64,000 nucleotides of DNA from Candidatus Magasanikbacteria bacterium GW2011_GWA2_56_11. Lineage in GTDB: Bacteria; Patescibacteriota; Patescibacteriia; Magasanikbacterales; UBA922. The notes under the pieces were generated by a model that worked only from the letters and a program-made list of their open reading frames with translations, had not been told where the DNA came from and searched no databases. Positions 1 to 64,000 of the stretch are shown here, in pieces. The stretch lies in NCBI GenBank assembly GCA_001004885.1, contig LCRX01000001.1, positions 9,849-73,848 on the forward strand. The letters are read 5' to 3'. The translations under genes and the position numbers were made by a program. Numbering within the stretch: the stretch's first letter is position 1; each line of letters begins with the position of its first letter.

Positions 1-2382
1 GTTTCCTACGTGCTCGGCATCACGACTGTGGATCCGCTCCGTTTTAAGCTGCCGTTCGAGCGGGTTTTGAATTCTTTTCGTCCCAGCCCGCCGGATGTTG
101 ACACCGACTTCGCCGACGACCGCCGCGATGAGATGATCGCCTACGTTACCCAAAAGTACGGCGCGGACAAGGTGGCGCAGATTATCACTTTCGGAACCAT
201 GGCGGCGCGCGCGAGCGTGCGCGATGTGGGCCGGGCGCTCGGACTGTCGTACTCGTTTTGCGACCAGGTGGCCAAACTCATTCCGCCGGGCGCCCAGGGG
301 TTCCCCATGACCATTGAACGGGCCCTCAAAGAGGAACCGGATCTGCGCAAACTCTACGAAACTAATCCGGAGGTTGGTCGTCTTTTGGATTTGGCCCAAA
401 AGGTGGAGGGCTGCGCCCGCCACACCTCGATCCACGCGGCCGGCGTCGTCATCTCGCCCACTCCGCTCACGGATTTTACTCCTGTCCAGCGCGAGGTCGG
501 CGGCGAAAAGATCACCACTCAATACGAGATGAAAGCGGTCGAAACCGCCGGCGTTCTCAAGATGGATTTTTTAGGCATCCGCAATCTCTCTATTTTGGGA
601 AAAGCGGTGGAGATTGTCGAGAAGACCACGGGAGACAAGATCGACATTTATACTTTGCCGCTCGACGACGAGGCGACGTTCGCCATGCTTACTCGCGGCG
701 AGACAATGGGTACTTTCCAGCTGGGGGGTTCGGGCATGACCCGCTGGCTCAAGGAATTGAAGCCGACTACCATTGACGATATTATGGCCATGGTGGCGCT
801 TTATCGCCCGGGCCCCATGGATTCGATTCCGGATTACATTCGGCGCAAACACAACCCGGCGGTGGTCGAGTATCTTGACCCCAGGATGGAGAAATACCTT
901 GGCGCTTCTTTCGGGCTTCTGGTGTACCAGGACGACGTGCTCTTGACGGCGATCGAACTCGCGGGTTACGACTGGATGGAGGCGGACAAGTTTCGCAAGG
1001 CTATCGGTAAAAAAATTCCGGAGGAAATGGAGAAACAAAAAATTAAGTTCTTTCAGGGATGCCGCGAGCACGGCCAGCTGCCGGAGGCCAAGATCGCCGA
1101 GCTGTGGCGGCAGATAGAGCCGTTTGCCGCCTACGGATTCAACAAAGCGCACGCGGCGAGCTACGGCATTGTGGCCTATCAGACATCTTTTTTAAAGGCC
1201 CACTATCCGGTGCAATACATGACCGCTGTGCTTCAGGCCGAAGCGAGCGACACGGACAAAGTGGCGGCCATCGTCCACGAGTGCCGGCGCATGAATATCG
1301 AGGTTTTGCCGCCGGACGTGAACGAGAGTTTCAAAAATTTCGCCATGGTATCCAAGCCGGGCGAACCCGGCCGTATCCGCTTCGGGCTGACGGCCGTCAA
1401 AAACGTCGGCGAACATATCGGCGACGTAATTTATCGCGAACGCAAAGAGCAGGGCCAGTTTGCCAGTTTGGAGCAATTTCTGGATCGTATTCCGGACAAG
1501 GATTTGAACAAAAAATCGCTCGAAAGCCTGATACAGGCCGGCGCCCTGGACTGCTTCGGCCACGACCGCGGACGGCTGCTTTCTAACATTGATAATATTC
1601 TGGGCTATGTGCGGCAGACGCGCGAGCGCGATCTCTCCGGGCAGAACTCTCTGTTTGCCGGCACGGCCATAGCGCTAGACAGCCAGGTAGTGCTCAAACC
1701 GGCGCCCGCGGCTACGATAGAGGAAAAATTGGTTTGGGAAAAAAATTTGCTCGGCCTGTACGTTTCGGCCCACCCGTTGGACCCCTTTTTGGCGTCCATG
1801 AAGGACGTGGCCACGCCCCTTTCCGAGGTAGAGACGCTGCCGCGCGACGGCTGGGTAGTGGCAATAGGCGTGGTCGAGGCGGCCAAGAAAAAGATTACCA
1901 AGAAAGGGGAGGTGATGATGTTCGTAACCATCCAGGATACTTCCGGCGGCATGGAGCTTCTGGTGTTTCCCAAGACCTACGAGCGCACCAAACATCTTTG
2001 GACGGAGCGCACGCCGGTCGCCATTGTCGGCAAAACGCCGCGCGAAGACGGGGATAACAAAATTTTTGTCGAGAACGCCTATCCGCTTACGATCGAAACG
2101 GCCCCTAACCTGGCCCGTCAGCTGTCGCTGGGGCGGTCCAAGCCAGACGCGGCCCAAGCCGGTCCGGAAAAATATATTCGGCTTTCGGTTTCGCCGGCGG
2201 AATTAAAGAAAAACGCCGCCGCCTTCAAACAGCTGTTTAGCGATTATCCCGGCGAGTTTGCCGTTTACCTCGATGTCGGCGCCAACACGATTAAAACGGG
2301 CGGCAAAATTCTCTGGAACGAAGAGGTCGAAGCCAAATTGTCCGCCCTGGTGGCGCCGGGCGGGATTCAGGTGCGCGGCTAG
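1..2382 (+). CDS. dnaE: DNA polymerase III alpha subunit, C-terminal ~790 aa (5' end outside window)
   Basis: ORF runs from window edge; motifs GFNKAHAASYGIVAYQTSFLKAHYP and OB-fold tail typical of DnaE. Confidence 0.9.
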   Translation, partial: VSYVLGITTVDPLRFKLPFERVLNSFRPSPPDVDTDFADDRRDEMIAYVTQKYGADKVAQIITFGTMAARASVRDVGRALGLSYSFCDQVAKLIPPGAQGFPMTIERALKEEPDLRKLYETNPEVGRLLDLAQKVEGCARHTSIHAAGVVISPTPLTDFTPVQREVGGEKITTQYEMKAVETAGVLKMDFLGIRNLSILGKAVEIVEKTTGDKIDIYTLPLDDEATFAMLTRGETMGTFQLGGSGMTRWLKELKPTTIDDIMAMVALYRPGPMDSIPDYIRRKHNPAVVEYLDPRMEKYLGASFGLLVYQDDVLLTAIELAGYDWMEADKFRKAIGKKIPEEMEKQKIKFFQGCREHGQLPEAKIAELWRQIEPFAAYGFNKAHAASYGIVAYQTSFLKAHYPVQYMTAVLQAEASDTDKVAAIVHECRRMNIEVLPPDVNESFKNFAMVSKPGEPGRIRFGLTAVKNVGEHIGDVIYRERKEQGQFASLEQFLDRIPDKDLNKKSLESLIQAGALDCFGHDRGRLLSNIDNILGYVRQTRERDLSGQNSLFAGTAIALDSQVVLKPAPAATIEEKLVWEKNLLGLYVSAHPLDPFLASMKDVATPLSEVETLPRDGWVVAIGVVEAAKKKITKKGEVMMFVTIQDTSGGMELLVFPKTYERTKHLWTERTPVAIVGKTPREDGDNKIFVENAYPLTIETAPNLARQLSLGRSKPDAAQAGPEKYIRLSVSPAELKKNAAAFKQLFSDYPGEFAVYLDVGANTIKTGGKILWNEEVEAKLSALVAPGGIQVRG

Positions 2383-3461
2383 CCGTATACTTCCCAATTA
2401 GGATTAACCACGATCTCGCTCCACGCCGTGAATTCTTTGCGTATGGCCCGGTAATAGCCGGCCGCGGCGATCATGGCGCCGTTGTCGGCCGTGTAGCGCA
2501 GGTGGGGTATTAGGACCGGGGTTTGCGCTGTCGTCGCGCCTATTGCGCGCGCGAGAGTCTCCCGCAGTTTTTTATTGGCGCTCACCCCGCCGCCGAGCAC
2601 GACGGTTCGGGGCCGGAATTTTTCGGCGGCCCGCAGCGTTTTGACTGTCAAAACTTCGACGATAGCCGCCTCGAAACTGGCGCAGAAATCGGCTACGGTT
2701 GGCGGCTCAGATCCCTGGCCCAAGTATCCGGCCGGAAATGACAGCGGATTCACGTGCGCCGCCGCCAGGCCATGATCGCGCAGCCAGTACAGCGCGGCGG
2801 TTTTGAGCCCGGCAAAGCTGAAGGCAAAAGTATTGTCGTTTAGCATGGGGCGGGGAAAGGGGATGGCGCCGGGGTTGCCCTGGGCCGCGCATTGCGAGAT
2901 GCGCGGCCCGCCCGGGTAGTCAAAGCCAATGAGTTTGGCCACTTTATCAAAACACTCGCCGGCGGCATCGTCGCGTGTTTTGCCGGCCAGCTCGTATCGG
3001 CCTTGTGCGGGCAGGTAGATAAGTTCGGTGTGGCCGCCGGAGACGACGAGCGCGAGCGCCGGGTAGGCGATCTCGCGCCGCGGCTCCGACGCGTCCGCCT
3101 TAATTTCGGCCGAGTGGATATGGCCGGCAATATGGTTGACGGCGATAAGCGGCACGTCCCAGAGGTACGACAGCGCCTTGGCCGCCTCGGCGCCGACCAT
3201 GAGGCCGGTAATCAGTCCCGGGCCGGTCGTAACGGCCACGGCGTCCGGCTTCTCTTGCCCTGCCATGACCGCCTCGACCACTGGAAAAATATTTTCCGCG
3301 TGCGCCCGCCCGGCCACCTCGGGCACGACGCCGCCGTATTTTTGGTGGATCGGTATCTGGCTGGCGGTTTTTTCGGACAGGACGACAAGTCCGCCTTCGT
3401 CCGCTTGGAGCAGGGCAACGGAAGTGTCGTCGCAGGATGATTCGATGCCGAGGAGGCGCAT
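2379..3461 (-). CDS. tsaD: tRNA N6-adenosine threonylcarbamoyltransferase TsaD (Kae1/Gcp family)
   Basis: N-terminus MRLLGIESSCDDTSVALL, HxxH metal motif region, 360 aa; 4-bp overlap with dnaE stop. Confidence 0.9.
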   Translation of the reverse strand: MRLLGIESSCDDTSVALLQADEGGLVVLSEKTASQIPIHQKYGGVVPEVAGRAHAENIFPVVEAVMAGQEKPDAVAVTTGPGLITGLMVGAEAAKALSYLWDVPLIAVNHIAGHIHSAEIKADASEPRREIAYPALALVVSGGHTELIYLPAQGRYELAGKTRDDAAGECFDKVAKLIGFDYPGGPRISQCAAQGNPGAIPFPRPMLNDNTFAFSFAGLKTAALYWLRDHGLAAAHVNPLSFPAGYLGQGSEPPTVADFCASFEAAIVEVLTVKTLRAAEKFRPRTVVLGGGVSANKKLRETLARAIGATTAQTPVLIPHLRYTADNGAMIAAAGYYRAIRKEFTAWSEIVVNPNWEVYG

Positions 3462-3636
3462 AGCTGCCGGGTAAATGGATAAACGTATCCGTGGCCGGGA
3501 GGAGCGATGTTACCGTTTGTGGTTCATATATTATACATACATTTAAAGAATAGAAAAGCGGCGGGCAATTTGACCGGCGTCCTTAAATCTGCTTAGATAT
3601 TGCCAGTTTCGTTCTTTAAATTATCCTGCAATCCTT

Positions 3637-5370
3637 GTGGAGCATAAGGCGCTGAATTTACTTCGGCGGCTAATGCCCCGCAAGGATACGACCATAGGGC
3701 GGGGGGAAAGCAGGTTACTCTTGGCCGCTTCAATCGCAGCCGCGCAAGACCTCGTCCGGCTCTTTGCCGGGTGGGGTCTGGCGTACCTCGATAGCCTCAT
3801 CCGGATCGACTCGTCGAGCGACGAGCGCTCCGGCACGGTTCCGAGCACGCCCGGGCAGCTGGCCCTTCTGGACTTCCTTCGCGAGGTCCTGGGGGGCTTC
3901 GGCTACCAGTGCGAGACCGACGCCTCCGGGGCGCTGCTCGCGCACGTCGGCGCCAACCTTCCGGCGGGCTCTACGTGCCCACCGGTGGCCTTCATCACGC
4001 ACATCGACAACTCTCTCGGCACCGTCTGTCCGGAGCGCCTCACGCGCGTCGAGCGGTGGGACGGGAGCCGCCTTGCCTACCCTGGCAACCAGCGGCTCAA
4101 CGTCTCGGTTGCCGCCTACCCGGCGCTCCAGGCGTTTGTGGGCCATGACGTCCTCCACGGCCCGGGCACCGGTCCGGTCGGACTGGACGACAAGCTCGGT
4201 GTGGCCGAGGTCCTGACGCTGGCCCGCTACCTGGCGGAACACCCCGAGATCCGGCACGGGACGATCGTCCTGTGCTTCCGGCCGGACGAGGAGATCGGCC
4301 GCGATGAGGCGGTCCAGTCGTTGGCCCGGCGGCTCGCTGAACTCGGCGTGACCCGGGCCTACACCGTGGACGGCCACACGGCGTTCGAGGTGAGCACCGT
4401 TTGCTTCAACGCCAGCGAGATGGCGATCCGCGTTCCGGCTCCGCCTCTCCACCTCACCGACAGCGTCGGGGAGCCCCAGTTCCGGTGCGCTCGCACCATG
4501 CGGCTCCGGATCCAGGGCGTTCGTACGCACGGGGCCACGGCCAAGGCCGAAGGGTACCGCAACGCGGTCCGTATCTTCACGGCCGTGATGAGCCGGATGT
4601 CTTCGTGGCAGCACGTCGTGCCGGTCGAATTCACGACCGATCCGGCGGACGAGACGGCGGCCGATGTCACGATGCTCATCCGTGGCCGCGATGAGTCCGA
4701 GCTCGACCGCTGGCAGAGCATCTTCGTCACTCAACTTGGTCAGGAAGTTGCGCCCCATGCGGAGAGAGGCGCTGGCCAGGAGGTGATGGGTACGGCCGCC
4801 GTCGCGCCGACGGACGGCCAGGGGTTCTCGGACGGCCTTAGGAAGATCATCACGATCATCGTTCTGTTCCAAAACACGCCTTCAGCTCGCCCTCTGTTCT
4901 CCGAGGACAGCGAGGGGTGGGAGGGGTACTCCAACCCCTTCACCATCACTCGTGATGGTGATCACTGGATCGTCCGCTTCCGTCTGCGGGATTTCGATCC
5001 CCGTGACCTGGCGAGGCGGGAGGACCACGTCCAGCGTGTGGCTCATTTCTCGGGCCTGCCCGAGGAGGCTGTCCACCATCGGCCGCAATACCGGGACATC
5101 AGCCCGCGGCTCGAGAGCTACCCGGAGCTCGTCGCCTGGGCCGAGGCGGCGGCCGAGCGCATCAGCGCCTCGATCCAGCGCCATCCGATCCGCGGCGGCA
5201 CTGGCGTCGGCCCGTTCCTGGATGCCGGCATCGGGGTCGCCAACCTCGGCACCGGCTACCACGGGCTCGAGAGCCCTACCGAGCTCACGAGCCTGGAGAT
5301 GATCGGGCGCCACGCCGAGTGGCTCGTCGCTCTCGTCGAGGTGGTCGCCGCGGTCCGCACCGGGTCGTAG
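3637..5370 (+). CDS. M20 family metallopeptidase, peptidase T-like (start codon uncertain, 3637 or 3673); ~68-70% GC island
   Basis: HIDNS..., GLDDKLGVAEV and FRPDEEIGRDE motifs match M20/PepT metal-binding signatures; GC rises abruptly at ~3700. Confidence 0.6.
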   Translation: MEHKALNLLRRLMPRKDTTIGRGESRLLLAASIAAAQDLVRLFAGWGLAYLDSLIRIDSSSDERSGTVPSTPGQLALLDFLREVLGGFGYQCETDASGALLAHVGANLPAGSTCPPVAFITHIDNSLGTVCPERLTRVERWDGSRLAYPGNQRLNVSVAAYPALQAFVGHDVLHGPGTGPVGLDDKLGVAEVLTLARYLAEHPEIRHGTIVLCFRPDEEIGRDEAVQSLARRLAELGVTRAYTVDGHTAFEVSTVCFNASEMAIRVPAPPLHLTDSVGEPQFRCARTMRLRIQGVRTHGATAKAEGYRNAVRIFTAVMSRMSSWQHVVPVEFTTDPADETAADVTMLIRGRDESELDRWQSIFVTQLGQEVAPHAERGAGQEVMGTAAVAPTDGQGFSDGLRKIITIIVLFQNTPSARPLFSEDSEGWEGYSNPFTITRDGDHWIVRFRLRDFDPRDLARREDHVQRVAHFSGLPEEAVHHRPQYRDISPRLESYPELVAWAEAAAERISASIQRHPIRGGTGVGPFLDAGIGVANLGTGYHGLESPTELTSLEMIGRHAEWLVALVEVVAAVRTGS

Positions 5371-5454
5371 CGATCGCGCCGAGGGCGTCGCGGAGGTGTT
5401 CCTGCCTGCCTCCGCTCACTGACTATCCTTTTTAGGTTTAGAAGGGATTGAAGT

Positions 5455-5484
5455 CGAAAAAAGAACCGCTGGGTTCTTTTTTTG
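5455..5484 (+). terminator. Rho-independent terminator-like hairpin (AAGAACC-GCTG-GGTTCTT + T-run)
   Basis: perfect 7-bp stem followed by TTTTTTT directly downstream of the M20 peptidase gene. Confidence 0.6.
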
Positions 5485-5732
5485 TTCGTTTCTCTGACTG
5501 CTTTCAAAATGTATGCGAGATAATTATCTTGGATCCAAGTTTCTAACGCAACAGCGTTATGAATTAATTAGCCGGTCGAAAACCTCATAGGGCGTCTGGA
5601 AATTAAGTGTCTTTCTCGGTCGTCCGTTCAAGAGGTGCTGGGCTCTTTTCACTTCGTATCTGGATACTTTAGTAAAGTCGGTTCCTTTGCAAGCACACGC
5701 CCGCCTGCCCCTAGTTCCTTTTTAAGGAGGGA

Positions 5733-5801
5733 CGCTGATTCGTTCCCCGTCGAATCAGCAACAAACAAAAAACACCACGCCAGTGGTGTTTTTTGTTTGT
5801 T
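5733..5801. terminator. Two consecutive perfect hairpins (GCTGATTCG/CGAATCAGC; AACAAACAAAAAACACCAC/GTGGTGTTTTTTGTTTGTT), bidirectional terminator-like
   Basis: 9-bp and 19-bp perfect inverted repeats read directly from sequence in AT-rich spacer. Confidence 0.5.
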
Positions 5802-5897
5802 GGTCGGTTAATAAGGACGTCTCGAGAGAGACGGGATATTGACCAGAATACGTATTTATGGTATGAAACAGTGGCCCTACTTACCAGGAGACTTCTG

Positions 5898-6236
5898 ATG
5901 AAAATGGTTTTTTTGATGTTGGCCCTCATGTTCCTCCTGCTCTTGCCGGTTTTGATCCGCGGCATCTGGCGGCGGCGCTTGGTGCGGCGGAAGCTGGTAT
6001 GGCGTGTGCTGGACGCCGAGACGGTCCAGCGCGAGCGGCGACGCTTGCGGGAGATCAAGCAGGATCTGCCGCCGGGAGACACCTACTGGCGCCCGGCCAA
6101 CAACGACTACCGGCACCTCCTGGCTGTCGAATTCGGAGCCGATGTGCTGGTAATGAAGATATCGGACGAGGGCGAGGACCTCTGGGAGGTGTTCCACCTG
6201 TGTGCGCGTCGCCATCTGCGCACGGTCAAGAGGTAG
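5898..6236 (+). CDS. Small hypothetical protein, N-terminal TM helix then Arg-rich region (112 aa); high GC
   Basis: AGGAG RBS 8 nt upstream of ATG 5898; hydrophobic MKMVFLMLALMFLLLLPVLI segment; ORF in 70% GC island. Confidence 0.4.
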   Translation: MKMVFLMLALMFLLLLPVLIRGIWRRRLVRRKLVWRVLDAETVQRERRRLREIKQDLPPGDTYWRPANNDYRHLLAVEFGADVLVMKISDEGEDLWEVFHLCARRHLRTVKR

Positions 6237-6516
6237 AGAGCGCCTGACACATCCTGTACCGGGGTGGGAAGCAACAGCCGCCCGACAACCTGCTTAGATT
6301 CTAAAGCATTGGAATTTGGGCAGGGAGAATCGGGCGGTTTTTGTTTGGATTAGATTTGCCTCGGGGTTCAGGCAAAAAATCGCTGTTTAGACGGTCTTTT
6401 ATCTGAAAATGGATTGGGGCACTTCGGTTTATCGGAGAACAGGTAACTGCTACCTAATAATATAAGGGAAAAGTACATATTTTGGCTAAATTTATATAAA
6501 TATTTGGACAAAACTC

Positions 6517-6545
6517 TTGACAGAGGGCTCTTTTTGTGGTAGACT
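6517..6545 (+). promoter_or_regulatory. Sigma70-like promoter TTGACA-N17-TAGACT
   Basis: consensus -35 with 17-nt spacer, ~150 bp upstream of ORF 6692. Confidence 0.45.
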
Positions 6546-6691
6546 GATGTGTCTAATTAAAGAGGGTAGACGTGCTCCTTACAAGAGAAGATGAATAAAT
6601 AGGCTGGGTTGGTCCCTGGCGAGTATTCGTACTCTCTACAGAGCAACCCAGCCGGTAGCCAACCCGGCATTGATGACAAGGAGATCGACCG

Positions 6692-7807
6692 ATGATCAGC
6701 GCCCAGAACCTCATGGCCTCCGTTCGCCCCCTCCTCGCCTCGATGATCACGATGCCGATGGGTCGCCTCAACGAGCTCATCGCTGACGTCGAGCGGTCCT
6801 TCCAGACCCCACAGGTGGGCCCGTACCACTGCGAGGGCCCCTTCATGGGCAGCCACCTCGTCGGCGTCGCGAATACCGTCGACGACGTGGGACGCGGTGA
6901 GTTCCACCCCAACGTCCCCTACGAGGTGCGGCCCTTCATGGTGGCCGCTGCGCGGACCCGTGCCGTCATCGCCGGCGCTCACGTGCTCCTGCACGACGTG
7001 GACAAGCTCACGACCATGACGTTCGTCTACGCGGACGGCCGCAAGGTGCCGGTCAGCTACGACGAGTGGGTCGCGCTGCTCGAGACGGACTCCGACGGCC
7101 CCGCGATCCGCGAGGGCGACGGCCCGGCGCTCGAGCGCTTCTGCGCGCGGCACGGCGTCACCCAGATCTCCTACTACCAGGAGGCCGAGGGTGGGAAGAT
7201 CAGCCACGGCAAGAAGGCGGCCGACCGGCTGCGCGACTACGCCGAGCTGCTCCTGGTCAACGGCATCGAGACCCACGAGGTCGCCTTCCTGTTCGGGGAC
7301 CGCGGCGGCATCAACTTGCCGCTCTTCCACGAGCACTTCGGCGACTGGAGCGAGGGCGACGTGGCCTACGCCTTGGTCGTCAACTACGCCGACCAGATGG
7401 GCTCGCTCAAGGCCGACGGGCAGCCTGACATCTCGGACTTCCGGTGGTTCGCCAGGACCTGGCGGGCCTACGTCGCCTTCCAGGTCGTCAAGGCGAACCT
7501 CGCCGGCCTGCGGCTCGACACGCACAAGGCGTCCCGCCTGATGGACGTCCTCTGGAAGAGTGCCGACGCCTTCCAACAGGAGACCGCCGATGACGTGCTG
7601 GCCCGCATCCGGGCCGAGTGCGAGCTCCGCTCGTTCTCCGAGGAGCGTATCCGCGCCGCGCTCATGCCGGTCGTCTGGCTCTCGTCCGAGCTCGCCGACG
7701 CCATCGTCGCCGACATGGTCCGCGACGGGAAGCTCTCGAGCGAGACGGGCAAGAAGCTCGGCGCGCACAACAAGCCGGTCCGCGCCGCGCTCGCCGGCCT
7801 CGCCTAG
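6692..7807 (+). CDS. Hypothetical protein with possible HD-domain phosphohydrolase motif (H...HD..K); high GC
   Basis: GSHLVGV...HVLLHDVDKL spacing resembles HD domain; otherwise unrecognised; 371 aa. Confidence 0.4.
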   Translation: MISAQNLMASVRPLLASMITMPMGRLNELIADVERSFQTPQVGPYHCEGPFMGSHLVGVANTVDDVGRGEFHPNVPYEVRPFMVAAARTRAVIAGAHVLLHDVDKLTTMTFVYADGRKVPVSYDEWVALLETDSDGPAIREGDGPALERFCARHGVTQISYYQEAEGGKISHGKKAADRLRDYAELLLVNGIETHEVAFLFGDRGGINLPLFHEHFGDWSEGDVAYALVVNYADQMGSLKADGQPDISDFRWFARTWRAYVAFQVVKANLAGLRLDTHKASRLMDVLWKSADAFQQETADDVLARIRAECELRSFSEERIRAALMPVVWLSSELADAIVADMVRDGKLSSETGKKLGAHNKPVRAALAGLA

Positions 7808-8071
7808 AGACTACCTACCAAACCATCTTCTCACCCCCCCCGGCCGCTCGCAGCACGCACTCGCGCGTGGCGGCCGGACTCCAACTAGTATCCTTAGGTT
7901 ATAGGGGTACTTGAGGAGGAAGCTCTTTCCAAATTACGACATGTCCCAATTGTGGGTACGTAGCTTTGTGTGGGCCATCTTTCCATGGCACATAAAGAGC
8001 TACGTACCCCCGGCTTGAAGTGGGGGTGAGATCGAAGTTCGTCCGATACGAGTACGAGACGAGGAGAACTC

Positions 8072-8602
8072 ATGAACACGTCCCTGACCACCGCCTGCGG
8101 CACCGGGATCAACCTGAACGCACAGACCCTGCAGCACCTCGAGGCGCACCCCGACGCGGCCGCCCTCCTGGAGGAGGCCATCGGCAAGATCACCATCGGC
8201 GAGCGGGAGTTCGTCCTCGAGGAGGTCGACATGGGGCGGATCGTCGCCCGGTCGTCCCTCGTCGACGCTCCGGCCATCGCGTCCGACCAGCCCACCGCGT
8301 TCGCGTGCCGCAAGGGTCGCGACATCGCCTCCCGGGTCCTCGTCGGCGCCGTGAAGCCGGACACCAACCTGTTCACCGTCATCGCCGGCAAGCAGGACGA
8401 CGGGAGCTGGTTGCTCTACTCCGGCTTCCCGGGCCCCTTGGCCCCGCGCGAGCCGCACGACCCCAACCTCAAGGGCAACGCCACCGAGCTGGCCTTCTGG
8501 TGCGAGCACGCGCTCGTCTGGGAGGACGGCTGGGAGCAGCCGTTCGAGTCCACCTGGATCGAGGTGATCGCGGCGGCCGCGGCCAAGCGCGCGGCGGCGT
8601 AG
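8072..8602 (+). CDS. Hypothetical protein (176 aa), high GC
   Basis: intact ORF with GGAG-like RBS region; no recognisable family. Confidence 0.35.
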   Translation: MNTSLTTACGTGINLNAQTLQHLEAHPDAAALLEEAIGKITIGEREFVLEEVDMGRIVARSSLVDAPAIASDQPTAFACRKGRDIASRVLVGAVKPDTNLFTVIAGKQDDGSWLLYSGFPGPLAPREPHDPNLKGNATELAFWCEHALVWEDGWEQPFESTWIEVIAAAAAKRAAA

Positions 8603-9134
8603 GTGACCCGAAGGTCGCCGGGGACATGTCGAACACTACCTTGATCGGCGCAAGCTGAGCGGGGTGTGTGAACGACGAGGCGGCGCCATGTGCGTCGCCT
8701 CGGTCCTCTAGCAGTAATACTGCTACTGATGAGTCCAGAGATTGGTACGAAGGACGAAAGGATCTAAAACACTCTTTATACGGGTGTTTTATTGTTCTCC
8801 TGTCTGCTTAAGTTGCTTAATCTGGTCATTTATAACGATCAATGTATCTATATTGATTTCGTGTTTCGAAGGCGCATTAAATTCGCTAAACACTATTTTA
8901 GTAGGCTTATCTAAACCCTGAAGCGGTCGGCCGTCTTATCCGGGCGCCGCCGCGCGCTTTGAGACAATTTTCTGCAGTCATCGCACTGTAACGCCCCCTG
9001 ATATTTGTCTTTCTTGGCAGTATTGCGAGATTGGCAAAAGGACATAACCTGATCTTTTGACCATGATTTATATCACAATTAAAAAAGCGCATTTCTGCTC
9101 TAGAGTTTAACAAAAAAGGACACTTTTACGTACC

Positions 9135-9143
9135 GGGGGGGGG
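9135..9143. repeat. G9 homopolymer tract flanked by GTACC / GGTACC half-sites
   Basis: cgtacc-ggggggggg-tacc read directly, ~105 bp upstream of ORF 9246. Confidence 0.7.
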
Positions 9144-9245
9144 TACCTTATGCCGGATATAAAAGCTGCCATCGAGGCGATTTTTATATTGTCTCAACAA
9201 CTGAACTGCTATATACTGAAGTCGATTAGATAACCATTACTATTT

Positions 9246-10238
9246 ATGAGTACGGATATATACCCTACTTACCGACCGCCTGAACCCGCCGTAAAGATTG
9301 AAGGGTCTTATTCTTTAGGACAATTCTTAACAGAAATTTCCCCGGAGGGCCGTAACATTTCTGCAGACCAGGAAGAGGGGTTACTTGGAGATTTAAGGAA
9401 ACGTGAGGCGGCGGTAGCCAACAAGGAATTATTGGAAGCATTAGAGGAATACGGTATTGACCCGCACTTGATTGAAGTTCGTCCCGATGGACGTATTCGT
9501 ATTGAAGTACGCAACCATTTTAGCAAAAAACATTTACCTGATGGGTACGCCTATAAAGGCGGGGCGGCCCGTGCTCTTCTTCTGCGCAGCCTGGGCAGTG
9601 TTTTGCAAGTTGAACCTCGCGATATTGATGTGGTCCGCCTAGCCCCCGAAGAACCGTATAAGGGCGCCGATACGGAGCTTGCCAAAGAGTTTATGCCTGA
9701 TGATTTCTCCGAAGGCTGGGGCGTAGAAATAATTAATTCAGAGGATCAATACTTTTCTACCCGTGATGTAACCGTCAACGAAGTTTTGGCCACCGATCAT
9801 GAAGTAATCGCTACCGAGCAATGCGTTATTGACGCCGTCCGTCATATTATTCGTTTAACCGAATTCGAACGTGGTTCAGACAAAGACATATATACTACTC
9901 CAGGTCCGAAAATGCTAGCGAAAATATTAAGGCTCTACTCTGAGTCTATCCATTATTTTGGTGAGGCGGAGATTGCTAATGTCGAAGGTTGGGAGTTTGA
10001 ACAAGCCTTTATTTCCCCATTTTGGCTGGCGTTGCAGCTTGATCATGCGTTTGAAAGGAGCCGTGAGATCGCCGCGCTCTATGTGGAGGAGCTCAAAAAA
10101 CATGGCCAGGTACCACCCCATATTGCTGGACCCGAGGAGGCAGCGATTTACCTGTCAAATTTGATCCGAGGCGAATTTTATTATCGGCACGCGCCCGTGG
10201 AACAGTTTGAATTGGAAGATGAGTGGATGGAAAATTGA
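9246..10238 (+). CDS. Polymerase-beta superfamily nucleotidyltransferase-like protein (PolyA_pol/CCA-adding head-domain-like motif); low GC (~45%)
   Basis: YKGGAARALLLRSLG...RDIDVV resembles the GGAVRDxLLG...DIDI motif of class II CCA/poly(A) polymerases; rest of the 330-aa protein unrecognised. Confidence 0.4.
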   Translation: MSTDIYPTYRPPEPAVKIEGSYSLGQFLTEISPEGRNISADQEEGLLGDLRKREAAVANKELLEALEEYGIDPHLIEVRPDGRIRIEVRNHFSKKHLPDGYAYKGGAARALLLRSLGSVLQVEPRDIDVVRLAPEEPYKGADTELAKEFMPDDFSEGWGVEIINSEDQYFSTRDVTVNEVLATDHEVIATEQCVIDAVRHIIRLTEFERGSDKDIYTTPGPKMLAKILRLYSESIHYFGEAEIANVEGWEFEQAFISPFWLALQLDHAFERSREIAALYVEELKKHGQVPPHIAGPEEAAIYLSNLIRGEFYYRHAPVEQFELEDEWMEN

Positions 10239-10395
10239 AGATAATTTGTTACTCGTAGACGACAAGGTTTTTGGCTGGAACACCCAGGAACCAGTTGTTC
10301 GACGGTGGATCGGGGCGTTTGTGTTTTTTGGGCTGGCGGTATCGATCGATAGGTTTTTCGGATGAAACAACGCTCCGGTCATAACGGTTACTTTT

Positions 10396-11205
10396 TTAAT
10401 CATCCCCTATATAGTGTTGTTTTTCCCAGGCGTCTCGTGTCATTACGCTAATGTTTTTGACCCCGCCTGCATCTAACATCTCGACGGCCATTTGCCTGTC
10501 CGACTCGCTACCGATCAAAACGGCAACACAATTTCCATCGAGAGGCGCGTCTGATATAGTCGGATACTGTAGCGTGGCGTCATAGCTGCCAAGCTCCATC
10601 ATTTTTGGCCCCATGACAAGGACGACTCCTTTGCCAGACGCACCTACCCCATGTGGGGTTAAACCCTTGTTAATAAGATCGCCATTTTTATCAAAAATAT
10701 CCCTCGTCATCATTACATCATCACTTGCTGACCACGCTGGCGGGTTAGCATCAGGGTTTCTTTTTTTAATTTCTGATCGCGATAAAAGTCCGCCGGCTTC
10801 AATGATTCTTTTAAAATTTTCAAAACTCGTTTGGTGATAATGAAATACTCTTTCGGGAGAATCAATGCGCCCCTTTGCGAATGAGCGTATTTCTGCCAAG
10901 ATAACGCTTGGCTCTACCCCTTTCTCTTTTGCTTTGTGGCGAATCATCCGGTCTTTGCCCCGATAACTTTCCATTTGGAGCCTGGCGAGGAATTGTTGTC
11001 TTTCGGCGGGGGTTAGGGCCGGTTTTTCTTTTTCAGGAACCAAAGCTACTGTTGAATCATAATTCGTATTACCATCCCACGTGGCGGCTTTCGATACGTC
11101 AAACGTACCATCTGCCCGCTGTGCCGCGCCAACAATATACTTTGGTTTTTCGGTGCATGCCCCGGTGGCATGATCCCTTCCACAAACTTTGCATCTTGAT
11201 TCCAT
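10396..11205 (-). CDS. Hypothetical protein with N-terminal CxxC...C zinc-ribbon-like motif (269 aa); low GC
   Basis: CKVCGRDHATGAC at N-terminus; convergent with the NTase-like gene. Confidence 0.35.
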   Translation of the reverse strand: MESRCKVCGRDHATGACTEKPKYIVGAAQRADGTFDVSKAATWDGNTNYDSTVALVPEKEKPALTPAERQQFLARLQMESYRGKDRMIRHKAKEKGVEPSVILAEIRSFAKGRIDSPERVFHYHQTSFENFKRIIEAGGLLSRSEIKKRNPDANPPAWSASDDVMMTRDIFDKNGDLINKGLTPHGVGASGKGVVLVMGPKMMELGSYDATLQYPTISDAPLDGNCVAVLIGSESDRQMAVEMLDAGGVKNISVMTRDAWEKQHYIGDD

Positions 11206-11597
11206 ACAGGAATTGGGTTTAGCAAGTCTAAGTAAGTTTCCTCGATTTTTTCCAGTGTTTCAGGTTGAATGAGGGCCTTTTACACATTTAAGTACAGTAA
11301 TTTCAACTACCATTACTATAGCTGTTTTTTGCAATAATGCAATTGGCAAGAGATCGCACGAAGCGTCTTAAGGAATTTAATTAAAACGAAGCGGAGAACA
11401 AGGAGCCACTAGCCAACTGCCTCTGTACTTTGAAACGATGCCGGGCTACTGAAAAGAAATGGAATACGCAGAAAAAATTAAATTCCAGAATTCGATTTTT
11501 TCTTAAAACCGCGTACCAATATCCGGAATTTGAACCCCCGAAATTTTCTCTTATCTTCCAACAAAAAAGAGAGCTTGCATGTGCAAACCCCCAGTTG

Positions 11598-11669
11598 TAG
11601 CGCCAAGGGGAATTGAACCCCTGTTCCCAGGATGAAAACCTGGTGTCCTAACCACTAGACGATGGCGCC
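11598..11669 (-). tRNA. tRNA-Glu (anticodon TTC)
   Basis: reverse complement GGCGCCATCGTCTAGTGGTTAGGACACCAGGTTTTCATCCTGGGAACAGGGGTTCAATTCCCCTTGGCGCT folds as cloverleaf with TTC anticodon; close to E. coli tRNA-Glu. Confidence 0.8.
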
Positions 11670-11780
11670 TCTTGGCCGCCCGGCTTTTGTGTCAGCGGCT
11701 CTGTCTATTGCCTAAAACGGGCTTAGTATACCTAAAGTGTTACCAGCCGTCAACACGGCAGAGCGTCTCCAGCCCGTCTG

Positions 11781-11962
11781 TTGACAGCCAGAAGTCGCTG
11801 TGGTACACTCTCCTCGTCATTAGATAACCGCAGACAGTAGCTCCCGTAACGGGTTAAATACGCTACCGAGGGGATCTACCTGCTTCTTCCCGGTTTAGCC
11901 GGGAAAGGTAAAGGTCGAAGAATCCTGGAGTCTGTGGTCTATACCACAGTTTTTGTTTATCT
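11781..11962 (+). promoter_or_regulatory. Promoter TTGACA-N17-TACACT plus structured 5' leader of the rplJ-rplL operon (L10 leader-like)
   Basis: consensus promoter at 11781-11809; ~150-nt GC-rich leader before rplJ start as in L10(L12)4 autoregulated leaders. Confidence 0.5.
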
Positions 11963-12484
11963 ATGGCCAAAACCAAACAAGTTAAAGCCGACGCGCTCAC
12001 TGACCTCGCGGCTCACATCAAAGAGTCCAAGTCGGTCGTGTTCGCCAACTTCCAGGGCCTCAAGGTCAAGGAGTCGGAAGATCTGCGCGGCAAGTGCCGG
12101 GAAGAAAACGTTTATTACGTGGCGACCAAAAAAACCCTGCTTAACAAAGCCCTGCGGGATGCCGGTTTGGAGATCGACATCAAAGGTTTCCAGGGTGGAA
12201 TAGCCGCCATCTTCGGTCTGCAGGACGAAGTCGCCCCGGCCCAAATCACGGCCCGGTTTGCCAAGACTCACGAGGTAGTAGGCATTTTCGGCGGCGTGCT
12301 CGAGGGACGCTTCATAGACGCGGCGAAAGTTAAGGCGCTCGCCGAGCTGCCGAGCAAGCAACAGTTGCTTGGCCAGTTGGTAGGTACCTTGAACGCCCCC
12401 ATCTCCGGCTTCGTCAACGTACTGGCCGGAAACATCCGCGGGCTGGTTACCGCCCTAAATGCTATCAAAGAGCAGAAAGCCTAA
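11963..12484 (+). CDS. rplJ: 50S ribosomal protein L10
   Basis: [35 protein letters not shown] typical L10 N-terminus. Confidence 0.9.
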
Positions 12485-12512
12485 CTCAAACCCTAATTTA
12501 ATTATTTCGCAT

Positions 12513-12914
12513 ATGTCAGAAGAGAAAACCGTAGTCGTGCCGGAGAAGTTTCAGGCGCTCGTCTCTGAGATCGAAAAGATGTCGGTCTTGGATCTCTCCG
12601 AGCTCGTCAAAGTGCTCGAGGACAAGTTCGGCGTGTCCGCCGCCGCCCCGGCCATGATGATGGCCGCCCCGGCCGCTGCCGCCGCCCCGGCCGCTGAGGA
12701 AAAGAGCGAGTTCAACGTCGAGCTCATTGATGCCGGCGCCAACAAGATTGCCGTCATCAAAGTTATAAAGGAAGTAACTGGTTTGGGTTTGGCGGATGCC
12801 AAGGCCCTCGTGGACGGCGCCCCGAAGATGGTAAAGGAAGGCGTCAAGAAAGAAGATGCCGAGGCCATGAAGAAGAAAATCGAAGAGGCCGGCGGCAAGG
12901 TGGAGTTGAAATAG
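12513..12914 (+). CDS. rplL: 50S ribosomal protein L7/L12
   Basis: MSEEK...Ala/Pro hinge...[31 protein letters not shown]...KVELK; ORF track start 12459 is upstream of the true ATG. Confidence 0.9.
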
Positions 12915-12926
12915 TTTCGTCTCCGT

Positions 12927-12966
12927 CAACTAAAATCCCGCGCCATATGGCGCGGGATTTTAGTTG
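12927..12966. terminator. Perfect 18-bp inverted repeat CAACTAAAATCCCGCGCC-ATAT-GGCGCGGGATTTTAGTTG, bidirectional terminator between convergent rplL and the 747-aa gene
   Basis: read directly; flanked by A/T runs on both sides. Confidence 0.75.
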
Positions 12967-12976
12967 AGGTTAATTC

Positions 12977-15220
12977 TTACAGAGACAGCCGGTAAATTTT
13001 GTTTGCATCCAGCACGTAGACGGTTTTTCCGCCGTCCTCAACCGCGATGCCAGAGGGGGATTGCCACTCCTCGGCGGTGTACTGGGTCTCAAAAGCGCCG
13101 GTTTTGTTCAGGACAACCAGGCGCCGGTTGGAGCTTTCGAGTATGAATATCTCCTTGAGATCGGCGTTAGTAACGATTTGCGTCGGCTGCGCCAGAGACG
13201 GCTCAACGCCGTTCACGGTAAAAGGCTGCTCTTCGCCGGTAAAATACTTTTTAATTTCGCCGTTGTTTTTGAGAATGAAGATTTCGCCGTCAATGGCGAG
13301 CGACCGGGCGTCTGCCAGGCTCTCGCTGGTTTGCTTTAGCCAGGCCGTGCCTTTGTCATAACCGGTCTGAGTCGGGCTGTGCTTGTAGATTTGCTTTTGG
13401 GCCGACACGGCTAAGTACAGTTTTCGGTTGTAAATCCCGGCCGCGTCTACCTGGGTGCCTTCGGCCGGCAAGCCGATAGTTTTGGCCAGGAAAACACCGG
13501 TTTTCGGATCGTATTCGGCGGCCTTGTAACCGCGCGACAAAAATACTACCTTGTCCTCTTCGGCCGGCACGAGGGCAAAGGCGAGTTCGGGGGCAACATC
13601 ATTGTTTTTGACCTTGATCTCCTTGGCGGCGAGACCGACGGCATAAAATTTGCTGTCCGCCGGACCGTAAGCGATAATTTCCCCGCCGATTTTGACGAGT
13701 TTTTCGGTGCGGGCTTCGGGGTAGGCCGCCCCAATGTCGGCGATAAGTTCGGCCGGCACGGTTTTCAGATTGCGCAATTTTTCAGCGACCTGGGCGAGTG
13801 ATGTCTTCAATTCCGCCGCCGTTTGCTGTTGGCCGGTTTTTTCTTGCGGGAGTCCGGCCGCCAATGCTTGCGCCTCGCGGATGAGCTCGCTGGCTTTTGT
13901 TTTGTCGGCGTAAATCAGACTGGCTTCGGCCGCGTCCTTTTTGTCGCGGATAGCCGCGATTAAATTCAGGTATTTTTGTTCGCTGGCGGTCCGTTTTTCC
14001 TGGACTTGGATATACCCTAGGCTGCCGACAAACGCCAGAGCCAGGACCAGCGTGCAAGAAAGAATTATTTTGCTGACCAGTGGCAGGCTCGTGAGCCACT
14101 GGCGCTTATCCGCGGCCGCCAGGCGCCAGTCGCGGATTATCCGGGCCCGGCCCCGGCGCCAATTGGTGGAGAGAACAAATACAATTTGACCGGCACGGAT
14201 AAGGCCGACGAACAGCCGGCGAACTATCTCTATGAGGCCGTGCACCAGGTAGATTACCGCCCGGCCGAGCATGACCAGAGATTGTCCGAGCACGCCCTCG
14301 CGTTCAGCCGGGCCATCTCCGTACCGATGGTTGGTTTCCACTGTCCGGACGCGTGCCGCGGGGTGGAGATTTTCGGCCGCAACCGTCGTGTCGGCCGCCC
14401 TTTTTTTGAGCAGGGACTTGAGATTTTTACCCACGTCCCCGAGCAGGGGCGGCGAGAGGGTTTCGGCCGTGGACCTGGCAGAAGCCATGAGCTTGTTGAG
14501 CGACTCGGCCGAACCGTTGTCCATAATCTTGGGCTGCGCTCCGGTGCGCGGGGTGTCCGTGTGGTCGGTAAGGTGGAAGAGAATGCCGCCGAACGAGTAA
14601 TCGCTGCCGAGGTCGGAAAGTACCTTTTGGATATGGGCCATGCTTTGGCGCGTGGTCCGCGATTCGGCCAGTTTGCGCACCCGGTCGGGCGTAAAGTGAT
14701 CGCCGACGTGCGGAGTGGCGACATAAATATAGTCTCCCGGTCCCATGCTTCCCTCGACGATTTCCGAGAATAGCGCCGTGCCGCTGTCCGTCGGCTCGGG
14801 GGAGATGATCTCGGTCGCTTCCAGGTGCTCGCCGCCGCTGTAGATAAGGGCGGCAATCGGCGCGCCGTGGTAGGCCAGGGCCACCGCTTGTCCGCGGATA
14901 GTGCCGACAATGCAGTGTATGGCGCTTCCCGGATAGTCCAGGAGAATGCCGCCTTTTTTGTTGATGTTTTGCAGCACCCGCTCCAACAGGTACTCGCGTC
15001 TTTCTTCCTTGGCGTAGAATGCAGTTTCCACCTCGTCGATGAGTTCTTGGAATTTTTGGATTTGTTCGGGCGAGCCCTGGGCAATTTCCACCAAGGCAAA
15101 CAAATAGCCCCGTTCTTTTTCGTGGGGCGCTGTGGGTTCGGCAATATGGAGCAGGACATGCGCTTTACCGGGGTCGCGGCCTTCAACAAAAAATTCCTGG
15201 ACTTCGAGGACACTGGGCAT
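12977..15220 (-). CDS. Large membrane protein (747 aa): N-terminal cytoplasmic domain, TM segment(s), C-terminal beta-propeller-like repeats
   Basis: hydrophobic segment LTSLPLVSKIILSCTLVLALAFVGSLGYI mid-protein; repeated ...G.IY... strand motifs at C-terminus; no family assigned. Confidence 0.5.
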   Translation of the reverse strand: MPSVLEVQEFFVEGRDPGKAHVLLHIAEPTAPHEKERGYLFALVEIAQGSPEQIQKFQELIDEVETAFYAKEERREYLLERVLQNINKKGGILLDYPGSAIHCIVGTIRGQAVALAYHGAPIAALIYSGGEHLEATEIISPEPTDSGTALFSEIVEGSMGPGDYIYVATPHVGDHFTPDRVRKLAESRTTRQSMAHIQKVLSDLGSDYSFGGILFHLTDHTDTPRTGAQPKIMDNGSAESLNKLMASARSTAETLSPPLLGDVGKNLKSLLKKRAADTTVAAENLHPAARVRTVETNHRYGDGPAEREGVLGQSLVMLGRAVIYLVHGLIEIVRRLFVGLIRAGQIVFVLSTNWRRGRARIIRDWRLAAADKRQWLTSLPLVSKIILSCTLVLALAFVGSLGYIQVQEKRTASEQKYLNLIAAIRDKKDAAEASLIYADKTKASELIREAQALAAGLPQEKTGQQQTAAELKTSLAQVAEKLRNLKTVPAELIADIGAAYPEARTEKLVKIGGEIIAYGPADSKFYAVGLAAKEIKVKNNDVAPELAFALVPAEEDKVVFLSRGYKAAEYDPKTGVFLAKTIGLPAEGTQVDAAGIYNRKLYLAVSAQKQIYKHSPTQTGYDKGTAWLKQTSESLADARSLAIDGEIFILKNNGEIKKYFTGEEQPFTVNGVEPSLAQPTQIVTNADLKEIFILESSNRRLVVLNKTGAFETQYTAEEWQSPSGIAVEDGGKTVYVLDANKIYRLSL

Positions 15221-15369
15221 AAAGCGGACTGGTTCTTTGACTTTGTACTATAGGGGAATTATACTATATTCCATACCGGAATCCAATACCGGCCAGTAGG
15301 CGGGTAAAAGACAGCTGGTTTATCCGCCAGCGGCGTCCGCTATTTTGTACCGGTTTTTTTATACCCATT

Positions 15370-15972
15370 ATGCTTGAACACCTCTTTGGTTCAAAGACCC
15401 GCGTCAAGCTTCTTAGGATCTTGTTTCGTTTTCCGGACAGATCATTTTTTGTGCGCGAGATGGCTCGGACGCTGGAGGTGCAGATAAATGCCGTGCGCCG
15501 GGAAATCGAGATTCTGATGTCCGTGGGGCTCTTGCGCGAAGTGGAAGAGAAAAAAGGCCCGGACGAAGAGATACAGGCGGGGGCAATGCTCCGGAAGTAT
15601 TACCGCCTAGACAAGGAGGCCACGCTTTATCCGGAATTGCATGCCCTGCTGGTCAAAGAACAGCTTTTGGGAGAGGAACAGTTCGTGAAGGATCTACAGT
15701 CGAAAATAGGCACGCCGGAATTGTTGCTTTTGACCGGCCGTTTTACCCACGACGACCGGGCGCCGTCGGACATACTTATTGTCGGCAGCGATATTAAGGA
15801 CAAAATCGTGGCCCGGCTGGTGGCCGATTACGAAAAGGACTTTGGCTTTCCGATCCGGTACACGATTATGGACCACCAGGAGTTTACCGACCGGCGGTAC
15901 GTAATGGACAAGTTTCTGTTTTCGCTTTTCGAGGCAAACCATGTGAAAGCGGTTAATGTTTTCGATTTGTAA
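15370..15972 (+). CDS. Winged-helix transcriptional regulator-like protein (200 aa)
   Basis: LFGSKTRVKLLRILF...FFVREMARTLEVQINAVRREIEILMSVGLL resembles ArsR/MarR-type wHTH. Confidence 0.45.
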   Translation: MLEHLFGSKTRVKLLRILFRFPDRSFFVREMARTLEVQINAVRREIEILMSVGLLREVEEKKGPDEEIQAGAMLRKYYRLDKEATLYPELHALLVKEQLLGEEQFVKDLQSKIGTPELLLLTGRFTHDDRAPSDILIVGSDIKDKIVARLVADYEKDFGFPIRYTIMDHQEFTDRRYVMDKFLFSLFEANHVKAVNVFDL

Positions 15973-16074
15973 GCTGTCCTGGTATTATGAAGCGGTGCAC
16001 GCGCGAGATGATCTACCGGCTGCGCCGGGAGGGGCCGGGCGAGCCGGGCGGACCGGGGCGCAGATAACTGGGTT

Positions 16075-16461
16075 ATGTTTCTTCTCATCAACACGGCCGA
16101 AAAAGGCCAGGTAGAGCTGGCGCTGTTCGACGCCGAACGGCTTGAACAAAAAAAATATCCGGCCGAAAACCGGGATGTTTTGACCAGCGTGGATGATTTT
16201 TTATCTTCCCTGGGAACGAGTAAAGATAATATTCAGGGCGTAATGGTCGTCGTCGGCGCCGGCGGGTTTACGAGCACTCGCATCGCGACGACGATCGCGA
16301 ATGGTTTCGCCTACGCGCGGGCGATACCCGTCATGGGGATCAGCATTGACCAGGTGCCGGAGGCGCAAAAGCTTATTCCCGCTCTTCTTTTCCGGCCGCG
16401 GGGGCAGTATGTGTCGGCGACGTATAGCGGCGAGCCGAATATTGGGAAAATTGAAAAGTAA
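16075..16461 (+). CDS. tsaB: tRNA threonylcarbamoyladenosine biosynthesis protein TsaB (short form, 128 aa)
   Basis: MFLLINTAEKGQVELALF... and GAGGFTSTRIATTIANGFAYARAIPVMGIS match YeaZ/TsaB N-terminal domain. Confidence 0.7.
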   Translation: MFLLINTAEKGQVELALFDAERLEQKKYPAENRDVLTSVDDFLSSLGTSKDNIQGVMVVVGAGGFTSTRIATTIANGFAYARAIPVMGISIDQVPEAQKLIPALLFRPRGQYVSATYSGEPNIGKIEK

Positions 16462-16464
16462 ATT

Positions 16465-17274
16465 ATGGGTCAGGAACAGTGGACATCGTCTGTTGCCGCC
16501 GAGTGGGGGATATTCCTGCCGCCGGCGCGGCCGTCGTTATCCGAACTGGTTGTAATCGAGACGCGGCTTTTCGAAAGAAAAAAGAATAATCCCGGCCTGC
16601 GGGTGGGTATTCTCGGCTCCACTCCGGAGTACCGTGATTTGTGCCAGACTTACGCGATTGATTACCGGTGCGTTGATTACCGCCAGGATAATTTCGACAC
16701 TCTCGGCCGCCATCTTCTTCACCCGGACGGCGCGGAGCGACTGATCGTATCGGACTGGAGGAAAATGGAATTTCCTGGCCAGATTGACGTTTGGCTCGGC
16801 GACTTGGCCACGACCGTGACGCCGGTTTCCGATCACCGCGTGATGTTCGAGAATATCCGCGCGCATTCCCGGCCGGGAGCGGAAGTGATTTTGAAGGTGC
16901 CGCTCCGGGCAGATAATACTGTCCTGACGCACGAGCAGATATTCGCCTTGTACCGCGCGGAACGCGCGCACCTTAATCCATTTGCCGCGGTTTGGATAGA
17001 AGTACTCCTGGCCGACTATGATTTCGCCGCTGACACCATGTATTGTCCGACCAGCCGGGCGAGGCTGGAGGAATCGTGTCGGCAGGGGATTGTCTCCGAA
17101 TTTGAATTTGGCGAATTTACCAAACGGTGGGACGTTTTGGGCGACTTTAAAATGAATATTCCGCTCCGGTCCGAGTTTGTGGCGCGCTTGAGAGAATTCT
17201 TTCCCGTTATCAAATTTACTTCGGGACAGGACTGGTACCGGGAGCAGGTGCCAATAATTATTGGCCGCTACTGA
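16465..17274 (+). CDS. Class I SAM-dependent methyltransferase-like paralog 1 of 8 (TPMT-like?)
   Basis: N-term W..PPARPSLSE; motif I-like VGILGSTPEYRDL; motif II DVWLGD; 4 bp after tsaB stop. Confidence 0.55.
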   Translation: MGQEQWTSSVAAEWGIFLPPARPSLSELVVIETRLFERKKNNPGLRVGILGSTPEYRDLCQTYAIDYRCVDYRQDNFDTLGRHLLHPDGAERLIVSDWRKMEFPGQIDVWLGDLATTVTPVSDHRVMFENIRAHSRPGAEVILKVPLRADNTVLTHEQIFALYRAERAHLNPFAAVWIEVLLADYDFAADTMYCPTSRARLEESCRQGIVSEFEFGEFTKRWDVLGDFKMNIPLRSEFVARLREFFPVIKFTSGQDWYREQVPIIIGRY

Positions 17275-17308
17275 TTATTTTTGGCTAATTATAGGTCAAA
17301 AGATCCCT

Positions 17309-17344
17309 AAACGCCTTGACAAGAGGCGTTTTTTAGTGTATATT
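17309..17344 (+). promoter_or_regulatory. Terminator-like hairpin AAACGCCT/AGGCGTTT+T6 overlapping promoter TTGACA-N17-TATATT
   Basis: read directly; lies between paralog 1 and the high-GC PLP gene. Confidence 0.55.
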
Positions 17345-17420
17345 CGGTTATTCCTCGGCCAGACTCGGCGCGGGGTGCATGCGTTCCCGGCTGGCGTCGG
17401 GAAAGGAGGGGTTACAAACC

Positions 17421-18575
17421 ATGGTACGACAAAGCGTCGGGCAGTGGCTGGAAGCCACCTGCCCGAATTATGACACTGCTCTGTCCCCGGTGAGCCGGGA
17501 GGCCGAGCGCGAGCTGGCCGCCAGCTTCGACGTCAATGTCCCGGACATCCCGTACGCGCGGTACGGGAACACGATCTCGCTGGCCGTAGCCAAGAACTAC
17601 GCCGACCGAGTCGGCGCGACGGGGCTCGGCTTCGAGGCTCGCCTCACCAACTGCGGCATGGCCGCGATCCGGGCGGTGTTCGAGACCGGCATCCGGTGCT
17701 ACGCTGACCATCTCGCCGCCGGGAAGGTCCTGTACGGGCTCACCGACGAGCTCTTCAGGACGGCGCCGGATCTCTTCCGGACCACGAAGCCACACCGCTT
17801 CAACGCCGTCCGCGGCCTCGGACCGGACGTGTTCCCCACCGGGATGCGGTTCATGGTGTTCGTCGAGACGATCGGCAATGGGATCCCCATGCCGGTCTTC
17901 GTTCTCGAGAAGTTCCTGCGCGAGCACTGGAACAACCAGGAGGTCCTCGTCGTAGACGGGACTTTCACCACCTGCGCGCTCCTGAACCCGTTCGGGGTCT
18001 ACGACCGGGTCAGGAGGGATTTCGGTCCGGGCACCATCAAGCTGGTGTACGTGGAGTCGCTCTCCAAGTACTACCGGACCGGGGACATCGACCACGGCAC
18101 GGCCGGGATCATCGTCGCGCCCCAGGTGTTCATCGCCGAGTGCGACAAGGTCCTGGCCCACGGCTTCGGGATCCAGTACCCGCAGCTCGCGGACTTCCCG
18201 GTTGACCTCTTCGGGGCCTGCGCCGAGGTCATGCCGCGACTGTCGTTCAACGCCAAGGCCGCGGCCGAGTTCCTGCGCGGGCATCCGCGCGTGAGGAACG
18301 TGTGGTACCCGGGCTGGGACTCGGAGCTGGCGCGGGGCGCCGGCGGCGTCCTCTACCTCGAGGTCGAGACCGATGAGCGCGGCGCGGGCGAGCGGCTCTT
18401 CGAGCCGGTCATCCCGTTCCGGGCCTCGTTCGGACACGCCCAGTCGACGCACGTCGACTTCGGGCAGTTCAACCAGAGCCTGCCGCCTGGCACCATCCGC
18501 CTCGCGGTCGGCACCCGGGAGACCCCGAGCCAGGTCGTCGCGAAGCTCCAGACGGCCCTCGGGCCGCGCCTCTAG
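17421..18575 (+). CDS. Cys/Met-metabolism PLP-dependent enzyme family protein (cystathionine gamma-synthase/beta-lyase/methionine gamma-lyase-like); ~68% GC
   Basis: YVESLSKYY (PLP-lysine motif S.TKY-like) and C-terminal IRLAVGTRE resemble the IRLSVGIE signature; AAGGAGG RBS before ATG 17421. Confidence 0.6.
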   Translation: MVRQSVGQWLEATCPNYDTALSPVSREAERELAASFDVNVPDIPYARYGNTISLAVAKNYADRVGATGLGFEARLTNCGMAAIRAVFETGIRCYADHLAAGKVLYGLTDELFRTAPDLFRTTKPHRFNAVRGLGPDVFPTGMRFMVFVETIGNGIPMPVFVLEKFLREHWNNQEVLVVDGTFTTCALLNPFGVYDRVRRDFGPGTIKLVYVESLSKYYRTGDIDHGTAGIIVAPQVFIAECDKVLAHGFGIQYPQLADFPVDLFGACAEVMPRLSFNAKAAAEFLRGHPRVRNVWYPGWDSELARGAGGVLYLEVETDERGAGERLFEPVIPFRASFGHAQSTHVDFGQFNQSLPPGTIRLAVGTRETPSQVVAKLQTALGPRL

Positions 18576-18654
18576 TCCTCCCACCATGGTTCTCTACGGC
18601 GCCCACCGGCGCCGCCCGCCCAGTCATCCGACTGGGCTTCTACATTTATATAGG

Positions 18655-18684
18655 TTGCAAAAAAGCTCTCACTGTGGCTAAAAT
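18655..18684 (+). promoter_or_regulatory. Promoter TTGCAA-N17-TAAAAT upstream of paralog 2
   Basis: near-consensus -35/-10 with 17-nt spacer. Confidence 0.45.
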
Positions 18685-18701
18685 ACTCCTGTTGAGCTTG
18701 A

Positions 18702-19535
18702 ATGGCTATGGAAAATACAAACTGGCGGACAGATTTCGCCGAACGCTGGGTGAAGTATTGGACCCCGCCCGCTCGCCCGACGCCGGGTTCGCTGGCTTTT
18801 ATTCAGGAGAAGCTGGCTGCCTATCCGAAAAAAGGTCCCCGTGTCCTAGTTCTTGGATCAACGAGCGAGTTCCGGGATATGTTGTTTGACCGGGGAATCC
18901 GGCCGGCCGTCGTCGATTTTAGCCGCGACAACTACCGCATCCTTTCGCAAGCGATGCGGCACAAAGACGAGTACGAAGACAATGAGCGGTATGTCGAGGC
19001 CGACTGGTGCGCGATGGATTTGGGAGAAGAGTTCGACATTATTCTTGGTGATGCGGTTTTTAATATTGTTCCGAAAGAGTCCAACGGGCGGCTGCTCGGA
19101 AACATTAAGCGGCACTTGGCTCCGGAAGGAATATATATCGAGCGGGTGCATGTCTTCCCGGAAAAATATCGCGGGTTTGATATCGCGGCCGAAACCAAGA
19201 AGCGCCGCGAGGACATCGCGCGGCATTCTTTTTACTACGTATTTGGCACGCCTTCATACCTGGCGGCGATGGAAAAAGACAACGAACCGATACCGTTAAA
19301 GAAAGTATCGAGTCTCGTCGACGGCATATATGCCGAAGGACTTATCACGCCCGGCCAGTACGAAGAGTGGCGGCGGCTCGGCAAGCACCTGACCGATTTT
19401 GTTTTCTTTCTTCCGACCGAACAGTTCGCCCGCGACCGGCTGGCGGAATACTTTGCGATCGCGGAGGTGCATGTTGATTACGATTTTCCGTTTTACCCCG
19501 AGTTCTACCCCAATTTTGTGTTAAAAAAATTCTGA
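18702..19535 (+). CDS. SAM-methyltransferase-like paralog 2
   Basis: WTPPARPTPGS; VLVLGSTSEFRDML; VVDFSRDN (post-I); FDIILGDAVF (II); LAPEGIY (III). Confidence 0.55.
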   Translation: MAMENTNWRTDFAERWVKYWTPPARPTPGSLAFIQEKLAAYPKKGPRVLVLGSTSEFRDMLFDRGIRPAVVDFSRDNYRILSQAMRHKDEYEDNERYVEADWCAMDLGEEFDIILGDAVFNIVPKESNGRLLGNIKRHLAPEGIYIERVHVFPEKYRGFDIAAETKKRREDIARHSFYYVFGTPSYLAAMEKDNEPIPLKKVSSLVDGIYAEGLITPGQYEEWRRLGKHLTDFVFFLPTEQFARDRLAEYFAIAEVHVDYDFPFYPEFYPNFVLKKF

Positions 19536-19538
19536 TCT

Positions 19539-20390
19539 ATGGCCCCGAGCACCGCGGTTCCGGAAACCTATGGCACGCCCTGGAAAAAGATCGCGGCTAA
19601 TTGGGCGAAACTTGGCGATGGTAACCATCCATCGCCTCACGATTTGGCTATTTATAAAAAGTACATGGATCAGGCGATCGCAAATGTGGCCGAGCCGCGC
19701 GTCGTGGTGTTTGGAGCGACGCCGGAGCTTCGGGATATGCTCGCGCGCGAGAGAGGGATTGCGGTGACGGTTCTCGATCTTAATTTAGAGATGATCCGGG
19801 CCATGACCGAGCTTATGACCGAGGCGCCGGACCGGGAGACCTGGATCGAGGGGAACTGGCTGGAAGCCCGGCTACCCAGCAACACTTATCAGGTGGTGTT
19901 TGGCGATCAAATTCGGGGCAATGTCCCGTTTGCCCGGCAAGAGGATCTTTACCGCACGATCCACCGAATTCTCGCCCCGGGCGGCGCGCATGTTACCCGC
20001 GATACCAGTCATTTGCCGGAGACCCGTATCCATGATCCGGAAGAGCTAATTGCCAAGTTCGCGGCCGTCCCCTCGACGAAAGAGACGCTGACCGAGTTCA
20101 TGAATACACTTCTCTTTTTGACTCATCGAAATCCAGAGTCAACGACCGATCGGATGTTCTCTCTCCTTGAAAGACATCTGGACCAGCCTTTTATCCGCTC
20201 GTACTACGAACAGATTACGGAAATTCTACCGCGCGGCCAGTCGTGGAATATCGGCCGAAGCTGGGACGAGGTTAGCCGGTCGCTGCTGCGGTATTTTGAA
20301 ATTGCCGACAAGGAACAGGACGATACCGTTTTTGCCGATACCACTTACGTCTATAACTTAAAACCGCGCGCGATAAGTAACTTATCTTGA
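19539..20390 (+). CDS. SAM-methyltransferase-like paralog 3
   Basis: VVVFGATPELRDML; TVLDLNLEMIRAM; YQVVFGDQIRGNV; LAPGGAHV. Confidence 0.55.
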   Translation: MAPSTAVPETYGTPWKKIAANWAKLGDGNHPSPHDLAIYKKYMDQAIANVAEPRVVVFGATPELRDMLARERGIAVTVLDLNLEMIRAMTELMTEAPDRETWIEGNWLEARLPSNTYQVVFGDQIRGNVPFARQEDLYRTIHRILAPGGAHVTRDTSHLPETRIHDPEELIAKFAAVPSTKETLTEFMNTLLFLTHRNPESTTDRMFSLLERHLDQPFIRSYYEQITEILPRGQSWNIGRSWDEVSRSLLRYFEIADKEQDDTVFADTTYVYNLKPRAISNLS

Positions 20391-20393
20391 TTT

Positions 20394-21203
20394 ATGGCCA
20401 TCGCCAACTGGCAACCGACCAAAGCAGAATTTTGGAAAAATCTTCCCGCCCCGGCGCGGCCGTGGCCGAGCGAAGTCGCATGGTTTGAAAAGTATATTCT
20501 CGAGAAGAAGGCCAACGGGCCGGTGGACGTCCTTATTTTAGGTTCGACTGTCGAATTTCGCTCTTTGTGCCACCAGCACGGCGCGCGCGTGCACATAGTG
20601 GATTTTTCCGATAAGTTCTATCGGATACTGTCCGAACAGCCGATGGAATATCGGGGAGAAGAGGCTTTTTACGAACAGGATTGGCGGACAATGGAGCTTG
20701 GTCGGCAGTTTGATCTAATTTTCGGAGACTGGGTGCCGGGGGTGCTCCACACCGTCGATTACGATGTATTTTTCAAACGCATCGTCGCGCATCTCAAAGA
20801 CGACGGATTATTTATCGCCCGCGAGTGCCTTCGCCCCGATCGCACGGTCGTCGATTTGGCCGCCGTGGTCAAGAAACACAACGCCGAATACGCCGACAAG
20901 TACTCTTTTTACGAAAGCTCAATGCAGTATGTTTACGGGTACCGCCCCGACCCGGTCACGGCGATGTGGGATATTCCCGCGGCCCAGTCGGCGCTCGATA
21001 AAGTCCACGCGGACGGTCTTCTCAAAGACAGCGACTATGATTTTTTTACCCGGGCGCTCGCGGTCGAGAAAAGTCCGGCTTCGATCATGGTGGCGGAGGA
21101 TTTTGACCGGGAGGTACAAGGGTACTTTGTTATCCAGGCAAAGCATTTCGGCAACGAGCCGTCGCATAATTGGTACCCTGTTTATGTGTTGAAGAAAAAA
21201 TGA
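20394..21203 (+). CDS. SAM-methyltransferase-like paralog 4
   Basis: LPAPARPWPSE; VLILGSTVEFRSLC; HIVDFSDKF; FDLIFGDWVPGVLH; LKDDGLF. Confidence 0.55.
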   Translation: MAIANWQPTKAEFWKNLPAPARPWPSEVAWFEKYILEKKANGPVDVLILGSTVEFRSLCHQHGARVHIVDFSDKFYRILSEQPMEYRGEEAFYEQDWRTMELGRQFDLIFGDWVPGVLHTVDYDVFFKRIVAHLKDDGLFIARECLRPDRTVVDLAAVVKKHNAEYADKYSFYESSMQYVYGYRPDPVTAMWDIPAAQSALDKVHADGLLKDSDYDFFTRALAVEKSPASIMVAEDFDREVQGYFVIQAKHFGNEPSHNWYPVYVLKKK

Positions 21204-22033
21204 ATATGCCGACCGCACTTTCGAGCACTAAAACCAATTGGAATTACGCCGAAATTTGGGACCAATTCCCGGTGCCGGCTAGGCCGACTCCGTCGGAGAT
21301 TAAACTTTTGGAGAGCGAATTAAAACGTCGCCTGGCCAAAAACAGCCGTCTAAAGCTGCTGATCTTGGGATCAACGATTGAGTACCGTTCGTTAGCCCGG
21401 CATTTGGGCGTTAAACCATACGTGGCGGATTTTTCCCGCGCCAATTACGAGGCCCTGACCGCCTTTTCGCGGGAAAAATTTCCCGGGGAGCATTTCATCG
21501 AAATCAACTGGCTGGATATTGCCGCCGACGGCACGTATGACGTCATAGTCGGACACCGGGTCATGAACGTTGTTAAACATACGGATCTGGTCCGCATGTT
21601 TGCTGTTATGCACCGGGCGCTCAAGCCTGAAGGCGTCTATTTTTGCCGAGGCAATGTCTGGCTGCCCAAAGACAAAGATCGGCTGGCCGAATTGGTGAAA
21701 GCCTACGCTTTTAAGAAACGCCGGCCGCACCCGCTGTTCACGTATTTGGAAGTCGCGTTGTATTTCCATTCGGCCGATCGCCGTGGGTATGTTAATTATC
21801 CGCTGGCTCGCCGCCTGGCGAAAGAGTGGCTGAAAGACGGTCGGATATCCCGCGCTGATTACGAACGGACGACCCCGCTCATTTCCATGCCCAAGGGCAC
21901 CAAGTTTCGCGGGTTAATTCGTCGCGAGGAGATAGTCGCTGCCTATACGGCCGCGGGTTTCAAGCAAGTTTCCTGGCTGTTCACCAGGGAAGATTATTGC
22001 CGGAATATGCCGATTATCAAGTTAAGCAAATAA
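21200..22033 (+). CDS. SAM-methyltransferase-like paralog 5 (ATGA start/stop overlap with paralog 4)
   Basis: FPVPARPTPSE; LLILGSTIEYRSLA; YVADFSRAN; YDVIVGHRVMNVV; LKPEGVYF. Confidence 0.55.
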   Translation: MNMPTALSSTKTNWNYAEIWDQFPVPARPTPSEIKLLESELKRRLAKNSRLKLLILGSTIEYRSLARHLGVKPYVADFSRANYEALTAFSREKFPGEHFIEINWLDIAADGTYDVIVGHRVMNVVKHTDLVRMFAVMHRALKPEGVYFCRGNVWLPKDKDRLAELVKAYAFKKRRPHPLFTYLEVALYFHSADRRGYVNYPLARRLAKEWLKDGRISRADYERTTPLISMPKGTKFRGLIRREEIVAAYTAAGFKQVSWLFTREDYCRNMPIIKLSK

Positions 22034-22036
22034 ATT

Positions 22037-22894
22037 ATGCCCGCAAAGGAAACGTTTGCCACGCCTTGGAAAGACCTCGCGAACCGTTGGGAAGCGTATT
22101 ACACGCCGCCGGGCCGGCCGTCGCCTGAAGATTGCCAGCTCTACGCTAAATACGTCCGTCGGGCCCTGGGAAAAAAGAAGTCTGGCCGGGCGCTCGTATT
22201 AGGCGCCACACCCGAGATCCGTAATTTGCTCCATAAACTGCCGGTCGAAGTAACGTCGCTCGACATCAATTTGGAAATGATACTCGCCATGAATCGCTTT
22301 GTCCCGCAGTGCGAGAAGGATATTTTGGTCCGCGGCAGCTGGGTGGATAATCCGCTCAAGAGTGGCTATTTTGACGCGGTTATCGGGGATTATTCGTGGT
22401 CGAATGTTCCCCGACGCCAGTGGACTCAGTTTAATGAGACGGTCGCGAGGCTTCTTACGCCAGCCGGGCTTTACGTCCATCGCGTTCATTTGGTGCCGGA
22501 CGGCTGGCAACGCGAATCGGCGTTGCCGATAGTTCAAGATTATGCCAGTCGGCCATACAGCCGGCAGCTGGCATTTGAATTGTTTTTTAAACTGCTCACT
22601 AATACTTACAACAAACGCGATCGCAGCGTATCGATGCGGCGAATTTGGGATGATCTGGCTTCATTTTGGCGCGCCGGGAAATTTGTGAGGGGGGCGTCAA
22701 TTCCAGGCGCCGGCCGGCTGTTGGCTGACCTGCATAAATTTTGGGGTACGACTGACAAAACGTGGCAGATTGGATATAAGAGCGATCTCCTGGCTGACAT
22801 CGGTCCCTATTTTCAACTCGGCGAAAGCGTCAAGGCAAACGATTATGACGATGCCGGCTGCGTCGAGATGTGGATATGCCGGAAAAGGCCGTAA
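22037..22894 (+). CDS. SAM-methyltransferase-like paralog 6
   Basis: YTPPGRPSPED; ALVLGATPEIRNLL; VTSLDINLEMILAM; FDAVIGDYSWSNV; LTPAGLYV. Confidence 0.55.
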   Translation: MPAKETFATPWKDLANRWEAYYTPPGRPSPEDCQLYAKYVRRALGKKKSGRALVLGATPEIRNLLHKLPVEVTSLDINLEMILAMNRFVPQCEKDILVRGSWVDNPLKSGYFDAVIGDYSWSNVPRRQWTQFNETVARLLTPAGLYVHRVHLVPDGWQRESALPIVQDYASRPYSRQLAFELFFKLLTNTYNKRDRSVSMRRIWDDLASFWRAGKFVRGASIPGAGRLLADLHKFWGTTDKTWQIGYKSDLLADIGPYFQLGESVKANDYDDAGCVEMWICRKRP

Positions 22895-22903
22895 ACTTTG
22901 CTT

Positions 22904-23770
22904 ATGGCTGGTTACATTGACCAAAAAAAAGACGAATGGAGCGGACAAGTCGCAGCCGCCCGGACAAAGGACCGGTCGCAGTACCCGGGCGGGCCGTCCG
23001 CGAGTCCGGCGATTTTGGCGACCTACGCGCGCCTGATCAACTCGGCTATCGCCGGCAAACAGGCATTCACGGCCTGCGTCCTCGGGGCAACGCCGGAACT
23101 CAGGGACATGGTTCTCGAACGCGGCGGCAATTTGACGACGCTCGACATCAGCGACGAGATGATAGCCAAATGCGCGCCGCTCATGCGCCACCAAGAAAAT
23201 ACTCGCGAAACCGTGCGGATCGCGAGCTGGCTTGATGCTTCGCTTCCGGCCGCCGCGTTCGATTTGGTCCTCGGCGACGGTGCGTCGAACAATATTCCGC
23301 CGGACAAACAAACCGAGTTTTTTGCCAACCTTCGCCGGCTGCTTCGTCCGGGCGGGACTTTGGTTCTGCGCGAGGGCGTTATTCATCCGGACCGCCCGGT
23401 CCGGACAGTGGCCGAGATCAGCCGGGAATTTGACGAAGGCGGCGCGCACTGGTTCGATACCTTTTACGACCTTTATTTGTACAGCGAACTTACCCCTCGC
23501 TACCGCGACCCGGAGACGAGCCGGACCAATCTGGGCGCCTTTTGGGAAGAAATCCGGCAAGCCCGTGAATCCGGCGGTCTTGGCCAGGCCGCTTTCGAGG
23601 CCATGTGGTGGTTCCGCGGTAAAATTATCCATACCATTTATCTGAAACCGGAGTTGGAGAAGTTGATGGCCGGTCATTTTTTCCTTTCTCCGGTGGCTCC
23701 CGATCCCGATCATCTGCGGATGACAAAGGATAGCTGGTTATTTTTCGCGGGCCGGCCGCGTAATCCATAA
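22904..23770 (+). CDS. SAM-methyltransferase-like paralog 7 (ATG 22904; TTG 22898 also possible)
   Basis: ACVLGATPELRDMV; TTLDISDEMIAKC; FDLVLGDGASNNIP; LRPGGTLVL. Confidence 0.55.
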   Translation: MAGYIDQKKDEWSGQVAAARTKDRSQYPGGPSASPAILATYARLINSAIAGKQAFTACVLGATPELRDMVLERGGNLTTLDISDEMIAKCAPLMRHQENTRETVRIASWLDASLPAAAFDLVLGDGASNNIPPDKQTEFFANLRRLLRPGGTLVLREGVIHPDRPVRTVAEISREFDEGGAHWFDTFYDLYLYSELTPRYRDPETSRTNLGAFWEEIRQARESGGLGQAAFEAMWWFRGKIIHTIYLKPELEKLMAGHFFLSPVAPDPDHLRMTKDSWLFFAGRPRNP

Positions 23771-24621
23771 TGTCAACCGCTATGAGTCAACCGCAAAGCT
23801 GGACGCCGATCGCGGACAATCGGGCGCGTCCCGGGAATCGTGTGCCGCCGTTCGCGCCTTCGAGCGCCGAGCTTGGCGTATATGCTAAGTACGTCGGAAG
23901 AGTCCGGGAAAACCCCAGTCTGCCGCCGCGGGCGCTCATCTTGGGGTCGACTCCGGAGCTGCGTGATCTCACGATAAGCGCCGGGCTCGAAGCGCACGCC
24001 CTGGATATCAGCCCCGAGATGCTGGTTAAATTTTCGGCTCTCATGGAGCACGCCGGAAGCGAGCTCGATAAACGCCATCTCGGCGACTGGCGGGCGACCG
24101 AATTTCCCGCCGGTTACTTTGGTTTAGTTTTCGGCGACGGATCGCTAATGAGTCTCGCCAGCCGCGAAGACAATGAAACTGTTGTCGGAAGGTGCGCGCG
24201 AAGTCTCTCGCCTGGGGGTTATCTGGTGGCGCGCAACAGTTGCTTTGTTTCGGATTACGACGGTTATCGCGATGCGTCTGCCCTGGTCGGGGATTACCGC
24301 GCGGGCAAATTGACCTGGAATGATCTTTTTATGGAGCTAAGGTTTTTCGTTTTTAAAGATCAGGCGTACAATCCGGCAAACTTCCAGTACGACGCCGGTG
24401 TGACTTTCCGGCGCATAGACGAGCTTCAGGCCGCCGGTCTTTTGCCCGACGGGGAGTACAAGCGCATCAATGAATTCAGGAATTCCATAATCAATACCGT
24501 TTACCCGGAGGCGGAATTCGTCTCCATGGTTGGACGCCATGGTTTCCGACTCGAGGAAACTTTTCACGACGGACCGGAGTTGTTTTTCCGCCATTTTTTT
24601 ATGCTGGCGTTTGCCCGGTAG
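23770..24621 (+). CDS. SAM-methyltransferase-like paralog 8 (TAATG overlap with paralog 7)
   Basis: ALILGSTPELRDLT; HALDISPEMLVKF; FGLVFGDGSLMSL; LSPGGYLVA. Confidence 0.55.
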   Translation: MSTAMSQPQSWTPIADNRARPGNRVPPFAPSSAELGVYAKYVGRVRENPSLPPRALILGSTPELRDLTISAGLEAHALDISPEMLVKFSALMEHAGSELDKRHLGDWRATEFPAGYFGLVFGDGSLMSLASREDNETVVGRCARSLSPGGYLVARNSCFVSDYDGYRDASALVGDYRAGKLTWNDLFMELRFFVFKDQAYNPANFQYDAGVTFRRIDELQAAGLLPDGEYKRINEFRNSIINTVYPEAEFVSMVGRHGFRLEETFHDGPELFFRHFFMLAFAR

Positions 24622-24636
24622 GGCCGGCTTATTTCT

Positions 24637-26184
24637 TTGCCTATGGACAGGCAGAAAAAATTAACCGTGGCTACGACCAACTACGAAGTCTCGATTTGGC
24701 CCCTGTGCATGCTGGTCGAGATGCTTTCCTCTGATTTTCATAAGCTCGCCGGAGAAAATTACGGCGGGATGAAGATCCAGGAGTGGCAGAACCGGACGAA
24801 CCGCGTTGCGGTCGATCCCACGGCGCATGAGCGGATTACCCGGCTCATGCTGAAAAAAGCCGGAGAGCGTCCGGCCTGGGCCCGAGGGATACTCAAAAGG
24901 ATCCCCCGCGAGTGCCGGACGCTGCTGGCATTCACCACCGGCGTGGCCCGGTCTGATTTGACTAAAAAAAGCAACCGCGAGCTTTATGGATTGTACCGCG
25001 AGTACGAAAAACGGTTTCGGCAGATGTACCTCTATTCCTGGTTTCCGAATTCTTTGGAGGGGCCAAACAACCTTTTGACGAAAAAACTGGGGGACTATCT
25101 TGGCCGCAAATTGAAAGCTCTTGATAAGCCGGAACAGGCGAGCTCATATCTGAGCGTGCTGCTTACTCCTACGCGTTTGAGTACCAGGCAAAAAGAAGAA
25201 CGCGATCTGTTACGCCTTGTCGGACGAATTCAAAGTTCGCGGGATGCCAAGCGACTGTTTATCAGGGGAACAGACACAATCGTAGCCCGTCTTGGCGTCC
25301 TTGATCCGGTCCTGCGGCGGGCGATCCGGCGTCATCACCGTGTTTATGCTTGGATGCCGTACAATTACGATGGCCCGGCGTGGGGGATTGAGTATTTCTT
25401 GGATCGTATTCGCAGTCTGATTATTCAAAAAAATTCTGTGGACAAACTCATGAGCGCTCTTGAGGCCGAACGGCGAGGACTCATGGCTCTCCAGCGTCGG
25501 ATGTCCCGGGAGTTGAAACTAAACGAAGATACGGAGTATCGTTTTTGGATTGGCCTCGCGCGCCAGGCGATGTATCTAAAGGATTACCGTAAGGATGCCC
25601 TTTTTAAGTCCTATTTTCACATGGACAGGCTCATCCGTGAGATCGCCCTTAGATTGTACCTGTCGCCAATTCAAGTAAAACACATTTTGCCCGAAGAGAT
25701 GGAAGAGATTTTGGAAAGCGGAGAGGTAGACGCGCATCAACTCAACGAGCGTCTGGCATATTCGGTGCTTGTGCGTGATAGCACAGGCCATCGGTTATAT
25801 ACCGGAGAACAGGCGCGCACGGTTATGAAACGATACGTGAAAGAAATCCCGACGCTGCATTTGTCCGAGCTTCGCGGCGAGGTTGCCTACTTTGGCAAAG
25901 CGCATGGCGAGGTCTGTATAGTGTTTACGACGGCCGATATGGCCAAGATGAAGCCCGGGGATGTACTGGTATCGGTCGCGACCAATCCCAACTTGCTTCC
26001 GGCCATGCGCCTCGCTGGCGCAATCGTTACTGACAGGGGCGGAATTACGAGCCACGCCGCTGTGATCGCGCGGGAATTGAAGATACCCTGTGTTACCGGA
26101 ACGAAGACAGCCACGCAGGTCTTTAAAGACGGCGATCTCGTAGAAGTCGATGCCGAAGCCGGTATTGTCCGGCGGCTCGGTTAG
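24637..26184 (+). CDS. Protein with unrecognised ~400-aa N-terminal region and C-terminal PEP-utilizing enzyme mobile (phospho-His swivel) domain
   Basis: C-terminus ...VTDRGGITSHAAVIARELKIPCVTGTKTATQ... matches PEP-utilizers mobile-domain TSHAA His motif; no ATP-grasp/PPDK N-domain recognised. Confidence 0.6.
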   Translation: MPMDRQKKLTVATTNYEVSIWPLCMLVEMLSSDFHKLAGENYGGMKIQEWQNRTNRVAVDPTAHERITRLMLKKAGERPAWARGILKRIPRECRTLLAFTTGVARSDLTKKSNRELYGLYREYEKRFRQMYLYSWFPNSLEGPNNLLTKKLGDYLGRKLKALDKPEQASSYLSVLLTPTRLSTRQKEERDLLRLVGRIQSSRDAKRLFIRGTDTIVARLGVLDPVLRRAIRRHHRVYAWMPYNYDGPAWGIEYFLDRIRSLIIQKNSVDKLMSALEAERRGLMALQRRMSRELKLNEDTEYRFWIGLARQAMYLKDYRKDALFKSYFHMDRLIREIALRLYLSPIQVKHILPEEMEEILESGEVDAHQLNERLAYSVLVRDSTGHRLYTGEQARTVMKRYVKEIPTLHLSELRGEVAYFGKAHGEVCIVFTTADMAKMKPGDVLVSVATNPNLLPAMRLAGAIVTDRGGITSHAAVIARELKIPCVTGTKTATQVFKDGDLVEVDAEAGIVRRLG

Positions 26185-26300
26185 TGTCCATCCGCTGTCA
26201 AAGCAGATTATTGAAGCGTATCTCTCCTCAAGACCGGACTCTTCCGGTATTCAGGATGGATTGCCGGCACAGAGTCGTGGAACTCGATGTACCGGCTTGG

Positions 26301-26858
26301 TCAGGGGTTGAAGACCTCGACAGCGGTTGTCGAGTCCGAGATTAGTTCGGTCGTCTGCGGATCGTGTATGAAGAGCACGGTCCCGGGCGCGAGCCAGCTC
26401 CGGTCTACCGGCTGCTCGACCCAGTCCCGGACGCCTTTCTGGATCGCGGTCCGGGAGGCGATTACGAGCAGCGCCTGCTCGCGGCTAGTTTGCCGCGAGC
26501 GCTCATTGCGTCTGCTGTCGAGCTCGCTGATGCGGTCGCCGACAACCTGGCCGGAGCTCTTGGCCGCGAGTTCACTCTGCGGGCCAAAAGTGGTTACCTC
26601 GATGCCCTGGGCGACCAGGGTGCCGGTCAAGATATCGGCCGCCAGCAGGTAGCGCGGCAGAGCGCCGTGAGCCAGGCAGACAGCGCGGACGCCGCGTTTC
26701 CGGCAGAGTTTGGCCACCAGCGCGGCAGAGCGCAGCAGACGCCGCCGCAGTCCGATACAGACAAAAAATTCCATCTGGTCTTCTTTCCGGGTCATCTTGA
26801 CCCCACAACGTTGGTCCCCTTGCTCCCTGCTTGGGAACCCATAACCGCGCCCGGACAC
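26301..26858 (-). CDS. Hypothetical protein; possible CX5R phosphatase-like loop (FFVCIGLRRRL); start uncertain
   Basis: minus-strand ORF has more protein-like composition than overlapping plus ORF 26364-27101; weak CX5R match only. Confidence 0.25.
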   Translation of the reverse strand: MSGRGYGFPSREQGDQRCGVKMTRKEDQMEFFVCIGLRRRLLRSAALVAKLCRKRGVRAVCLAHGALPRYLLAADILTGTLVAQGIEVTTFGPQSELAAKSSGQVVGDRISELDSRRNERSRQTSREQALLVIASRTAIQKGVRDWVEQPVDRSWLAPGTVLFIHDPQTTELISDSTTAVEVFNP

Positions 26859-27008
26859 TGGGTGAGATTATGGATTTTCAAGCTATTGAAGCCGGCGGCG
26901 TATAAAGAACAGGGAGCAGAAGATTGTATCTTCTTACCTTGCTTTTGTCAAGCGGCAACGGTATACTGGCTCATATTAGAACTCATAGCGAGTCTCTCCT
27001 TTCGCCTC

Positions 27009-27088
27009 AAACATAGACTGGTTTTCACGGCACCAAAACTCGCTCTTACAGGCTCAGACATTGGTGCCGCGAAAACCAGTCTATGTTT
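27009..27088. repeat. 28-bp imperfect inverted repeat (1 mismatch) with 23-nt spacer
   Basis: AAACATAGACTGGTTTTCACGGCACCAA ... TTGGTGCCGCGAAAACCAGTCTATGTTT read directly, ~50 bp upstream of acyP. Confidence 0.8.
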
Positions 27089-27139
27089 CGGCTCGGCTTA
27101 GGATAGAATTGCTAATAATTCACTACCAGTTCTTACTTA

Positions 27140-27460
27140 ATGACGCGCAAACGCCTTTTTCTTACGGTCTATGGCGACGTGCAGGGAGTCGGCTTCCGTT
27201 GGCACACGATGAAAAAAGCCGTCGAACTCCAGCTTACCGGCTGGGTGCGAAACGAACGCGACGGCAGCGTCTCGATTGCCGCCGCCGGAGACGAAGACAA
27301 GCTGCTTGAACTTCGAGCCTGGGCTCTTCGCGGTCCGCGGCCTGCGCGGGTGGAGCGGATAGAGGAGCGGTGGGAAGACGTTCCGCCTTTGGCCCCGGGA
27401 GCCGACCCGGCAGAGACCGAAGACCAGCCGGAGAGTGATTTCCGCATCAAATACTATTAG
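27140..27460 (+). CDS. acyP: Acylphosphatase
   Basis: VYGDVQGVGFRWHT...GWVRNERDGSVSI matches acylphosphatase signatures. Confidence 0.8.
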   Translation: MTRKRLFLTVYGDVQGVGFRWHTMKKAVELQLTGWVRNERDGSVSIAAAGDEDKLLELRAWALRGPRPARVERIEERWEDVPPLAPGADPAETEDQPESDFRIKYY

Positions 27461-27468
27461 ATTATAAC

Positions 27469-29010
27469 TTGATGCTCACCGATTACCAGCGTTACCGCCT
27501 CTACGAGATTCTGCCGGGATTGTCTGTCTGGGTAACGCTATTCGCGGCCCTGGCGTTGGCTTTCGTCCGGCCGCTCTGGATGATTTATTTTATCATCCTG
27601 TTTGATATTTATTGGGTGCTAAAGGTGCTCAATTTTTCTTTTTATCTTTTGGTCGCCTGGCGCCGCTTCCACGCGGTCGGCCGCACCGACTGGAAAACGG
27701 CGCTCAAACAGGAGCTCCGCAACTGGGAGGACAAGCGCCACGTGATATTTCTCACGCTCTACAACGAAGAGTGGAGCGTAGTCCGAAGCTCTATTGAGAG
27801 CATCGCGCGCGGAGTGTACGACCGGAGCAAATTTGTGATCGTAGTGGCCGGAGAAGAGCGTACGCGCGCGCACTTTGACGAGATCTGCCGGCTGGTGCGC
27901 TCCGAGTTCGGCGCTTCGTTCGCCGATATCCTCTGTACGCTCCACCCCCTGAATCTCGAAGGTGAAATTCCGGGCAAAGGTTCGAATCTGCACTACGCCG
28001 AGCGGGAGGTCAAAAAATACATTGATGCCAAAGGTTGGGACTACGACCAGGTCGTAATCACGATTTTCGATATCGATACGGTGGTGCACGAGCAGTACTT
28101 CGGCTATCTCACGTACGCTTACTGTACCAATCCGCGCCCCACGCGCACTTCATACCAGCCGATTGCGCTGTATAACAACAACATGTGGGAATCGCCGGCC
28201 GTGCTGCGCGTGATGGCTTTCGGCACCACGTTTTGGCTTTTTACCACGCTCGCGCGCCAGGACGCGCTGGTAACTTTTTCGTCGCATTCGATGAGCTTTC
28301 GCGCGCTCGTCGACGCCGGGTTCCACGATCGCCGGATAGTCAGCGAGGACTCGCGCATATTTTACCAGTGTTATCTCGCCTACAACGGCGATTACGCCGT
28401 TGTCCCGCTCTACATCCCCGTTTCCATGGATACGGTGCGCGATGATTCCTGGTGGAAGAGCCTGCGGAACCTGTATCGCCAGCAGCGGCGCTGGGCCTGG
28501 GGCGTGGAGCACGTGCCCTATCTTCTCTGGGAATTCCGCCGGAAAGGCAAGCTCATACCCTGGTGGAAGAAGTTTAAGTGGATATTTATCGAGTGGGAAG
28601 GAAAATGGTCGTGGTGCCTGGTCGCGCTTCTTATTACCATCCTCGGCCGCCTTCCCATGTGGGTCGCGCCCGAGTCGGTGCGCCAGAGCGCGCTCTATTT
28701 CAACGCGCCCCACATCCTGGAGGTGCTCATGACGATCGCCATGCTCGGCATGATTCTGTCGGCCATGTTCAGCCTGCCGCTTTTGCCCCAGAAACCCGAA
28801 AGCCATCCGCGCCATATGTACCTTATTATGGTTACGCAATGGCTGCTCTTGCCGGTAACATTAATTTTTGTCAGCGCCATTCCGGCGATTGACGCCGTAA
28901 CTCATCTGATGTTCGGGCGCTATTTGGGTTTTAACGTTTCGCAGAAAAAGCGGGGAGGAAATAAAAACCGGCCTTCGCTCCGGCCGATTACGTCTTTAAC
29001 AACGAAATAA
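27469..29010 (+). CDS. Membrane-bound processive family-2 glycosyltransferase (cellulose/chitin-synthase-like)
   Basis: DxD-type FDIDTVV and QQRRWAWG (QxxRW) motif; multiple TM helices both ends. Confidence 0.75.
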   Translation: MMLTDYQRYRLYEILPGLSVWVTLFAALALAFVRPLWMIYFIILFDIYWVLKVLNFSFYLLVAWRRFHAVGRTDWKTALKQELRNWEDKRHVIFLTLYNEEWSVVRSSIESIARGVYDRSKFVIVVAGEERTRAHFDEICRLVRSEFGASFADILCTLHPLNLEGEIPGKGSNLHYAEREVKKYIDAKGWDYDQVVITIFDIDTVVHEQYFGYLTYAYCTNPRPTRTSYQPIALYNNNMWESPAVLRVMAFGTTFWLFTTLARQDALVTFSSHSMSFRALVDAGFHDRRIVSEDSRIFYQCYLAYNGDYAVVPLYIPVSMDTVRDDSWWKSLRNLYRQQRRWAWGVEHVPYLLWEFRRKGKLIPWWKKFKWIFIEWEGKWSWCLVALLITILGRLPMWVAPESVRQSALYFNAPHILEVLMTIAMLGMILSAMFSLPLLPQKPESHPRHMYLIMVTQWLLLPVTLIFVSAIPAIDAVTHLMFGRYLGFNVSQKKRGGNKNRPSLRPITSLTTK

Positions 29011-29012
29011 GT

Positions 29013-30473
29013 ATGTCTCTGTTTCGCCGCCGCCTCTGGCCATACTTGCTCGCGGGCACCGGATTGGTTCTGTCCGTTTCCGCCCTGTCGGTCTACCGCG
29101 CGTTCAGGAATTTTCGCCCCGAGGCGCTTCTCGCCTCGCCGTTTGTCCAGAACGAGATCAAGCGCCGGGTCGGAGAAGACCACGCGCCTCTGTTCGCGCT
29201 CATGCCGGACCTGCTCGGATTTGGCCAGCCGCGCACTTTTTTGGTTCTTTTTCTCAATAACACCGAACTGCGTCCCGGCGGCGGATTTATCGGCGTATAC
29301 GCCGTCGTGCGCGCGGACCGCGGCCGGACGAGCGTACTGAAAATTGAAGGCACCGAAAACATAGACAATGCCGCGGCCAAAGACAAGCTGCCGGAGCCTT
29401 TGCCGGTCATGAAAGATCATCTGAAGGTTGACCGGTGGTATTTCCGCGACGCCAACTGGTCCCCGGATTTTGCCGCGAGCGCGCGGCAGGCGCTCGATCT
29501 TTACCGACGCGAGGGCGGCACGGCGGCAGCGGAGATAGATACCGTGGTGGGAGTAACGGCTACCGTTTTGGAAGAGCTCATGCGCTTGACCGGCCCGGTA
29601 AGCGTCCAGGGAGTCGAGTTTGCGGCCGGGACGGTGATCGAAAAACTGGAATACGAAGTCGAGTACGGCTACCAGGAAGACGGCATTCATCTGACTAAAC
29701 GCAAACAGATCATCGAGCCGCTTATGCACGCGGTGCTCGCGCGCTCGGGCGAACAGGTCATTGGGCGGAGCAAGGAGTATGTCGGCGTGCTCGACCGCTT
29801 GGCTCGCGAGCGGCATCTTATGCTCTACAGCGAAGACGAGACGTTCGCGGGCAAACTGCGGGATCTTGACCTAAGCGGTGCCGTCAAACCGGCTGCCGGA
29901 GATTATCTTTTGTGGGCGGACGCGAATTTGGCCGCTCTCAAAACTGACCACGCCATTGAACGCGGCTTGAATTATGAGCTCTTGCCGCTGCCGGGAGGCG
30001 GTTACGAGGCCCGCGCGAGCATGACTTACCGGCACACGGGCAAGTTCGACTGGCGCACGTCGCGCTACCGCACCTACGCGCGCGTTTTCGTGCCCCCAGG
30101 CGCCGAGCTTGTCGGCGCTGCCGGCGCCATGAAGTGGGACCGGACTGTCGGCGAGGGGCCGGTGGACACCGGCGAGGAGCTCAGCAAGCGCTGGTTCGGC
30201 GCGTTTATCGCCATCGAACCCGGGCAAACCAAAACTTTGACTTTCCGCTATAAATTGCCCCAGCCGACGGCCGATCAGATTGCCCAGGGTTCGTACAATT
30301 TGTCCGTGCAAAAACAGCTTGGCACGATCGCGCCCGGTTTGACTTTGGATCTCGATTTTGGCAGAATAGTAACCGGCGCCGCGCCGGCGGAAGAACCGGG
30401 CAAATGGCACGATGCGCGCTACCAAATCGCCTCTGACCTGCGCGAAGACAGAGAGTTCTCTATTCGTTTTTAG
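29013..30473 (+). CDS. DUF4012-like membrane-anchored protein
   Basis: N-terminal TM then FLNNTELRPGGGFIGVY motif characteristic of DUF4012 as I recall it; family call from memory only. Confidence 0.5.
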   Translation: MSLFRRRLWPYLLAGTGLVLSVSALSVYRAFRNFRPEALLASPFVQNEIKRRVGEDHAPLFALMPDLLGFGQPRTFLVLFLNNTELRPGGGFIGVYAVVRADRGRTSVLKIEGTENIDNAAAKDKLPEPLPVMKDHLKVDRWYFRDANWSPDFAASARQALDLYRREGGTAAAEIDTVVGVTATVLEELMRLTGPVSVQGVEFAAGTVIEKLEYEVEYGYQEDGIHLTKRKQIIEPLMHAVLARSGEQVIGRSKEYVGVLDRLARERHLMLYSEDETFAGKLRDLDLSGAVKPAAGDYLLWADANLAALKTDHAIERGLNYELLPLPGGGYEARASMTYRHTGKFDWRTSRYRTYARVFVPPGAELVGAAGAMKWDRTVGEGPVDTGEELSKRWFGAFIAIEPGQTKTLTFRYKLPQPTADQIAQGSYNLSVQKQLGTIAPGLTLDLDFGRIVTGAAPAEEPGKWHDARYQIASDLREDREFSIRF

Positions 30474-30478
30474 AAGTT

Positions 30479-31486
30479 ATGCTCATAAAAAAAGTCGCCA
30501 TTGACCTCGGTACCACCAATATACTGGTTTACCTTCCCAAGCGGGGTATCGTCGTCAACGAGCCGTCGGTGGTGGCGATCTCGCGCGAAGACAAAAAAGT
30601 GCTGGCGGTCGGCATGGAGGCCAAAGAAATGATCGGCCGGACCCCGGATACGATTATCGCCGAGCGGCCGCTCAAAGACGGCGTGATCGCCAGTTACAGC
30701 ACCACCGAAGCCATGCTTCGTTATTTTATTAATAAGGCCCTGGGCGGCGTGCGCTTGTTCCGGCCCGAGGTCATGATCGCCGTGCCGGCCGGCATTACCT
30801 CGACCGAACGGCGCGCGGTGATCGACGCGGCCATGGCGGCGGGCGCTCGCGCGGCCTACATTATCAAAGAGCCGATCGTGGCCGCGATCGGGGCCGACAT
30901 CCCGATCGGTTCGGCCTCCGGGCACATGATCATAGACATCGGCGGGGGCACGGCCGAGATAGCCGTCATCTCGCTCGGGGGCATAGTTTCGTGCGGCTCG
31001 GTGAGGATAGGGGGCAACCGTTTCGATCAATCCATTGCCGAGTACGTGCGGCGCAAATACGGTCTCGCCATTGGCGAGCGCACGGCCGAGGATGTGAAGA
31101 TCAGGATCGGTTCGGCTATGTTTATGGACAAACCCCTGTCGCTCGAGGTGAAAGGCCGGGACATGATAATGGGCCTGCCGCGAACGATTACTCTCTCGTC
31201 TGACGATACTACCGAGGCGCTCCAGCACGATCTCGAAGGCCTGGTAGAGGCGGTAAAGGAAGTGCTGCACAACACGCCGCCAGAGCTTTCGGCCGATGTC
31301 ATCGACAAGGGTATTATCATGTCCGGCGGGTCGAGCCAGCTGCGCAATCTGGACGCACTGGTATCCGAGGCCACGGGCGTGCCGTGCTACGTGGCCGACG
31401 AGCCTCTTTTGTGCGTGGCCAAGGGCACCGGCATAGCGCTCGAGAATCTGGAAAATTATAAGCGGAGCATTTTGGCGACGAAATAG
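30479..31486 (+). CDS. mreB: Rod shape-determining protein MreB
   Basis: KVAIDLGTTNILVYLPKRGIVVNEPSVVAI...; actin-like ATPase motifs. Confidence 0.9.
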   Translation: MLIKKVAIDLGTTNILVYLPKRGIVVNEPSVVAISREDKKVLAVGMEAKEMIGRTPDTIIAERPLKDGVIASYSTTEAMLRYFINKALGGVRLFRPEVMIAVPAGITSTERRAVIDAAMAAGARAAYIIKEPIVAAIGADIPIGSASGHMIIDIGGGTAEIAVISLGGIVSCGSVRIGGNRFDQSIAEYVRRKYGLAIGERTAEDVKIRIGSAMFMDKPLSLEVKGRDMIMGLPRTITLSSDDTTEALQHDLEGLVEAVKEVLHNTPPELSADVIDKGIIMSGGSSQLRNLDALVSEATGVPCYVADEPLLCVAKGTGIALENLENYKRSILATK

Positions 31487-31531
31487 GACCTGCTGACCAA
31501 AAATAACCTCCGGTTCATTTTTGGCCATTTA

Positions 31532-31601
31532 GGCGCCAGCAATGCCCGGATTTCGTCGCCATACCGCGAGTAGCCTCCTCAATCCGGAGATTGCTGGCGC
31601 C
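31532..31601. repeat. ~21-bp imperfect inverted repeat GGCGCCAGCAATGCCCGGATT / AATCCGGAGATTGCTGGCGCC with 28-nt spacer between mreB and ribA
   Basis: read directly; no clear FMN-riboswitch consensus recognised. Confidence 0.6.
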
Positions 31602-31668
31602 TGGCTGATCCAAAACTGACCCGGGGAATAATTTTTGGGAGTAGGCCCCAGTATTTTATCTTAGCGCG

Positions 31669-32268
31669 ATGGACAATTATCCGATAACTAAATCAGCCGC
31701 CTCAATACTCCTGACCGACTACGGCGAGTTCACGATAGAAATATACGTAGACCGCGAAGGACGCGAGCACGTCGTTCTGAGCCGGGGGCAGTTTTCCGCC
31801 CTGGAGCCAGTTTTGGTGCGCGTTCACAGCGAATGTATCACCGGCGAAGTGTTCCATTCCCGGCATTGCGATTGCAAAAATCAGCTGGATAAGGCGCTCC
31901 AAATGATTGGCGCGGCCAGCGCCGGAGCGGTGATTTATCTGCGCCAAGAGGGCCGCGATATCGGGCTCTCGAACAAAATCAAAGCCTACGATCTACAGCG
32001 CCAAGGCCTGGATACGGTCGTGGCCAATGAACAGCTCGGATTCCTTCCGGACGCGCGCACTTACGAGGTGGCCGCGGCCATTCTTGAGTCGCTTGGCATT
32101 CGAACCGTGCGGCTGATGACGAATAATCCCGACAAAGTGGAGCAGCTCTCCGCTTTGGGGATCACAGTTGCCGAGCGCGTGCCGTTGGCTGTGCCTCCAA
32201 ACGGGGTGGACGATGCGTACCTGGAGGCGAAGCGGATAAAACTGGGACACTGGCTGGAAACGATCTGA
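31669..32268 (+). CDS. ribA: GTP cyclohydrolase II
   Basis: VHSECITGEVFHSRHCDCKNQLDKAL...IYLRQEGRDIGL zinc-binding CxH...C.C motif. Confidence 0.85.
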   Translation: MDNYPITKSAASILLTDYGEFTIEIYVDREGREHVVLSRGQFSALEPVLVRVHSECITGEVFHSRHCDCKNQLDKALQMIGAASAGAVIYLRQEGRDIGLSNKIKAYDLQRQGLDTVVANEQLGFLPDARTYEVAAAILESLGIRTVRLMTNNPDKVEQLSALGITVAERVPLAVPPNGVDDAYLEAKRIKLGHWLETI

Positions 32269-32278
32269 TACGCTGCGT

Positions 32279-33400
32279 ATGCCACACAACCGCATGCGGG
32301 ATTACTTCATGGAATTAGCTTTGGCCGAGGCGCGCCGCGGTCTTGGTCTTACTTTGCCGAATCCTGCAGTCGGAGCGGTATTGGTTAAAGGCGGCCGGGT
32401 GGTTGCCGCCGGGTATACCCAGCCGGCCGGTCACAACCATGCCGAAGTCGAGGCGATCCGCCGGGCGGGAAAGCGGGCGGCCGGGTCAACTCTGTACGTT
32501 ACTCTGGAACCTTGTTGCCATTTCGGCCAGACGCCGCCCTGCACCGATGCGATCGTGGCCGCCGGCATCGTTCGCGTGATAGCGGGCATGAAAGACCCTT
32601 ACCCAAAAGTGAATGGCGGCGGAGTTAAGATTTTACGCCAGCGGGGGATAAGGGCGGAATTTATTCCGGCCCGCAGCCGGCTGGCGCGCCAGATACGGCT
32701 TATCAATCAGCCGTTTTTGAAGTGGGTGGCGACGGGCCTGCCGTACGTAGTGGTAAAAGCGGCCGTATCGCTAGACGGGAAAATAGCCACGCGCGCCGGA
32801 GATTCCAAGTGGATTACCGGCGAGGCGGCGCGGGCGGACGCCCGGCTGGAGCGCAGCCAGTGCGACGCGGTGATCGTGGGCGCCGGGACAGTGGCCGCCG
32901 ACAATCCGGAACTGGCGGCACACGGTCCGTACAAGCAGAAAAATTTGCTGCGGGTGATTATCGATCCGCGGCTGTCGTCGGATCTTGAAAAAAAGGTTTT
33001 TCGCGATGAGTTCGTGTTCGTGGCCGCTACCGGCGCGGCGCCGGCCGCCCGGCAGCGGACGTGGGCTCTCTCCGGCATTAGATACCATACATTCGGCAAG
33101 AGAAAAGTTTCTATCGCGAAGTTGCTGGCTTATCTGGCCGCCATGGGCGTAAGGAGCGTTTATGTCGAAGGCGGCTCGGGGGTGAATGGCTCCTGGTACG
33201 ACGCGGCGCTCAAGGACCGGCGGCTCATAGACAGAATCATTTATTACATCGCGCCCAAACTGATCGGCGGACAGGCGGCGGTTTCGGCCATCTCTGGCCG
33301 GGGAGCGGTTTCGGTAGAGGCGGGACTCGCCCTGAAAGATCCGGAATACACCATACTGCGGCCGGATATCAAGGTTGCCGGGTTCGTTAACTATTTTTGA
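32279..33400 (+). CDS. ribD: Bifunctional riboflavin biosynthesis deaminase/reductase RibD
   Basis: NPAVGAVLVKGGRVVAAGYT...HAEVEAI...TLEPCCHFGQTPPC CDA zinc motif plus C-terminal reductase domain. Confidence 0.85.
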   Translation: MPHNRMRDYFMELALAEARRGLGLTLPNPAVGAVLVKGGRVVAAGYTQPAGHNHAEVEAIRRAGKRAAGSTLYVTLEPCCHFGQTPPCTDAIVAAGIVRVIAGMKDPYPKVNGGGVKILRQRGIRAEFIPARSRLARQIRLINQPFLKWVATGLPYVVVKAAVSLDGKIATRAGDSKWITGEAARADARLERSQCDAVIVGAGTVAADNPELAAHGPYKQKNLLRVIIDPRLSSDLEKKVFRDEFVFVAATGAAPAARQRTWALSGIRYHTFGKRKVSIAKLLAYLAAMGVRSVYVEGGSGVNGSWYDAALKDRRLIDRIIYYIAPKLIGGQAAVSAISGRGAVSVEAGLALKDPEYTILRPDIKVAGFVNYF

Positions 33401-34551
33401 GATGGTTTTCAGTTATGATATTGGGTATAGACGCCTCGCGCGCCAACCACGAGCACAAGACCGGAGTGGAGTGGTACAGCTTTCATATTATTGAGGCCCT
33501 CAAACGCGTGGTGCCCAAAGACGTTCATGTTAGGCTGTACGCGGATACCAAGCTTTCCGGTCCGCTCGGTGACCTGCCGGACAATTGGACAGAAAAAGTA
33601 CTCAGCTGGCCGCCGCGGCGTTTGTGGACTCATCTCCGTTTGAGCACCGAAATGGTTCAGTCGCCGCCGGACGTGCTTTTTGTCCCGGCGCATGTGCCGC
33701 CGTTGATCCATCCGCCCCGGACTGTTATGACGGTCCACGACGTGGCGGCGGCGCGCTTTCCGGAAACTTATTCGGCCTTCGAGCGCCGGTACTCGCTCGC
33801 CGCGGCGCGTTACGCGGTTCGCCGGCTGTGGCGGATCGTTACGCCCTCGGAATTTACAAAAAAAGAATTACTGGATTTGTTCGCCGAGCGGCGGGCGGAC
33901 AGCCTACAGCCGGACAGAGATAATATTTTTGTCGTGCCACACGGCTATGACCGCCGGTATGATATGCCGGGCGCACAGACGGAGATTCGCCGAGTATTAT
34001 CAGTTTACGGTATTTATCCTCCCTACCTGCTTTCTGTCGGAAGGCTGGAACGCAAGAAAAACACGGTCGCCACGGTACGGGCCTTTACCCAGATTCAAGA
34101 CAGATTGCCCGGTGAGAATTTGCATCTGGTCCTCGTGGGGTCTCCAGGATACGGCTACGAAGAAGTGGTCTCGGCTATCGCGGAGAGTCCCTATCGCGAC
34201 CGCATAGCGACGCCGGGCTGGGTCGGCGCCGAGAATCTGGCCGCGCTTTACCAGGGCGCGGCCGCAGTGCTGTTTCCCAGTCTTTACGAAGGCTTTGGTT
34301 TGCCACTACTAGAAGCCATGGCCTCGGGCACGCCAGTTATCGCCGGAGCCGGCAGCAGCCTCGAGGAAGTGGGCGGCGCGGCGGCGCTGTATGTCGCCCC
34401 GGGAGATCCGGCGGCACTGTGCGCGGCCGGGGTGCGACTCCTCACGGATGCCGCGTTTAACCGCCTTTGCCGCGAGCGCGGGTTGGCGCACGCGCGCCAA
34501 TTTTCCTGGGACCGGGCGGCCCGCCATACCTGGCAAGTGCTGGCCGCCTGA
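33397..34551 (+). CDS. GT4-family glycosyltransferase (GT-B fold)
   Basis: EGFGLPLLEAMASGTPVIAG... canonical GT4 C-terminal motif. Confidence 0.8.
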   Translation: MRWFSVMILGIDASRANHEHKTGVEWYSFHIIEALKRVVPKDVHVRLYADTKLSGPLGDLPDNWTEKVLSWPPRRLWTHLRLSTEMVQSPPDVLFVPAHVPPLIHPPRTVMTVHDVAAARFPETYSAFERRYSLAAARYAVRRLWRIVTPSEFTKKELLDLFAERRADSLQPDRDNIFVVPHGYDRRYDMPGAQTEIRRVLSVYGIYPPYLLSVGRLERKKNTVATVRAFTQIQDRLPGENLHLVLVGSPGYGYEEVVSAIAESPYRDRIATPGWVGAENLAALYQGAAAVLFPSLYEGFGLPLLEAMASGTPVIAGAGSSLEEVGGAAALYVAPGDPAALCAAGVRLLTDAAFNRLCRERGLAHARQFSWDRAARHTWQVLAA

Positions 34552-34588
34552 ATTGCCTGGGCGGGCTAAAAATGGTATTCTGGTGTAT

Positions 34589-35536
34589 ATGGCAGAACTC
34601 ATCGGCCACGGCAGAATAATGGCGCTTTTTGATACCCTCATCGAACGCGGCGCCATAAACCACGCCTATTGTTTTATCGGCCAGAACTCAGTGGGCAAGC
34701 GGACGGCGGCTGTGCTGGTGGCCGCGCGTTTGCTGGGGGTTATTCCGGAAAAAATACACACCTCGCCGGATTACCACTGCGTGGAGCGCGCGACTGACGA
34801 AAATACCGGGAAATTAAAGAAAGATATCAGTATCGAGCAAATCCGTTCTCTGGTTTCGTCTCTTCGGCAGAGCGCCTTTAAAAGCGGCGGCTACCGGGTG
34901 GCTATTATTGACGGGGCCGAGTATTTGAACGCCCCGGCCGGCAATGCCCTCCTTAAAATACTTGAAGAGCCGGGGGGGAAGACGGTGCTCATACTCACCG
35001 TTCGGGATGAGTCCCAGCTTTTGCCCACGGTACTTTCCCGGATGCAGCGGATATACTTTGCCCTTGTGCCTGCCGCCGAGTTGGCGGAATATGCCGAGCG
35101 CCGCGGCCTAAAAAAGGCTGAGGCCGCGCTCCTGGCCGAAGCGGCTCGTGGCAGGCCGGGATGGATGTTAGACGCCCTGGCAGTACCAGAAGGCGAGAAA
35201 CAGAAACCGCTCGAGCAGGAACGTTTTTTGTCTCTTTTTGGGCGTCCATGGTACGAGAAGCTCGAAGCTGTGGACGGTCTTTTTGGGGATAAGACGGATC
35301 ATATCGCGGCGCGCGAAGAACTTATCTCGGTATTGGACGAGTGGCATGTGTCGCTGGCCCGTATCGTCCGCGAGCCGCTGGCCGATAAAGCCGGTACCGC
35401 TATCGGGTCCCGGGCCAAGCTTACGCCTCACGGGATCATCGCTCTGGATTACGCGCTGAGACAGGCCAAGGAAGAATTGGCGCGTAATGTCCACCCGCGC
35501 TTACTGGTGGAACGGGTGTTGCTTGCCATACCGTAA
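34589..35536 (+). CDS. holB: DNA polymerase III delta-prime subunit
   Basis: GHGRIMALFDTLIERGAINHAYCFIGQNSVGKRTAA... clamp-loader AAA+ motifs; ORF-track start 34391 is too far upstream (it runs into the GT4 gene). Confidence 0.7.
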   Translation: MAELIGHGRIMALFDTLIERGAINHAYCFIGQNSVGKRTAAVLVAARLLGVIPEKIHTSPDYHCVERATDENTGKLKKDISIEQIRSLVSSLRQSAFKSGGYRVAIIDGAEYLNAPAGNALLKILEEPGGKTVLILTVRDESQLLPTVLSRMQRIYFALVPAAELAEYAERRGLKKAEAALLAEAARGRPGWMLDALAVPEGEKQKPLEQERFLSLFGRPWYEKLEAVDGLFGDKTDHIAAREELISVLDEWHVSLARIVREPLADKAGTAIGSRAKLTPHGIIALDYALRQAKEELARNVHPRLLVERVLLAIP

Positions 35537-35602
35537 CAGCGGCGGGATTCGCGGACAGTTAGTTAAGAAATTTATTTGTTTATTAATTTCAGGCAAGATT
35601 AT

Positions 35603-36685
35603 ATGAAAATGCGGTTACCGGTTTGGTTTCTCGCCGGCATCGTGCTTGTCTTGGCCGGTCAGGGCTGCGTATCGCTCGATGGCGGCAACAAGAGCAGCAC
35701 CACCGGTCCGGCGGGCATGTTTTTGTCCGCTGACAAGGGTGAAAGCTGGCAGGCGATTTCCCTGCTGCCCCTGGCCGACGGCGTGAAGAGCCTGTCCGCC
35801 GTTGACGTCTATGGCGTGGTGGAGGATCCGCAAGACCCGCAATCGCTTTACTGGCTCACCCGCACGCAGGGGTTGCTGTACAGCTATGATGGCGGCCGCA
35901 GCTGGCGGCAATCGGTTGAGCCGTTTAATAGCGGTTTTGTGTACAGCGTTGCCATTCATCCCCAGGACAAATGTACGCTTCTGGCCACCAACGGCCGCCA
36001 AATTTTCAAGACGGTGGACTGCAATCGCAGCTGGACCGAGATTTACCGCGAAGCAGACGTCTCGCGCAGTATTCGCACTGTAGCCTACGCTCCTTTTTCT
36101 CCCCATGAAATTTTCGCGGCCGAGAGCAGCGGCGATATCTTGAAGAGTGAAGACTCAGGACAGAGCTGGCGGCTGGCTTCCGAGGTGGGCAATGAGCTCT
36201 CCCGGCTGTTTTTGGACACCAATGAAGCCGGACTCATGTACGCGGCCAGCTCCAAAAACGGCTTATACCGGTCGCGCGACGGCGGCAAGACTTGGGTGCA
36301 GATCAAAAACCAGCTGAAGCAGTTTCCCAAGGCTCTGGAGTACCGCCGGATGTACTTGTATCCGACTCGTCCCGGCCAGTTATACTGGGTGTCTCAGTAC
36401 GGCATTTTAGTTTCCCGCAACGCCGGCGACGACTGGGAGTCAATCAACCTCATCACCCCGCCCGGCGGAGTCAATATTTTCGGCTTTGCCGTCAACCCGA
36501 AAAATGATCAGGAGATGTACTATTCCGCGACTGTCGGCACCCGCTCGACGTTTTACCGCAGCATCGACGGCGGCAAAAACTGGGTTACGCGCAAAATGCC
36601 TTCGGGGCAAATTCCCACTTTTTTGCGCGTGCAGCCAGAAACCGGCGGAATTTATCTTGGGTTCAGCGTCCCGCCGAAGAAGTAA
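35603..36685 (+). CDS. Secreted/lipoprotein-like BNR (Asp-box) repeat beta-propeller protein
   Basis: signal peptide MKMRLPVWFLAGIVLVLAGQGC; six S.DxGxxW Asp-box repeats (SADKGESW, SYDGGRSW, SEDSGQSW, SRDGGKTW, SRNAGDDW, SIDGGKNW). Confidence 0.7.
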   Translation: MKMRLPVWFLAGIVLVLAGQGCVSLDGGNKSSTTGPAGMFLSADKGESWQAISLLPLADGVKSLSAVDVYGVVEDPQDPQSLYWLTRTQGLLYSYDGGRSWRQSVEPFNSGFVYSVAIHPQDKCTLLATNGRQIFKTVDCNRSWTEIYREADVSRSIRTVAYAPFSPHEIFAAESSGDILKSEDSGQSWRLASEVGNELSRLFLDTNEAGLMYAASSKNGLYRSRDGGKTWVQIKNQLKQFPKALEYRRMYLYPTRPGQLYWVSQYGILVSRNAGDDWESINLITPPGGVNIFGFAVNPKNDQEMYYSATVGTRSTFYRSIDGGKNWVTRKMPSGQIPTFLRVQPETGGIYLGFSVPPKK

Positions 36686-36731
36686 AAGTCGGCTGGCAGC
36701 GCCCTAAATTATTAATGAGTGAAATACAATT

Positions 36732-37283
36732 ATGAATATAGTCCAGCAAAATAAAGCCCAGTTTGACGCCGCCATAGACCACCTAAGGCATGATATTTCA
36801 AGTCTGCGCACCGGTAGGGCTACACCGGCCCTGGTAGAGGATGTGCTGATAGAGGCTTACGGCACGAAACAACCGCTAAAGGCAGTGGCCTCGATTTCGG
36901 TGGCCGATGCCAAGACGCTCGCCATTGAGCCGTGGGACAAATCACTAACGCCGGCCATCGAAGCCGGGCTTAGAAGCTCCTCGCTGGGCATTAGCCCGGT
37001 AAATGACGGCAAGGCTATCCGTCTGCCGCTGCCGAGCCTCACGCAGGAACGGCGGGCCGAGCTTATAAAGGTGCTGCACCAGAAGTTGGAACAAGCGCGC
37101 ATAGCGCTGCGTAAAATTCGCGAAGACATCCGTCGCGAGATAGACCAGGCGGAGACTGACAGTACGATTGGCGAGGACCAGAAGTTTAAGATGAACGATG
37201 AAGTGGAAAAGTTGGTGAAAGATTACAACGAGAAAATAAAAACCATCGGGGAAGAAAAAGAGGTGGAGATCACGACTATCTAG
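36732..37283 (+). CDS. frr: Ribosome recycling factor
   Basis: full-length alignment-like match to RRF (…AIRLPLPSLTQERRAELIKV…). Confidence 0.9.
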   Translation: MNIVQQNKAQFDAAIDHLRHDISSLRTGRATPALVEDVLIEAYGTKQPLKAVASISVADAKTLAIEPWDKSLTPAIEAGLRSSSLGISPVNDGKAIRLPLPSLTQERRAELIKVLHQKLEQARIALRKIREDIRREIDQAETDSTIGEDQKFKMNDEVEKLVKDYNEKIKTIGEEKEVEITTI

Positions 37284-37376
37284 AAAGTCGGCGGCGGTGG
37301 AAAGCTAATTTGGCCTCAGTCGGCATTAGTGCTATACTTGAGCTGTTTCAATTTGGCTTATTATTATTTTTTGGAT

Positions 37377-39059
37377 ATGTCCCAACATCGACTATCCCGC
37401 GCCGCTATCATCGGGGTAGCGTCTGCGCTGGCGCTAGGGTACGCCGTTCCGGCCAGCGCTTTTTATTTGGAGGTGCCGCAGGTGCTCAAAGAGCTGGCGG
37501 CCCGCTTTCGTCCGGCGGCGACAGTAAACGCCGACGAGAATGAAACCGTGGGTCCGGGTCCAGGGCCGGAAATGCCGCCTCCGCCCGTCTCTCCAGCCGC
37601 AGGCACGCCTGCGCAGGATCAGCCCCAACCCTCTCCATATAGGGCCGAAATGCCGCCGGCCATGCCGCTCGACGAGAGCCGGACTCCCAATCAGCCGCCG
37701 CGGCGCGAGTTTATGGGTGAAGGCGAGTTTCGCGGCGAACGCGGCGAACGCAGAGAGGGACTTCCAGACGAGGGTCGCCGCGAGGAGAACGGCGAGACGC
37801 GCCGCGGCCCGGAGATGCCGCCTGAGGGGGAATTTCGCGATGATTTTCGCCGCGGGGTAAAAGAAATGGACCGACAGATGAACGAAGTTGAGTTCATGAT
37901 CAGAAACGGCGAACGCAGCGGCCAGCCAGTGCCGAAAGAAATGCGCGAGCGCTATGAACGCGGAGAGCAGATGATGGACAATTTGCGCGAGGGGCGGGGA
38001 CCAGAAGACATGCGGGATTTTAACATGGATGAGTTTGGCGAAACGGTGGACGAGCTCGAGCAGGATCGGCGCCGTTTGGAGGAGGAAAAACGCCGTTTGT
38101 CCCAGCTTCAGCGCGAAGTAAAGAACATTGAACGCGGGCTGGCTAATTTCGAAAAGCAGGCGGCCAGGCTCCAGAGACAAAAATTGGCGGTTCCGGCCGG
38201 ACTGTCGGAGCAAATGGTAAAGATCAAAGAAGTGCTCGCGGCCGTAAAGGCGGCCAAAACATGGGAAGAGGCCGAAGCGGCCGGCGTTGAAGATATGCAT
38301 GACCTGATGCAGAGTCTGGACGAGTGGCGCCAGGAGCTGGAGATGCTCGCTCGCTGGCCGCAAACTGCCAAACAGATTGACCGCGAACTCTCGAAACTGG
38401 CGCAGGCAGTAAAGAAGGCCAAAACCCTGGCTGCCCGGTTGGCCAAAAAAGAAATTGACATCTCGGCCCAGCTCGCGGCGCTCGAAGACGGTTACAACCG
38501 GCTGAAAGACGTCCGCGCCCAGGCTGGCGCCCATGTCGCGGCCGGCAATTCGCAGGCAGCGTTTGATCTTCTCGAGAGCGATTTCTTCGGGCAAACGGAC
38601 GACATTTACGAGAATCAGCGCCTTATCGAGATGATGGGCAACCTGGGACGATTTAACAGCGATTTTACCCGGGGCGTGAAGAAGATCGAAAAAACGATTA
38701 CCAAGCTCAAGCGCCAGAAAGTGGACACGGCCGATATGGAAAGGATGCTGTCGGACATGAAATCCTCCGGCGCGGCGCTTCTCTCCATGATAAAGAATAA
38801 AGACTTCGATCCGGACGAAGTTTTGAGCTCGCTCATGGATCTTGAAAATTTGAAGCAGGAATTGGACGAGGCCATAGGCGCGGCCACGGGCGAAGAAGAA
38901 GAACTGCCGTGGCAGAAAGGCAAGGATCAGTTTAGCGCCCCGCGCCTGTCGTCGGAGTTTCAGCGTATCGTGCCGCGCCGCGAGCGTACCGATGAGCCGC
39001 CGGCTGATTTTGGACCGCCCTCCAAACCGCTCGACGAAGCGAGCGAAGCCCAAGGGTAA
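37377..39059 (+). CDS. Secreted low-complexity Pro/Glu/Arg-rich coiled-coil protein
   Basis: signal peptide MSQHRLSRAAIIGVASALALGYAVPASA; long charged coiled-coil-like stretches; start 37377 preferred over 37329. Confidence 0.5.
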   Translation: MSQHRLSRAAIIGVASALALGYAVPASAFYLEVPQVLKELAARFRPAATVNADENETVGPGPGPEMPPPPVSPAAGTPAQDQPQPSPYRAEMPPAMPLDESRTPNQPPRREFMGEGEFRGERGERREGLPDEGRREENGETRRGPEMPPEGEFRDDFRRGVKEMDRQMNEVEFMIRNGERSGQPVPKEMRERYERGEQMMDNLREGRGPEDMRDFNMDEFGETVDELEQDRRRLEEEKRRLSQLQREVKNIERGLANFEKQAARLQRQKLAVPAGLSEQMVKIKEVLAAVKAAKTWEEAEAAGVEDMHDLMQSLDEWRQELEMLARWPQTAKQIDRELSKLAQAVKKAKTLAARLAKKEIDISAQLAALEDGYNRLKDVRAQAGAHVAAGNSQAAFDLLESDFFGQTDDIYENQRLIEMMGNLGRFNSDFTRGVKKIEKTITKLKRQKVDTADMERMLSDMKSSGAALLSMIKNKDFDPDEVLSSLMDLENLKQELDEAIGAATGEEEELPWQKGKDQFSAPRLSSEFQRIVPRRERTDEPPADFGPPSKPLDEASEAQG

Positions 39060-39073
39060 GGAAAATTACAGCT

Positions 39074-39102
39074 CAAACACCCCGCAAACGCGGGGTGTTT
39101 TT
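39074..39102 (+). terminator. Rho-independent terminator ACACCCCGC-AAAC-GCGGGGTGT+TTTT
   Basis: perfect 9-bp GC-rich stem plus T-run after the coiled-coil gene. Confidence 0.75.
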
Positions 39103-39107
39103 GGTAC

Positions 39108-39290
39108 TTGACGATCAGCAGGCTTTGCGCTACACTGGCTATATCCGGCGCTGATGAGGGAAGGCACCCTTGGAGCCGGATGACAATTCGCTAAAGTGTT
39201 CCGGCTCGGCCGGGAAACTTGGGTGGAACCGCCCCTGGCGCGTCTGGCTTCAGGGACCCCGAGACTAATCTGTGTTAGTCTTTTTTTATT
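39108..39290 (+). promoter_or_regulatory. Promoter TTGACG-N17-TACACT followed by glycine T-box riboswitch-like leader ending in intrinsic terminator
   Basis: T-box-like AAACTTGGGTGGAACCGCC at 39214-39233 (UGGA complementary to tRNA-Gly UCCA end); GGC-containing upstream stem; terminator AGACTAA-TCTGTG-TTAGTCT+T7 at 39262-39287 immediately before glyS. Confidence 0.6.
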
Positions 39291-39357
39291 CTTAAGTAGG
39301 GCGGACGGCTGGTTGTCCCTAGCGCCGTCCCGGCCCATGGTTTACTAAAAACGTTCT

Positions 39358-40728
39358 ATGGCCTCAATGGAAGACATCATATCGCTTTGCAAGCGCCGCG
39401 GGTTTGTTTTTCCGGGTTCGGAAATTTACGGCGGCTTGGCCAACAGTTGGGATTACGGCCCGCTCGGCCATTTGCTCAAGCAAAACATCAAGGCCGCCTG
39501 GTGGAAATTTTTCGTGGCGGAGCGCGAGGATATGGTGCCGCTCGACACCGCGATTATTATGAACCCCAAAGTTTGGGAGGCTTCGGGACATATCCAGAAT
39601 TTTAGCGATCCTTTGGTCGAGTGCAAGTCCTGCCACCGCCGGTTCCGGGTAGACCACCTGCTCGAGGCGCGCGGCGCTGAGCCGGATTATGACAAGGAGA
39701 CGCCAATAGACATCCGGAATCTGCGCTGCCCGGAGTGCGGCGGCGAGCTGACAGACCCCAAGCAGTTTAATTTAATGTTTAAAACTTTTATCGGACCGAC
39801 CGAGGACGAATCCTCGGTCGCGTACCTGCGCCCCGAGACCGCGGCCGGAATGTTCGTCAATTTTAAAAATGTTCTCAATGTTACCCGTCGCCGTCTGCCT
39901 TTCGGCATCGCCCAAATCGGCAAGAATTTCCGCAACGAAATAACGCCGGGGAATTTTATTTTTCGCACGCGCGAGTTCGAGATCGGGGAATTCGAATATT
40001 TTATCCGCCCGCAGGGCTGGGAGGAGGTATTTGAAATGTGGCTCAAAGAGATCAGTCGCTGGTGGGGAGACGTCATGCGGATTAACCTGGATAACTTGGT
40101 GTGGCACGAAATTCCCGCCGCCGACCGGGCGTTTTACAGCCGCCGGACCGTGGATATCGAGTACAAGTATCCTTTTGGCGTAAAAGAGCTGCACGGCATT
40201 GCTTACCGGACGGATTACGATTTGTCCCGGCACGAAGAGCGGAGCGGACAGGACCTGCATTACACGGATCCGGTTACCAATGAACGCTTTATCCCGCACG
40301 TGATTGAGCCGACATTCGGCCTTGACCGGATGTTGCTGGTGTCCCTTTTGGAAGCCTACCGCGAAGAAGAGGCGCCGACGGCGGTCGAGGGCGAGACCGA
40401 AAAGCGCGTCGTACTGAAATTTCCCCGGCATCTCGCGCCGATTAAGGCGGCAGTTTTGCCGCTGTCCAAGAAACCGGAGTTGAACGCGGTGGCCAGGCCC
40501 TTGGCGCAGGCCCTGCGCCGGCGCTGGATGGTAGATTATGACGAAACCCAGAGCATCGGCAAACGTTACCGCCGGCAGGATGAGATTGGCACGCCTTTCT
40601 GCATCACGGTGGATTTCGATACCCTCGAAGACAAAAAAGTAACGGTGCGCGATCGGGATACGATGGAGCAGACTCGCCTGCCCATTGACGACGTGGCCCA
40701 TTATTTGTCCGAGCGTTTGGAGACCTAA
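39358..40728 (+). CDS. glyQS: Glycine--tRNA ligase (dimeric class II, GlyQS type)
   Basis: EDIISLCKRRGFVFPGSEIYGGLANSWDYGPLGHLLKQNIKAAWW... hallmark N-terminus; 456 aa. Confidence 0.9.
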   Translation: MASMEDIISLCKRRGFVFPGSEIYGGLANSWDYGPLGHLLKQNIKAAWWKFFVAEREDMVPLDTAIIMNPKVWEASGHIQNFSDPLVECKSCHRRFRVDHLLEARGAEPDYDKETPIDIRNLRCPECGGELTDPKQFNLMFKTFIGPTEDESSVAYLRPETAAGMFVNFKNVLNVTRRRLPFGIAQIGKNFRNEITPGNFIFRTREFEIGEFEYFIRPQGWEEVFEMWLKEISRWWGDVMRINLDNLVWHEIPAADRAFYSRRTVDIEYKYPFGVKELHGIAYRTDYDLSRHEERSGQDLHYTDPVTNERFIPHVIEPTFGLDRMLLVSLLEAYREEEAPTAVEGETEKRVVLKFPRHLAPIKAAVLPLSKKPELNAVARPLAQALRRRWMVDYDETQSIGKRYRRQDEIGTPFCITVDFDTLEDKKVTVRDRDTMEQTRLPIDDVAHYLSERLET

Positions 40729-40761
40729 AACTTTCGTTTTGTTATCTTACTTTGTCCGCCT

Positions 40762-42021
40762 ATGTACGAGCATTACCGCTTACCCAACAAGGCCAACGTC
40801 TATCTGGTGCCGTTTGACAGCACCAATTCGGTTACGGGCCTGATTATGTTTCCGGTCGGCTCCCGCTACGAACCGGAAAAGTTGAACGGAGTCTCACACT
40901 ATATCGAACACCTGATGTTCAAGGGCACGGCCAAGCGCAAGAGCACCTTGCTTTTGACCAGGGAAATCGACCGGCTTGGCGCTGAGTACAATGCCTTCAC
41001 GGGCAAGGAGACGACCGGCTACTATATCAAGGCTGACGCCCGCTACTCCGAGACGCTGGTGGATATTTTGTCGGACATGCTTTTCAACTCGCTCTTTGAC
41101 GCCAAAGAAATGGAGCGCGAAAAAGGCGTCGTGGTCGAGGAATTGCGCATGTACGAGGACAATCCGCTCATGAATATTGATACTATTTTGGAAAAGGCTC
41201 TCTACGAAGGCTGTCCGCTTTCCTGGGATATCGGCGGCACGCCGCGGCACGTGAAGAGCTATGAGCGCCAGGATGTTTTGGCTTTCCGCGATCGGTACTA
41301 TGATCCGAGCGCCATGACGATAGTTTTTGCCGGTTCTATACGCCCGGAAATGAAGCGGCACATAGCCCAGTATTTCGGATCCCGCGCTTCCGCGCGTCGC
41401 GTTTCCGGCGTCTACAAGCCGGGCCGGTTTGGTCCGGCAGAAAAGAGCCGTCGCCTCGTGGTCCAGCACAAAAAAAACGATCAGGCGCAGATGATGCTGG
41501 GTTTTCCCGCTTTCGCGCACCGGGACAAGGTTAGCCCGGTGATGGCGGTGTTAAATACGATTTTGGGCGGCAGCATGAGTTCGCGTCTGTTTATCCAAAT
41601 CCGGGAGCGCCGCGGCCTGGCGTACGTGGTCAAAAGCGGAGTCCAACCGTTTCGTGATATCGGACATTTTTACGTTCAGGCCGGCCTGGAGCCGAAAAAT
41701 ATCAACCGGGCCATCGTCTGCATCAAAGAGGAACTCGAAAAAATGGCGGCGCGGCCGGTAACGAAGCGCGAACTGGCGGACGCCAAGACGCATATCCGCG
41801 GCGGCCTTACTCTGAATCTTGAGGACTCGAGCAACCAGGCGGACTGGTACGCCCGTCAGGCTTTGTTTATGGACCGCATTTACACACCCGAGGAGCGCTT
41901 GGCGCAGATCGACGCGGTAACAGCCGAGGATATCGGAGCGCTGGCGAGAAAAACATTCCGTCTAAACGAAATGCGCGTGGCAATCATCGGCGACGTGCAG
42001 CGGGAGGCGGTAAAATATTGA
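40762..42021 (+). CDS. M16 family zinc peptidase (insulinase-like)
   Basis: inverted zinc motif HYIEHLMFKGT (HxxEH). Confidence 0.8.
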   Translation: MYEHYRLPNKANVYLVPFDSTNSVTGLIMFPVGSRYEPEKLNGVSHYIEHLMFKGTAKRKSTLLLTREIDRLGAEYNAFTGKETTGYYIKADARYSETLVDILSDMLFNSLFDAKEMEREKGVVVEELRMYEDNPLMNIDTILEKALYEGCPLSWDIGGTPRHVKSYERQDVLAFRDRYYDPSAMTIVFAGSIRPEMKRHIAQYFGSRASARRVSGVYKPGRFGPAEKSRRLVVQHKKNDQAQMMLGFPAFAHRDKVSPVMAVLNTILGGSMSSRLFIQIRERRGLAYVVKSGVQPFRDIGHFYVQAGLEPKNINRAIVCIKEELEKMAARPVTKRELADAKTHIRGGLTLNLEDSSNQADWYARQALFMDRIYTPEERLAQIDAVTAEDIGALARKTFRLNEMRVAIIGDVQREAVKY

Positions 42022-42022
42022 T

Positions 42023-42763
42023 ATGAAATATTTCTTTGCCAACTGGAAAATGTATTTAACCGCGGCCGAGAGCCGGAGCGCGGCGCGTTCCCTGGCCGGT
42101 TTTTCTCTTCCGGAGGGTATTAGGGCGGCTGTTTTCCCCAACACTTTGGCGTTTTCGGCAGCGGCCGATGAGCTTGGCGGCTCGTATTGGCAACTGGGAG
42201 CGCAGAACGTGGACTCTACTCCGCAGGGAGCCTACACCGGCGCTACCTCGGCTCTGATGTTCAAAGAAGCGGGCGCGGTCTACGCCTTGGTAGGCCACTC
42301 GGAACGGCGGCACATTTTCGGCGAGACCGATGAGGCCGCGCACAACAAAACCCAGGCTTGCCTGGATGCGGGGCTCATTCCGGTAGTGTGCGTCGGCGAA
42401 TCCGAGTCCGATCGGAAAGAGGACAAGCGCCAGTACCGGCTTAAAAAGCAGCTTTTCCAGGTTTTTACCGGCCTTAACTTGCCCTCCGGCGCGGCCTTGG
42501 TTGCCTATGAGCCGGTATGGGCGATAGGCAGCGGCGAACCGTGCGCGCCAGCCGACGCCGACGATGTCGCCGGCTGGATTAAGCTGGAGTTGTCCCAGTC
42601 CTTCGGCTTAACGGCGGCAGTGCTTTACGGCGGCAGCGTAACGCCCGACAATGTCGCGGGCTATCTGGAGCGCGAGGCGATCGACGGCGTACTCTCGGGC
42701 AGCGCCTCGACGCGTCCGGACTCAGTGGCCGCCATGCTGGCCGCCGTCGAAGGCAGCGGCTAG
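42023..42763 (+). CDS. tpiA: Triosephosphate isomerase
   Basis: ANWKMYLT, GHSERRHIFGETDE, AYEPVWAIGSG motifs. Confidence 0.9.
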   Translation: MKYFFANWKMYLTAAESRSAARSLAGFSLPEGIRAAVFPNTLAFSAAADELGGSYWQLGAQNVDSTPQGAYTGATSALMFKEAGAVYALVGHSERRHIFGETDEAAHNKTQACLDAGLIPVVCVGESESDRKEDKRQYRLKKQLFQVFTGLNLPSGAALVAYEPVWAIGSGEPCAPADADDVAGWIKLELSQSFGLTAAVLYGGSVTPDNVAGYLEREAIDGVLSGSASTRPDSVAAMLAAVEGSG

Positions 42764-42808
42764 TTTTTCGCGGCCGCTTTAACGGTTAACTTTTTTTACT
42801 GAACATTT

Positions 42809-43705
42809 ATGATGATTATTCTGCCGGCCATTTTGCTCGTTTTGTCTCTGGCAACGGCGGTGGCTGTCATCATCAGAAAATTTCCCCAATTGGTCCTGCT
42901 CGACGTAGAGAGCCTGCCGGAGGTAAAGCTGGCGCAGAAGAAAGACGAGTTTATCCGTAAGCGGGCCGAAGTGCAGGCCGCCATGCTGAACCAGAAGCTA
43001 TTGGGTTTTTTGGGACCGGTGTCGGCCTGGTACCGGCAGTGGCAGGCGAAATTTCGCCGTTATGTATCCGATCTCGAACGCCGCGTGGCCGACAAAGACG
43101 GGCGCAGCCGGTCGCTTATCAAAGAGCGGGACGAGGCAGCGGATAAGGAAGAAATTGCCCTTCATCTGGAAGAAGGCCGCAAGGCTCTCGAAGGCCGCGA
43201 TTTTGCGTCCGCCGAGCAGCACTATATCGCCGCGATTAAAATTGACGAAAAAAGCGTGCCGGCTTATTCCGGTTTGGGAGACGTGTACGCGGCGCAGGAG
43301 CATTTTGAAGAGGCCAAACAGACATATCGTTTCGTGCTGTATCTGAATCCGGTCGAGGAGCACGCCCTCTTGAGTCTGGCCGAAATCGCCGAAGAACAGG
43401 GGAGACTGGACACGGCCGTGCAGTATTATCAGGAGTTGATTTTGCATAATGAAAACATCTCTTCGCGGTTTGCGAAGCTATGCGATCTGTTGATGCAGCT
43501 TGGCCAGTACCCGACCGCGCTCGAGGCCATCCGCCAGGCCGTATACCTGGAGCCGCAGAACCCGAAATATCTTGACAATCTCATCGAAGCGAGTATAATG
43601 GTGGGGAATAAAACGCTGGCTGAAGAGGCTTACCGCGAGCTGCGCATGGTGAACCCCGAGAACCAAAAACTCGCGGTTTTCAAAGAGCGTCTCGACGCTC
43701 TCTAA
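42809..43705 (+). CDS. TM-anchored TPR-repeat protein
   Basis: N-terminal hydrophobic helix; tetratricopeptide-like repeats (AYSGLGDVYAAQEHFEEAKQTY...). Confidence 0.6.
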   Translation: MMIILPAILLVLSLATAVAVIIRKFPQLVLLDVESLPEVKLAQKKDEFIRKRAEVQAAMLNQKLLGFLGPVSAWYRQWQAKFRRYVSDLERRVADKDGRSRSLIKERDEAADKEEIALHLEEGRKALEGRDFASAEQHYIAAIKIDEKSVPAYSGLGDVYAAQEHFEEAKQTYRFVLYLNPVEEHALLSLAEIAEEQGRLDTAVQYYQELILHNENISSRFAKLCDLLMQLGQYPTALEAIRQAVYLEPQNPKYLDNLIEASIMVGNKTLAEEAYRELRMVNPENQKLAVFKERLDAL

Positions 43706-43781
43706 ACTAACGCGGCGGTTAAATAGCTTCGTCTCAACTCTCCGCGCAGGCTTGGCCTGCCGTAGCCGCGGGCGAAGGCAG

Positions 43782-43854
43782 GCCATCTTAGCTCAGCTGG
43801 TAGAGCAACGGTTTTGTAAACCGTAGGTCGCGGGTTCGAATCCCGCAGATGGCT
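43782..43854 (+). tRNA. tRNA-Thr (anticodon TGT)
   Basis: GCCATCTTAGCTCAGCTGGTAGAGCAACGGTTTTGTAAACCGTAGGTCGCGGGTTCGAATCCCGCAGATGGCT; perfect acceptor stem. Confidence 0.8.
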
Positions 43855-43859
43855 CACAA

Positions 43860-43943
43860 GGGTCGGTTCCAGAGCGGTCAAATGGGGCAGACTGTAAATC
43901 TGCTGGCTCTACGCCTTCGCAGGTTCGAATCCTGCCCGGCCCA
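43860..43943 (+). tRNA. tRNA-Tyr (anticodon GTA, long variable arm)
   Basis: GGGTCGGTTCCAGAGCGGTCAAATGGGGCAGACTGTAAATCTGC... close to E. coli tRNA-Tyr. Confidence 0.8.
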
Positions 43944-43951
43944 CATAATTT

Positions 43952-43978
43952 GAAAAGCACCCAGCGGGTGCTTTTCAA
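43952..43978. terminator. Hairpin AAAAGCACCC-AGC-GGGTGCTTTT after tRNA pair
   Basis: perfect 10-bp IR flanked by A/T runs. Confidence 0.7.
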
Positions 43979-44052
43979 ATCGGCCTCTAAGTTGCCTCCG
44001 GCTGAGCTTCCTGCTATACTAAAAGCGTTTTATTTACTTCTAATTAATCCCT

Positions 44053-44313
44053 ATGGTGAAAAGCCTGTGTGGCGTGCATAAGCTCGCCCTGGTGCTCTTG
44101 GTTGTCGGCGGTCTCAATTGGGGTCTGGTCGGCCTGTTCGATTGGAACCTGGTTACCGCCCTGTTCGGTTCCGTCCCGATGATCGAGCGCGCGGTCTACG
44201 TGCTTGTCGGCCTCTCGGCGGTGTTCATGCTTTTGAGCGGGATGTGCAAAAAATGCGGCGCCTGCTGCCAGTCGGGCGGGATGAAGGCGGCGGAGGGAGA
44301 AAAAAAGGCCTAG
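44053..44313 (+). CDS. DUF378 family small membrane protein
   Basis: LVLLVVGGLNWGLVGLFDWNLVTALFG...VYVLVGLSAVFML matches the DUF378 pattern. Confidence 0.65.
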   Translation: MVKSLCGVHKLALVLLVVGGLNWGLVGLFDWNLVTALFGSVPMIERAVYVLVGLSAVFMLLSGMCKKCGACCQSGGMKAAEGEKKA

Positions 44314-44334
44314 TATTCTGGATAAGAAATTAAA

Positions 44335-44364
44335 TAAAGCCCCCGCGTGGGGGCTTTATTTTGG
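44335..44364. terminator. Hairpin AAAGCCCCCGCGTGGGGGCTTT + TTTT
   Basis: perfect IR between convergent genes. Confidence 0.7.
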
Positions 44365-44418
44365 TCTAACCTGATAATGCGCTAGGGTTTCTGGGGAAAT
44401 TTACAGTTTTCAGCCGAT

Positions 44419-44991
44419 TTACCGCGCTACTATGCGCCTGATTCCGGCCTTGTGCTCGAGCGCGCCAACGCGTCCGTCGAGTTCATGGTAGTCAGTTTGC
44501 CAGGCGGTTTGCTGCAGGCTCAGTTCGATGCGTTCCTGGCCTTCTTTGAGGACTTGAATGTCGCTTTTCATTTCCCGCACGTCGCTTTTAATATCCGCTA
44601 CTTCGCTCTTTAACCCTTGTACGTCGCTTTTAAGGCCTTGTACGTCGCCTTTAATACCCTGTACGTCGCTTTTAAGGCCTTGTACGTCGCCTTTAATACC
44701 CTCTACGTCGCTTTTAAGACCTTTTACTTCGCTTTTGAGCCCCTGTACGTCGTCTTTAAGACACTGCACGTCGCCTTTCATTTCCCCCACATCGTCTTTA
44801 AGTCCTTGTACATCGCCCTTAAGACACTGCACGTCGCTTTTAATCCCCAGTATCTCTCCCTTAATTCCTTGGATTTCGCCTTTGACCCCGTGTAGTTCAG
44901 TGTTGAATTTTTCTGTTATTTCAGCAAAACCGCTAGCCACCATCACGGCCAAGTCGTCCAAAGTGATTTTTTTGCCCCCCATAAAAAACAC
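44419..44991 (-). CDS. Hypothetical heptad-repeat protein (~14 x [K-(G/S)-(D/E)-V-Q-G-(L/I)])
   Basis: translation ...KGDVQGLKDDVGEMKGDVQCLKDDVQGLKSEVKGLKSDVEGIKGDVQGLKSDVQGIKGDVQGLKSDVQGLKSEV...; no signal peptide. Confidence 0.55.
   Translation of the reverse strand: MFFMGGKKITLDDLAVMVASGFAEITEKFNTELHGVKGEIQGIKGEILGIKSDVQCLKGDVQGLKDDVGEMKGDVQCLKDDVQGLKSEVKGLKSDVEGIKGDVQGLKSDVQGIKGDVQGLKSDVQGLKSEVADIKSDVREMKSDIQVLKEGQERIELSLQQTAWQTDYHELDGRVGALEHKAGIRRIVAR
44560..44900. repeat. 21-bp tandem DNA repeat (~16 units; 42-bp higher-order unit GTACGTCGCTTTTAAGGCCTT / GTACGTCGCCTTTAATACCCT) encoding the heptad repeats
   Basis: read directly from sequence. Confidence 0.85.
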
Positions 44992-45130
44992 TTAAAAATA
45001 ATGGCGCGCTCTCGGTTCAGTATACCAGGAAAATAAGGGGCGTCAATTTTGGTTTTATAAACAAAAAAACGCCTGGGTGCGTCTTGGGGATGGGGTGTGT
45101 CACTCTCTGTGGGGGTATAGTCTCGCCCGG

Positions 45131-46724
45131 TCAGTCTCCGATGAGGCCGGCGAGCGTGAGGAGCGGCTTCGCGACGCCGCCGATGCCCTCGCCGACGATC
45201 GAGCCGACGGCGATGGTGGTGAGCGTCATCTCGGACCACTTCAGTAAGCGCCCCAGGACGACCCAGAGCAGGATGCCGCCCAGGAAGAACCCCAGGTCGT
45301 AGCCGATCGGCAGGATTAGGCCGATCCCGATCCCGATCGAACCCGGCAGCCAGCGCTTGAACTTCGTCTCCTCGAGAAGCGTGTAGGCGACGCCGATGAG
45401 GGCGCCGATCAGCAGGGCCTCGAGGGCGAAGTCGGGGAGGGGCTTCTTGCCCTCGAAGATGAGGGCGCTCGTGGCCCAGATCTTGGCCACCGGGGCCGGG
45501 AGCGTCCCGGTCTCGAAGTTGAGCGATTCGGCCGTCGCGATCTGGCCGAAGACGAAGGCGGCGATGAGCGCGCAGGGGATGATGGTCGCCGTCTGCAGCC
45601 AGAACTGGACGCCCGGCCGGACCTTGAACCATCGGCCGTAGGCCAGGTCGCCTGCAAGGTTGCCGGCTTGGGCGCCGCTGCCGGCGACCATACCGGCTCC
45701 GGTCAGCGTCGCGTCCGCGGCCGGCGCTCCGCACATGGCGGTAAAGCCTTGGAGGAGCACCCCCATCACCCGCGCTGGGTTGAACGCTGTCTGCGCCGCC
45801 GCCCGGGTGGCGATGATGTTTTGCAGAAGGCCGCCGACGACGATGAGGCCGATGACGAGCATTACCGAGAGCCCCCACCCGATGTGCAGGAACAGCACGG
45901 TGGCGAGCAGGCTCACGGCCGCGAACTCCGGCGTGAGGTCGAGCTATTGGAAGACAGCCATAAGCGTCCTGCATATCGGCGGGCAGGTAGCGCGCCATCA
46001 CGACGAGGACGATGGCGCCGACGAGGAAGCCGACGCTGGTGCGCAGGCCCATGAGGTAGGCGCCTCCGATCGCGAAGGGCGACCAGGCGATGGCCGCCCC
46101 GTAGGCCGCGAGCCCGAAGATCGCGAGCTCGGTGCTCTCGGGGACGAGGGCGAAGCCGCCGTCGCTGTTCAGGACCACGTAGCCGCAGCAGGCGACGAAC
46201 GTGGCCAGGAGGTAGTACGGCTGCCGGCGGTCGCCGCGCTCGGCCAGGGTCTCGATGATGCTCTTCGTGGCCACCGAGCTGGGCCAGGGCAGCTTGTCGC
46301 GCACGATGAGGAGCTCGCGCAAGAGCGGCACGAAGGCCAGGCCGACGAGGCTCGTGACGACGATGAAGGACACCATGCCCCAGAACGTCAGGGCGCCGCC
46401 CACCATGAACTTGGCCGCGAAGAAGTTCGAGACAAAGCCCAGACTCCCTCCGGCCGATCCCATCGTGGCCACGATCACGAGCTCGTGCGAGCTGATCTTG
46501 GTCCGCGAGAGGAAGAAGCAGGCGAAGAAGATGAGAGCCGCGATGGTCGGCCCTTCCTCGATCACCCCGAACGACAGGGTGAGGTAGGAGTTCATGGCGC
46601 ACAACAGGGCCGCGAGCACGAAGCCCGCGGCCACGCTCCGGAACGTCAGGGTCTGGGCCGCGGGCGCCGGGGAAACCGGCTCGGCCTGCGGTTGGCTTAC
46701 TTCCGCTACACTTGCACTCACCAC
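45131..46724 (-). pseudogene. OPT-family oligopeptide transporter gene, apparently frameshifted near 45930-45960; ~68% GC
   Basis: N-terminal 300 aa in one frame (…LCAMNSYLTLSFGVIEEGPTIAALIF…) and C-terminal 261 aa in another frame; junction …MQDAYG | LDLTPEFAAVSLLATV…. Confidence 0.55.
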
Positions 46725-46957
46725 TCACCTCGCTTGTACTAACAGAGAGTGACACTTCTTCTGTCCACCTCTCCGGGTCTACCAACTTTCTGCCGCTTCT
46801 GCGGCAGCATGCCCTTTCGAGATGGACATGTTTCTCCCTGTTAGCAGTTGAATTGTAGAGAACAGATTGGCAGAAGCTTATAGCGAAAGCAGCGGGTTTG
46901 TCAAGGCGGGATGGACAGGCGGTGGACGGCCGGGTACAATAAAAACGTTCTATTTTT

Positions 46958-47821
46958 ATGCCCGAATTACCCGAAGTCGAAACTATCCGCCGCGATTTGG
47001 CCGAGCGGATCACCGGCAAAAAAATCGCCGGGGTGTCGGTCCGCCATGCGAAAACCGTGCGCGGCGCGCCGGCTGTTTTTTCGCGGCGTTTGGTTGGCCG
47101 CTCGGTGCGGGCGATACACCGCGTCGGCAAGCTGCTTATATTTATCTTCGACGTCCCCGATTACCAGCTGCTTGTGCACCTGAAAATGACCGGCCAGCTC
47201 ATTTATCGCGGCCAGACGGCGTTAGTCGCTGGCGGACATTTCCTGTCCGGGGCGGTTTTGGAATTGCCGGGCCGCCATACGCGCGTGGTCATCTCTTTCT
47301 CCGACGGCGCCGAGTTGTTTTTTAACGATATGCGTTTGTTCGGGTACATGCATTTATCGGACCCGGAAACGGTAGACCGGGTAAAGAAAACTTACGGTAT
47401 CGAACCTTTGACTCCGGATTTTACCCTCGAGAGGTTCCAAAAAATTGTGCGGCCACGCCGAACGAGCATCAAGGCCGTGCTGCTGCGCCAGAACCTAATC
47501 GCCGGGCTGGGTAACATCTACGCGGACGAAGCCTGTTTTCGGGCCGGTATCCGTCCGGATCGTCCGGCTCGCGGTTTGACCCCGGAGGAAATCGTGCGGC
47601 TCCACCGGGCCTGCGAACACGTAATCCGCTTGGGCATTAAACATCGCGGAACGACTTTCAACAGCTTCGTAGACGCCGACGGCCGCAGCGGGGGGTTCCT
47701 TAGGCTGCTGCGAGTCTACGGCCGGGACGGAGAGCGATGCCTGGGATGCAAAACCGCCCTTATTAAAAAAATCAGGACAGCCGGGCGGGGTACCCATTTT
47801 TGTCCGGTGTGTCAAGTATAA
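46958..47821 (+). CDS. mutM: Formamidopyrimidine-DNA glycosylase
   Basis: MPELPEVETIRRDL N-terminus (Pro2 nucleophile), C-terminal zinc finger C..C...CPVCQ. Confidence 0.9.
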   Translation: MPELPEVETIRRDLAERITGKKIAGVSVRHAKTVRGAPAVFSRRLVGRSVRAIHRVGKLLIFIFDVPDYQLLVHLKMTGQLIYRGQTALVAGGHFLSGAVLELPGRHTRVVISFSDGAELFFNDMRLFGYMHLSDPETVDRVKKTYGIEPLTPDFTLERFQKIVRPRRTSIKAVLLRQNLIAGLGNIYADEACFRAGIRPDRPARGLTPEEIVRLHRACEHVIRLGIKHRGTTFNSFVDADGRSGGFLRLLRVYGRDGERCLGCKTALIKKIRTAGRGTHFCPVCQV

Positions 47822-47941
47822 TTGTGATAGGCTATTTTATAGCCGGGACAGCGGCCTGGGCAGAAAATCCCCGCCATCCGAAGCGTCCGAACGCAATTTC
47901 GCCGAAGCCTCCCCGCACGATCTTGCCTGCCCGACAAAATC

Positions 47942-47970
47942 TTGACACGTTTAGAACGTTTGGTTATACT
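47942..47970 (+). promoter_or_regulatory. Promoter TTGACA-N17-TATACT for tRNA-Val/Thr transcription unit
   Basis: perfect -35 and near-perfect -10 with 17-nt spacer. Confidence 0.55.
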
Positions 47971-48030
47971 AGACCCGTTTTACGGACAAGGCCTGCCTGC
48001 CGTAGTCCGCTAGCTTACGGACATAACTAG

Positions 48031-48104
48031 GCACGCCTAGCTCAGTTGGTTAGAGCATCTCGTTTACACCGAGAGGGTCGGGGGTTCGAATCCCTCGGCG
48101 TGCA
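48031..48104 (+). tRNA. tRNA-Val (anticodon TAC)
   Basis: GCACGCCTAGCTCAGTTGGTTAGAGCATCTCGTTTACACCGAGAGGGTCGGGGGTTCGAATCCCTCGGCGTGCA. Confidence 0.8.
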
Positions 48105-48149
48105 CACCTCCGCCCCGCTTTGGCGGGTTGCGGTACCAGGCAAATACAA

Positions 48150-48222
48150 GCCGTTGTAGCTCAGTTGGTAGAGCGCGTCCATGGTAAGGACGAGGTCACC
48201 GGTTCAATCCCGGTCAACGGCT
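48150..48222 (+). tRNA. tRNA-Thr (anticodon GGT)
   Basis: GCCGTTGTAGCTCAGTTGGTAGAGCGCGTCCATGGTAAGGACGAGGTCACCGGTTCAATCCCGGTCAACGGCT. Confidence 0.8.
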
Positions 48223-48226
48223 CGGG

Positions 48227-48254
48227 TAAAACTCCGCCCCCCTAGGCGGAGTTT
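48227..48254 (+). terminator. Hairpin AAAACTCCGCC-CCCCTA-GGCGGAGTTTT
   Basis: perfect IR with T-run after tRNA-Thr. Confidence 0.7.
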
Positions 48255-48322
48255 TATGTAATTGTAAATGCAAATAACGCTGGTGGACAGTAGGACCAAT
48301 TAAGATTTATAATTCTATCGAT

Positions 48323-48910
48323 ATGAAAATGACGTCCGCAGTTATTGAGATAATAACGCTTATTATCGTAATTTTAGGCTTACTTTTTTTTGATTTTGCC
48401 ACAAGCAATTACGTTGTCCTCATTTCAATTCTAGTTGTCGGTTCTCGACTGGGATGGCTCTTTTACAAAAGAGAATTAACCCTGAAAGCAAATATCCAGA
48501 AAGAAGGCAGAATTTTTTCCGGGTGGATGAGGTATGGGACAATACTGTTGCTAGCGTTCGGTTTGTTGTTTGTATTCCAAGATGACATTAAAGGTTTGCC
48601 TATCTGGCTTACCGACCAAGAGCCTGTTTGGTTTACCTTTTTTCATGTGGGGGCACAGGAGGCAATTTTTAGGGTTTACCTTTTAAGCAGACTACAGACA
48701 ATACTTGATAGCCGAGCTGTTATTGCGGTTCTAGGCGGTCTTTTGTTCGGAGTTGTCCATTTCATTTTACCCGGTGCTTTGATAGTCGTGGCCTTCACCT
48801 CCATCTTGGGTACCGCCTGGTGTTACGTTTATCAACGGTATCCTAATTTCATCCTTGTCTGGCTTTCTCACACTTTGTTAAATTTCGCAATTAAGAGTTT
48901 GGTACAGTAG
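48323..48910 (+). CDS. CPBP family intramembrane metalloprotease (CAAX protease/Abi-like); ~40% GC
   Basis: motifs QEAIFR (EExxxR-like), FGVVHF (FxxxH), SHTLLNF (HxxxN) in a polytopic membrane protein. Confidence 0.6.
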   Translation: MKMTSAVIEIITLIIVILGLLFFDFATSNYVVLISILVVGSRLGWLFYKRELTLKANIQKEGRIFSGWMRYGTILLLAFGLLFVFQDDIKGLPIWLTDQEPVWFTFFHVGAQEAIFRVYLLSRLQTILDSRAVIAVLGGLLFGVVHFILPGALIVVAFTSILGTAWCYVYQRYPNFILVWLSHTLLNFAIKSLVQ

Positions 48911-48973
48911 GTCAACCATTTTAGTATATAACGGACCAAGTGTTACCTGACTCGTAGGGGTGACACTAAGGCA

Positions 48974-49061
48974 GTCCTAACTTCATACACCAAACGGCTC
49001 GGGTTAAAAGATGGCTCATTTAACCATCTTTTTTCGTACCCTTTGGCCGGGTTTGAACTGC
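48974..49061. repeat. Intergenic repeat family copy A (GTCCTAAC...CCAAACGGCTCGGGTTAAAAGATGG..CCATCTTTTTT..CGTACCCTTTGGCCGGGTTTGAACTGC)
   Basis: shares ~88 bp with copies at 50056 and 51839 including terminator-like hairpin. Confidence 0.8.
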
Positions 49062-49104
49062 AGTAGATCATCTGTTATTATAAACCCAGCCATAAATTTA
49101 GCGT

Positions 49105-49575
49105 ATGAATAAGATTATAGTTATAAGAGGGCCACTAGGTGTGGGTAAAACGACTGTTTCAAAGCTGTTAGCTAAAAAGCTTGGAGCAGAGTATCTGTCG
49201 GTTGATAAAATTCTTAGTGATAACAATTTAGATAAGGACGACGATATCTCAGTTGAAAATTTTTTGAAAGCCAATGAAATAATTACTGGAATTTCCGATG
49301 GAAATAGAGGACCGTATGTTATTGACGGGAATTTTTACTACCAGAAACAAATTGACGATCTAAAAAATAGATTTAAAGATGGAGTGGCTATCTTTACTAT
49401 TACAAGTACTGTAGAGAAATGTATTAAGCGAGACGCACAAAGGGAAAAAGTATATGGCGAAGATTCTGTGAGGTATGTATACATGGTGGTGTCTAAAGTT
49501 AAGGCGGGTATTGAAATAGATAATACTGACCTAACAATAGAGGAGACTATTCAAACAATAATAGACAACTTGTAG
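49105..49575 (+). CDS. P-loop NTPase/kinase-like protein (156 aa); low GC
   Basis: Walker A GPLGVGKTT; size and layout like small nucleoside/shikimate-kinase-type or zeta-toxin-like AAA proteins. Confidence 0.55.
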   Translation: MNKIIVIRGPLGVGKTTVSKLLAKKLGAEYLSVDKILSDNNLDKDDDISVENFLKANEIITGISDGNRGPYVIDGNFYYQKQIDDLKNRFKDGVAIFTITSTVEKCIKRDAQREKVYGEDSVRYVYMVVSKVKAGIEIDNTDLTIEETIQTIIDNL

Positions 49576-49588
49576 CCCAAAGTAGTAT

Positions 49589-50056
49589 ATGGACGAAATC
49601 CATTTTTCAAAACTGACCGATGTGGGTGGAATTGAAGTACTACGCGGCAGATCTGGCCGGTATAATGACTTTGTGTACACGTATGAGAGACCTACGCTCG
49701 ATTTGCTGAAGAAAAATTTTTTTCTTCGGGATAGCCTTTATTTGGTAGCGGATAATGGAACCGTGTTTGTCGCCTTTTGTTCAATAGATAGGGACTGGTG
49801 GGAGAATAATTTTTTTATGATACGAGAAATTATCGTGGACCAAAATTTCCAAAAGCAGGGCATTGGGGAGACAATAATGCGGATGTGCATAGAGCATGCA
49901 CAAAGCAAGGGGGCAGCGGGGGTGGTGACAGAAACGGCCTTTGAAAATATACCAATGCAAAAATTGTGCATTAAGTTAGGTTTTAAAGTTTGGGATAATC
50001 CACAGTGGAAAGAGGGGGTAACCTATAAGTTACTATTCCAGGAGAGGCACAATTAG
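49589..50056 (+). CDS. GNAT family N-acetyltransferase (155 aa); low GC
   Basis: IVDQNFQKQGIGETIM... (Q/R-x-x-G-x-G/A acetyl-CoA motif). Confidence 0.7.
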   Translation: MDEIHFSKLTDVGGIEVLRGRSGRYNDFVYTYERPTLDLLKKNFFLRDSLYLVADNGTVFVAFCSIDRDWWENNFFMIREIIVDQNFQKQGIGETIMRMCIEHAQSKGAAGVVTETAFENIPMQKLCIKLGFKVWDNPQWKEGVTYKLLFQERHN

Positions 50057-50213
50057 TCCTAACGTGCTCCACCAAACGGCTCGGGTAAAAAGATGGCTTA
50101 AATGAGCCATCTTTTTACGTACCCTTTGGCCGGGTTTGAACTGCTTTTACGATTGGTGTGTGTTTTAATTTATAGATTAAGCTTAAATAAGCATTTTTAT
50201 CGCCCTACGAAAG
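50056..50213. repeat. Intergenic repeat family copy B (long form, carries TTGACA-N17-TAGGTT promoter-like motif at 50232-50260 just downstream)
   Basis: ~158 bp alignable with copy C; hairpin AAAGATGGCTTAAATGAGCCATCTTT + T5. Confidence 0.8.
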
Positions 50214-50307
50214 CGCCGATCGAACGGTTGACAAGCCCAACTTTATCCTGTAGGTTATACTATTCCTACCCGCAGGCAGGAATGGCAACCACAGGAGGAA
50301 ATCGTTC

Positions 50308-51235
50308 ATGAGAGTTTACGTTCTGAACACCGGCGGAACACTGGGCATGGTCGGAGATCCGCTCCGTCCGGCCAAGTCGGCGGCCGAGCTCCTCGAGGGG
50401 GTCAAGGTCCCCCCGGGCACCGAGCTCACGCTCGTTGACTTCAGGCTCCGCCAGGACTCGACCAACGTCATGCACCAGGACCGCGTGGCGATGGGCCGGG
50501 AGATTGAGACGGCCTATGAGGAGCACGACGCGTTCGTGGTTCTCCATGGCACCGACTCGCTCGCCGAGACGTGTGCCTTCCTGGCGATGTTGTTCAAGCA
50601 GTCGCTCCAGAAGCCGCTCTTCGTCATCGGCGCGCAGATGACGAAGGACGAGCCCGGTTCGGACGTGCGACTTCAACGCCTTCCACACGCCTGGACGCCA
50701 CCCTGTGGCCCAAGCCTGGCCGCACGTCATGATCAAGCCGGGCGTGCGCAAGAGGGACGGCGTCCTCGATGTGCAGGGGCTGCGCCTCGACACGGAGTTC
50801 GAGCAGCACGTCGCCTCGGTCGTGGTCTCGGCCGACACGCCGCCCTATGTCCTCATGGACATGGTCAGGGCTGGGCGCATCAAGGGCGTCATCCTTGAGT
50901 GCAAGGGCGCTGGGAATATCCCGGACCGGCCCTGGCAGATCGGCGAGGAGAGCTACTCGTGGATCGACGCCATCCAGGCGGCGACCGCAGCCGGCATCGT
51001 GGTCGGCATCGTCTCCCCGTTCGAGGACGGCCGTGTCATCCTCGACCGCTACGAGCTCGGCGCCAAGGCCAAGGCGGCTGGCGCGATCGGGCTTGCGAGC
51101 CTGACGCCGGCCATGGCTGACGTGAAGCTCCGCCAGGCGATCGCCATGCACCGAGGCCACCCCGACCGCATTCAGCGCTTCATCGAGACGAACCTCGTCG
51201 GCGAGCTCCTCGACGGCTACGAGGACGCGGCCTAG
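50308..51235 (+). pseudogene. Type I L-asparaginase/glutaminase family gene, apparently frameshifted near 50665-50680; ~70% GC
   Basis: N-terminal VLNTGGTLGM and VLHGTDSLAETCAF motifs in frame 1; C-terminal GVILECKGAGNIP domain in another frame (ORF 50705-51235). Confidence 0.55.
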
Positions 51236-51520
51236 GCCGACGACACCGTTCGGAACGAAACTCCACTCCGGCGAGGGCAACCGGCTAACCCTCATCCCAC
51301 TATCTTTTGTAGACAATTTAGAGAAGATTGAGGAACAAAAATCTCCGACACGCGCGGGGATTTTTGTTATAGCTGTTTGAGAGGTGTTTGTTTTAGCCGT
51401 TATTTATCAATTTACTTCAATAAATCAGAAGTCACAATGTATTCTAACCACCACCCAGCACCTTGACAAAACCTCAGTTATATGCTAGCTTGGGTACATC
51501 ACCCCGATAAGGAGTTGGAC

Positions 51521-51715
51521 ATGAAGAAATGGATATGCCGCCTCGCGGCGGCTGTGTTCACGGGCGCGTGCGCCGCGCCCATCCTGAGCGGTGTCGCCGC
51601 GGGCGAGGGTACTTGCTCCGGCAAGATCGCCTTCGTGGCTTTCTACGTCCTCACGTGCGTGCTTTCCGCCGCTACCCTCGCGAGTGCGGCGAATCAGGCA
51701 CTCACCAAGGCGTGA
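51521..51715 (+). CDS. Small (64 aa) Cys-containing secreted/membrane peptide; high GC
   Basis: AAGGAG RBS before ATG 51521; MKKWICRLAAAVFTGACAAPILSGVAAGEGTCSGKIAFVAFYVLTCVLSAATLASAANQALTKA: signal-like N-terminus plus second hydrophobic helix. Confidence 0.4.
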   Translation: MKKWICRLAAAVFTGACAAPILSGVAAGEGTCSGKIAFVAFYVLTCVLSAATLASAANQALTKA

Positions 51716-51799
51716 AGCGGTGCGGCGAGCGGGGGCGTGTCTCTGGAGAGCGCCCCCGAAACCTTCTTTTGTTAGTCATCTTGGCTGGAAGAAGAAGCA

Positions 51800-51830
51800 A
51801 CAAAAGCACCCGGACAGGTGCTTTTGTTTA
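51800..51830 (+). terminator. Hairpin AAAAGCACC-CGGACA-GGTGCTTTTGTT
   Basis: perfect 9-bp IR with T-run after the small peptide gene. Confidence 0.7.
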
Positions 51831-51838
51831 TCGTTGAA

Positions 51839-51996
51839 GTCCTAACGTCCCGCGCCAAACGGCTCGGGTTAAGAGATGGCTAAGATAGCCATCTCTTTTT
51901 GTATCCTTTAGCCGGGTTTGAACTGCTTTTACAATTGGTGGATAGCTTGTAATTTTCAGATTAAGCCTAAATAAGCATTTTATCGCCTTACAAAAG
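51839..51996. repeat. Intergenic repeat family copy C (long form; followed by TTGACA at 51999)
   Basis: hairpin AGAGATGGCTA-AGA-TAGCCATCTCT + T5 with compensatory changes relative to copies A/B. Confidence 0.8.
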
Positions 51997-52118
51997 TTGA
52001 CAAAATCATTTTTTTTCTGATAGGTTAGGTGAACTTGCACGGACAAGGACGGTTGCACTCAGGATGGCGGGATGGGCCCGTTAATCTTTGTGGAACCTCG
52101 AAGGAGCGTGAGTTTATG

Positions 52119-53447
52119 GGAAAAAGGAGAGTTCGAGGGGCGGTCGAAAGTGACCGTCAGTTCGTCTCTGACCTGATGGAAGGTGCGCTGAGCCCGTACT
52201 ACGACGGGAACCACCGTGCGCACGCCAACCGGATCTTCACCACCCACATCAACGGGGGTGAGGATCACAGGGGACACTTCTCCTCCGAGCAGAAGATGTT
52301 CATCCTGGAGGAAGACGAGCGTCCCATCGGCATGATCAACATCGTGCGCAAGAAGCAGGGCACGTGGAAGATCAGCCCCCTCATCATCGACCCGAGCCGC
52401 CGGGGCACGGGTGGGTGCGGTACCGAACTCCTCACCTACGCGGAGAACTACGCGAAGGAGCGGGGTGTGCGGCAGATGTACTGCACCGTGGCGCAGCAGA
52501 ACCACGCCGCGTTCGGCTTTTTCCGGAAGAAGGGCTACATCTGCGCGGGTCAGGCTTCGAGCCACTACAAGCCCGGCATCACCGAGCGGATGATGTACAA
52601 GATCTTCTTCACGCCCGAGGAGGTGGAACACTTCGATCGCGTCTCCATCTCGGTGCTCCCCATGACGGACGAGCACAAGCCGGAGGTGGAAGCGCTCATC
52701 ATCGAGAAGTTGTCGCATCACTTCAACGGCGTCGACGCGAGCTGGGTGCAGGCCCTGTTCGACGGTTACGACCGTCGCAACTCCGGCGAGGTCAATGATA
52801 AGTACAAGCTGATCTACGTCGCGACCGATCGGTCGGGCAAGGTCATCGGTGTCGCTGGCGCCACGCCGAAGAAGGGTGAGCCGATCAAGATCATGCCATG
52901 CGTGGCCTACACGGCACAGGCCTTCGCTGCGCTGATCGCGGACATCCCTCAGCACTTGCGGGAGTACGGACGGAAGCTCTACATCCACCTCGTGCCGAGC
53001 GTGGAGGAGACCATCATGCTCCAGCGTCTGGGCTGGTCCATCGAGGCCATCATGCCCGCCGCCTACAACGACAACTACTGCACCCAACAGTGGGGCATCG
53101 ATCTGGGGAGTACCTACATGAGGACCATGCGCGTGAAGGCGAACTTCCATCGCCTGATCATGTCCGGCGTCAAGCCCCTCGAGGTGCGGGTCGGCTACGG
53201 CAACATCAAGTCGATCCGGGTCGGTGAGAAGATCCGCCTGATGAGCCGTTCGCTCGACGGCGTGATCAGGGTGCTCGGCGTGCGCCGCTACGACACCTTC
53301 GCGGAGATGCTCAAGCACGAGGATGGTGGCAAGATCGTCCCGGGCATGGATGACCGGCAGGTGCTTCAGCTCCTGCAGGACATCTACCCGCCGCACAAGG
53401 AGCGTCTCGGTGTCTACGTCATCGAGGTCGATCCCGTCAAGAACTGA
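52119..53447 (+). CDS. GNAT acetyltransferase (possibly tandem GNAT) fused to C-terminal ASCH/PUA-like domain (442 aa); ~68% GC
   Basis: GAAGGAG RBS before ATG 52119; RRGTGGCGTELLTYAENYAKERGV acetyl-CoA motif; C-terminal MRVKANFHRLIMSGVKPLEVRVGYGNIKSIRVGEKIRLM resembles ASCH. Confidence 0.5.
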   Translation, partial: GKRRVRGAVESDRQFVSDLMEGALSPYYDGNHRAHANRIFTTHINGGEDHRGHFSSEQKMFILEEDERPIGMINIVRKKQGTWKISPLIIDPSRRGTGGCGTELLTYAENYAKERGVRQMYCTVAQQNHAAFGFFRKKGYICAGQASSHYKPGITERMMYKIFFTPEEVEHFDRVSISVLPMTDEHKPEVEALIIEKLSHHFNGVDASWVQALFDGYDRRNSGEVNDKYKLIYVATDRSGKVIGVAGATPKKGEPIKIMPCVAYTAQAFAALIADIPQHLREYGRKLYIHLVPSVEETIMLQRLGWSIEAIMPAAYNDNYCTQQWGIDLGSTYMRTMRVKANFHRLIMSGVKPLEVRVGYGNIKSIRVGEKIRLMSRSLDGVIRVLGVRRYDTFAEMLKHEDGGKIVPGMDDRQVLQLLQDIYPPHKERLGVYVIEVDPVKN

Positions 53448-53562
53448 TCCAACAGCAAGGAGGTGAGGAGGGGCGGGAGCAGCAGTGTTCCCGTACCCGT
53501 CTGAGTTCATATTGCATATAGCAGAACAATGTGAGTTGAGACGGTAAAATTTAACAATCAAT

Positions 53563-53886
53563 ATGAAAAGAGCTTTTAATGTACAAGAACCATATTTTAG
53601 TTCTATTAAAGAAGGAAAAAAAACTGTAGAGGGAAGATTGAACAAAGGAAAATTTGCTGATATGCAGCTGGGGGATACAGCTGTGATAAATGATGTTGTT
53701 GAGGTAGAAATTGTACGCACTAGAACATATGATTCTTTTCGAGATATGATTCAAAATGAAGGTATCGAGAAAGTCATCCCCGGTGCTCATTCTTTGGAAG
53801 ATGCGATAAATGTTTACTATAAATTTTATACAAGAGAGCAAGAAAAAAAATATGGGGTACGCGCGATAGAAATAAAATTGATTTGA
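53563..53886 (+). CDS. Stand-alone ASCH domain protein (107 aa); ~33% GC
   Basis: EPYFSSIKEGKKTVEGRLNKGKFADMQLGD matches ASCH (YqfB-like) N-terminal motif. Confidence 0.6.
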   Translation: MKRAFNVQEPYFSSIKEGKKTVEGRLNKGKFADMQLGDTAVINDVVEVEIVRTRTYDSFRDMIQNEGIEKVIPGAHSLEDAINVYYKFYTREQEKKYGVRAIEIKLI

Positions 53887-53939
53887 TTAAAAGATTAGTC
53901 TATTTTGTACATTACATTCAATATTTTTTTACAGTAGTG

Positions 53940-54300
53940 CATATTTTGCACATACTGTGGATGATGGAAAGAGATACCAAACTAAGTACTATAACCTCGA
54001 TGCCGTTATTTCGGTTGGTTACAGGGTAAACTCATCGCGAGCTACCAAATTTCGTATTTGGGCCACAAAAACACTTCGCGAGTACCTTGTTAAAGGCTAT
54101 GTTCTAAATAAGAAAACCATCCTTAAAAACTACAATCAGTTTATAAAAAAACGTTACATCTATACAAGCTCTTTTGCCAACACATGTTACTCTTGATCCT
54201 AAAATGGTTTTGGAGCTCGTAAAAGAATACGCAAGTACCTGGACCAAGCTCGATGCCTATGATCGAGATAATCTAAATTGGTACTTAACGGCGGATGTTT
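53940..54300 (+). pseudogene. Remnant of a RhuM-family (virulence protein RhuM-like) gene lacking N- and C-termini and changing frame
   Basis: 79-aa ORF contains KYYNLDAVISVGYRVNSSRATKFRIWATKTLREYLVKGYVLN, the conserved core of RhuM-family proteins (normally ~330 aa); downstream ...LDPKMVLELVKEYASTWTKLDAYDRDNLNWYL in another frame. Confidence 0.55.
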
Positions 54301-54369
54301 GAATCAGAACAGTAATTTTGCTATGCTTCAACCGTTGGATTTTTCTCCCTAATATTTTTATCTAGTGGT

Positions 54370-55242
54370 ATGGGTACCGAGAATAGAGACCAAGCTCCAG
54401 TATGCAGCCAATGTGGCGCGCCAAGTTATGCCGGCTGCCCGCACTCCACTCGCGAATCAGTGGCTGCCTCTTCGTCGGAAGTGGCCGAGCCTTCACCCGA
54501 AGAAGTGGTCGCTTTCAGCGAGGTTATCGGCCGCTTAGATCCTGAGGTGACCAGGCGTATAAGGGAAGATGGCTTCGATGTCGATGGAGACGCACCCGGA
54601 ATTGTGCGTCTCATGAAAGAGGGCATAGACGGATCAATACGCTTGGCCCGGGAAGCGGGCTACGCTATTGATACTTCGGCGGAACCGATGAAAGGACAGA
54701 CAAAAACTGTTTATTTGTTACCCGACCATAGGGTGCTGAAGCTGCAGCCATTAAAAGATTATCTCAACGAAGCGGCACTGGGAGAGGACGAAGTCTCATT
54801 TTATGATGCCGTCGAGAAAGCGCTCGGTGTTGACGTCCGGAAGATGGTCGCCGAGACCCGGCCAGCCGGCCAGGGAGTTCCGGGCGCGACCCAGGAGTTC
54901 GTGTTCAAGACAGCAAAAGCTATCGATTTAGCCAAAGCGCAGGGAAATTTAGCGTTAGCAGACAAACTTCTCGACGCCCACCGCTCCAATCCGTTGGCAA
55001 AAAATTATGTCTTTGAACAGAAAACAAGAAACACGGGCCTCGTGCGGCGTGAAGACGGAAAAATTTACGTAGTCGCTGCTGACACTTCAGGCGGTTTGCA
55101 TATTGAAAATGTTGAAGGCGGGTGGGGGACCCTACAGCATGACGTCGGCGGAATCGTTTCTATTGACCCGGCCGAACTTGAGTCTGTACCCGACTTAAAG
55201 GAGTGGTTAGGAACCGCTGCCGCTTCATCCGTACAGCGATAA
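54370..55242 (+). CDS. Hypothetical protein with N-terminal CxxC...C motif (290 aa)
   Basis: CSQCGAPSYAGC near N-terminus; no family recognised. Confidence 0.4.
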   Translation: MGTENRDQAPVCSQCGAPSYAGCPHSTRESVAASSSEVAEPSPEEVVAFSEVIGRLDPEVTRRIREDGFDVDGDAPGIVRLMKEGIDGSIRLAREAGYAIDTSAEPMKGQTKTVYLLPDHRVLKLQPLKDYLNEAALGEDEVSFYDAVEKALGVDVRKMVAETRPAGQGVPGATQEFVFKTAKAIDLAKAQGNLALADKLLDAHRSNPLAKNYVFEQKTRNTGLVRREDGKIYVVAADTSGGLHIENVEGGWGTLQHDVGGIVSIDPAELESVPDLKEWLGTAAASSVQR

Positions 55243-55423
55243 CGATTAATTGAAATTTGCGCGTATAGATTGCAAAAATGTGGAAAAAATTATTGTGCTG
55301 TGTGCAAAGATAAATTTCCTTTGGTTCCGGCAGATCCGGCCGAAATACCTCTCCCGGCCAATGGAATTCGGCCATAAACAAGCTTAATCGGCAGGAGCAT
55401 CCGTAATTGGCTTTACTTTTTTT

Positions 55424-56917
55424 ATGGAAGGGATCTCACGAGAAAAAATCCATCCCGTGTTGTCGCCCGAATACCGGCAAGAGGTGGAGCACCCGGAAAA
55501 GATAGCCCAGAGAGCGGCGCATAATATTTGGGGCGGCTGGGAGCTGCACAGACTGGATATTGTCCGAGCCGGAACAGCGAGTCGCCCGGAGCTGGAACAA
55601 TTTCACCGCGCCCGGCTGCGCGATGTCTGGGAGAATTTATTTTCCCACGATCATCAGGCCGCGCTTAAGCTGACCAAAGAAATTGCGGCCGACCAGGAGA
55701 TGATACAGGGATTAGCCGAGTACCTTCGGAATTCGGGACAGGAGATTGTCGAGCCGCCGACCGATAGGGCAATCTGGGAGGCGCTGTCCGGCCAGCCGGC
55801 GTTATGCCGCTCTCTGCCCGATTCGTTGGCCGAGCGGCTGACGCGCCGTCATGTTGAATACGTGAATGCCCGCCAGGAAGCATTTGAACAGCGGGAGTTG
55901 CCCGCCATCATGGCCGAAACTGACCGCCGGATGCGTTTGGCTATCGCCCGCGGCACTATTCCGGTAACCGAGGAACAGTGGGAAAGATTTCGAAGCGTTA
56001 CGCCGATTAGACTGCTTGACCCCTTGTTCGAGTATGAAGACCGCGGAGGCAGTTACCGCAGTCACATCGTGTTTCTTTCTTCTGAGGCCGATGTTGAGAA
56101 TAAAGTTTCTATTTTAGTCCATGAAAGCCTGCACGCCTTGAGCGGCCGGACCGTTGTCCAGGTTACCGAGACAGACGAGGAGTTCGGCGACGACACCTCG
56201 TTTGACAATCGGCGCCTGGGATTGCATTTTTCCTCGGATATTTGGGCCGGGCGACAAGAGAAATTTCGCTGGCTCAACGAAGCGGTAACCGAGGATTTGA
56301 CAGTGGAAATATCCGGCGGCGAAGACCATGGGGTATACCAGCATGAACGCCGCCTGTTGGATCAGCTGTCCGGAGCGCTGGGTCCGGGCGGTCGGCGACG
56401 ATTTCGAGAGGCGTATTTTGAAGACTATGACCCTCAACTTAATAACGAGGAGAGGATACCATTCTACCGCAAACTAGTCCGGACGGTCGGCGCTGAATTG
56501 GGACAGGATTTTTTGGTTAATTTGGATACTTTCATCCACTGGCAACGCACCGGCGACGGCCAACGGATGCACTGGATGGAAGGGGTGGAAATAGCGGCTG
56601 GGCAGTGGGAACGCCGGGGCGAAAAATTCCCTGAGTACGTCGGTAACTGGGTTGAACAGCACCACCGCCGGTTTCGAGGGGTGAGTAACTGGATCGTTGA
56701 GGAGCTTTATAAGGAGGATCCGGGTTTATTAGAGAGGGTTAATTTTTATGAATTAGAGCAACTCTATCCCAAATTGTGGCGGGACAGAATCAGAAATAAA
56801 ATTCCGCATCCGTCGCAGTATGAGTTGGCGGTTTACCGGGACCTGGTTTATGAGCGCCTGGTTAGAGATATAAGGAAGCAGAAAAGGAAGGCAGGCGATG
56901 AATCAACTGCCAATTAG
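55424..56917 (+). CDS. Hypothetical protein with HExxH zinc-metallopeptidase-like motif (497 aa)
   Basis: ILVHESLHALSG (HESLH); remainder unrecognised. Confidence 0.4.
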   Translation: MEGISREKIHPVLSPEYRQEVEHPEKIAQRAAHNIWGGWELHRLDIVRAGTASRPELEQFHRARLRDVWENLFSHDHQAALKLTKEIAADQEMIQGLAEYLRNSGQEIVEPPTDRAIWEALSGQPALCRSLPDSLAERLTRRHVEYVNARQEAFEQRELPAIMAETDRRMRLAIARGTIPVTEEQWERFRSVTPIRLLDPLFEYEDRGGSYRSHIVFLSSEADVENKVSILVHESLHALSGRTVVQVTETDEEFGDDTSFDNRRLGLHFSSDIWAGRQEKFRWLNEAVTEDLTVEISGGEDHGVYQHERRLLDQLSGALGPGGRRRFREAYFEDYDPQLNNEERIPFYRKLVRTVGAELGQDFLVNLDTFIHWQRTGDGQRMHWMEGVEIAAGQWERRGEKFPEYVGNWVEQHHRRFRGVSNWIVEELYKEDPGLLERVNFYELEQLYPKLWRDRIRNKIPHPSQYELAVYRDLVYERLVRDIRKQKRKAGDESTAN

Positions 56918-57046
56918 TGGCTGGTAATTTCGGTTGGCCCGTGTTTTGGCGAGATCAATAAGTCGTGATTTCGGGTAAAGGATCAGCTTAACGTAATTCC
57001 CCAAACCGGGCTGCTTCTACGGAGTCAAGTTTATACACAGCGTCGG

Positions 57047-58531
57047 TCACACCGGCCGGAGCGGCTTTTTCGCGGGTCCCCGCAGCACGCTGCCATCCTG
57101 GTTAAACCGGCTCCCGTGGCACGGGCAATCCCAGGTCTTTGCCTGCGTGTTCCAATTTACGATGCAACCCAGGTGGGTGCATACCGCCGACATTGCGCGT
57201 ATGTTCCCTTGCTCATCTTTGTACACCGCCACCTTTTGCCCTTGCCGGTTGAGAACCGCGCCTGAGCCGGCGCCAAGCGTCTGTACCTCCTCGCTGCCGG
57301 CGGTTTTCTTTCTTCCGGCCACCAGCTCTTTTAAAAAACGCGCATTCTGCTTTAGGGTTTCTTTTACGCCCTGGAAACGTTTCAGGCTGTAGAGTTCCTG
57401 CGCCGCATTCTTGCGTCCGAGGATTATATCCGCATTCAAAATACCGGCGAGCGTACCAAACGTCATGCCGTCGCCCGCATACCCGGTCGCGGAAAGCGTA
57501 TCCGCTGGGGTAACGATGGAGTTCCCGATGAATGGCAAACCGTCCACCGTATTTATCACCTGGCCGCTCCATTCGTTTGTGATCGCGTACGCGCCATCCG
57601 GCAATAATTTTTTCAAATATTGCCGCAGGCGTCCATGTCGCTCGTGCGCATCGCCGCCCTTGCCGGTTTCATGGTCCTCGCCGCCGAGGAGGAACCGGTC
57701 TTGTCCCGGCAGAGAATCCACCCGAAAATAGTGGTAGGGGTCTTCCGCGTCAATATACAGCCCTTCTTTTACGATTCCGCTTCGGCATGTGCCGCCGATT
57801 ACATAGGTCTGTGAGGGGAGAATGCGCGTGTGGATGTCGAACGCCCAGTTGTTGGGATTGTGCGTGGCGATCACGATATGCTCCGCCGTCACCGTGCCGT
57901 TTTTCGTTTTCACCGCGGGCCGGCCCGCATGTTCATAGTCGGTTACTTCCGTATCTTGAAAAATTTTTCCGCCCATGGCGGCAACTTTTTTGGACAACGC
58001 GTACAGATACTTGAGCGGATGAAATTTTGCGTTGTTTTCTATCCGGAGGGCAAACGGAAAAGAAAGTACGTTATTTTCCGCGGTAACCGGAAAATCTAGG
58101 GCGCGCATGAGATCGTATTCCTTTTGGAGGGATTTTTTTTCTGCGTCATCCATAGCGCAGTAGTGCAGGGGGCAGCGCGTGAATTCGCAGTCCAAGCGTT
58201 CTTCCCCGACAATTTTTTCAATCGCATCAATAGCCGCCTGCGCTGAATGCCATACAGCGGCCGCTTTTTCCTTGCCCAACGTATTTACGAGTTCCGAAAG
58301 ATCAGCGTCTGTGGCATAAGTGAGAAAGGCGGTAGTGTTTCTGCTTTCCCCCGAGACCAGCCGGTCCTTTTCAAGCACGACGACCTTTTTCCCTTGCTTC
58401 AATAACAGGTAGGCAGTGGTAAGGCCGGTAATGCCTGCCCCCACAATCGCCACATCGGCGTGGTAATCCCTGGATAAGGAAGGAAATTCAGGCGTCGGTG
58501 AATAGTCATTCCAAATAGATTGTTGGTTCAT
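57047..58531 (-). CDS. FAD-dependent oxidoreductase fused to C-terminal Rieske [2Fe-2S] domain
   Basis: N-terminal [15 protein letters not shown] (GxGxxG); C-terminal [10 protein letters not shown]...CPCHGSRF (CxH...CxxH). Confidence 0.75.
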
Positions 58532-58740
58532 ACCGGACTAATTAATTTTATAAAGGCAGCATAACAAACCAAATAAAGGATGGATAGATAGCTAACTAAC
58601 TTTACAACTACGCAGCGGATAGCGAGTTAGATGCAGCTGTGGGGCATCTTTTAATGTCCCCGTCAGACGATTCGCAGCAAAAAGACGGCTTGATAGGCCG
58701 TCTTTTTGCTGCGTCGGGGTTTAAAAATTTTGCCTGGCGG

Positions 58741-59994
58741 TTAATTGAACGTGTTCCACAAGCTATAGAAAGAGAAAAGGCCGAAGAACGAAAAGGCGAT
58801 AATGATCAGGATTCGCCGCGCCAAGTGCGGCTGGATTTCTGGCGGCAGCTCTTTGTAATTGAGCCAGTTTACGAGCCCAATATGCACGAACATGCACAGC
58901 GCGTTGATAACCGCCCCGATCACGAGCAGTGTTAGCGGTTCTTTGAAGCCGAACGCGAATACGCCGATGCCGAACAGGATTTGAGCATTATCCCCATGAT
59001 GACGGCAAATAGCGATCCGATGGCGGGGATTGTTTTTTGTCCGATTACCCGCGCTTCATTCAACACGAATTTTATCCCCTGCGCGTTTCCTTCCAGCCCG
59101 AACGTGGTTACGAAAGATAGCAGGGCCAGCAGCAGAATAGTGGTTATTCCCAGGCCGTAAAATACCAGGGCGTGCTCCCGGTTTACCAGCTTCCACCATG
59201 ATTTGAACAGGGCGACGTTCTGTTCGGTCGGCTGGAATTCAAAACCGTTTAAATCTATTTTTTGCTGTCCGCCGCTGAACAGGCCTTTTATTTTTTCCGT
59301 GTAGTGTCCCATGCCGTATCCCTTTTCTCGGATATAGCTCGATTGGGTTAAATTTAAATTGCCGCCGGCGCCGCTATAGGCAAACGCGGCCAAGAACGTG
59401 GCCAGTGGTATGCCTACAGGCAGAAATGAATAACCGCGCCCCTGCCCGACAATACCCCGCAGCAGTTCGCTCCAATCGGTTCCGGCGGCCAAATAAAGAG
59501 TCAGCAGGACGATCGACGGCACGCCAATTAGAATTATGGCTTGCGAAAAACGTTCAATGGTGGGGTAAATATATTTGCCGGTACTCAAGATTATGCCAAT
59601 AAGAATCAGAAGCGCGATCGCCACGGCGGTGCTGTCGCCGCCGAGGACCGAAGAAAAAAGAAAAGCAGACGAAGCGATGATGCCCGGCCAGCCGAAGCCG
59701 ATAATCGTGGAAAGAATCAGCCAATAAGGAACCCAAGCCCAGCGCCGGGCGAGCCCCACGAATACGCTTTCGCCCCGCGCGAGGCTGTAGCGTTCGATTT
59801 CCATGTTAATAAAAAACTGGAACGTGATGCCGAGAACGGCTCCCCACACGATGCCCAGACCCCAATTGGAAGCCAGGTAGGGCCACAGGATAACTTCTCC
59901 TGATCCCAAGCCCAGGCCAAGCAGGATAAAACTGGGACCGAGCAGAGCCTTGAACGGTGGCGGCGACGGGAGGAGTTTTTGCGCGCGCTTTAAC
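58741..59994 (-). pseudogene. mntH: NRAMP-family divalent metal transporter (MntH-like), apparent frameshift near 58925-58990
   Basis: MLKRAQKLL...GPSFILLGLGLGSGEVILWPYLAS... Nramp N-terminal consensus; last TM helices (MIGAVINALCMFVHIGLVNW...) are in a different frame. Confidence 0.5.
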
Positions 59995-60232
59995 ATATTT
60001 TGTGCTGGTACGATAAAAATATTTGTAAAGTATAGCACGAGATGCGGATGATTGTCTGCTCTAATTTGGTTGGACAGCCTCTCAGAGAGGTGTTCGAGGC
60101 CAATCCCCAACGTTCTGGTTGGGTTTTGCCATAAAAGACGGCGCTTGCGGTGAGCTTTTAGTACCCGTTGCCAGAGGTTGAATTTTAACAGTTTTGCTGT
60201 AGTATAGGTTTATGTTTTCTCGTTAAAAGAAC

Positions 60233-61084
60233 ATGACCTTAAGACGCAATTTCTCATTATTCGGGCCTCCTCTCCGGACCAGATCGCGGCTGCGGATTTG
60301 GGCGGGGACGATTTTTTTCTACTGTCGAAAGTATTTATACTGGTATTTTAGCCGGCATCGTTTTGCCCGCTCGCTCCTCGAACCCAGACAGGCGCAGGTC
60401 ATCGCCGAACACCGGACGCCGCTCTTAAGAAAACTGAATAACGTGGAAATGCAGTTGCAGTACAACAAGGTGCACAACCTGGGTTTGGCCATTCGGAAAT
60501 TAAACGGCCTGGCGCTAAATCCAGGGGAGATTTTCTCCTATTGGCGGCTTATCGGCCGGCCGACAAGCCGGGCTGGATACCGGGAAGGCGTGGTGCTCGA
60601 AAGGGGGCAGGTAATCGCCGGCATCGGCGGCGGCCTTTGCCAGCTCTCCAACCTCATTTATTGGCTGACGCTGCACACCCCGCTCATTGTAACCGAGCGC
60701 TGGCGGCATGGGTACGATGTTTTTCCGGATGCGGGTCGTACGCAGCCGTTTGGCAGCGGGGCCACCTGTTCGTACCCTAATATTGATCTGCAGATCAAGA
60801 ATCCGACCGCGCAGCCGTTTCAGCTTTCGCTCGAGCTGACCGCTACGCACCTTGTCGGCCGCTGGCTTTCGTCCGAGCCGTCTCCGGTGCGCTACGAGGT
60901 GTTTGAACGCGACCACCGGATAGAGGGCAATTGGGCCGGCGGGGATACCCGCCATAACCGGATATTCCGCCGGGTTATTGACTGTAAGACCGGTTTAGCG
61001 CTCCGGGAGGAGTTTGTTACTCAGAATCAGGCCCTGATGATGTACGAACCGTTGCTGCCGCCGTCCGGGGCGGCGGGGGATTAA
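60233..61084 (+). CDS. VanW family protein
   Basis: GIGGGLCQLSNLIYWLTLHTPL resembles the VanW GGGVCQVSTTLYNA core. Confidence 0.55.
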   Translation: MTLRRNFSLFGPPLRTRSRLRIWAGTIFFYCRKYLYWYFSRHRFARSLLEPRQAQVIAEHRTPLLRKLNNVEMQLQYNKVHNLGLAIRKLNGLALNPGEIFSYWRLIGRPTSRAGYREGVVLERGQVIAGIGGGLCQLSNLIYWLTLHTPLIVTERWRHGYDVFPDAGRTQPFGSGATCSYPNIDLQIKNPTAQPFQLSLELTATHLVGRWLSSEPSPVRYEVFERDHRIEGNWAGGDTRHNRIFRRVIDCKTGLALREEFVTQNQALMMYEPLLPPSGAAGD

Positions 61085-61085
61085 T

Positions 61086-61547
61086 TCAGAGATCAACCTT
61101 TTGACCGATGGGCGCGGCTGGAGGAGCCGTCTTATTCAGTTTTCTTCTTAGGATAAGAGCCAACTTGATGTCTGCCAGTATCAACACTGCGACTGCGGCC
61201 AGAGAGATATTTTGATATATCGGATCGGGGTCAGAAATGAGTCCGAGAAAAGTATATTCACCGTTGTCGATATCGCCGTCAACCATGAATAATGAAGCCG
61301 TGATCAGACTCATTTGACCGATTAAAAACCATCCCCGGCTGCGACTATCCAGAACAGATTTGTGCCGGGCAAATTTGAGGCTAAGTTTAAGATGCAAGAA
61401 TCTTACCGCGATATCGACTATGCCGGTCATGAACAGATATATAAAGCCGAAATTAACGATGCGGACAAAAAAGCTCAATATGGAAATGATAAACACGGCG
61501 GGTACGCTGGCTAGTAAATCAAATTTTTTGGAAGGGGCGCTGGGCAT
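61086..61547 (-). CDS. Hypothetical small membrane protein (153 aa); low GC
   Basis: three to four hydrophobic helices; no family recognised. Confidence 0.35.
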   Translation of the reverse strand: MPSAPSKKFDLLASVPAVFIISILSFFVRIVNFGFIYLFMTGIVDIAVRFLHLKLSLKFARHKSVLDSRSRGWFLIGQMSLITASLFMVDGDIDNGEYTFLGLISDPDPIYQNISLAAVAVLILADIKLALILRRKLNKTAPPAAPIGQKVDL

Positions 61548-61895
61548 ATATTTGAAAAAAATTTCATACCAGCCAGTATAACACAGTAGAACTTACTCCC
61601 AAAATAATTCTGAGTCAGTTTCGAGCCTTTTAAGCGAAAAATGTCCAGGATTGAGGAACCATAATGGTATCATGGCGACGAAATATGGACATTTTGCAGT
61701 CAACACCAGACGAAAATGAGCCAGAATTATTTTGGGAAGTAGGCTCTAATTGCTTGAATAAAATTTTACCAGTTTGGTTCGGCGTGGTCGCAAATGTTTC
61801 CGGCAAGAAGATGGCCGGTCCGCCGCCTTTTTGGCGGCACTGTTTAGATAGGCGAATTGGCTCCGCCTTCGTGGCGGCCGCTGTGTATAACCGTC

Positions 61896-61946
61896 TTGAC
61901 AGGCGGCGGAGGGGGGTATATTATGGACCTATACCTATGGTATAGG
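61896..61946 (+). promoter_or_regulatory. Promoter TTGACA-N17-TATTAT with overlapping CsoR-type operator palindrome CCTATACC-TAT-GGTATAGG
   Basis: perfect 8-bp IR at 61928-61946 immediately downstream of -10, upstream of csoR. Confidence 0.5.
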
Positions 61947-61972
61947 TTAATTACTCAGTCTAAACCAACCCT

Positions 61973-62248
61973 ATGGTGGACCCCTACGTTTCCAAGATAA
62001 AAACCAACCTCAAGAAAACCCAGGGACAGCTGCAGCGGATTCAGAAAATGATCGAGGAGGATAGGTACTGCATCGACATCGCCCAGCAGGTGAACGCGGC
62101 CGTGGGGCTCTTAAAACAGGTAAACAGCTACGTGCTTGAGAGCCACTTGCTCTGCTGCGGAGCGGAAAAATTGAACGCGAAAGATAAGAAAACCAAAGAA
62201 GACTTCGCCAAAGAGCTGGTGCAGGCTTTTAGCATTAAAAATAAATAA
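61973..62248 (+). CDS. csoR: CsoR/RcnR family metal-sensing transcriptional repressor
   Basis: …RYCIDIAQQVNAAVGLL…ESHLLCC… with conserved Cys/His ligand positions; 91 aa. Confidence 0.75.
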   Translation: MVDPYVSKIKTNLKKTQGQLQRIQKMIEEDRYCIDIAQQVNAAVGLLKQVNSYVLESHLLCCGAEKLNAKDKKTKEDFAKELVQAFSIKNK

Positions 62249-62257
62249 TTTGTAGTT

Positions 62258-64000
62258 ATGTACCGTCGTATCACACTCAAAATTAGCGGCATGCACTGCG
62301 CTTCGTGCGAAAAAATTATCCAAGGGAACCTGGAAGATATCGGGGTGCGTGTCATAGGAATAGACGCCAAAACGGGAATGGGCGAGATCGAAGCGGACGC
62401 GTCGATCCCGGATGAGCGGATTTTGCAGCTACTCGAAGACGCCACGTACAAATCCGAGATCGTGGCCAGCACTGCCCAGCCCGCCGATCCCGGCGCCGGG
62501 CATGAAGACAGCCCGCCGCAGAGCCAGGTCGATGAAGCCTCCGGGCAAATAAGCGTAGAGAAGAAAATCGTCGCGCCGGACGCTCGTTTTAAAATGAGAT
62601 TGGAATCCACGCTCGAGGCCGAAGGAAAGTTCACGTCCGAGGGAGACGCCCCCGCTTTCAAGGGAAAAATGACGCAAAAAAGGAAGGGCGAATTTGAAAT
62701 CCCTGACGGTAAGGAAAACGTGGACAGTTTCATCGACAGCATTTTGCGGTCGGCTAAATTTTCCCAATTGTTCCAAACGCTGCCCGGAGAAGCCTCCCTC
62801 GGAGCTGGGGCTGGCGCGGAGCGGCAGGCTGCCTCGGCCCCGGTGGCGGCGGACGCGGAACAGTCCAAGGGAGAGCAGCGGACCGACCTGGTAATCGGCG
62901 GCATGCACTGCGCTTCGTGCGCCAATATTATTGCCCGGGGGCTCAAGAAAGTTCCCGGCGTAAAAACCGCCCAGGTTAATTTTGCGGCGCAAAAAGCCAG
63001 CGTAACGTTTGACGCCGGCGTGGCCAGGATAGAAAATTTGATCGCGGCCGTGAAGAAAGCCGGGTACGAGGCAGACGTATACGACCCCAAAAATACCGAG
63101 GCGGACAGGCAGCGCCGGGAAAGGGAAATAAAAAAGTACTTTACCAAGTTCCTTTGGAGTTTGGGTTTGAGCCTACCGATGCTTTATTTCATGCTGCTCG
63201 ATTTCTTTGTTTTGCCGGGCAGAGCCCTTTCTTTGCCGTTTATCGGCATTATTTCTCTTATTCTGACGGCTCCGATACAATTTATCATCGGTTCCGGATT
63301 CTATAAGGGCGCCTGGAGCTCGCTGCGCATGAAAATGTTCAACATGGACAGTCTCATCGCGATCGGCACCAGCACGGCGTTCTTTTACAGTCTGTGGCGC
63401 TTTCTGGATTACGCGATTCGAAACCAAAGCGTAGTCGGCCTGGGAGGAGCCAAAATTCCGGATTTGTATTTCGAGACAGCCGCTTTTCTTATCACCTTCG
63501 TCATTCTCGGCAAATGGCTCGAAGCCAAAGCCAAGGGCAAAACCAGCGACGCGATCAAGAAGCTTATGGGGCTGCAGCCCAAGACCGCGCGGGTAATCCG
63601 CGGCGGCCAAGAAGCGGACATAAACATCGAGGATGTAGTCGTGGGAGATGTCATCGTGGTCCGGCCGGGAGAAAAGATTCCGGTCGACGGCGCGGTGGTA
63701 AAGGGCAGCTCGTCGGTGGATGAATCAATGCTCACCGGCGAAAGCATCCCGGTGGAAAAGAACGCCGGCGACGTGGTGATCGGCGCCACGGTCAACAAAC
63801 ACGGGAGTTTCGAATTTAAGGCGTCGAAAGTAGGCAGCGAAACAGCCTTGGCCCAGATTATCCGCCTGATTGAAGAGGCGCAAAACTCGCGCGCCCCGAT
63901 CCAGAATTTTGCCGACCGGGTGTCGGCGTGGTTCGTGCCGCTCGTCTTGGTTATCGCCGCGCTTACCTTTATTGTCTGGTTCTTCGTCTTGGGCGCCAGT
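62258..64000 (+). CDS. copA: Copper-translocating P-type ATPase, N-terminal part with two HMA domains (3' end outside window)
   Basis: two GMHCASC metal-binding motifs, then TM helices and TGES actuator motif (…[12 protein letters not shown]…); ORF open to window end. Confidence 0.85.

Follow-up and report, generated by a model that had tools for sequence, protein, structure and literature searches.

The contig UY92_C0001 of Candidatus Magasanikbacteria bacterium GW2011_GWA2_56_11, a member of the CPR/Patescibacteria from Rifle groundwater, is the source of the 64,000-nt stretch analysed here (the window), in which GC-rich single genes are set into a backbone of lower GC3 (table 1). The initial annotation had listed nine such genes as islands of 68–72% GC, and all nine are indeed compositional outliers, with GC3 values of 0.80–0.98 against a backbone median of 0.67 (MAD 0.06, over all genes in the gene table); their overall GC content, however, spans 61–71%. 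A three-state HMM assigns high-GC segments to eight of the nine island ORFs and, by GC3, to no other place; two additional high-GC segments, in tsaD and o576, are due to amino-acid composition and not to GC3. C exceeds G at third codon positions in all islands, and CTC is used above CTG in all of them except h112, neither of which is seen in the backbone. At least eight low-GC genes (GC3 0.23–0.52), previously overlooked, complete the mosaic.

Table 1. Islands, low-GC genes, tRNA genes, repeats, relics and consensus promoters in the window (SD, Shine-Dalgarno site).
Feature	Position	Strand	GC	GC3	ORF or remarks
Island 1, M20/PepT-like tripeptidase	3664–5415	+	0.68	0.86	ORF 3673 or 3721 to 5370
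Island 2, h112, 112-aa membrane-anchored hypothetical protein	5886–6284	+	0.62	0.84	ORF 5898–6236, SD AGGAG
Island 3, h371, 371 aa, HD superfamily-like	6647–7882	+		0.96	ORF 6692–7807, SD AAGGAG
Island 4, h176, 176-aa hypothetical protein	8057–8706	+	0.71	0.98	ORF 8072–8602, SD AGGAG
‘Island’ 5, divergent Cys/Met-metabolism PLP enzyme	17353–18621	+		0.92	ORF 17379 or 17421 to 18575, SD AAGGAGG
Island 6, OPT-family oligopeptide transporter	45070–46740	-		0.92–0.93	ORF 45131–46721/46724, SD GAGGTGA
Island 7, type I asparaginase	50290–51285	+		0.88–0.92	ORF 50308–51235, SD AGGAGG
Island 8, s64, 64-aa hydrophobic peptide	51505–51758	+	0.66	0.80	ORF 51521–51715, SD AAGGAG
Island 9 (high GC3), GNAT-ASCH fusion protein	52037–53499	+	0.61	0.87	ORF 52116–53447, SD AAGGAG
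Divergent in-frame tract in PLP gene	17426–17623	+			separates two otherwise almost identical strains
Low-GC h330 (+), h269 (-)	9246–11205	+/-	0.47	0.43–0.44	region 1
Low-GC Rce1-like, h144 (P-loop kinase-like), GNAT155	48323–50056	+	0.34–0.42	0.31–0.47	
ASCH107, low-GC conserved partner of GNAT-ASCH	53563–53886	+	0.33	0.23	
RhuM-family gene, N-terminal fragment, low GC	53957–54196	+			79 aa vs 252-position model
IS30-family transposase gene, 3' end relic	5560–5685	-			spacer between M20 and h112
tRNA-Glu	11597–11669	-			borders variable region 1 (3462–11596)
tRNA-Thr(UGU), tRNA-Tyr	43782–43944	+			just 5' of DUF378, coiled-coil lipoprotein, OPT stretch
tRNA-Val, tRNA-Thr(GGU)	48031–48230	+			includes repeated core (48216–48230)
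DR1	48966–49075	+			tRNA-Thr 3' core copy, terminator hairpin, conserved right arm; nhmmer E = 4e-32
DR2	50049–50260	+			runs into asparaginase promoter module
DR3	51833–52026	+			runs into GNAT-ASCH promoter module
Promoter of h371 (sigma-70, host-type)	6517–6545	+			exact TTGACA-N16-18-TAnnnT
Promoter of PLP enzyme	17316–17344				exact TTGACA-N16-18-TAnnnT
Promoter of OPT	46875–46904	-			exact TTGACA-N16-18-TAnnnT
Promoter of asparaginase	50228–50256				exact TTGACA-N16-18-TAnnnT
Promoter of s64	51463–51491				exact TTGACA-N16-18-TAnnnT
Promoter of GNAT-ASCH	51997–52026				exact TTGACA-N16-18-TAnnnT
Fifth non-island promoter-like site	26923–26951	-			paired with no gene

These GC-rich single-gene patches are real and not an assembly error. 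Chimerism of the assembly or bin, which had been put forward as one explanation, is refuted because the same junctions recur with 99.3–100% identity in at least six independent assemblies obtained from different samples and with different assemblers. Lesions in two island genes are peculiar to this window: OPT is broken at 45927–45962 but intact (574 aa) in other assemblies, and the asparaginase is frameshifted, with 125 nt missing at 50668/50669, but intact (350 aa) in six other assemblies, so that the NCBI protein KKW43044 comprises its C-terminal piece only (176 aa).

Eight of the nine high-GC genes are preceded by a Shine-Dalgarno site, M20 being the sole island where a clear one is absent at the called starts. 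Such a site occurs before one of the eight low-GC genes and before none of the 36 backbone genes (Fisher p = 9e-8). The strong AGGAGG-type ribosome-binding sites reported earlier for the islands are thus confirmed as AGGAG-type sites, whereas their absence from the backbone had been overlooked. Since the host's own genes never use Shine-Dalgarno sites and the high-GC ones do, most of the islands look like genes acquired from GC-rich bacteria.

The homologs of M20 point in the same direction. This protein matches Pfam Peptidase_M20 (and NCBIfam PepT models below their cutoffs), and its non-self homologs are 40–49% identical, all those with names being assigned to Myxococcota, Myxococcales or Haliangium and one to Proteobacteria; none of the top 120 matches, most of which are nameless, carries a CPR label. 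One of the closest (49% identity) is encoded on a 1.9-Mb contig of 72% GC, which likewise has the C3 > G3 signature and Shine-Dalgarno motifs preceding most of its genes. For h371, 155 cluster representatives were found at E ≤ 0.001, the top one being about 50% identical. One protein from the top-scoring cluster (49% identical to h371 by tblastn) is encoded within a 10-kb high-GC island of another MAG, where six of seven genes have Shine-Dalgarno sites by the rule applied to the window and the backbone genes are almost all without them. The invariant residues of h371 are H..HD..H..HE..D, and its AlphaFold2 model (pLDDT 96) gives only weak fold matches to PDE and HD-GYP. h176 matches phrog_23674 (1e-11) and is 29–33% identical to hypothetical proteins from large phages of enterobacteria, Pseudomonas and Xanthomonas; h112 had no match in Pfam, NCBIfam or PHROG, and OPT and the asparaginase match Pfam OPT and Asparaginase plus Asparaginase_C, respectively.

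The DNA between the islands contains host-type promoters, repeats and gene relics. It had been described as AT-rich, but whole island spacers have 44–55% GC and resemble backbone spacers (29–55%, with one 102-nt spacer at 69%), being only longer. Exact TTGACA-N16-18-TAnnnT sites number 11 in the window against 0.47 expected. Six stand directly 5' of island genes, so that the claim of consensus promoters holds for these six and fails for M20, h112 and h176, at which none is present; of the five others, four lie upstream of rplJ, two tRNA operons and csoR. The hairpin terminators also ascribed to the spacers are not enriched, terminator-like hairpins being no commoner than in shuffles (22 versus 20.2; 15 versus 13.5). 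Several strong hairpins do occur in the spacers. Each island has kept a GC-rich 3' flank of 43–104 nt, and in several the GC-rich stretch also reaches 5' of the start codon. Four 3' flanks form significantly stable hairpins, e.g. that of h371 (GC-rich, z = -3.6) and the structured 104-nt flank of h176 (z = -5.1). Amelioration of intergenic DNA only, an earlier suggestion, is therefore not supported, because the spacers have the ordinary intergenic composition of this genome as well as host-type promoters, repeats and gene relics, and GC-rich 3' flanks persist.

The islands adjoin tRNA genes, which had previously escaped attention. A core consisting of the last 8 nt of tRNA-Thr(GGU) plus 7 nt of downstream sequence (AACGGCTCGGGTAAA) occurs in four copies versus 0.28 expected, and three homologous repeats of 110–200 nt that contain it lie downstream of this tRNA gene and resemble att sites. 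DR1 (fold z = -2.6) stands between the Rce1-like gene and h144 plus GNAT155, and DR2 (z = -3.6; 16-nt exact match to the tRNA-Thr 3' end) between the latter pair and asparaginase plus s64. DR2 and DR3 are 83% identical over 159 nt, and compensatory changes preserve hairpin pairing between copies. A search of region 1 for repeats of the tRNA-Glu 3' end found none. Relics are found here as well: the 42-aa IS30 fragment (with LNGRPRKTLNFQTPYEVF) matches 821 plasmid records (47–52% identity among the matches listed), most annotated ones being named IS30 family transposase, and the RhuM fragment, which has likewise fragmentary counterparts in the loci L060 and L066, matches positions 17–76 of the 252 in Pfam Virulence_RhuM (8.5e-23). 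Among the low-GC genes, GNAT155 shares 52% identity with a gene of a low-GC Magasanikbacteria relative (L037), and h330 and h269 have no family match except a weak one to DarT.

In related genomes, the islands are not all alike. The gap between tsaD and rplJ, which measures 0.3 to about 7 kb in the relatives holding both genes, contains none of the region-1 genes, h330 and h269 included, in any of 80 related loci, whereas PLP and GNAT-ASCH have orthologs in other Magasanikbacteria. Across the relatives, ORFs with raised GC3 are more often lineage-specific than other ORFs (69% versus 35%; p = 8e-6), and those raised by at least 0.15 more often have a Shine-Dalgarno site than the others (62% versus 18%, with 24–27% at control positions).

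Cassette-like acquisition or horizontal transfer, as proposed earlier, is supported for most islands by the Shine-Dalgarno sites, the codon usage, the M20 homologs, the absence from the syntenic gap of relatives, the att-like repeats and the IS30 relic, with PLP and GNAT-ASCH as exceptions. Best matches within the lineage of the backbone had been named as evidence against transfer, and for these two genes they do fall in the Magasanikbacteria. Just 19 PLP homologs were found, the sole informatively named close match being from Magasanikbacteria; three further matches lie within the same conserved cluster, and the closest non-CPR homologs found are 28–34% identical. The gene is syntenic in three other species, where its orthologs have raised GC3 (0.83 in L101, 0.78 in L104 and 0.67 in L107, with neighbours mostly at 0.39–0.69), amino acid identities of 40–48%, similar to those of flanking genes, a conserved promoter architecture and, in three of the four species (here, L101 and L107), a Shine-Dalgarno site. 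Its divergent tract shows about 60 differences in 200 nt (L003, L008, L010) versus 0–9 per kb elsewhere; an origin like that of diversity-generating retroelements was rejected, as all substitution types occur. GNAT-ASCH has only 61% GC but a high GC3, and its ortholog in L021 (62% identical), which adjoins tsaD and is followed by an ASCH107 ortholog (55% identical, GC3 0.24), stands out with a GC3 of 0.67 versus 0.33–0.39 in a genome of about 41% GC.

A simple transfer in recent times does not account for the PLP pattern: at the divergence seen among the four species, a foreign composition should no longer be visible if amelioration were neutral. The PLP enzyme is an old resident rather than a recent import. 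At least two islands, PLP and GNAT-ASCH, are old lineage residents with a foreign-looking signature, which represent either ancient acquisitions whose composition has been maintained by something or members of a native gene class. For the remaining islands, too, some observations speak against transfer: the window contains no integrase gene, no empty-site strain turned up, and the best homolog of M20 is only 49% identical, too distant to reveal an actual donor. Overall, we regard the combination of xenologs in most islands with old residents in PLP and GNAT-ASCH as the best explanation, and as a reasonably probable one.

According to this combined explanation, a Magasanikbacteria host, with its own genes at a GC3 of about 0.67 and making no use of Shine-Dalgarno sites, would have captured most of the nine genes ORF by ORF from GC-rich, Shine-Dalgarno-using bacteria. 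Each xenolog would have brought along a Shine-Dalgarno site as well as 40–100 nt of GC-rich 3' flank, often with a hairpin, while further donor flanks may have been lost by deletion. Insertions would have gathered in variable regions adjoining tRNA genes, and the stretch 3' of tRNA-Thr(GGU), split by tRNA 3'-end repeats, looks like the expected trace of serial site-specific integration. Ordinary host intergenic DNA around the ORFs may provide recruited sigma-70 promoters like those of rplJ and the tRNA operons, and it also holds the IS30 relic and the RhuM fragment as debris of earlier insertions. The low-GC genes in the same regions resemble imports from typical low-GC Magasanikbacteria. Taken together, the mosaic seems to result for the most part from ordinary horizontal transfer into hot spots linked to tRNA genes, which leaves one feature unexplained, the long-standing residents of the lineage that look foreign.

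The nine high-GC genes of the window (those for an M20 peptidase, h112, h371, h176, a PLP enzyme, an OPT transporter, an asparaginase, s64 and GNAT-ASCH) have a GC content of 0.61-0.71 and a third-position GC content (GC3) of 0.80-0.98, as tabulated from the public gene calls (locus tags UY92_C0001G00xx), at a window GC content of 0.556 and an all-gene median GC3 of 0.67 (MAD 0.06). Thus, the initial annotation was right in listing them as high-GC outliers, but not in giving them a GC content of 68-72% throughout. A three-state HMM places high-GC segments on eight of the nine ORFs, with these segments running 43-104 nt past the stop codons; GNAT-ASCH was assigned to the middle state (GC 61%), yet has a GC3 of 0.87. 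Extra high-GC segments in tsaD and o576 were rejected as islands, because amino acid composition and not GC3 is their cause. Also present, but previously overlooked, is a third class of at least eight genes with a low GC3 of 0.23-0.52. The spacers beside islands have a GC content of 44-55%, and since spacers between backbone genes (i.e. window genes of ordinary composition) span 29-55%, with one 102-nt spacer at 69%, they are compositionally ordinary and merely longer (104-643 nt); AT-rich spacers as a special property of islands, as initially proposed, were therefore not borne out.

The exact promoter motif TTGACA-N16-18-TAnnnT occurs at 11 sites in the window, with 0.47 expected. Six of these are located upstream of h371, s64, GNAT-ASCH and the PLP, OPT and asparaginase genes, so exact consensus promoter boxes accompany six of the nine islands, but not M20, h112 and h176. 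Four further sites precede rplJ, two tRNA operons and csoR, and island promoters are therefore of the host's own type; the eleventh, on the minus strand, is not assigned to a gene. The number of terminator-like hairpins in the window, by contrast, is not above chance, although strong ones do occur in spacers and a significant GC-rich hairpin directly follows the stop codon in four islands. Two related intergenic palindromic elements of ~160 nt (65% similar) are found downstream of mreB and upstream of csoR, respectively.

The same genes differ in their translation initiation signals. Shine-Dalgarno (SD) sites, defined as AGGAG, AAGGAG or GGAGG located 5-9 nt before the start codon, are present in eight of the nine high-GC genes versus none of 36 backbone genes and one of eight low-GC genes (Fisher p = 9e-8), with backbone upstream regions being AT-rich instead. 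Besides many Parcubacteria, Bacteroidota are another lineage that initiates translation without SD pairing. In the SD-free backbone and its AT-rich upstream regions the window resembles these lineages, but it differs in that strong SD sites do occur in a minority of genes, namely precisely the GC-rich ones. The SD-less backbone is consistent with the reported finding that the anti-SD motif on 16S rRNA is missing in about half of Parcubacteria (PMC9297842). Backbone genes at the related loci L101, L107, L021 and L109 likewise have AT-rich upstream regions without SD sites. Among 809 ORFs in 80 related loci, SD sites are found in 62% of those with raised GC3 (at least 0.15 above the locus median) versus 18% of the others, with rates at control positions of 24-27% and 11-12%, respectively; 69% of the GC3-raised ORFs of the relatives are lineage-specific, versus 35% of the others (p = 8e-6). 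Codon usage follows the same division, with C3 > G3 in all nine island genes and CTC > CTG in every one except h112; this deviates from the backbone pattern of C3 = G3 and CTG > CTC. Translational selection on C-ending codons was rejected as the sole cause of the high GC3, because G/(G+A) at two-fold sites rises too.

For the M20 peptidase, the best non-self matches are 40-49% identical and all named homologs belong to Myxococcota, Myxococcales, Haliangium and, in one case, Proteobacteria. One of the closest homologs is encoded on a 1.94-Mb contig of 72% GC, which with a GC3 of 0.92-0.98, C3 > G3 and SD motifs before most genes shows the island signature, i.e. a donor-like genome is SD-rich as well. 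An exhaustive HMMER search for h371 yielded 155 cluster representatives (the best ~50% identical); one sequence from the best-hit cluster (tblastn identity 49%) is found inside a 10-kb block of seven genes with a GC3 of 0.75-0.86, six of them with SD sites by the same rule. This block belongs to a groundwater MAG of 52% GC, in which SD sites are missing from almost all backbone genes. The h371 protein has invariant H..HD..H..HE..D residues and a confident structure model, but its fold matches to PDE and HD-GYP are weak, so that its earlier label 'HD-like' is plausible but unproven. Judged by closest homologs, transfer from outside the host lineage is indicated for M20 (Myxococcota-type), is not indicated for the PLP enzyme and GNAT-ASCH (Magasanikbacteria) and is ambiguous for h371. 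Searches of plasmids by tblastn gave no close relative of the asparaginase (25-32% matches in mixed taxa) and no match for OPT and h371; relatives of GNAT-ASCH and the asparaginase were not found in viral contigs, and PADLOC reported for the window only DarT and VakA matches, both marginal.

TsaD has relatives of Magasanikbacteria type only, at up to 63% identity and from loci of 35-50% GC, and all relatives whose loci extend to these genes share the gene order h128-h200-h747-rplL-rplJ-(gap)-tsaD-dnaE. The gap between rplJ and tsaD, however, measures 0.3 to ~7 kb in relatives and 8.5 kb in the window, and the six genes that fill it in the window (M20, h112, h371, h176 and the low-GC genes h330 and h269; region 1) are found in none of the 80 related loci. 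This gap is therefore a variable hot spot. Every one of the variable stretches abuts one of the five tRNA genes in the window; the PLP gene has no tRNA gene alongside. All sampled strains of the window species carry every island, and no empty tRNA-Thr site was encountered among them. In the gene for a coiled-coil LPP-like lipoprotein downstream of tRNA-Thr and tRNA-Tyr, a 21-nt unit is repeated in tandem at least 12 times.

At tRNA-Thr(GGU), three homologous repeats (DR1-DR3) each contain the 15-nt sequence AACGGCTCGGGTWAA, which is identical to the terminal 8 nt of the tRNA gene with the adjoining 3' flank and occurs four times in the window versus 0.28 expected. Each repeat also forms a terminator-like long imperfect hairpin with compensatory changes between copies, and DR2 and DR3 share ~100 nt more, including the promoter -35 boxes in front of asparaginase and GNAT-ASCH, respectively. 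The stretch is thereby split into four units, i.e. Rce1, h144 with GNAT155, asparaginase with s64, and GNAT-ASCH onward, whose boundaries differ from those of the GC islands. A pattern of unit-dividing repeats like this is left by serial site-specific integration at a tRNA gene. Corresponding tRNA 3'-end repeats were not found in region 1 for tRNA-Glu or tRNA-Tyr, nor were repeats common to the region-1 spacers, and Pfam, NCBIfam and PHROG scans of most window ORFs revealed no recombinase or integrase domain. The spacer between M20 and h112 does contain the last ~42 codons of an IS30-family transposase, and a RhuM fragment, which like GNAT155 has homologs in low-GC relatives, follows further downstream; long spacers thus consist in part of remnants that earlier insertions left behind. 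A search for the repeat pattern gave nothing in viral contigs and a single match in JGI metagenomes, on an unrelated 59% GC contig (L106) where AACGGCTCGGGT...GCCGGGTTTGAAC matches both conserved repeat blocks.

Features of the window and of related loci (window coordinates unless a locus is named)
Feature	Coordinates	Remark
Low-GC genes		h330, h269, o190, Rce1, h144, GNAT155, ASCH107, RhuM fragment, h153; GC3 0.23-0.52
IS30-family transposase relic	5560-5685 (-)	M20-h112 spacer
tRNA-Glu	11597-11669	edge of region 1
PLP terminator-promoter architecture	17309-17344; L101 9870-9915; L107 7880-7917	kept in three species
Divergent tract in PLP gene	17426-17623	in frame
Methyltransferase-paralog cluster	18702-27460	
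Consensus promoter site, unassigned	26923-26951 (-)	
Palindromic elements	31489-31645; 61587-61748	downstream of mreB; upstream of csoR
tRNA-Thr + tRNA-Tyr	43782-43944	upstream of OPT stretch
LPP-like lipoprotein gene	44419-44991 (-)	
21-nt tandem repeats	44524-44880	inside lipoprotein gene
Discrepancy 1	45927-45962	36 nt in place of 170 nt; OPT gene broken
tRNA-Val + tRNA-Thr(GGU)	48031-48223	start of 48.2-54.4 kb stretch
DR1; DR2; DR3	48966-49075; 50049-50260; 51833-52026	downstream of tRNA-Thr(GGU)
Discrepancy 2	50668/50669	125 nt missing; asparaginase gene broken
RhuM fragment	53957-54196	
Discrepancy 3	58983/58984	107 nt missing; 446/460-aa gene broken
Pyrophosphokinase-like gene	L024 7068-8024; L075 11277-12344; L057 14534-15577	and others
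GC-raised segments and very low-GC genes	L021 1-12000	around tsaD
10-kb island	L109 1700-11800	
Match to repeat blocks	L106 4452-4502	59% GC metagenome contig

An important question is whether this mosaic could have arisen by the stitching of fragments from a high-GC organism into a CPR contig, i.e. by assembly or binning chimerism, as initially considered in view of the abrupt composition shifts at gene-sized scale. When the window was compared by BLAST with 20 fetched loci from at least six assemblies that differ in sample and contig-naming style (ANAN16 scaffolds, k127_, k141_, NODE_ and two JGI (Ga) records), all island-backbone junctions were reproduced at 99.3-100% identity, and chimerism is therefore excluded as judged at the contig level. 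With PLP and GNAT-ASCH orthologs similarly placed in separately assembled MAGs and host-type promoters directly abutting foreign ORFs, this explanation is effectively refuted. The deposited contig does differ at three places from all other assemblies of the same population; these are probably local errors of the 2015 assembly which generate false pseudogenes, and the asparaginase is accordingly represented at NCBI by a 176-aa C-terminal piece only.

Mosaics on the scale of single genes are also present in other CPR-type groundwater MAGs. Around tsaD, L021 (backbone ~41% GC) combines four segments of raised GC with several genes of very low GC, and L109 contains a 10-kb island including Csx3, MoxR and VWA genes; our literature searches found no published description of the mosaic seen in the window. 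A ribose-phosphate pyrophosphokinase-like gene occurs in tsaD-centred loci of many relatives, in L024 and L075 directly downstream of tsaD, and its GC3 is raised by 0.19 to 0.43 in some species only, which suggests that some lineages have exchanged a gene of housekeeping type for a foreign copy.

The PLP enzyme is an old resident with a foreign look and does not fit recent transfer. Only 19 homologs were found, and among the close matches the sole informatively named one is from Magasanikbacteria, with three more encoded in the same conserved cluster. At L101, L104 and L107 the ortholog belongs to this cluster, alongside methyltransferase-like paralogs and PEP-utilizer proteins, and it is 40-48% identical to the window copy, just as the flanking genes are. 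Nevertheless, it is the sole gene of the cluster with a clearly raised GC3 in each of the four species (0.92, 0.83, 0.78 and 0.67 versus mostly 0.39-0.69 for its neighbours), with both C/(C+T) and G/(G+A) raised in the orthologs and an SD site in the window, L101 and L107. Its promoter is built into the upstream gene's terminator, i.e. the -35 box TTGACA sits in the loop of the hairpin, with T-run and -10 box following. Moreover, the gene contains in its N-terminal part a sharply bounded, in-frame 200-nt tract of ~70% identity between strains that elsewhere show 0-9 differences per kb; PLP therefore recombines with divergent alleles, and the tract looks like an import from such an allele. A diversity-generating retroelement was rejected as its source, since substitutions are of all types. 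The cluster itself, with seven tandem methyltransferase-like paralogs (~280 aa) followed by PEP-utilizer-domain proteins and an acylphosphatase, is kept in several Magasanikbacteria, which differ in their number of paralogs. GNAT-ASCH behaves in a similar but less pronounced way, being 62% identical to a gene in L021 and followed in both genomes by an ASCH107 ortholog; the GC3 values of the pair are 0.87/0.23 in the window and 0.67/0.24 in L021, i.e. opposite compositions are kept in two genomes 15 points apart in overall GC. The signature can thus outlast deep divergence, as PLP and, less strongly, GNAT-ASCH show.

Overall, our data are best read as successive acquisitions, one foreign ORF at a time, by an SD-less CPR genome at hot spots beside tRNA genes. 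High-GC genes would come from GC-rich, SD-using bacteria and low-GC genes from typical Magasanikbacteria, with host-type promoters driving island expression; how the genes were transferred, how donor flanks were trimmed and how promoters were recruited are steps that we infer. The cassette-like acquisition envisaged in the initial annotation is thus supported for most islands, as indicated by SD sites, codons and the M20 homologs, but not for PLP and GNAT-ASCH. Among known systems, tRNA-linked genomic islands or islets that arise by integrase-mediated site-specific integration, with tandem accretion at a single tRNA gene as one form, are alike in atypical composition, immediate tRNA adjacency, direct repeats copied from a tRNA 3' end (here that of tRNA-Thr(GGU)), variability in relatives and mobility-gene relics (IS30 transposase, RhuM). 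Unlike these, the window has no integrase, its units are tiny (1-2 genes, 1-1.8 kb), att-like repeats occur in just one of three regions and also carry a terminator plus, in two copies, a promoter module, and high-GC and low-GC cargo alternate in one array. Integrons and CALINs also have short co-oriented cassettes of mixed origin between homologous imperfect hairpin repeats, and one could regard all islands as cassettes of an integron-like capture system with the hairpin spacers as attC-type recombination sites, in line with the three equally oriented repeats that bracket 1-2-gene cassettes and share a core with tRNA-Thr, and with the four co-oriented high-GC genes of region 1, each followed by a hairpin. 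We consider this improbable, since the window encodes neither IntI (with attI and Pc) nor any tyrosine recombinase, its mere three repeats are confined to 48.9-52.0 kb, and their ends (CCAAAC...GTTTGAA) are by inspection off the R''/R' consensus RYYYAAC/GTTRRRY. In addition, integron cassettes are promoterless and rely on one common promoter, whereas here every cassette has its own promoter (a consensus one before each of asparaginase, s64 and GNAT-ASCH), the repeat core is shared with a tRNA 3' end, as is typical of integrative elements rather than attI, the asparaginase and s64 islands share a single cassette, and the repeat pattern has its sole metagenomic counterpart on an unrelated contig.

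The compositional signature itself allows other explanations. In the deviant GC3 and codons, the mostly lineage-specific genes and the resemblance to a plausible donor class, the window is like the compositionally atypical transferred genes of the amelioration model, reportedly put forward by Lawrence and Ochman; contrary to the model's prediction, however, the PLP signature persists at an unchanged locus in four species separated by deep divergence and that of GNAT-ASCH/ASCH107 in two. A special version, already raised in the initial annotation, has large high-GC fragments transferred and only the intergenic DNA ameliorated since, which would account for spacers AT-richer than ORFs and for the short GC-rich flanks left. 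This is very improbable and was not borne out: synonymous sites would be expected to ameliorate roughly as fast as intergenic DNA, but GC3 remains at 0.80-0.98, spacers have the genome's normal intergenic GC and contain unrelated material (the IS30 relic, host-type promoters and tRNA-Thr 3' core copies), and adjacent islands differ in GC3 (0.84 to 0.98) and homolog affinities. By contrast, persistence in PLP and GNAT-ASCH keeps alive the idea that the high-GC genes are a native functional class, i.e. a minority of strongly promoted, SD-led single-gene units in otherwise SD-less genomes, with synonymous sites that selection, or GC-biased gene conversion at often-recombining genes, would keep GC-rich. 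The raised PLP values in four species at a divergence equal to that of neighbours, the SD site and terminator-embedded promoter kept in three of them, the recombinant tract between near-identical strains, the opposite compositions of GNAT-ASCH and ASCH107 in two genomes and the strongest promoter motif at six of nine genes all speak for it. Yet we regard it as rather unlikely, given the exclusively Myxococcota-type named relatives of M20 with a close homolog of the same codons and SD usage in a 72% GC genome, the mostly lineage-specific nature of GC3-raised genes in relatives, the absence of region-1 genes from all 80 syntenic loci, and rplJ and rplL, which have a consensus promoter yet no SD site and a GC3 only mildly raised. 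A related, still doubtful but somewhat more conceivable notion is a long-lived second gene class in SD-less CPR genomes, GC-rich, SD-led, strongly promoted and singly transcribed, whose foreign-looking composition, instead of decaying, would be actively upheld through selection linked to SD-dependent initiation or through GC-biased gene conversion at recombination-prone genes; this fits PLP (four species at 40-48% identity, SD in three) and GNAT-ASCH/ASCH107.

Taken as repeated capture of foreign ORFs, the window is a record of genes passing from GC-rich bacteria outside the CPR to a CPR organism, and in SD-less genomes the SD site provides a simple, composition-independent marker of imported genes. 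In practical terms, composition-based decontamination tools could wrongly cut such genomes, and the three apparent local assembly errors of the deposited contig lead to false pseudogenes. The lasting signature of PLP conflicts with the use of amelioration for dating transfers; should a second gene class indeed exist, transfer signatures need not ameliorate and two translation-initiation regimes would operate in one small genome. As far as can be recognized from predicted functions, the cargo seems to serve mostly peptide and amino acid scavenging (tripeptidase, oligopeptide transporter, asparaginase, Cys/Met-type PLP enzyme), which fits a lifestyle dependent on other cells, and the donor signature may point to partner organisms.

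Follow-up and report, generated by a model that had tools for sequence, protein, structure and literature searches.

Eight related, methyltransferase-like genes lie close together in the 64-kb stretch of DNA analyzed here (hereafter, the window), which raises the question of what such a set is for and whether it belongs to a larger system. Comparison with other genomes indicates that the genes in the window very probably belong to a recurrent type of cluster, found in CPR bacteria, that has not been described before. Literature searches found no description of this cluster, in agreement with the original prediction, which had recognized no known arrangement. The recurrence of the same enzyme set in many ultra-small relatives of this tiny-genome groundwater bacterium points to an undescribed small-molecule modification system.

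Organization of the locus

Eight mutually homologous ORFs of 269–290 aa, all on the + strand as originally predicted, occupy positions 16465–24621, and a family HMM matches these eight and no other ORF of the window. Subfamily A comprises P1 (16465–17274; 269 aa), which represents the most widely conserved type, P2 (18702–19535; 277 aa), P4 (20394–21203; 269 aa), and P5 (21200–22033; 277 aa from the ATG, or 287 aa from a TTG at 21170). Subfamily B includes P3 (19539–20390; 283 aa), P6 (22037–22894; 285 aa), P7 (22898–23770; 290 aa, TTG start), and P8 (23770–24621; 283 aa). A half-size TsaB-like gene (16075–16461; 128 aa) precedes P1 by 3 nt, and a gene for a rifampin-phosphotransferase-like protein, termed PEPu (24637–26184; 515 aa), follows P8 after 15 nt; both lie on the + strand.

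Tight packing is limited to P2–P8, where spacers range from -4 to +3 nt. The predicted ATGA and TAATG overlaps were found at the P4/P5 and P7/P8 junctions, respectively, and the other tight junctions have 3-nt spacers. Contrary to what had been assumed, the array is not continuous. Gaps of -4 to +4 nt hold at six paralog junctions; at the seventh, P1/P2, 1,427 nt accommodate an overlooked gene for a 398-aa PLP enzyme of the Cys/Met-metabolism family (17379–18575, + strand), a terminator, and two promoter-like sites. Pattern scans placed these signals, all on the + strand, in the 104-nt and 126-nt spacers around the PLP gene. An intrinsic-terminator-like hairpin (17309–17331) overlaps a sigma-70-like promoter (TTGACA-17-TATATT, 11/12 positions; 17316–17344), and a further promoter-like site (TTGCAA-18-TAAAAT; 18655–18684) stands ahead of the P2–P8/PEPu block. 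Transcription is probably split into the TsaB-like gene with P1, the PLP gene, and P2–P8 with PEPu, with likely translational coupling inside the last unit.

The TsaB-like gene marks a conserved flank and lies outside the system. The predicted neighbor is present, yet it covers only the N-terminal half of TsaB (TIGR03725, 47 bits against a cut-off of 69, profile positions 2–96 of 212; PF00814, 28 bits). It holds the same position in loci L001 and L012 from two other Magasanikbacteria. Between this gene and an acylphosphatase or GT2 gene lies a slot whose contents vary among the three related genomes: one copy and a toxin-antitoxin pair in L012, four copies and a hydrolase in L001, and eight copies with the PLP gene and PEPu in the window.

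Sequence, motifs, and fold of the paralogs

The paralogs are 21–36% identical to one another (blastp, E 1e-4 to 6e-33) and share a Rossmann-type methyltransferase core carrying the motifs listed in the original prediction. The invariant residues (W6, A11, G51, T53, E55, R57, D71, W98, G112, and F246 in P1 numbering) all fall in cofactor-side motifs. The core retains the acidic ribose-binding residue D71, a D/N-W past strand 3, and a G-D past strand 4, and a conserved P-x-R-P-S segment lies N-terminal to it. A conserved loop, G-[SA]-T-P-E-x-R-[DSN], stands in place of GxGxG, with a near-invariant Glu replacing the third glycine of motif I. This variant is real and family-wide: of 242 family sequences, about 87% carry G-[SAG]-T-x-E-x-R, and the remainder are mostly one position off. 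Since the canonical glycine loop is lost, we infer SAM binding only from the remaining motifs. Conservation drops sharply outside the core. Residues 46–145 have a mean pairwise column identity of 0.29, compared with 0.14 for the C-terminal insert (146–245), a stretch of about 100 residues that forms the acceptor lid and is almost unconserved among the paralogs.

Pfam recognizes only half of the set as methyltransferases. Gathering scores are exceeded by P7, which gives the most canonical methyltransferase signal of the eight (Methyltransf_11, 37.3 bits; Methyltransf_25, 36.6; Methyltransf_12, 32.8), P8 (Methyltransf_25, 28.5; Methyltransf_11, 28.4), P3 (Methyltransf_25, 28.4; Methyltransf_11, 22.1), and P6 (Methyltransf_11, 22.6, with Methyltransf_25 not passed). 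P1, P2, P4, and P5 fall below them; P2 has Methyltransf_25/11 matches under the cut-off, and the Pfam search with P1 returned no match. Nevertheless, the AF2 model of P1 (pLDDT 95.4) displays the predicted class I methyltransferase fold, and the top sequence and structure matches of the paralogs are all methyltransferases. Structural neighbors are small-molecule enzymes (TM-scores up to 0.61), TmtA among them. A profile of the N-terminus and motif I found nothing in the PDB. Assignment to the class I SAM-methyltransferase fold and family can be made with great confidence.

The closest known proteins are small-molecule methyltransferases of the Methyltransf_11/25 type: PH0226 (1ve3), phosphoethanolamine N-methyltransferases, glycine sarcosine methyltransferase, PmtA, ToxA/XrdM, BelI/CysG, and the uncharacterized 3iv6. 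The paralogs differ from them in the variant loop, the P-x-R-P-S segment, the arrangement of their genes in arrays of up to ten or more divergent copies, and the occurrence of a six-domain fusion.

Family size and age of the duplications

At E thresholds of 1e-3, 1e-10, and 1e-30, the family contains 3,164, 1,817, and 713 clusters, respectively (defined at 50% identity), and members at the strictest threshold come mostly from CPR bacteria. P1 has 48 orthologue-like sequences (best 57–61% identity). Orthologues occur for P2 in L001 (46%), for P3 in L001, L012, and L014 (46–52%), for P4 in L004, L090, and L014 (72–73%), and for P8 in L015 and L032 (45–48%). P6 has relatives at 38–49%, and a close orthologue of P5 is absent from the sample. 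The duplications appear old and maintained, as had been predicted, because orthologues of P1–P4 in other Magasanikbacteria keep their order and 46–73% identity, whereas array-mates share only 21–36%. Array content is genome-dependent and combines reshuffled old subfamilies with some recent tandem duplicates at 60–64% identity.

Natural fusions also exist: P0074 (1704 aa) joins six domains, whereas P0075 and P0076 have two apiece. The gene for P0074 adjoins IF-2B-family, RuBisCO-large, and Glycos_transf_3 (phosphorylase-type) genes. Members of a second, single-copy branch are found in biosynthetic-looking clusters with YcaO, nitroreductase, and PaaK-like ligase genes.

Partner enzymes and recurrence of the cluster

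The PLP enzyme belongs to PF01053 (47 bits), like methionine gamma-lyase, cystathionine gamma-synthase/lyase, and O-acetylhomoserine sulfhydrylase, but it reaches at most 45 bits against every named NCBIfam equivalog, whose cut-offs range from 440 to 790. Its best solved relative is methionine gamma-lyase (E 1.5e-7). In that alignment, Y-G-L-T stands opposite the Y-G-C-T of the lyase, so the Cys is missing. We take S-L-S-K-Y-Y to occupy the place of the Schiff-base lysine motif of the family and T-I-R-L-A-V-G, presumably, that of the carboxylate-binding arginine motif. Unlike the named enzymes, it belongs to a small CPR-specific clade linked to methyltransferase arrays, with relatives at 47–48% identity encoded beside methyltransferase-like genes. 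The gene is compositionally foreign, with a GC3 of 91.7% against 61–68% in its neighbors.

PEPu combines a helical substrate-binding-type domain with a phosphohistidine swivel domain. Its closest known relatives are rifampin phosphotransferase (RPH) and the PEP-synthase-like PRK06241 group, including PigC, RedH, and HapC. In contrast to RPH, it lacks the N-terminal ATP-grasp domain, measures about 500 rather than about 865 aa, occurs in tandem arrays of paralogs, and accompanies methyltransferase arrays. No ATP-grasp domain is encoded nearby or within the window. PEPu and one stray methyltransferase-like gene also occur in DPANN archaea.

A survey of 80 non-redundant loci identified 25 with multiple copies (2–10). 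The PLP gene, present in 13 of these 25, is the most consistent partner, followed by PEPu (9/25) and the hydrolase (5/25), and 18 of the 25 contain at least one of the three. Adjacency to tsaB is restricted to Magasanikbacteria; Falkowbacteria, Kerfeldbacteria, and the other lineages lack it, and flanks in other lineages are unrelated. The neighbor survey revealed no further conserved neighbor family, and neither MetK nor SAH hydrolase genes accompany the arrays. Abbreviating methyltransferase-like genes as MT, layouts include PLP-MTx3-PEPu (L020), MT-PLP-MTx2-PEPu (L032), PLP-MTx8 (L021), MTx10 (L028), and MTx2-PLP-MTx2-PEPux5 with interspersed toxin-antitoxin genes (L090). The general form is a Cys/Met-family PLP gene, one to at least ten divergent paralogs, and a gene for an RPH-like substrate-binding and His-swivel protein, sometimes with an esterase-like alpha/beta hydrolase. 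The cluster is accessory and variable in character, because slot contents differ, arrays are reshuffled, the GC3 of the PLP gene is foreign, and toxin-antitoxin genes are interspersed (L090).

Two single loci hold additional genes. An M19 dipeptidase gene adjoins MT-MT-PLP in L022, and the L018 array embeds a bona fide MTA phosphorylase (MTAP; TIGR01694, 306 bits against a cut-off of 275).

Proposed function

On balance, the paralogs are probably SAM-dependent small-molecule methyltransferases with distinct acceptors. With somewhat more reserve, we favor a variable battery of such enzymes that works alongside a phosphotransferase and a PLP enzyme of the C-S/gamma-lyase type. The common core of each paralog would bind SAM, and its own lid would set a different acceptor or a different position for methylation. 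The PLP enzyme may target a sulfur amino-acid moiety, either freeing thiols from S-conjugates for S-methylation or removing SAH-derived homocysteine. The S-conjugate idea is weakened by the fact that CPR bacteria are not known to make glutathione-type thiols. The phospho-histidine of PEPu, charged by a putative donor, would phosphorylate hydroxyl groups of bound small molecules. The whole would make up an accessory battery for group transfer that is rapidly reshuffled and combines methylation, phosphorylation, C-S/gamma cleavage, and ester hydrolysis. Its targets would be small molecules, either scavenged or toxic, and it would not be a core biosynthetic pathway. Detoxification or conditioning as its purpose is a tentative suggestion. 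The missing ATP-grasp domain speaks against the phosphotransferase role, and both the biosynthetic-looking surroundings of the second branch and the missing link to MetK or SAH hydrolase genes speak against the battery.

The gliotoxin (GliJ, GliI, TmtA) and lincomycin (LmbF, LmbG) pathways follow a dipeptidase, C-S lyase, and S-methyltransferase logic. The apparent resemblance would be one of logic only: a PLP lyase-family enzyme lies beside SAM methyltransferases, with a dipeptidase in L022 alone. The PLP family differs from GliI/LmbF, a thiol-conjugating enzyme is missing, and methyltransferases are many instead of one.

Alternative explanations

The battery has to be weighed against a biosynthetic tailoring line, in which the paralogs act in turn on the same scaffold, such as an amino-acid-derived compound made by the PLP enzyme. 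The paralogous methyltransferases of cobalamin synthesis and the two-domain phosphoethanolamine methyltransferases work in this manner. The natural six- and two-domain fusions argue that the paralogs act jointly, sharing a substrate or a complex, which a pathway explains more readily than a set of independent detoxifying enzymes. The tight coupling of P2–P8, the usual first place of the PLP gene, the multi-step phosphoethanolamine N-methyltransferases among the closest solved relatives, and the single-copy branch in clusters typical of natural-product pathways point the same way. However, copy number runs from 1 to at least 10 (1, 4, and 8 in the same slot of three related genomes), subfamily sets are genome-dependent with order conserved only in close relatives, and PLP-MTn-PEPu loci lack a scaffold-forming enzyme (NRPS, PKS, precursor peptide, or YcaO), which leaves the tailoring line rather unlikely. 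Non-methyl SAM chemistry that releases methylthioadenosine (aminocarboxypropyl/aminopropyl transfer or SAM lyase-type cyclization), with the four-carbon amino-acid unit processed by the gamma-family PLP enzyme, is improbable. It would account for the motif I Glu, which resembles the acidic residue in the loop of spermidine synthases, for the MTAP gene in L018, for weak Spermine_synth matches in P0075/P0076 and weak polyamine aminopropyltransferase matches in the PDB profile search, and for P0074 neighbors that could serve MTA/nucleoside salvage. Yet MTAP occurs in only 1 of about 25 arrays, none of the eight window paralogs matches PF01564 while all their top matches are methyltransferases, they lack the N-terminal domain found in spermidine synthases, and the near-invariant Arg two residues past the Glu may serve to bind the SAM carboxylate.

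Thiol/halide methyltransferases of the TPMT type, S-methylating thiols made by a PLP C-S lyase, are quite improbable, and the suggested kinship with TPMT found no support. Catalytically dead binding or scaffold proteins that have lost the glycine-rich loop would explain the missing GxGxG, Pfam matches that start after motif I, four sub-threshold paralogs, and a weak match to Anamorsin_N, a non-catalytic methyltransferase-like domain. This reading is very unlikely, since the replacement loop and cofactor-side residues are kept in hundreds of clusters and in all eight paralogs, which argues for a maintained ligand site, and the intact ORFs with orthologues at 46–73% identity argue for purifying selection. 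Least plausible, with hardly any weight left, is the proposed RNA-modification module of tRNA/rRNA methyltransferases tied to the t6A subunit TsaB and co-transcribed with it. P1 does start directly past the TsaB-like gene, with an equivalent just downstream in two other Magasanikbacteria, but a terminator and a new promoter follow P1, other lineages lack the adjacency, and the TsaB-like gene merely flanks a variable slot. The paralogs carry no RNA-binding domain, their structural neighbors act on small molecules, and the genes found with them encode a PLP lyase-type enzyme and an RPH-like protein.

Organization of the locus

The region opens with the genes for ribosomal proteins L10 and L7/L12, followed by a 747-aa gene on the - strand. 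The + strand then carries a winged-helix protein of 200 aa (15370-15972), a TsaB-like protein of 128 aa (16075-16461) and, 3 nt further on, P1 (16465-17274; identical to UY92_C0001G0023 of Candidatus Magasanikbacteria bacterium GW2011_GWA2_5x, a groundwater CPR bacterium), the first of eight mutually homologous, methyltransferase-like paralogs (P1-P8). P2 to P8 follow at 18702-24621 on the same strand, separated by successive spacers of 3, 3, -4, 3, 3 and -1 nt. The window holds no family members besides these eight. P8 is trailed at 15 nt by PEPu (24637-26184, +), a PEP-utilizers swivel-domain protein of 515 aa. A 955-nt gap without a recognisable gene (26185-27139) lies 3' of PEPu, and beyond it stand, in this order, acylphosphatase, GT2 glycosyltransferase, DUF4012 and MreB genes.

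The original prediction described a continuous eight-gene array, with an RNA-modification module including tsaB as one of several suggested roles. The eight ORFs, their lengths and their motifs are as described, but the array is interrupted. P1 and P2 lie 1.4 kb apart, and their interval encodes a 398-aa Cys/Met-family PLP enzyme (17379-18575, +). On the 5' side of this gene a terminator-like hairpin overlaps a sigma-70-like promoter scoring 11/12 (17309-17344), and on its 3' side lies another promoter-like site (18655-18684). These signals make co-transcription of the whole block with tsaB unlikely. Neither the RNA-modification proposal nor a conserved link to the t6A (TsaB-TsaD-TsaE) module is supported: the tsaB linkage is confined to Magasanikbacteria and absent from the other loci, and the TsaB-like protein is half-size and scores under the TIGR03725 cut-off.

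A methyltransferase fold with an altered motif I

Pairwise identities among the paralogs run from 21 to 36%, and their blastp matches (E 1e-4 to 6e-33) are far stronger than chance would give. They divide into subfamily A (P1, P2, P4, P5), with D-[FY]-S-x-x-N-[FY] after strand 2, and subfamily B (P3, P6, P7, P8), with the classical L-D-[IL]-[SN]-x-E-M at the same place. The duplications had been read as old, and the array indeed lacks long DNA repeats. Recent amplification or gene conversion was considered and rejected, as no DNA repeat exceeds 37 nt and those present are only 62-89% identical.

The fold places the proteins in the class I SAM-dependent methyltransferase superfamily, with its seven-stranded Rossmann-like architecture. 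The AlphaFold model of P1, built from a 70-sequence alignment, reaches a pLDDT of 95.4 and a pTM of 0.92 and has a helical N-terminus. Foldseek searches with this model agree on the methyltransferase fold at TM-scores of at most 0.61, and P1 thus has no close solved relative. When the eight paralogs are searched as one profile, the region between strands 2 and 5 aligns with PH0226, phosphoethanolamine N-methyltransferases and ToxA/XrdM, and a profile restricted to the N-terminus and motif I has no match in the PDB.

The predicted cofactor-binding positions are conserved in part. GxGxG is missing after strand 1; every paralog, like about 87% of the 242 relatives compared, has a loop of the form G-[SA]-T-[PSVI]-E-x-R there. 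In general the replacement can be written G-[SA]-T-P-E-x-R-[DSN], and across the relatives Thr and Arg are its steadiest positions. D71 (P1 numbering), the acidic residue closing strand 2 that would contact the ribose hydroxyls, is invariant in the paralogs, as is W98, which would lie on the adenine side after strand 3 and is preceded by D, N or S. After strand 4, G112 is invariant and D113 occurs in 7/8 paralogs.

Database models capture these proteins only at the level of the superfamily. Pfam returns clan-level methyltransferase matches that all start past motif I: P3, P6, P7 and P8 pass the gathering score of at least one Methyltransf_11/25 model, P2, P4 and P5 stay below it, and P1 has no match. 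Nothing in NCBIfam comes close to its cut-off (the top model, CpaM, gives 34 bits against 180). A likeness to the TPMT loop had been suspected; an assignment to TPMT in particular is not supported, and none of the paralogs matches PF05724 at E<=0.1. Mean column identity between paralogs is 0.29 in the core versus 0.14 in the C-terminal insert (residues 146-245). Judged from the alignment, a conserved core with a variable insert would be the pattern expected of one cofactor and many acceptors.

Membership in a known anti-phage defence system was rejected, since PADLOC yields only weak, generic methyltransferase-core matches to mad2 (E 3e-11 to 1e-3) and no match for PLP or PEPu.

The partner enzymes

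The 398-aa gene encodes a divergent member of PF01053 (47.2 bits against a cut-off of 27). Its S-L-S-K-Y-Y segment stands at what we take to be the place of the family's Schiff-base lysine motif; in an alignment with methionine gamma-lyase, the region falls opposite S-A-T-K-Y-I of the lyase. A segment presumably corresponding to the family's carboxylate-binding arginine motif is also visible. The protein belongs to none of the named subfamilies MGL, CGS, CGL, CBL and OAHS, its best NCBIfam score being 45 bits against cut-offs of 440-790; nine array-linked PLP homologues likewise fall far under the named NCBIfam cut-offs. With 67.7% GC and 91.7% GC3, the gene has the window's highest values, and its GC3 against 61-68% in the neighbours suggests recent acquisition. 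Bracketed by the terminator/promoter and the second promoter-like site, it looks like a recent horizontal insertion, yet its nearest relatives, at 47-48% identity, are CPR proteins that adjoin methyltransferase-like genes in the same type of cluster.

PEPu resembles rifampin phosphotransferase (RPH). It carries a phosphohistidine swivel domain (PF00391, 84.6 bits), whose catalytic H473 is invariant in 81 homologues, together with a central substrate-binding domain of the RIF-binding type. The N-terminal ATP-grasp domain (PPDK_N) is absent, as PF01326 gives no match and the model opens directly with the helical domain. A search for a stand-alone ATP-grasp partner found no ATP-grasp homologue, either in the window or across the related loci. 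CPR bacteria and DPANN archaea commonly encode PEPu-type proteins of about 500 aa; some are fused to HTH domains and a few are full-length with PPDK_N. Matches of the rph-like kind in CPR genomes have been noted (PMC8651080).

Tandem arrays of four to five ATP-grasp-less RPH-like paralogs were also observed in the collected loci L016 (11898-17818), L090 (10001-19759) and L009 (1884-6471 and 11707-13284). The L090 array is interspersed with PhdYeFM and PIN toxin-antitoxin genes, and that of L016 is preceded by a phosphate acetyltransferase.

Recurrence of the cluster in other genomes

Three related genomes share common flanks, namely the 747-aa, winged-helix and TsaB-like genes on one side and acylphosphatase or GT2, DUF4012 and MreB on the other. 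In L012 the slot between them is filled by a single paralog and a toxin-antitoxin pair, in L001 by a hydrolase and orthologues of P1, P2, P3 and P4, and in the window by the eight paralogs with PLP and PEPu.

A wider survey covered 91 loci scanned with purpose-built HMMs. The same genes recur in several orders (MT denoting a family gene): PLP, three MT and PEPu in L020; MT, PLP, two MT and PEPu in L032; MT, PEPu, PLP and two MT in L015; PLP and five MT in L017 and L025; and PLP with eight MT, reaching the contig end, in L021. Ten MT genes span the whole 8.8-kb contig of L028. L016 combines PLP, Pta and four PEPu genes with eight MT-like genes, of which one is a two-domain fusion. L090 has two MT, PLP, two MT and then five PEPu genes among toxin-antitoxin genes. 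Across 25 non-redundant multi-copy loci, PLP lies within 3 kb in 13, PEPu in nine and a hydrolase in five, with at least one partner in 18/25. No other neighbour family recurs near the arrays of the collected loci. Occasional extras are a bona fide MTA phosphorylase (MTAP; L018), an M19 dipeptidase (L022) and a hexapeptide acyltransferase with Pta (L016).

Most array members have their closest counterparts in the arrays of other genomes (45-73% identity) and resemble the paralogs beside them less (25-35%). Recent tandem duplicates are few (60-64% identity), and the subfamily set varies from genome to genome.

The array hydrolase matches lipase/esterase nucleophile elbows only and no NCBIfam family. 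An analogy to MetX/MetY/MetW, which join an alpha/beta hydrolase, a PLP enzyme and a methyltransferase-like protein, was rejected; among the matches listed for the paralogs at E<=0.1, none is to the MetW family.

Two species-representative genomes labelled 'uncultured Gammaproteobacteria', L008 (OZ246405.1) and L006, contain a CPR-type locus. The family and hydrolase genes of L008, on a 1.23-Mb chromosome, have coordinates and scores identical to those of L001. Both labels look wrong.

Family breadth, fusions and a second branch

A profile search of 1.84 billion cluster representatives returned 713 matches at E<=1e-30 and 1,817 at E<=1e-10, nearly all of 260-330 aa and aligned over their full length. 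Named sources are CPR bacteria (Magasanikbacteria, Falkowbacteria, Kerfeldbacteria and the Parcubacteria group) plus one Woesearchaeota copy. The latter, a P1 homologue (L002), was set aside as uninformative because its N-terminus is replaced and its neighbours are unrelated. Conservation is highest for the P1 type, which counts 48 orthologue-like sequences (the closest at 57-61% identity); P1-type genes mostly lie directly 3' of an esterase-like alpha/beta hydrolase.

Fused members also occur. P0074 (1704 aa) comprises six domains with 23-33% mutual identity, one subfamily-A-like and then five subfamily-B-like, and P0075 and P0076 have two fused domains each. The six-domain 1704-aa protein, at 1125-6239 of L011, adjoins beta-CASP/metallo-beta-lactamase, IF-2B-family, RuBisCO-large and phosphorylase-type Glycos_transf_3 genes.

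A second branch of the family is single-copy and 300-330 aa long and retains the LGSTPELRD loop in a different conserved cluster (L031-L085; for example, L085 6541-15063 and L034 3342-11939). Its neighbours include one to four PaaK/F390-synthetase-like ligases (18 loci), YcaO (12 loci), a nitroreductase-family protein (nine loci) and a DegT aminotransferase (seven loci), along with a thioesterase, PGA_cap and a secreted beta-propeller protein.

All these proteins fall within a known superfamily. Neither Pfam nor NCBIfam has a name for the family itself, for its variant motif I, for the arrays and fusions, for the RPH-like partner that lacks ATP-grasp or for the PLP-(MT)n-PEPu cluster, and the searchable literature yielded no description of the paralog arrays or of the PLP-(MT)n-PEPu arrangement. 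Defined here are a large unannotated enzyme family with the simple signature L-G-[SA]-T-P-E-x-R-D, a conserved PLP-(MT)n-PEPu cluster, and a shortened, arrayed form of the rifampin-phosphotransferase family.

Proposed function and alternatives

With fold, conservation pattern and linkage established, we infer cofactor, substrates and purpose as follows. Under the best-supported reading, the paralogs would be SAM-dependent small-molecule methyltransferases, each equipped with a separate acceptor pocket. The PLP enzyme would handle a sulfur amino-acid moiety, either by releasing thiols from S-conjugates or by disposing of SAH-derived homocysteine. PEPu would phosphorylate bound small molecules via phospho-His. 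Several features favour an accessory group-transfer battery over a core pathway: copy number varies within a fixed slot, the content is reshuffled, the PLP gene is foreign, and toxin-antitoxin genes are interspersed. The strongest competing reading is a serial tailoring pathway, for which the natural fusions speak, as does the single-copy branch in its YcaO, nitroreductase, DegT and PaaK-like ligase clusters.

A third reading treats the family as a CPR-centred branch of the fold, with stray DPANN copies, that uses SAM for non-methyl chemistry and releases MTA. Aminocarboxypropyl or alkyl transfer or SAM cleavage would be examples, working with a dedicated gamma-family PLP enzyme and the ATP-grasp-less phosphohistidine protein. 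In its favour are the acidic position within G-[SA]-T-P-E-x-R and the MTAP locus, the only one of those surveyed; overall, we regard it as improbable. Membership among the spermidine synthases or other aminopropyltransferases is not supported. The window paralogs do not match PF01564, P0075 and P0076 do so weakly, and the P1 model has a helical N-terminus instead of the N-terminal beta-hairpin domain. Linkage to the SAM cycle was looked for by BLAST with approximate MetK and SAH hydrolase queries, which gave no homologue in the window or the 91 loci. If MTA-releasing chemistry did take place, it would constitute a new SAM-consuming pathway in organisms credited with hardly any metabolism.

Genomes of CPR bacteria and DPANN archaea measure about 1 Mb and encode scant recognisable metabolism. 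This genome gives about 10 kb to eight divergent methyltransferase-type genes and two partner enzymes, and relatives maintain as many as ten or more copies, or six domains fused in one protein. A battery acting on host-derived or toxic small molecules would bear on how episymbionts cope chemically with their hosts, and a pathway would imply some unknown poly-methylated metabolite. Under either reading, proteins of about 270 aa that can be cloned and have high-confidence models are at hand for biochemical screens.

Further features of the segment

The gene-less gap at 26185-27139 contains ORFs of 185 and 245 aa with no Pfam match. A near-consensus sigma-70-like promoter on its - strand (TTGACA-17-TACAAT, 11/12; 26951-26923) is aimed leftwards into the gap. 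The + strand of the gap carries a long, very stable hairpin at 26975-27105 (RNA fold -57.3 kcal/mol, z -8.4), and immediately 5' of it stands a promoter-like TTGCTT-17-TATACT. The hairpin matches no Rfam family and has a homologue just 3' of the methyltransferase array in L014 (3867-3995); the two copies differ by compensatory substitutions at 8/30 base pairs. It could be an unannotated small RNA.

The segment is mosaic, given its compositional islands. A single ORF at 3637-5370 reaches 85% GC3, two ORFs at 9246-11205 have 47% GC, and a low-GC island at 48323-50056 (three ORFs, 34-42% GC) lies beside the tRNA-Val and tRNA-Thr genes.

Follow-up and report, generated by a model that had tools for sequence, protein, structure and literature searches.

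A gene for a PLP-dependent enzyme, far richer in GC than its surroundings, lies between two methyltransferase genes in the window (the whole 64,000-nucleotide stretch of DNA analysed here). Comparison of homologous loci demonstrates that the gene is native and has been co-inherited vertically as part of a conserved module of methyltransferases and a rifampin-phosphotransferase (RPH)-like protein. The same comparison establishes that its GC-richness is a gene-specific equilibrium in every lineage carrying the module, not a trace of foreign origin, and no standard explanation appears to account for the excess.

The GC-rich gene and its product

Features in and around the gene are listed in Table 1. 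The preliminary description, made from the letters of the window, had placed a single gene of ~68% GC between methyltransferase paralogues 1 and 2 and put it more than 10 GC points away from the flanking array. The measured values agree, with GC of 0.679 in the PLP gene as against 0.553 and 0.529 in the flanking methyltransferase genes, whose GC3 is 0.65 and 0.63 (0.61-0.68 over the flanking methyltransferases as a group). The GC3 of the PLP gene is the highest of the 39 genes in the window (z = 3.1). The most likely start codon is ATG 17421, which has AAGGAGG, the strong ribosome-binding site noted earlier, 11 nucleotides upstream; the in-frame ATG at 17379 used in the public gene call has no ribosome-binding site and lies 5′ of the start of every homologue. 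Rejected as a gene was the antisense ORF, which contains no stop codon in the window and 2-15 stops in the same frame in all five orthologues tested; it is evidently a by-product of the high GC3.

The abrupt change in composition, and nothing else, would fit an assembly chimera, with a piece of some high-GC organism fused into the contig. However, an independent ENA assembly of the same run agrees over window positions 7379-28575 with a single mismatch, and this range includes both junctions (17280-17420 and 18576-18701) for which the preliminary description had sought support. The same architecture also occurs in at least nine other, unrelated assemblies of other organisms, made by different groups with different assemblers, and the regulatory signals run unbroken across both junctions, which puts a chimera practically out of the question.

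Table 1. Features of the PLP gene and its module in the window
Feature	Position	Strand	Remarks
Methyltransferase paralogue 1, 269 aa	16465..17274	+	Class I SAM-methyltransferase family
Intrinsic-terminator-like hairpin and T-run	17309..17335	+	9-bp stem 17309-17331, -11.7 kcal/mol, z -3.1
Predicted promoter TTGACA-17-TATATT	17316..17344	+	11/12 consensus match
Predicted 5′ UTR, ~70 nt, GC 0.67, AAGGAGG at 17403-17409	17351..17420	+	
391-codon antisense ORF spanning whole PLP gene, not a gene	17412..18587	-	
PLP-dependent enzyme gene, 384 aa, GC 0.679, GC3 0.925	17421..18575	+	
Two tandem GC-rich 3′ UTR hairpins	18597-18614, 18618-18637	+	-31.8 kcal/mol, z -5.0
Promoter-like TTGCAA-18-TAAAAT before downstream methyltransferase array	18655..18684	+	9/12
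Methyltransferase paralogue 2, 277 aa	18702..19535	+	Conserved downstream partner of PLP gene
Six more methyltransferase paralogues, tightly packed	19539..24621	+	Mutually 17-30% identical
PEP-utilizers (swivelling phospho-histidine domain) protein, 515 aa	24637..26184	+	Conserved last module member

The assignment to Cys/Met-metabolism PLP enzymes, based at first on the motifs ESLSKYY and IRLAVGTRE, holds: both motifs are present, and the protein passes PF01053 (Cys_Met_Meta_PP) with 47.4 bits against a cut-off of 27, the best stretch aligning residues 39-191 only. The AF2 model (pLDDT 87, pTM 0.88) is predicted to have the three-domain gamma-family fold, and its top 50 Foldseek matches are all methionine gamma-lyases (MGL), cystathionine gamma-synthases (CGS) or OAH sulfhydrylases (TM 0.68-0.73). 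The best PDB matches are MGL and CGS (TM ~0.70, 20-23% identity), and the subfamily profile matches 50 members of the Cys/Met-metabolism family in the PDB at E<1e-10. Residues Y45, R47, G79-M80, Y105, E149, D179, S213, K216, S336, G338-H339 and R360 are invariant in the family and align with the phosphate, stacking-Tyr, pyridine-N Asp, Schiff-base Lys and carboxylate-Arg positions of MGL; S213-L-S-K216, D179, Y105 and R360 are identical across 28 members and align to their MGL equivalents. On these alignments and the model, the gene product is an intact fold-type-I PLP enzyme of the CGS/MGL superfamily and belongs to a divergent small subfamily found only in Patescibacteria.

The closest PDB match in both sequence and fold is MGL (EC 4.4.1.11; Citrobacter freundii 2RFV, Pseudomonas putida 1GC0, Trichomonas 1E5E), with profile E values of 1e-20 to 1e-24. 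The two share the PLP lysine, the Asp, the stacking Tyr, the carboxylate Arg and the phosphate-binding Tyr/Arg. They differ in the MGL motifs ETPxNP, HSxTKYxxGH and SLGG, which read ETxGNG, ESLSKYYR and SFGH in the PLP family, and in both MGL signature criteria, the YGC Cys and the Lys-Asp (KD) pair (PMC11568061). The window protein has Y105-G-L-T and other family members YGLT, YPET or YSQT, with Leu or Glu in place of the Cys, and the KD residues fall in an insertion relative to the PLP-family profile and are deleted here. All 27 matches to NCBIfam equivalog models scored 17-45 bits against cut-offs of 440-790, 10- to 20-fold under them, and this includes the MGL equivalogs TIGR01328 (40.9 vs 549.7) and NF005263 (44.3 vs 617).

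The enzyme has its superfamily, length, domain order and catalytic core in common with CGS, beta-lyases, gamma-lyases and O-acylhomoserine sulfhydrylases, but stands apart from the rest of PF01053 as a clade of its own (>400 bits inside, <110 bits outside), and the neighbours of its gene are always methyltransferases, not met/cys genes. To our knowledge, the hosts of the PLP gene generally lack sulfur-amino-acid biosynthesis. Mur24, SbzP, CndF and BesB, which we take to be gamma-family PLP enzymes specialised for natural-product synthesis with SAM or O-acyl-homoserine, are likewise divergent PF01053-type enzymes beside tailoring enzymes such as methyltransferases, and BesB is among the weak PDB matches to the PLP enzyme. 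Their pathways belong to actinomycetes, fungi and other large-genome producers and include NRPS/PKS or other core genes; such core genes are missing around the PLP gene, and a specific relationship is not detectable.

A conserved module and its predicted transcription signals

Thirteen close relatives of the PLP enzyme were found among 5.8 billion proteins; in a set of 1.84 billion, ~40 cluster representatives reached E<1e-30. As to the closest taxon, a question raised at the outset, every strong homologue with a name comes from Patescibacteria (CPR), Parcubacteria or Magasanikbacteria. Scans gave four loci from genome contigs and five from metagenome contigs; a word-index search with a 28-sequence alignment yielded two more proteins amid a flood of generic family members. 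Most contigs share the gene order methyltransferase paralogues, PLP enzyme, methyltransferases, RPH-like protein. This module is present in loci L002-5, L006, L007/8, L009, L010, L016, L021, L022, L023 and a JGI contig, and sits in at least three different genomic neighbourhoods. The association of PLP gene and methyltransferases recurs in ~10 independent Patescibacteria contigs. The presence or absence of the gene in other strains had been named as a check on an insertion; L002, L006, L010 and the JGI contig all carry it at the orthologous site. The methyltransferases on either side of it are orthologous between the window and L002. One Candidatus Magasanikbacteria genome with the same placement has a PLP protein only 48-51% identical; overall, PLP orthologues are 44-51% identical, within the range of the flanking genes (38-67%). 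Four-taxon trees of the PLP enzyme (857/1000) and of the concatenated flanking genes (984/1000) have identical topology, L010 included. Neither mobility genes nor a tRNA nor conserved flanking repeats were found at 15-27 kb of the window.

Atypical composition marks horizontal transfer by the logic of genomic islands, and Lawrence and Ochman reportedly put forward the amelioration model. The PLP gene resembles genes marked in this way, as a lone gene with sharp boundaries whose GC3 exceeds that of the genome by ~3 sd, and a horizontally acquired insertion was one of the two readings first offered for it. Under this reading, a foreign high-GC (e.g., actinobacterial) cassette would recently have entered the methyltransferase array. 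The contrast in GC (0.68 vs 0.53-0.55) and GC3 (0.925 vs ~0.63) with the neighbours would fit, as would the gene's own promoter and hairpins and a 9-bp inverted repeat (ACCATGGT) that brackets the ORF; moreover, a high-GC3 M20 peptidase gene (3637-5370) with closest homologues in Myxococcota suggests that the genome takes up such genes. Yet the PLP gene is found at this same site, with orthologous methyltransferases on either side, in genomes with proteins only ~50% identical, its homologues outside Patescibacteria are related at the generic superfamily level (<110 bits), its tree is congruent with that of the flanks, mobility genes are absent, and the inverted repeat does not occur in the orthologues. 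A recent insertion is thus hardly credible, and the reading as a horizontally acquired insertion is not supported. Unlike genes marked by composition, the PLP gene keeps its position, agrees with its flanks, is confined to one phylum, has saturated synonymous sites and deviates in all orthologues; it is the M20 peptidase gene that shows classical foreign-gene behaviour in the same window. The preliminary description had proposed that a composition matching native genes would speak against transfer. This is the wrong test, since the gene is native and yet deviant in composition in all module lineages, and it would have misled here.

Signals conserved across loci suggest that the PLP gene would form a transcription unit of its own inside the module. 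The transcript from upstream would end at a hairpin that carries the -35 box of a near-consensus promoter in its loop; a leader of 60-100 nt with stem-loops and a strong ribosome-binding site would follow, hairpins would close the PLP transcript, and the next methyltransferase would be fired by its own promoter. In the window, the -35 hexamer sits in the loop of the upstream hairpin, and the transcription start (~17351) is placed from the -10 box. The same hairpin/-35/T-run design precedes the orthologue in L002, L006, L007 and L010, and eight further loci have, 5′ of the orthologue, an exact TTGACA, a spacer of 16-18 nt and a match of 10-12/12. Downstream, the two hairpins at 18597-18637 have no U-run and were not called by the terminator scan; they are a probable transcript end or 3′ protection. 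A canonical hairpin with T-run follows the orthologue in L002, L006, L007, L009, L010, L022 and L023. The -10 box of the downstream methyltransferase promoter lies 8-9 nt from the ATG in L002, L006, L007 and L010 (17 nt in the window), implying that the mRNA in these four loci may be leaderless. Most of this layout had been described beforehand. The hairpin with T-run, its overlap with the promoter and the 17-nt spacer were all recovered, and the promoter called perfect matches 11 of 12 positions; the second promoter-like site was found behind not one but two hairpins, with a spacer of 18 nt instead of 17 and a 9/12 match.

Two further RNA features were considered and rejected. A riboswitch or other known RNA in the UTRs found no Rfam match (E<=1 at 15-27 kb of the window; E<=0.1 in five orthologous loci), and single-sequence folds of the 5′ UTR are stem-loops without a common architecture. 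Base-pairing over a long range between start codon and 3′ UTR would use the palindrome ACCATGGT, of which the window has only two copies, one at each ORF end; the palindrome is not found in eight orthologous loci, and we have treated its position as chance.

GC excess across the module loci

In all nine module loci with enough neighbouring genes, PLP GC3 is 10-45 points above that of the neighbours (z against other genes of the same contig: 3.1, 3.9, 3.1, 2.8, 2.2, 8.2, 4.9, 4.3 and 4.4), and a tenth locus on a short contig shows a small excess. The hosts span 30 to 55% GC and GC3 of 0.23 to 0.67. The more distant subfamilies L020 and L024 show no GC3 excess. C3 on the coding strand is the most enriched base, and GC1 and GC2 are raised somewhat. 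The 3′ UTR is GC-rich in addition, and the 5′ UTR in only two of seven loci. The edges of the GC-rich block are sharp near the transcript ends, most strikingly in L010, where PLP GC3 is 0.75 in a host of 35% GC. At 4-fold sites of conserved codon families, the identity of orthologues equals the expectation from composition (mostly |z|<1.5). These sites are saturated, so third positions have turned over and should be at host equilibrium. Our literature search turned up nothing on this PLP subfamily, nor on a GC excess confined to one gene and conserved across Patescibacteria; the one related paper deals with the canonical methioninases of Gracilibacteria (PMC11568061).

An ancient transfer from a high-GC donor, received before these Patescibacteria diverged and not yet fully ameliorated, would fit the excess seen in all descendants, which tracks host GC. 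It would also agree with the raised GC1 and GC2 and with a trait that arose within the family, as L020 and L024 lack it. It is nevertheless very unlikely, because the saturated third positions have already turned over, the hosts have meanwhile shifted across their whole range of GC3, and the flanks in L010 have gone down to GC3 0.30 with the PLP gene still at 0.75. Recurrent xenologous replacement by copies from GC-richer relatives, as a cassette bounded by promoter and terminator, could explain why the block edges lie near the transcript ends. The module does move as a whole through varied neighbourhoods, and the family is so sparsely sampled that donors could be unseen. Replacement is unlikely all the same, since the PLP quartet has the topology of its flanks even with L010 included, every module locus deviates upward and none downward, and the window copy has 68% GC. 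We know of no Patescibacteria genome as GC-rich as that.

A local, non-adaptive bias is the next explanation, either gBGC at a recombination hot spot or a mutation or repair bias linked to transcription from the strong promoter. It would fit an excess carried by third positions and the 3′ UTR, and consensus promoters precede the gene in all loci; gBGC-like effects on GC3 in bacteria were reportedly described by Lassalle et al. in 2015. However, the sequence bears no mark of a hot spot, and genes 100 nt away are unaffected. Highly transcribed genes are expected to show a C-to-T bias on the non-transcribed strand, and the enrichment of C3 is the opposite. Nor does composition bias alone explain the extra fold stability over codon permutations in the window, L006 and L007. 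We therefore hold a local bias to be rather doubtful.

Selection on translation, in the form of extreme expression with C- or G-ending optimal codons, would be consistent with a promoter close to perfect and a strong Shine-Dalgarno sequence at every locus and with C3 rising preferentially, as expected if NNC is favored over NNU. Against it, ribosomal protein genes of the same contigs show no comparable GC3 shift, which indicates that high expression alone is insufficient. The genes for L10 and L7/L12 are ordinary in GC3, e.g., 0.21 and 0.35 in L010 vs 0.75 for the PLP gene. The 3′ untranslated region is GC-rich as well. Such selection by itself is improbable.

Our best guess is that selection for a strongly expressed, highly structured mRNA maintains the GC content of the PLP gene. 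In this proposal, GC-richness would follow from selection on a transcript that is unusually structured and probably long-lived, and this is the weakest step of the mechanism. Compared with permutations of synonymous codons, the native PLP mRNAs of six loci have fold z of -4.65, -5.12, -2.65, -2.0, -1.29 and -0.54, measured as the MFE of a 1.2-kb RNA, which is a crude measure, and with a permutation that ignores dinucleotides across codon boundaries. Ten control genes from the same contigs range from +1.33 to -2.13 (mean -0.5). The excess in folding is strong in only two of the six loci, the sister pair of the window and L006; L022 shows none, and L010, the locus with the greatest GC excess, a weak one. 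Stable 5′ stem-loops and 3′ hairpins flank the PLP ORF. Symbionts of this kind are usually assumed to have small effective populations, and it is difficult to see how selection at synonymous sites could then hold GC3 45 points above the genome.

More generally, and with confidence that falls a little short of even, we propose that a force on the nucleotide composition or structure of this transcript keeps one vertically inherited gene richer than its genome by 10-45 GC3 points in every lineage, whatever the protein sequence or the genome-wide mutation bias, and that the gene in addition founds a Patescibacteria-specific PLP-enzyme / methyltransferase / phosphotransferase pathway. One candidate is an "armoured" mRNA that withstands ribonucleases or toxins directed at AU; the other is a conversion bias that is strictly local. 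If true, the PLP gene would plainly contradict the practice of taking GC deviation as evidence for foreign origin, and would offer a tractable example of selection at synonymous sites in reduced genomes. A conserved GC excess together with saturated sites and drifting host GC makes a rare clean natural experiment in small symbiont-like genomes, one that bears on how the nucleotide composition of a single gene is kept up. It also calls for caution in annotation, as a gene that looks foreign by the textbook (GC3 3 sd up, a predicted promoter and terminator to itself, sharp edges) turns out to be native.

Module partners and proposed function

Alignment places seven further paralogues of methyltransferase paralogue 1 downstream of it. 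In the Magasanikbacteria locus L002, the methyltransferase directly 5′ of the PLP gene is 45% identical to paralogue 1. Paralogue 2 is 58-63% identical among the window, L002 and L010, and its AF2 model (pLDDT 86) has a class I fold nearest to small-molecule N-/C-methyltransferases; the gene at 19539-20390 shares 54% identity with the second of the downstream methyltransferases in L002. In PDB profile and fold searches, the flanking methyltransferases match the small-molecule N-/C-/O-methyltransferases PMT, ToxA, MtfA, CypM, CcbJ, NodS and SgvM. As to likeness to thiol methyltransferases, Pfam gives generic Methyltransf_11/25 only, and none is among the closest matches; these matches would still allow S-methylation despite the absence of thiol-specific features.

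The PEP-utilizers protein also follows the methyltransferases in L002, L007, L009, L022 and L023. Its residues 285-512 align with residues 639-864 of rifampin phosphotransferase (RPH; PDB 5FBS/5HV1), a region in the C-terminal half that comprises part of the substrate-binding domain and the swivelling His domain. The ATP-grasp domain of RPH is missing from the protein, and none was found elsewhere in the window. L002 encodes a separate PPDK_N protein nearby; homologues of the PPDK_N, HD and 309-aa genes of the L002 module were not found in the window.

The conserved co-location with methyltransferases suggests that the PLP enzyme is a functionally linked partner of theirs. It is fairly likely that the gene is a conserved, separately transcribed partner of the methyltransferase array in groundwater ultra-small bacteria. 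The preliminary description had put forward such a link as its other reading, with a gamma-lyase generating thiols for S-methylation as an example. The link is borne out by the conserved co-location, and the thiol-supplying gamma-lyase is not, given the lack of the YGC Cys and KD pair and of any thiol-methyltransferase match. The PLP enzyme has kept all the PLP-, carboxylate- and proton-transfer residues of the gamma-family, and in the company of SAM-dependent methyltransferases this makes gamma-elimination or gamma-replacement the most likely reaction. It would act on a methionine/homocysteine-type (SAM-cycle-related) amino acid and would feed or clear methyltransferase reactions; methionine/homocysteine-type compounds are the most likely substrate class as judged from superfamily membership and gene neighbourhood alone.

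Patescibacteria metabolism is otherwise minimal, and the module (PLP enzyme, at least two methyltransferases and the RPH-like phospho-histidine protein) is among the few conserved lineage-specific enzyme sets in the group. Its substrate could reveal how these bacteria handle methionine- or SAM-derived compounds or modify host-derived molecules. Membership of the PLP enzyme in a defence system was considered and rejected: PADLOC gave no match for the PLP enzyme or the PEP-utilizers protein, and the methyltransferases gave weak generic methyltransferase matches. In PADLOC, an HTH protein matched PDC-M05A.

Features of the PLP gene and its product

The 384-aa PLP enzyme of the Cys/Met-metabolism fold is encoded between two paralogues of a class-I SAM methyltransferase (MT) array and is indeed GC-rich, as had been described from the sequence alone (GC 0.679, GC3 0.925, compared with GC 0.553 and 0.529 and GC3 0.65 and 0.63 in the adjacent MT genes). 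Its GC3 is the most extreme among the 39 genes of the window (z = 3.1). The likely start is the second ATG of the open frame, because a ribosome-binding site precedes it and all homologues begin there, and the public gene call P0001 probably includes 14 codons too many. The motifs ESLSKYY and IRLAVGTRE both lie in the 384-aa product, which scores 47 bits against Pfam PF01053 (cut-off 27). An antisense ORF spanning the gene in the window was dismissed as a by-product of its high GC3; it is interrupted in all five orthologues tested.

The AF2 model of the PLP protein (pLDDT 87) resembles methionine gamma-lyases and cystathionine gamma-synthases (TM ~0.70, 20-23% identity). Among the residues shared by 28 family members are Y45, G79-M80, Y105, E149, D179, E212-S213, K216, G338-H339 and R360, and R47 and S336 are nearly invariant. 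The conserved residues fall at the positions for phosphate binding, stacking, the pyridine N, the Schiff base and carboxylate binding. An active PLP enzyme of the gamma family, with an alpha-amino acid as its substrate, is expected. Methioninases are recognized by the YGC cysteine and the KD pair (PMC11568061); a canonical methioninase was rejected, since this cysteine is Leu or Glu in the PLP family and the KD pair is missing. Against the NCBIfam equivalog models, the protein falls an order of magnitude short of all cut-offs.

The eight MT paralogues of the window share 17-30% mutual identity and an unusual motif I, LGSTPExRD. Profile and fold comparisons (model pLDDT 86) liken them to small-molecule N-/C-/O-methyltransferases (phosphoethanolamine N-MT, ToxA, MtfA, CypM, CcbJ, NodS, CysG(N-16) and SgvM), and no thiol-methyltransferase signal was found among the profile and fold matches. 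The proposal that the PLP enzyme is a functionally linked partner of the MTs is supported in its general form, that of a conserved module, but not as a gamma-lyase supplying thiols to thiol methyltransferases. The PEP-utilizers protein (PEP, 515 aa) aligns with rifampin phosphotransferase over that enzyme's C-terminal half and has no ATP-grasp domain; a separate PPDK_N protein is encoded in locus L002, not in the window. Because the PLP gene is conservedly paired with SAM-dependent enzymes, the most economical guess is a module substrate derived from methionine, homocysteine or SAM.

Coordinates of the features (window positions unless a locus is named)
Feature	Position	Strand	Detail
Open frame	17379-18575	+	P0001 starts at ATG 17379 (398 aa)
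PLP gene, likely start	17421	+	ATG
Ribosome-binding site	17403-17409		AAGGAGG
Upstream hairpin + T-run	17309-17331		-11.7 kcal/mol, z -3.1
PLP promoter	17316-17344		TTGACA-17-TATATT, match 11/12
Tandem 3' hairpins	18597-18614, 18618-18637		-31.8 kcal/mol, z -5.0
Promoter of the MT after the PLP gene (approximate)	18655-18702; L002 11360-11402; L006 8040-8082; L007 11665-11708; L010 6480-6520		Window: TTGCAA-18-TAAAAT, match 9/12
Palindrome ACCATGGT	17418-17425, 18583-18590		8 bp
HTH protein	15370-15972	+	200 aa
Stretch matching the ENA contig	7379-28575		Sole difference at 22954 (A vs C)
Non-coding stretch	L007 11230-11660		~430 nt, GC 0.6-0.7
Toxin-antitoxin-like pairs	L002 18921-19416; L007 15055-15655, 19823-20492		RHH_1, PhdYeFM, PIN
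PLP, UbiE-like and aaRS-like genes	L020 701-7718
M20/M25/M40 peptidase-like gene	3637-5370	+	577 aa, GC 0.68, GC3 0.85
GNAT acetyltransferase-ASCH fusion	52029-53447	+	472 aa, GC3 0.85
Low-GC islands	9246-11205, 48323-50056		GC 0.38-0.47
ORFs of first island	9246-10238, 10396-11205

Conservation of the module

Both junctions of the PLP gene are real. An independent ENA assembly of a groundwater metagenome (SRR1658344, PRJNA268031) has a 48.9-kb contig encoding an identical PLP protein, and over 21.2 kb this contig differs from the window by one base, inside MT paralogue 7. A chimeric assembly was ruled out by this independent assembly and by the same architecture elsewhere.

Among 5.8 billion proteins searched, 13 relatives of the PLP protein were found, the next best being 48% identical. 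When 1.84 billion representatives were searched exhaustively with a profile, ~13 core clusters scored above 400 bits and 40 reached E<1e-30; past these, the generic superfamily alone appears (<110 bits). All family members with a name are Patescibacteria, Parcubacteria or Magasanikbacteria, and among named relatives a Candidatus Magasanikbacteria genome (Patescibacteria/CPR) is nearest to the window locus. The record holding L006 and L011 (GCA_964359615.1, CAYHTX010000022.1) is titled 'uncultured Gammaproteobacteria bacterium', yet it shows Patescibacteria-type synteny, and its proteins are 50-80% identical to those of the window; the label is probably wrong.

It is evident that the PLP gene adjoins class-I MT paralogues in all the core and second-tier contigs read, and PEP is usually next where the contig continues. 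The window, L002, L006 and L010 share an upstream block encoding L10, L7/L12, a ~750-aa protein (minus strand), a 200-aa HTH protein and a 128-aa TsaB-like protein. In the window, the MT neighbours on either side of the PLP gene are orthologous to their counterparts in L002 (45%, 59% and 54% identity). Among the same four loci, PLP proteins are 44-51% identical and flanking proteins 38-67%. Bootstrapping of a four-point test grouped, for the PLP gene, the window with L006 and L002 with L010 in 857 of 1000 replicates; for the concatenated flanks, this grouping appeared in 984 of 1000. The same position among orthologous MTs and the congruent topology argue against a horizontally acquired insertion, the other option of the preliminary description, which we reject; gene order and topology place the PLP gene among the conserved members of the MT array.

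The HTH protein upstream of the module is 53-58% identical across loci and matches the PADLOC candidate-defence family PDC-M05A (E 3.5e-18). Toxin-antitoxin-like pairs occur among the PEP paralogues of L002 and L007, and none was seen in the window's copy of the module. In L020, a distant subfamily (25% identity), the PLP gene is joined by a start/stop junction to a UbiE-like methyltransferase gene; three class-II aaRS-like (tRNA-synt_2) paralogues surround it and hint at amino-acid ligation chemistry.

Gene order, GC3 and predicted mRNA folding at PLP loci
Locus	Gene order	PLP GC3	Other contig genes	z	Folding z
Window		0.925	0.665 (mean)	3.1	-4.65
L002 (order: L002-L005)	MT-MT-PLP-MT-MT-PEP...	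0.832	0.610	3.9	-2.0
L006	PLP-MT-MT-MT	0.793	0.613	3.1	-5.12
L007 (order: L007/L008)	MT-MT-PLP-MT-MT-PEP x4	0.674	0.494	2.8	-2.65
L009	PLP-MT-MT-PEP	0.330	0.234	2.2
L010	PLP-MT-MT	0.746	0.298	8.2	-1.29
L016	PLP-MT	0.352	0.28-0.31 (neighbours)
L021	MT-PLP	0.448	0.274	4.9
L022	PLP-MT-MT-PEP, quite different neighbourhood between L31/RF1 and S2/EF-Ts	0.846	0.606	4.3	-0.54
L023	As L022	0.803	0.599	4.4
245-kb JGI contig	Synteny as in window

Promoters, hairpins and leaders

The signals previously noted around the gene are largely present. The upstream hairpin and the promoter overlapping it stand as described. The 3' hairpin is in fact a tandem pair, which is not a canonical terminator because it has no U-run, and the spacer of the promoter before paralogue 2 is 18 nt, not 17. 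An exact TTGACA -35 box was found by script upstream of the PLP gene in eight of nine loci, L021 being the exception. Read by eye, these promoters have spacers of 16-18 nt and match 10-12 of 12 positions overall, and L023, an additional locus, has a perfect TTGACA-17-TATAAT. Where the upstream gene is co-directional (the window, L002, L006, L007 and L010), the -35 box lies inside a hairpin of -7 to -14 kcal/mol with T5-T8 behind it, a predicted overlapping terminator and promoter. The deposited PLP protein of L006 (P0002, 421 aa) has an over-extended N-terminus beginning inside this element. A predicted leader of 60-100 nt and then an AAGGAG-type ribosome-binding site follow at the PLP loci. 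An Rfam search of the leaders matched no family, and their folds have stem-loops and nothing else in common.

Hairpin terminators with a T-run lie 3' of the PLP gene in L002, L006, L007, L009, L010, L022 and L023, and the next MT has its own predicted promoter. The -10 box of this promoter is 17 nt from the ATG in the window and 8-9 nt in L002, L006, L007 and L010. The short gap and the absence of a Shine-Dalgarno sequence before the MT in these four loci suggest that its translation is leaderless. In L007, whose genome has 48% GC, a GC-rich non-coding stretch separates the PLP terminator from the next MT; it has no Rfam match, a doubtful 82-aa ORF has been called in it, and it could be a structured RNA of a new type or a decayed gene. 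The palindrome ACCATGGT, of which the 64 kb hold just two copies, covers the start codon of the PLP gene and recurs 8 nt after its stop, as part of a 9-bp inverted repeat (AACCATGGT/ACCATGGTT). This repeat is probably due to chance because it is not conserved among eight orthologous loci.

GC3 excess and its possible causes

The hosts have drifted apart in GC3 (0.23 to 0.67), and the PLP gene lies above its host everywhere; in the outlying subfamilies L020 and L024, GC3 is not raised (z -0.6 and -1.0). We compared 4-fold sites, in codon families conserved between orthologues, with the identity expected from composition. The observed identities are close to expectation (0.45 vs 0.40 between the window and L002, 0.41 vs 0.35 between the window and L010; mostly |z|<1.5), and third positions have therefore been overwritten. 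The 4-fold sites of flanking genes are likewise at expectation. A relic of transfer was rejected on account of these saturated sites and the excess in every host, and recurrent replacement of the PLP copy is quite improbable. Unexpectedly, a native gene has a foreign-looking composition that is conserved and appears to be actively maintained. Our literature search found no description of such a property in a native gene like this one.

The excess is strongest at C3, with smaller shifts at GC1 and GC2. All loci have a GC-rich 3' UTR; a GC-rich 5' UTR is confined to the window and L010. That translational selection raises GC3 here is improbable. Local biased gene conversion or a transcription-linked bias raising the GC of the gene appears rather unlikely. 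We further permuted synonymous codons within genes, a crude method that keeps protein sequence and codon usage fixed. Compared with the permutations, the native PLP mRNA has greater predicted stability, to an extent that is uneven across six loci. For ten control genes from the window and L006, z lies between +1.33 and -2.13 (mean -0.5), and the PLP gene lies below the control in 53 of 60 pairs (P ~0.01, one-sided, hand count). Taken with the consensus promoters, the stem-loops at the 5' end and the strong hairpins at the 3' end, the folding excess weakly favours selection for an abundant and stable transcript. The maintained composition can be tested with existing metagenomic reads.

As a control, the M20/M25/M40 peptidase-like gene of the window has its nearest homologues (~49%) in high-GC Myxococcota/Myxococcales MAGs, not in Patescibacteria, and looks like a genuine inter-phylum acquisition. 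It bears the classical acquisition signature, whereas the PLP gene has no such distant relatives. Two low-GC islands also depart from the window mean (0.556), and the two ORFs of the first have no Pfam match. Another gene of high GC3 encodes a GNAT acetyltransferase-ASCH fusion.
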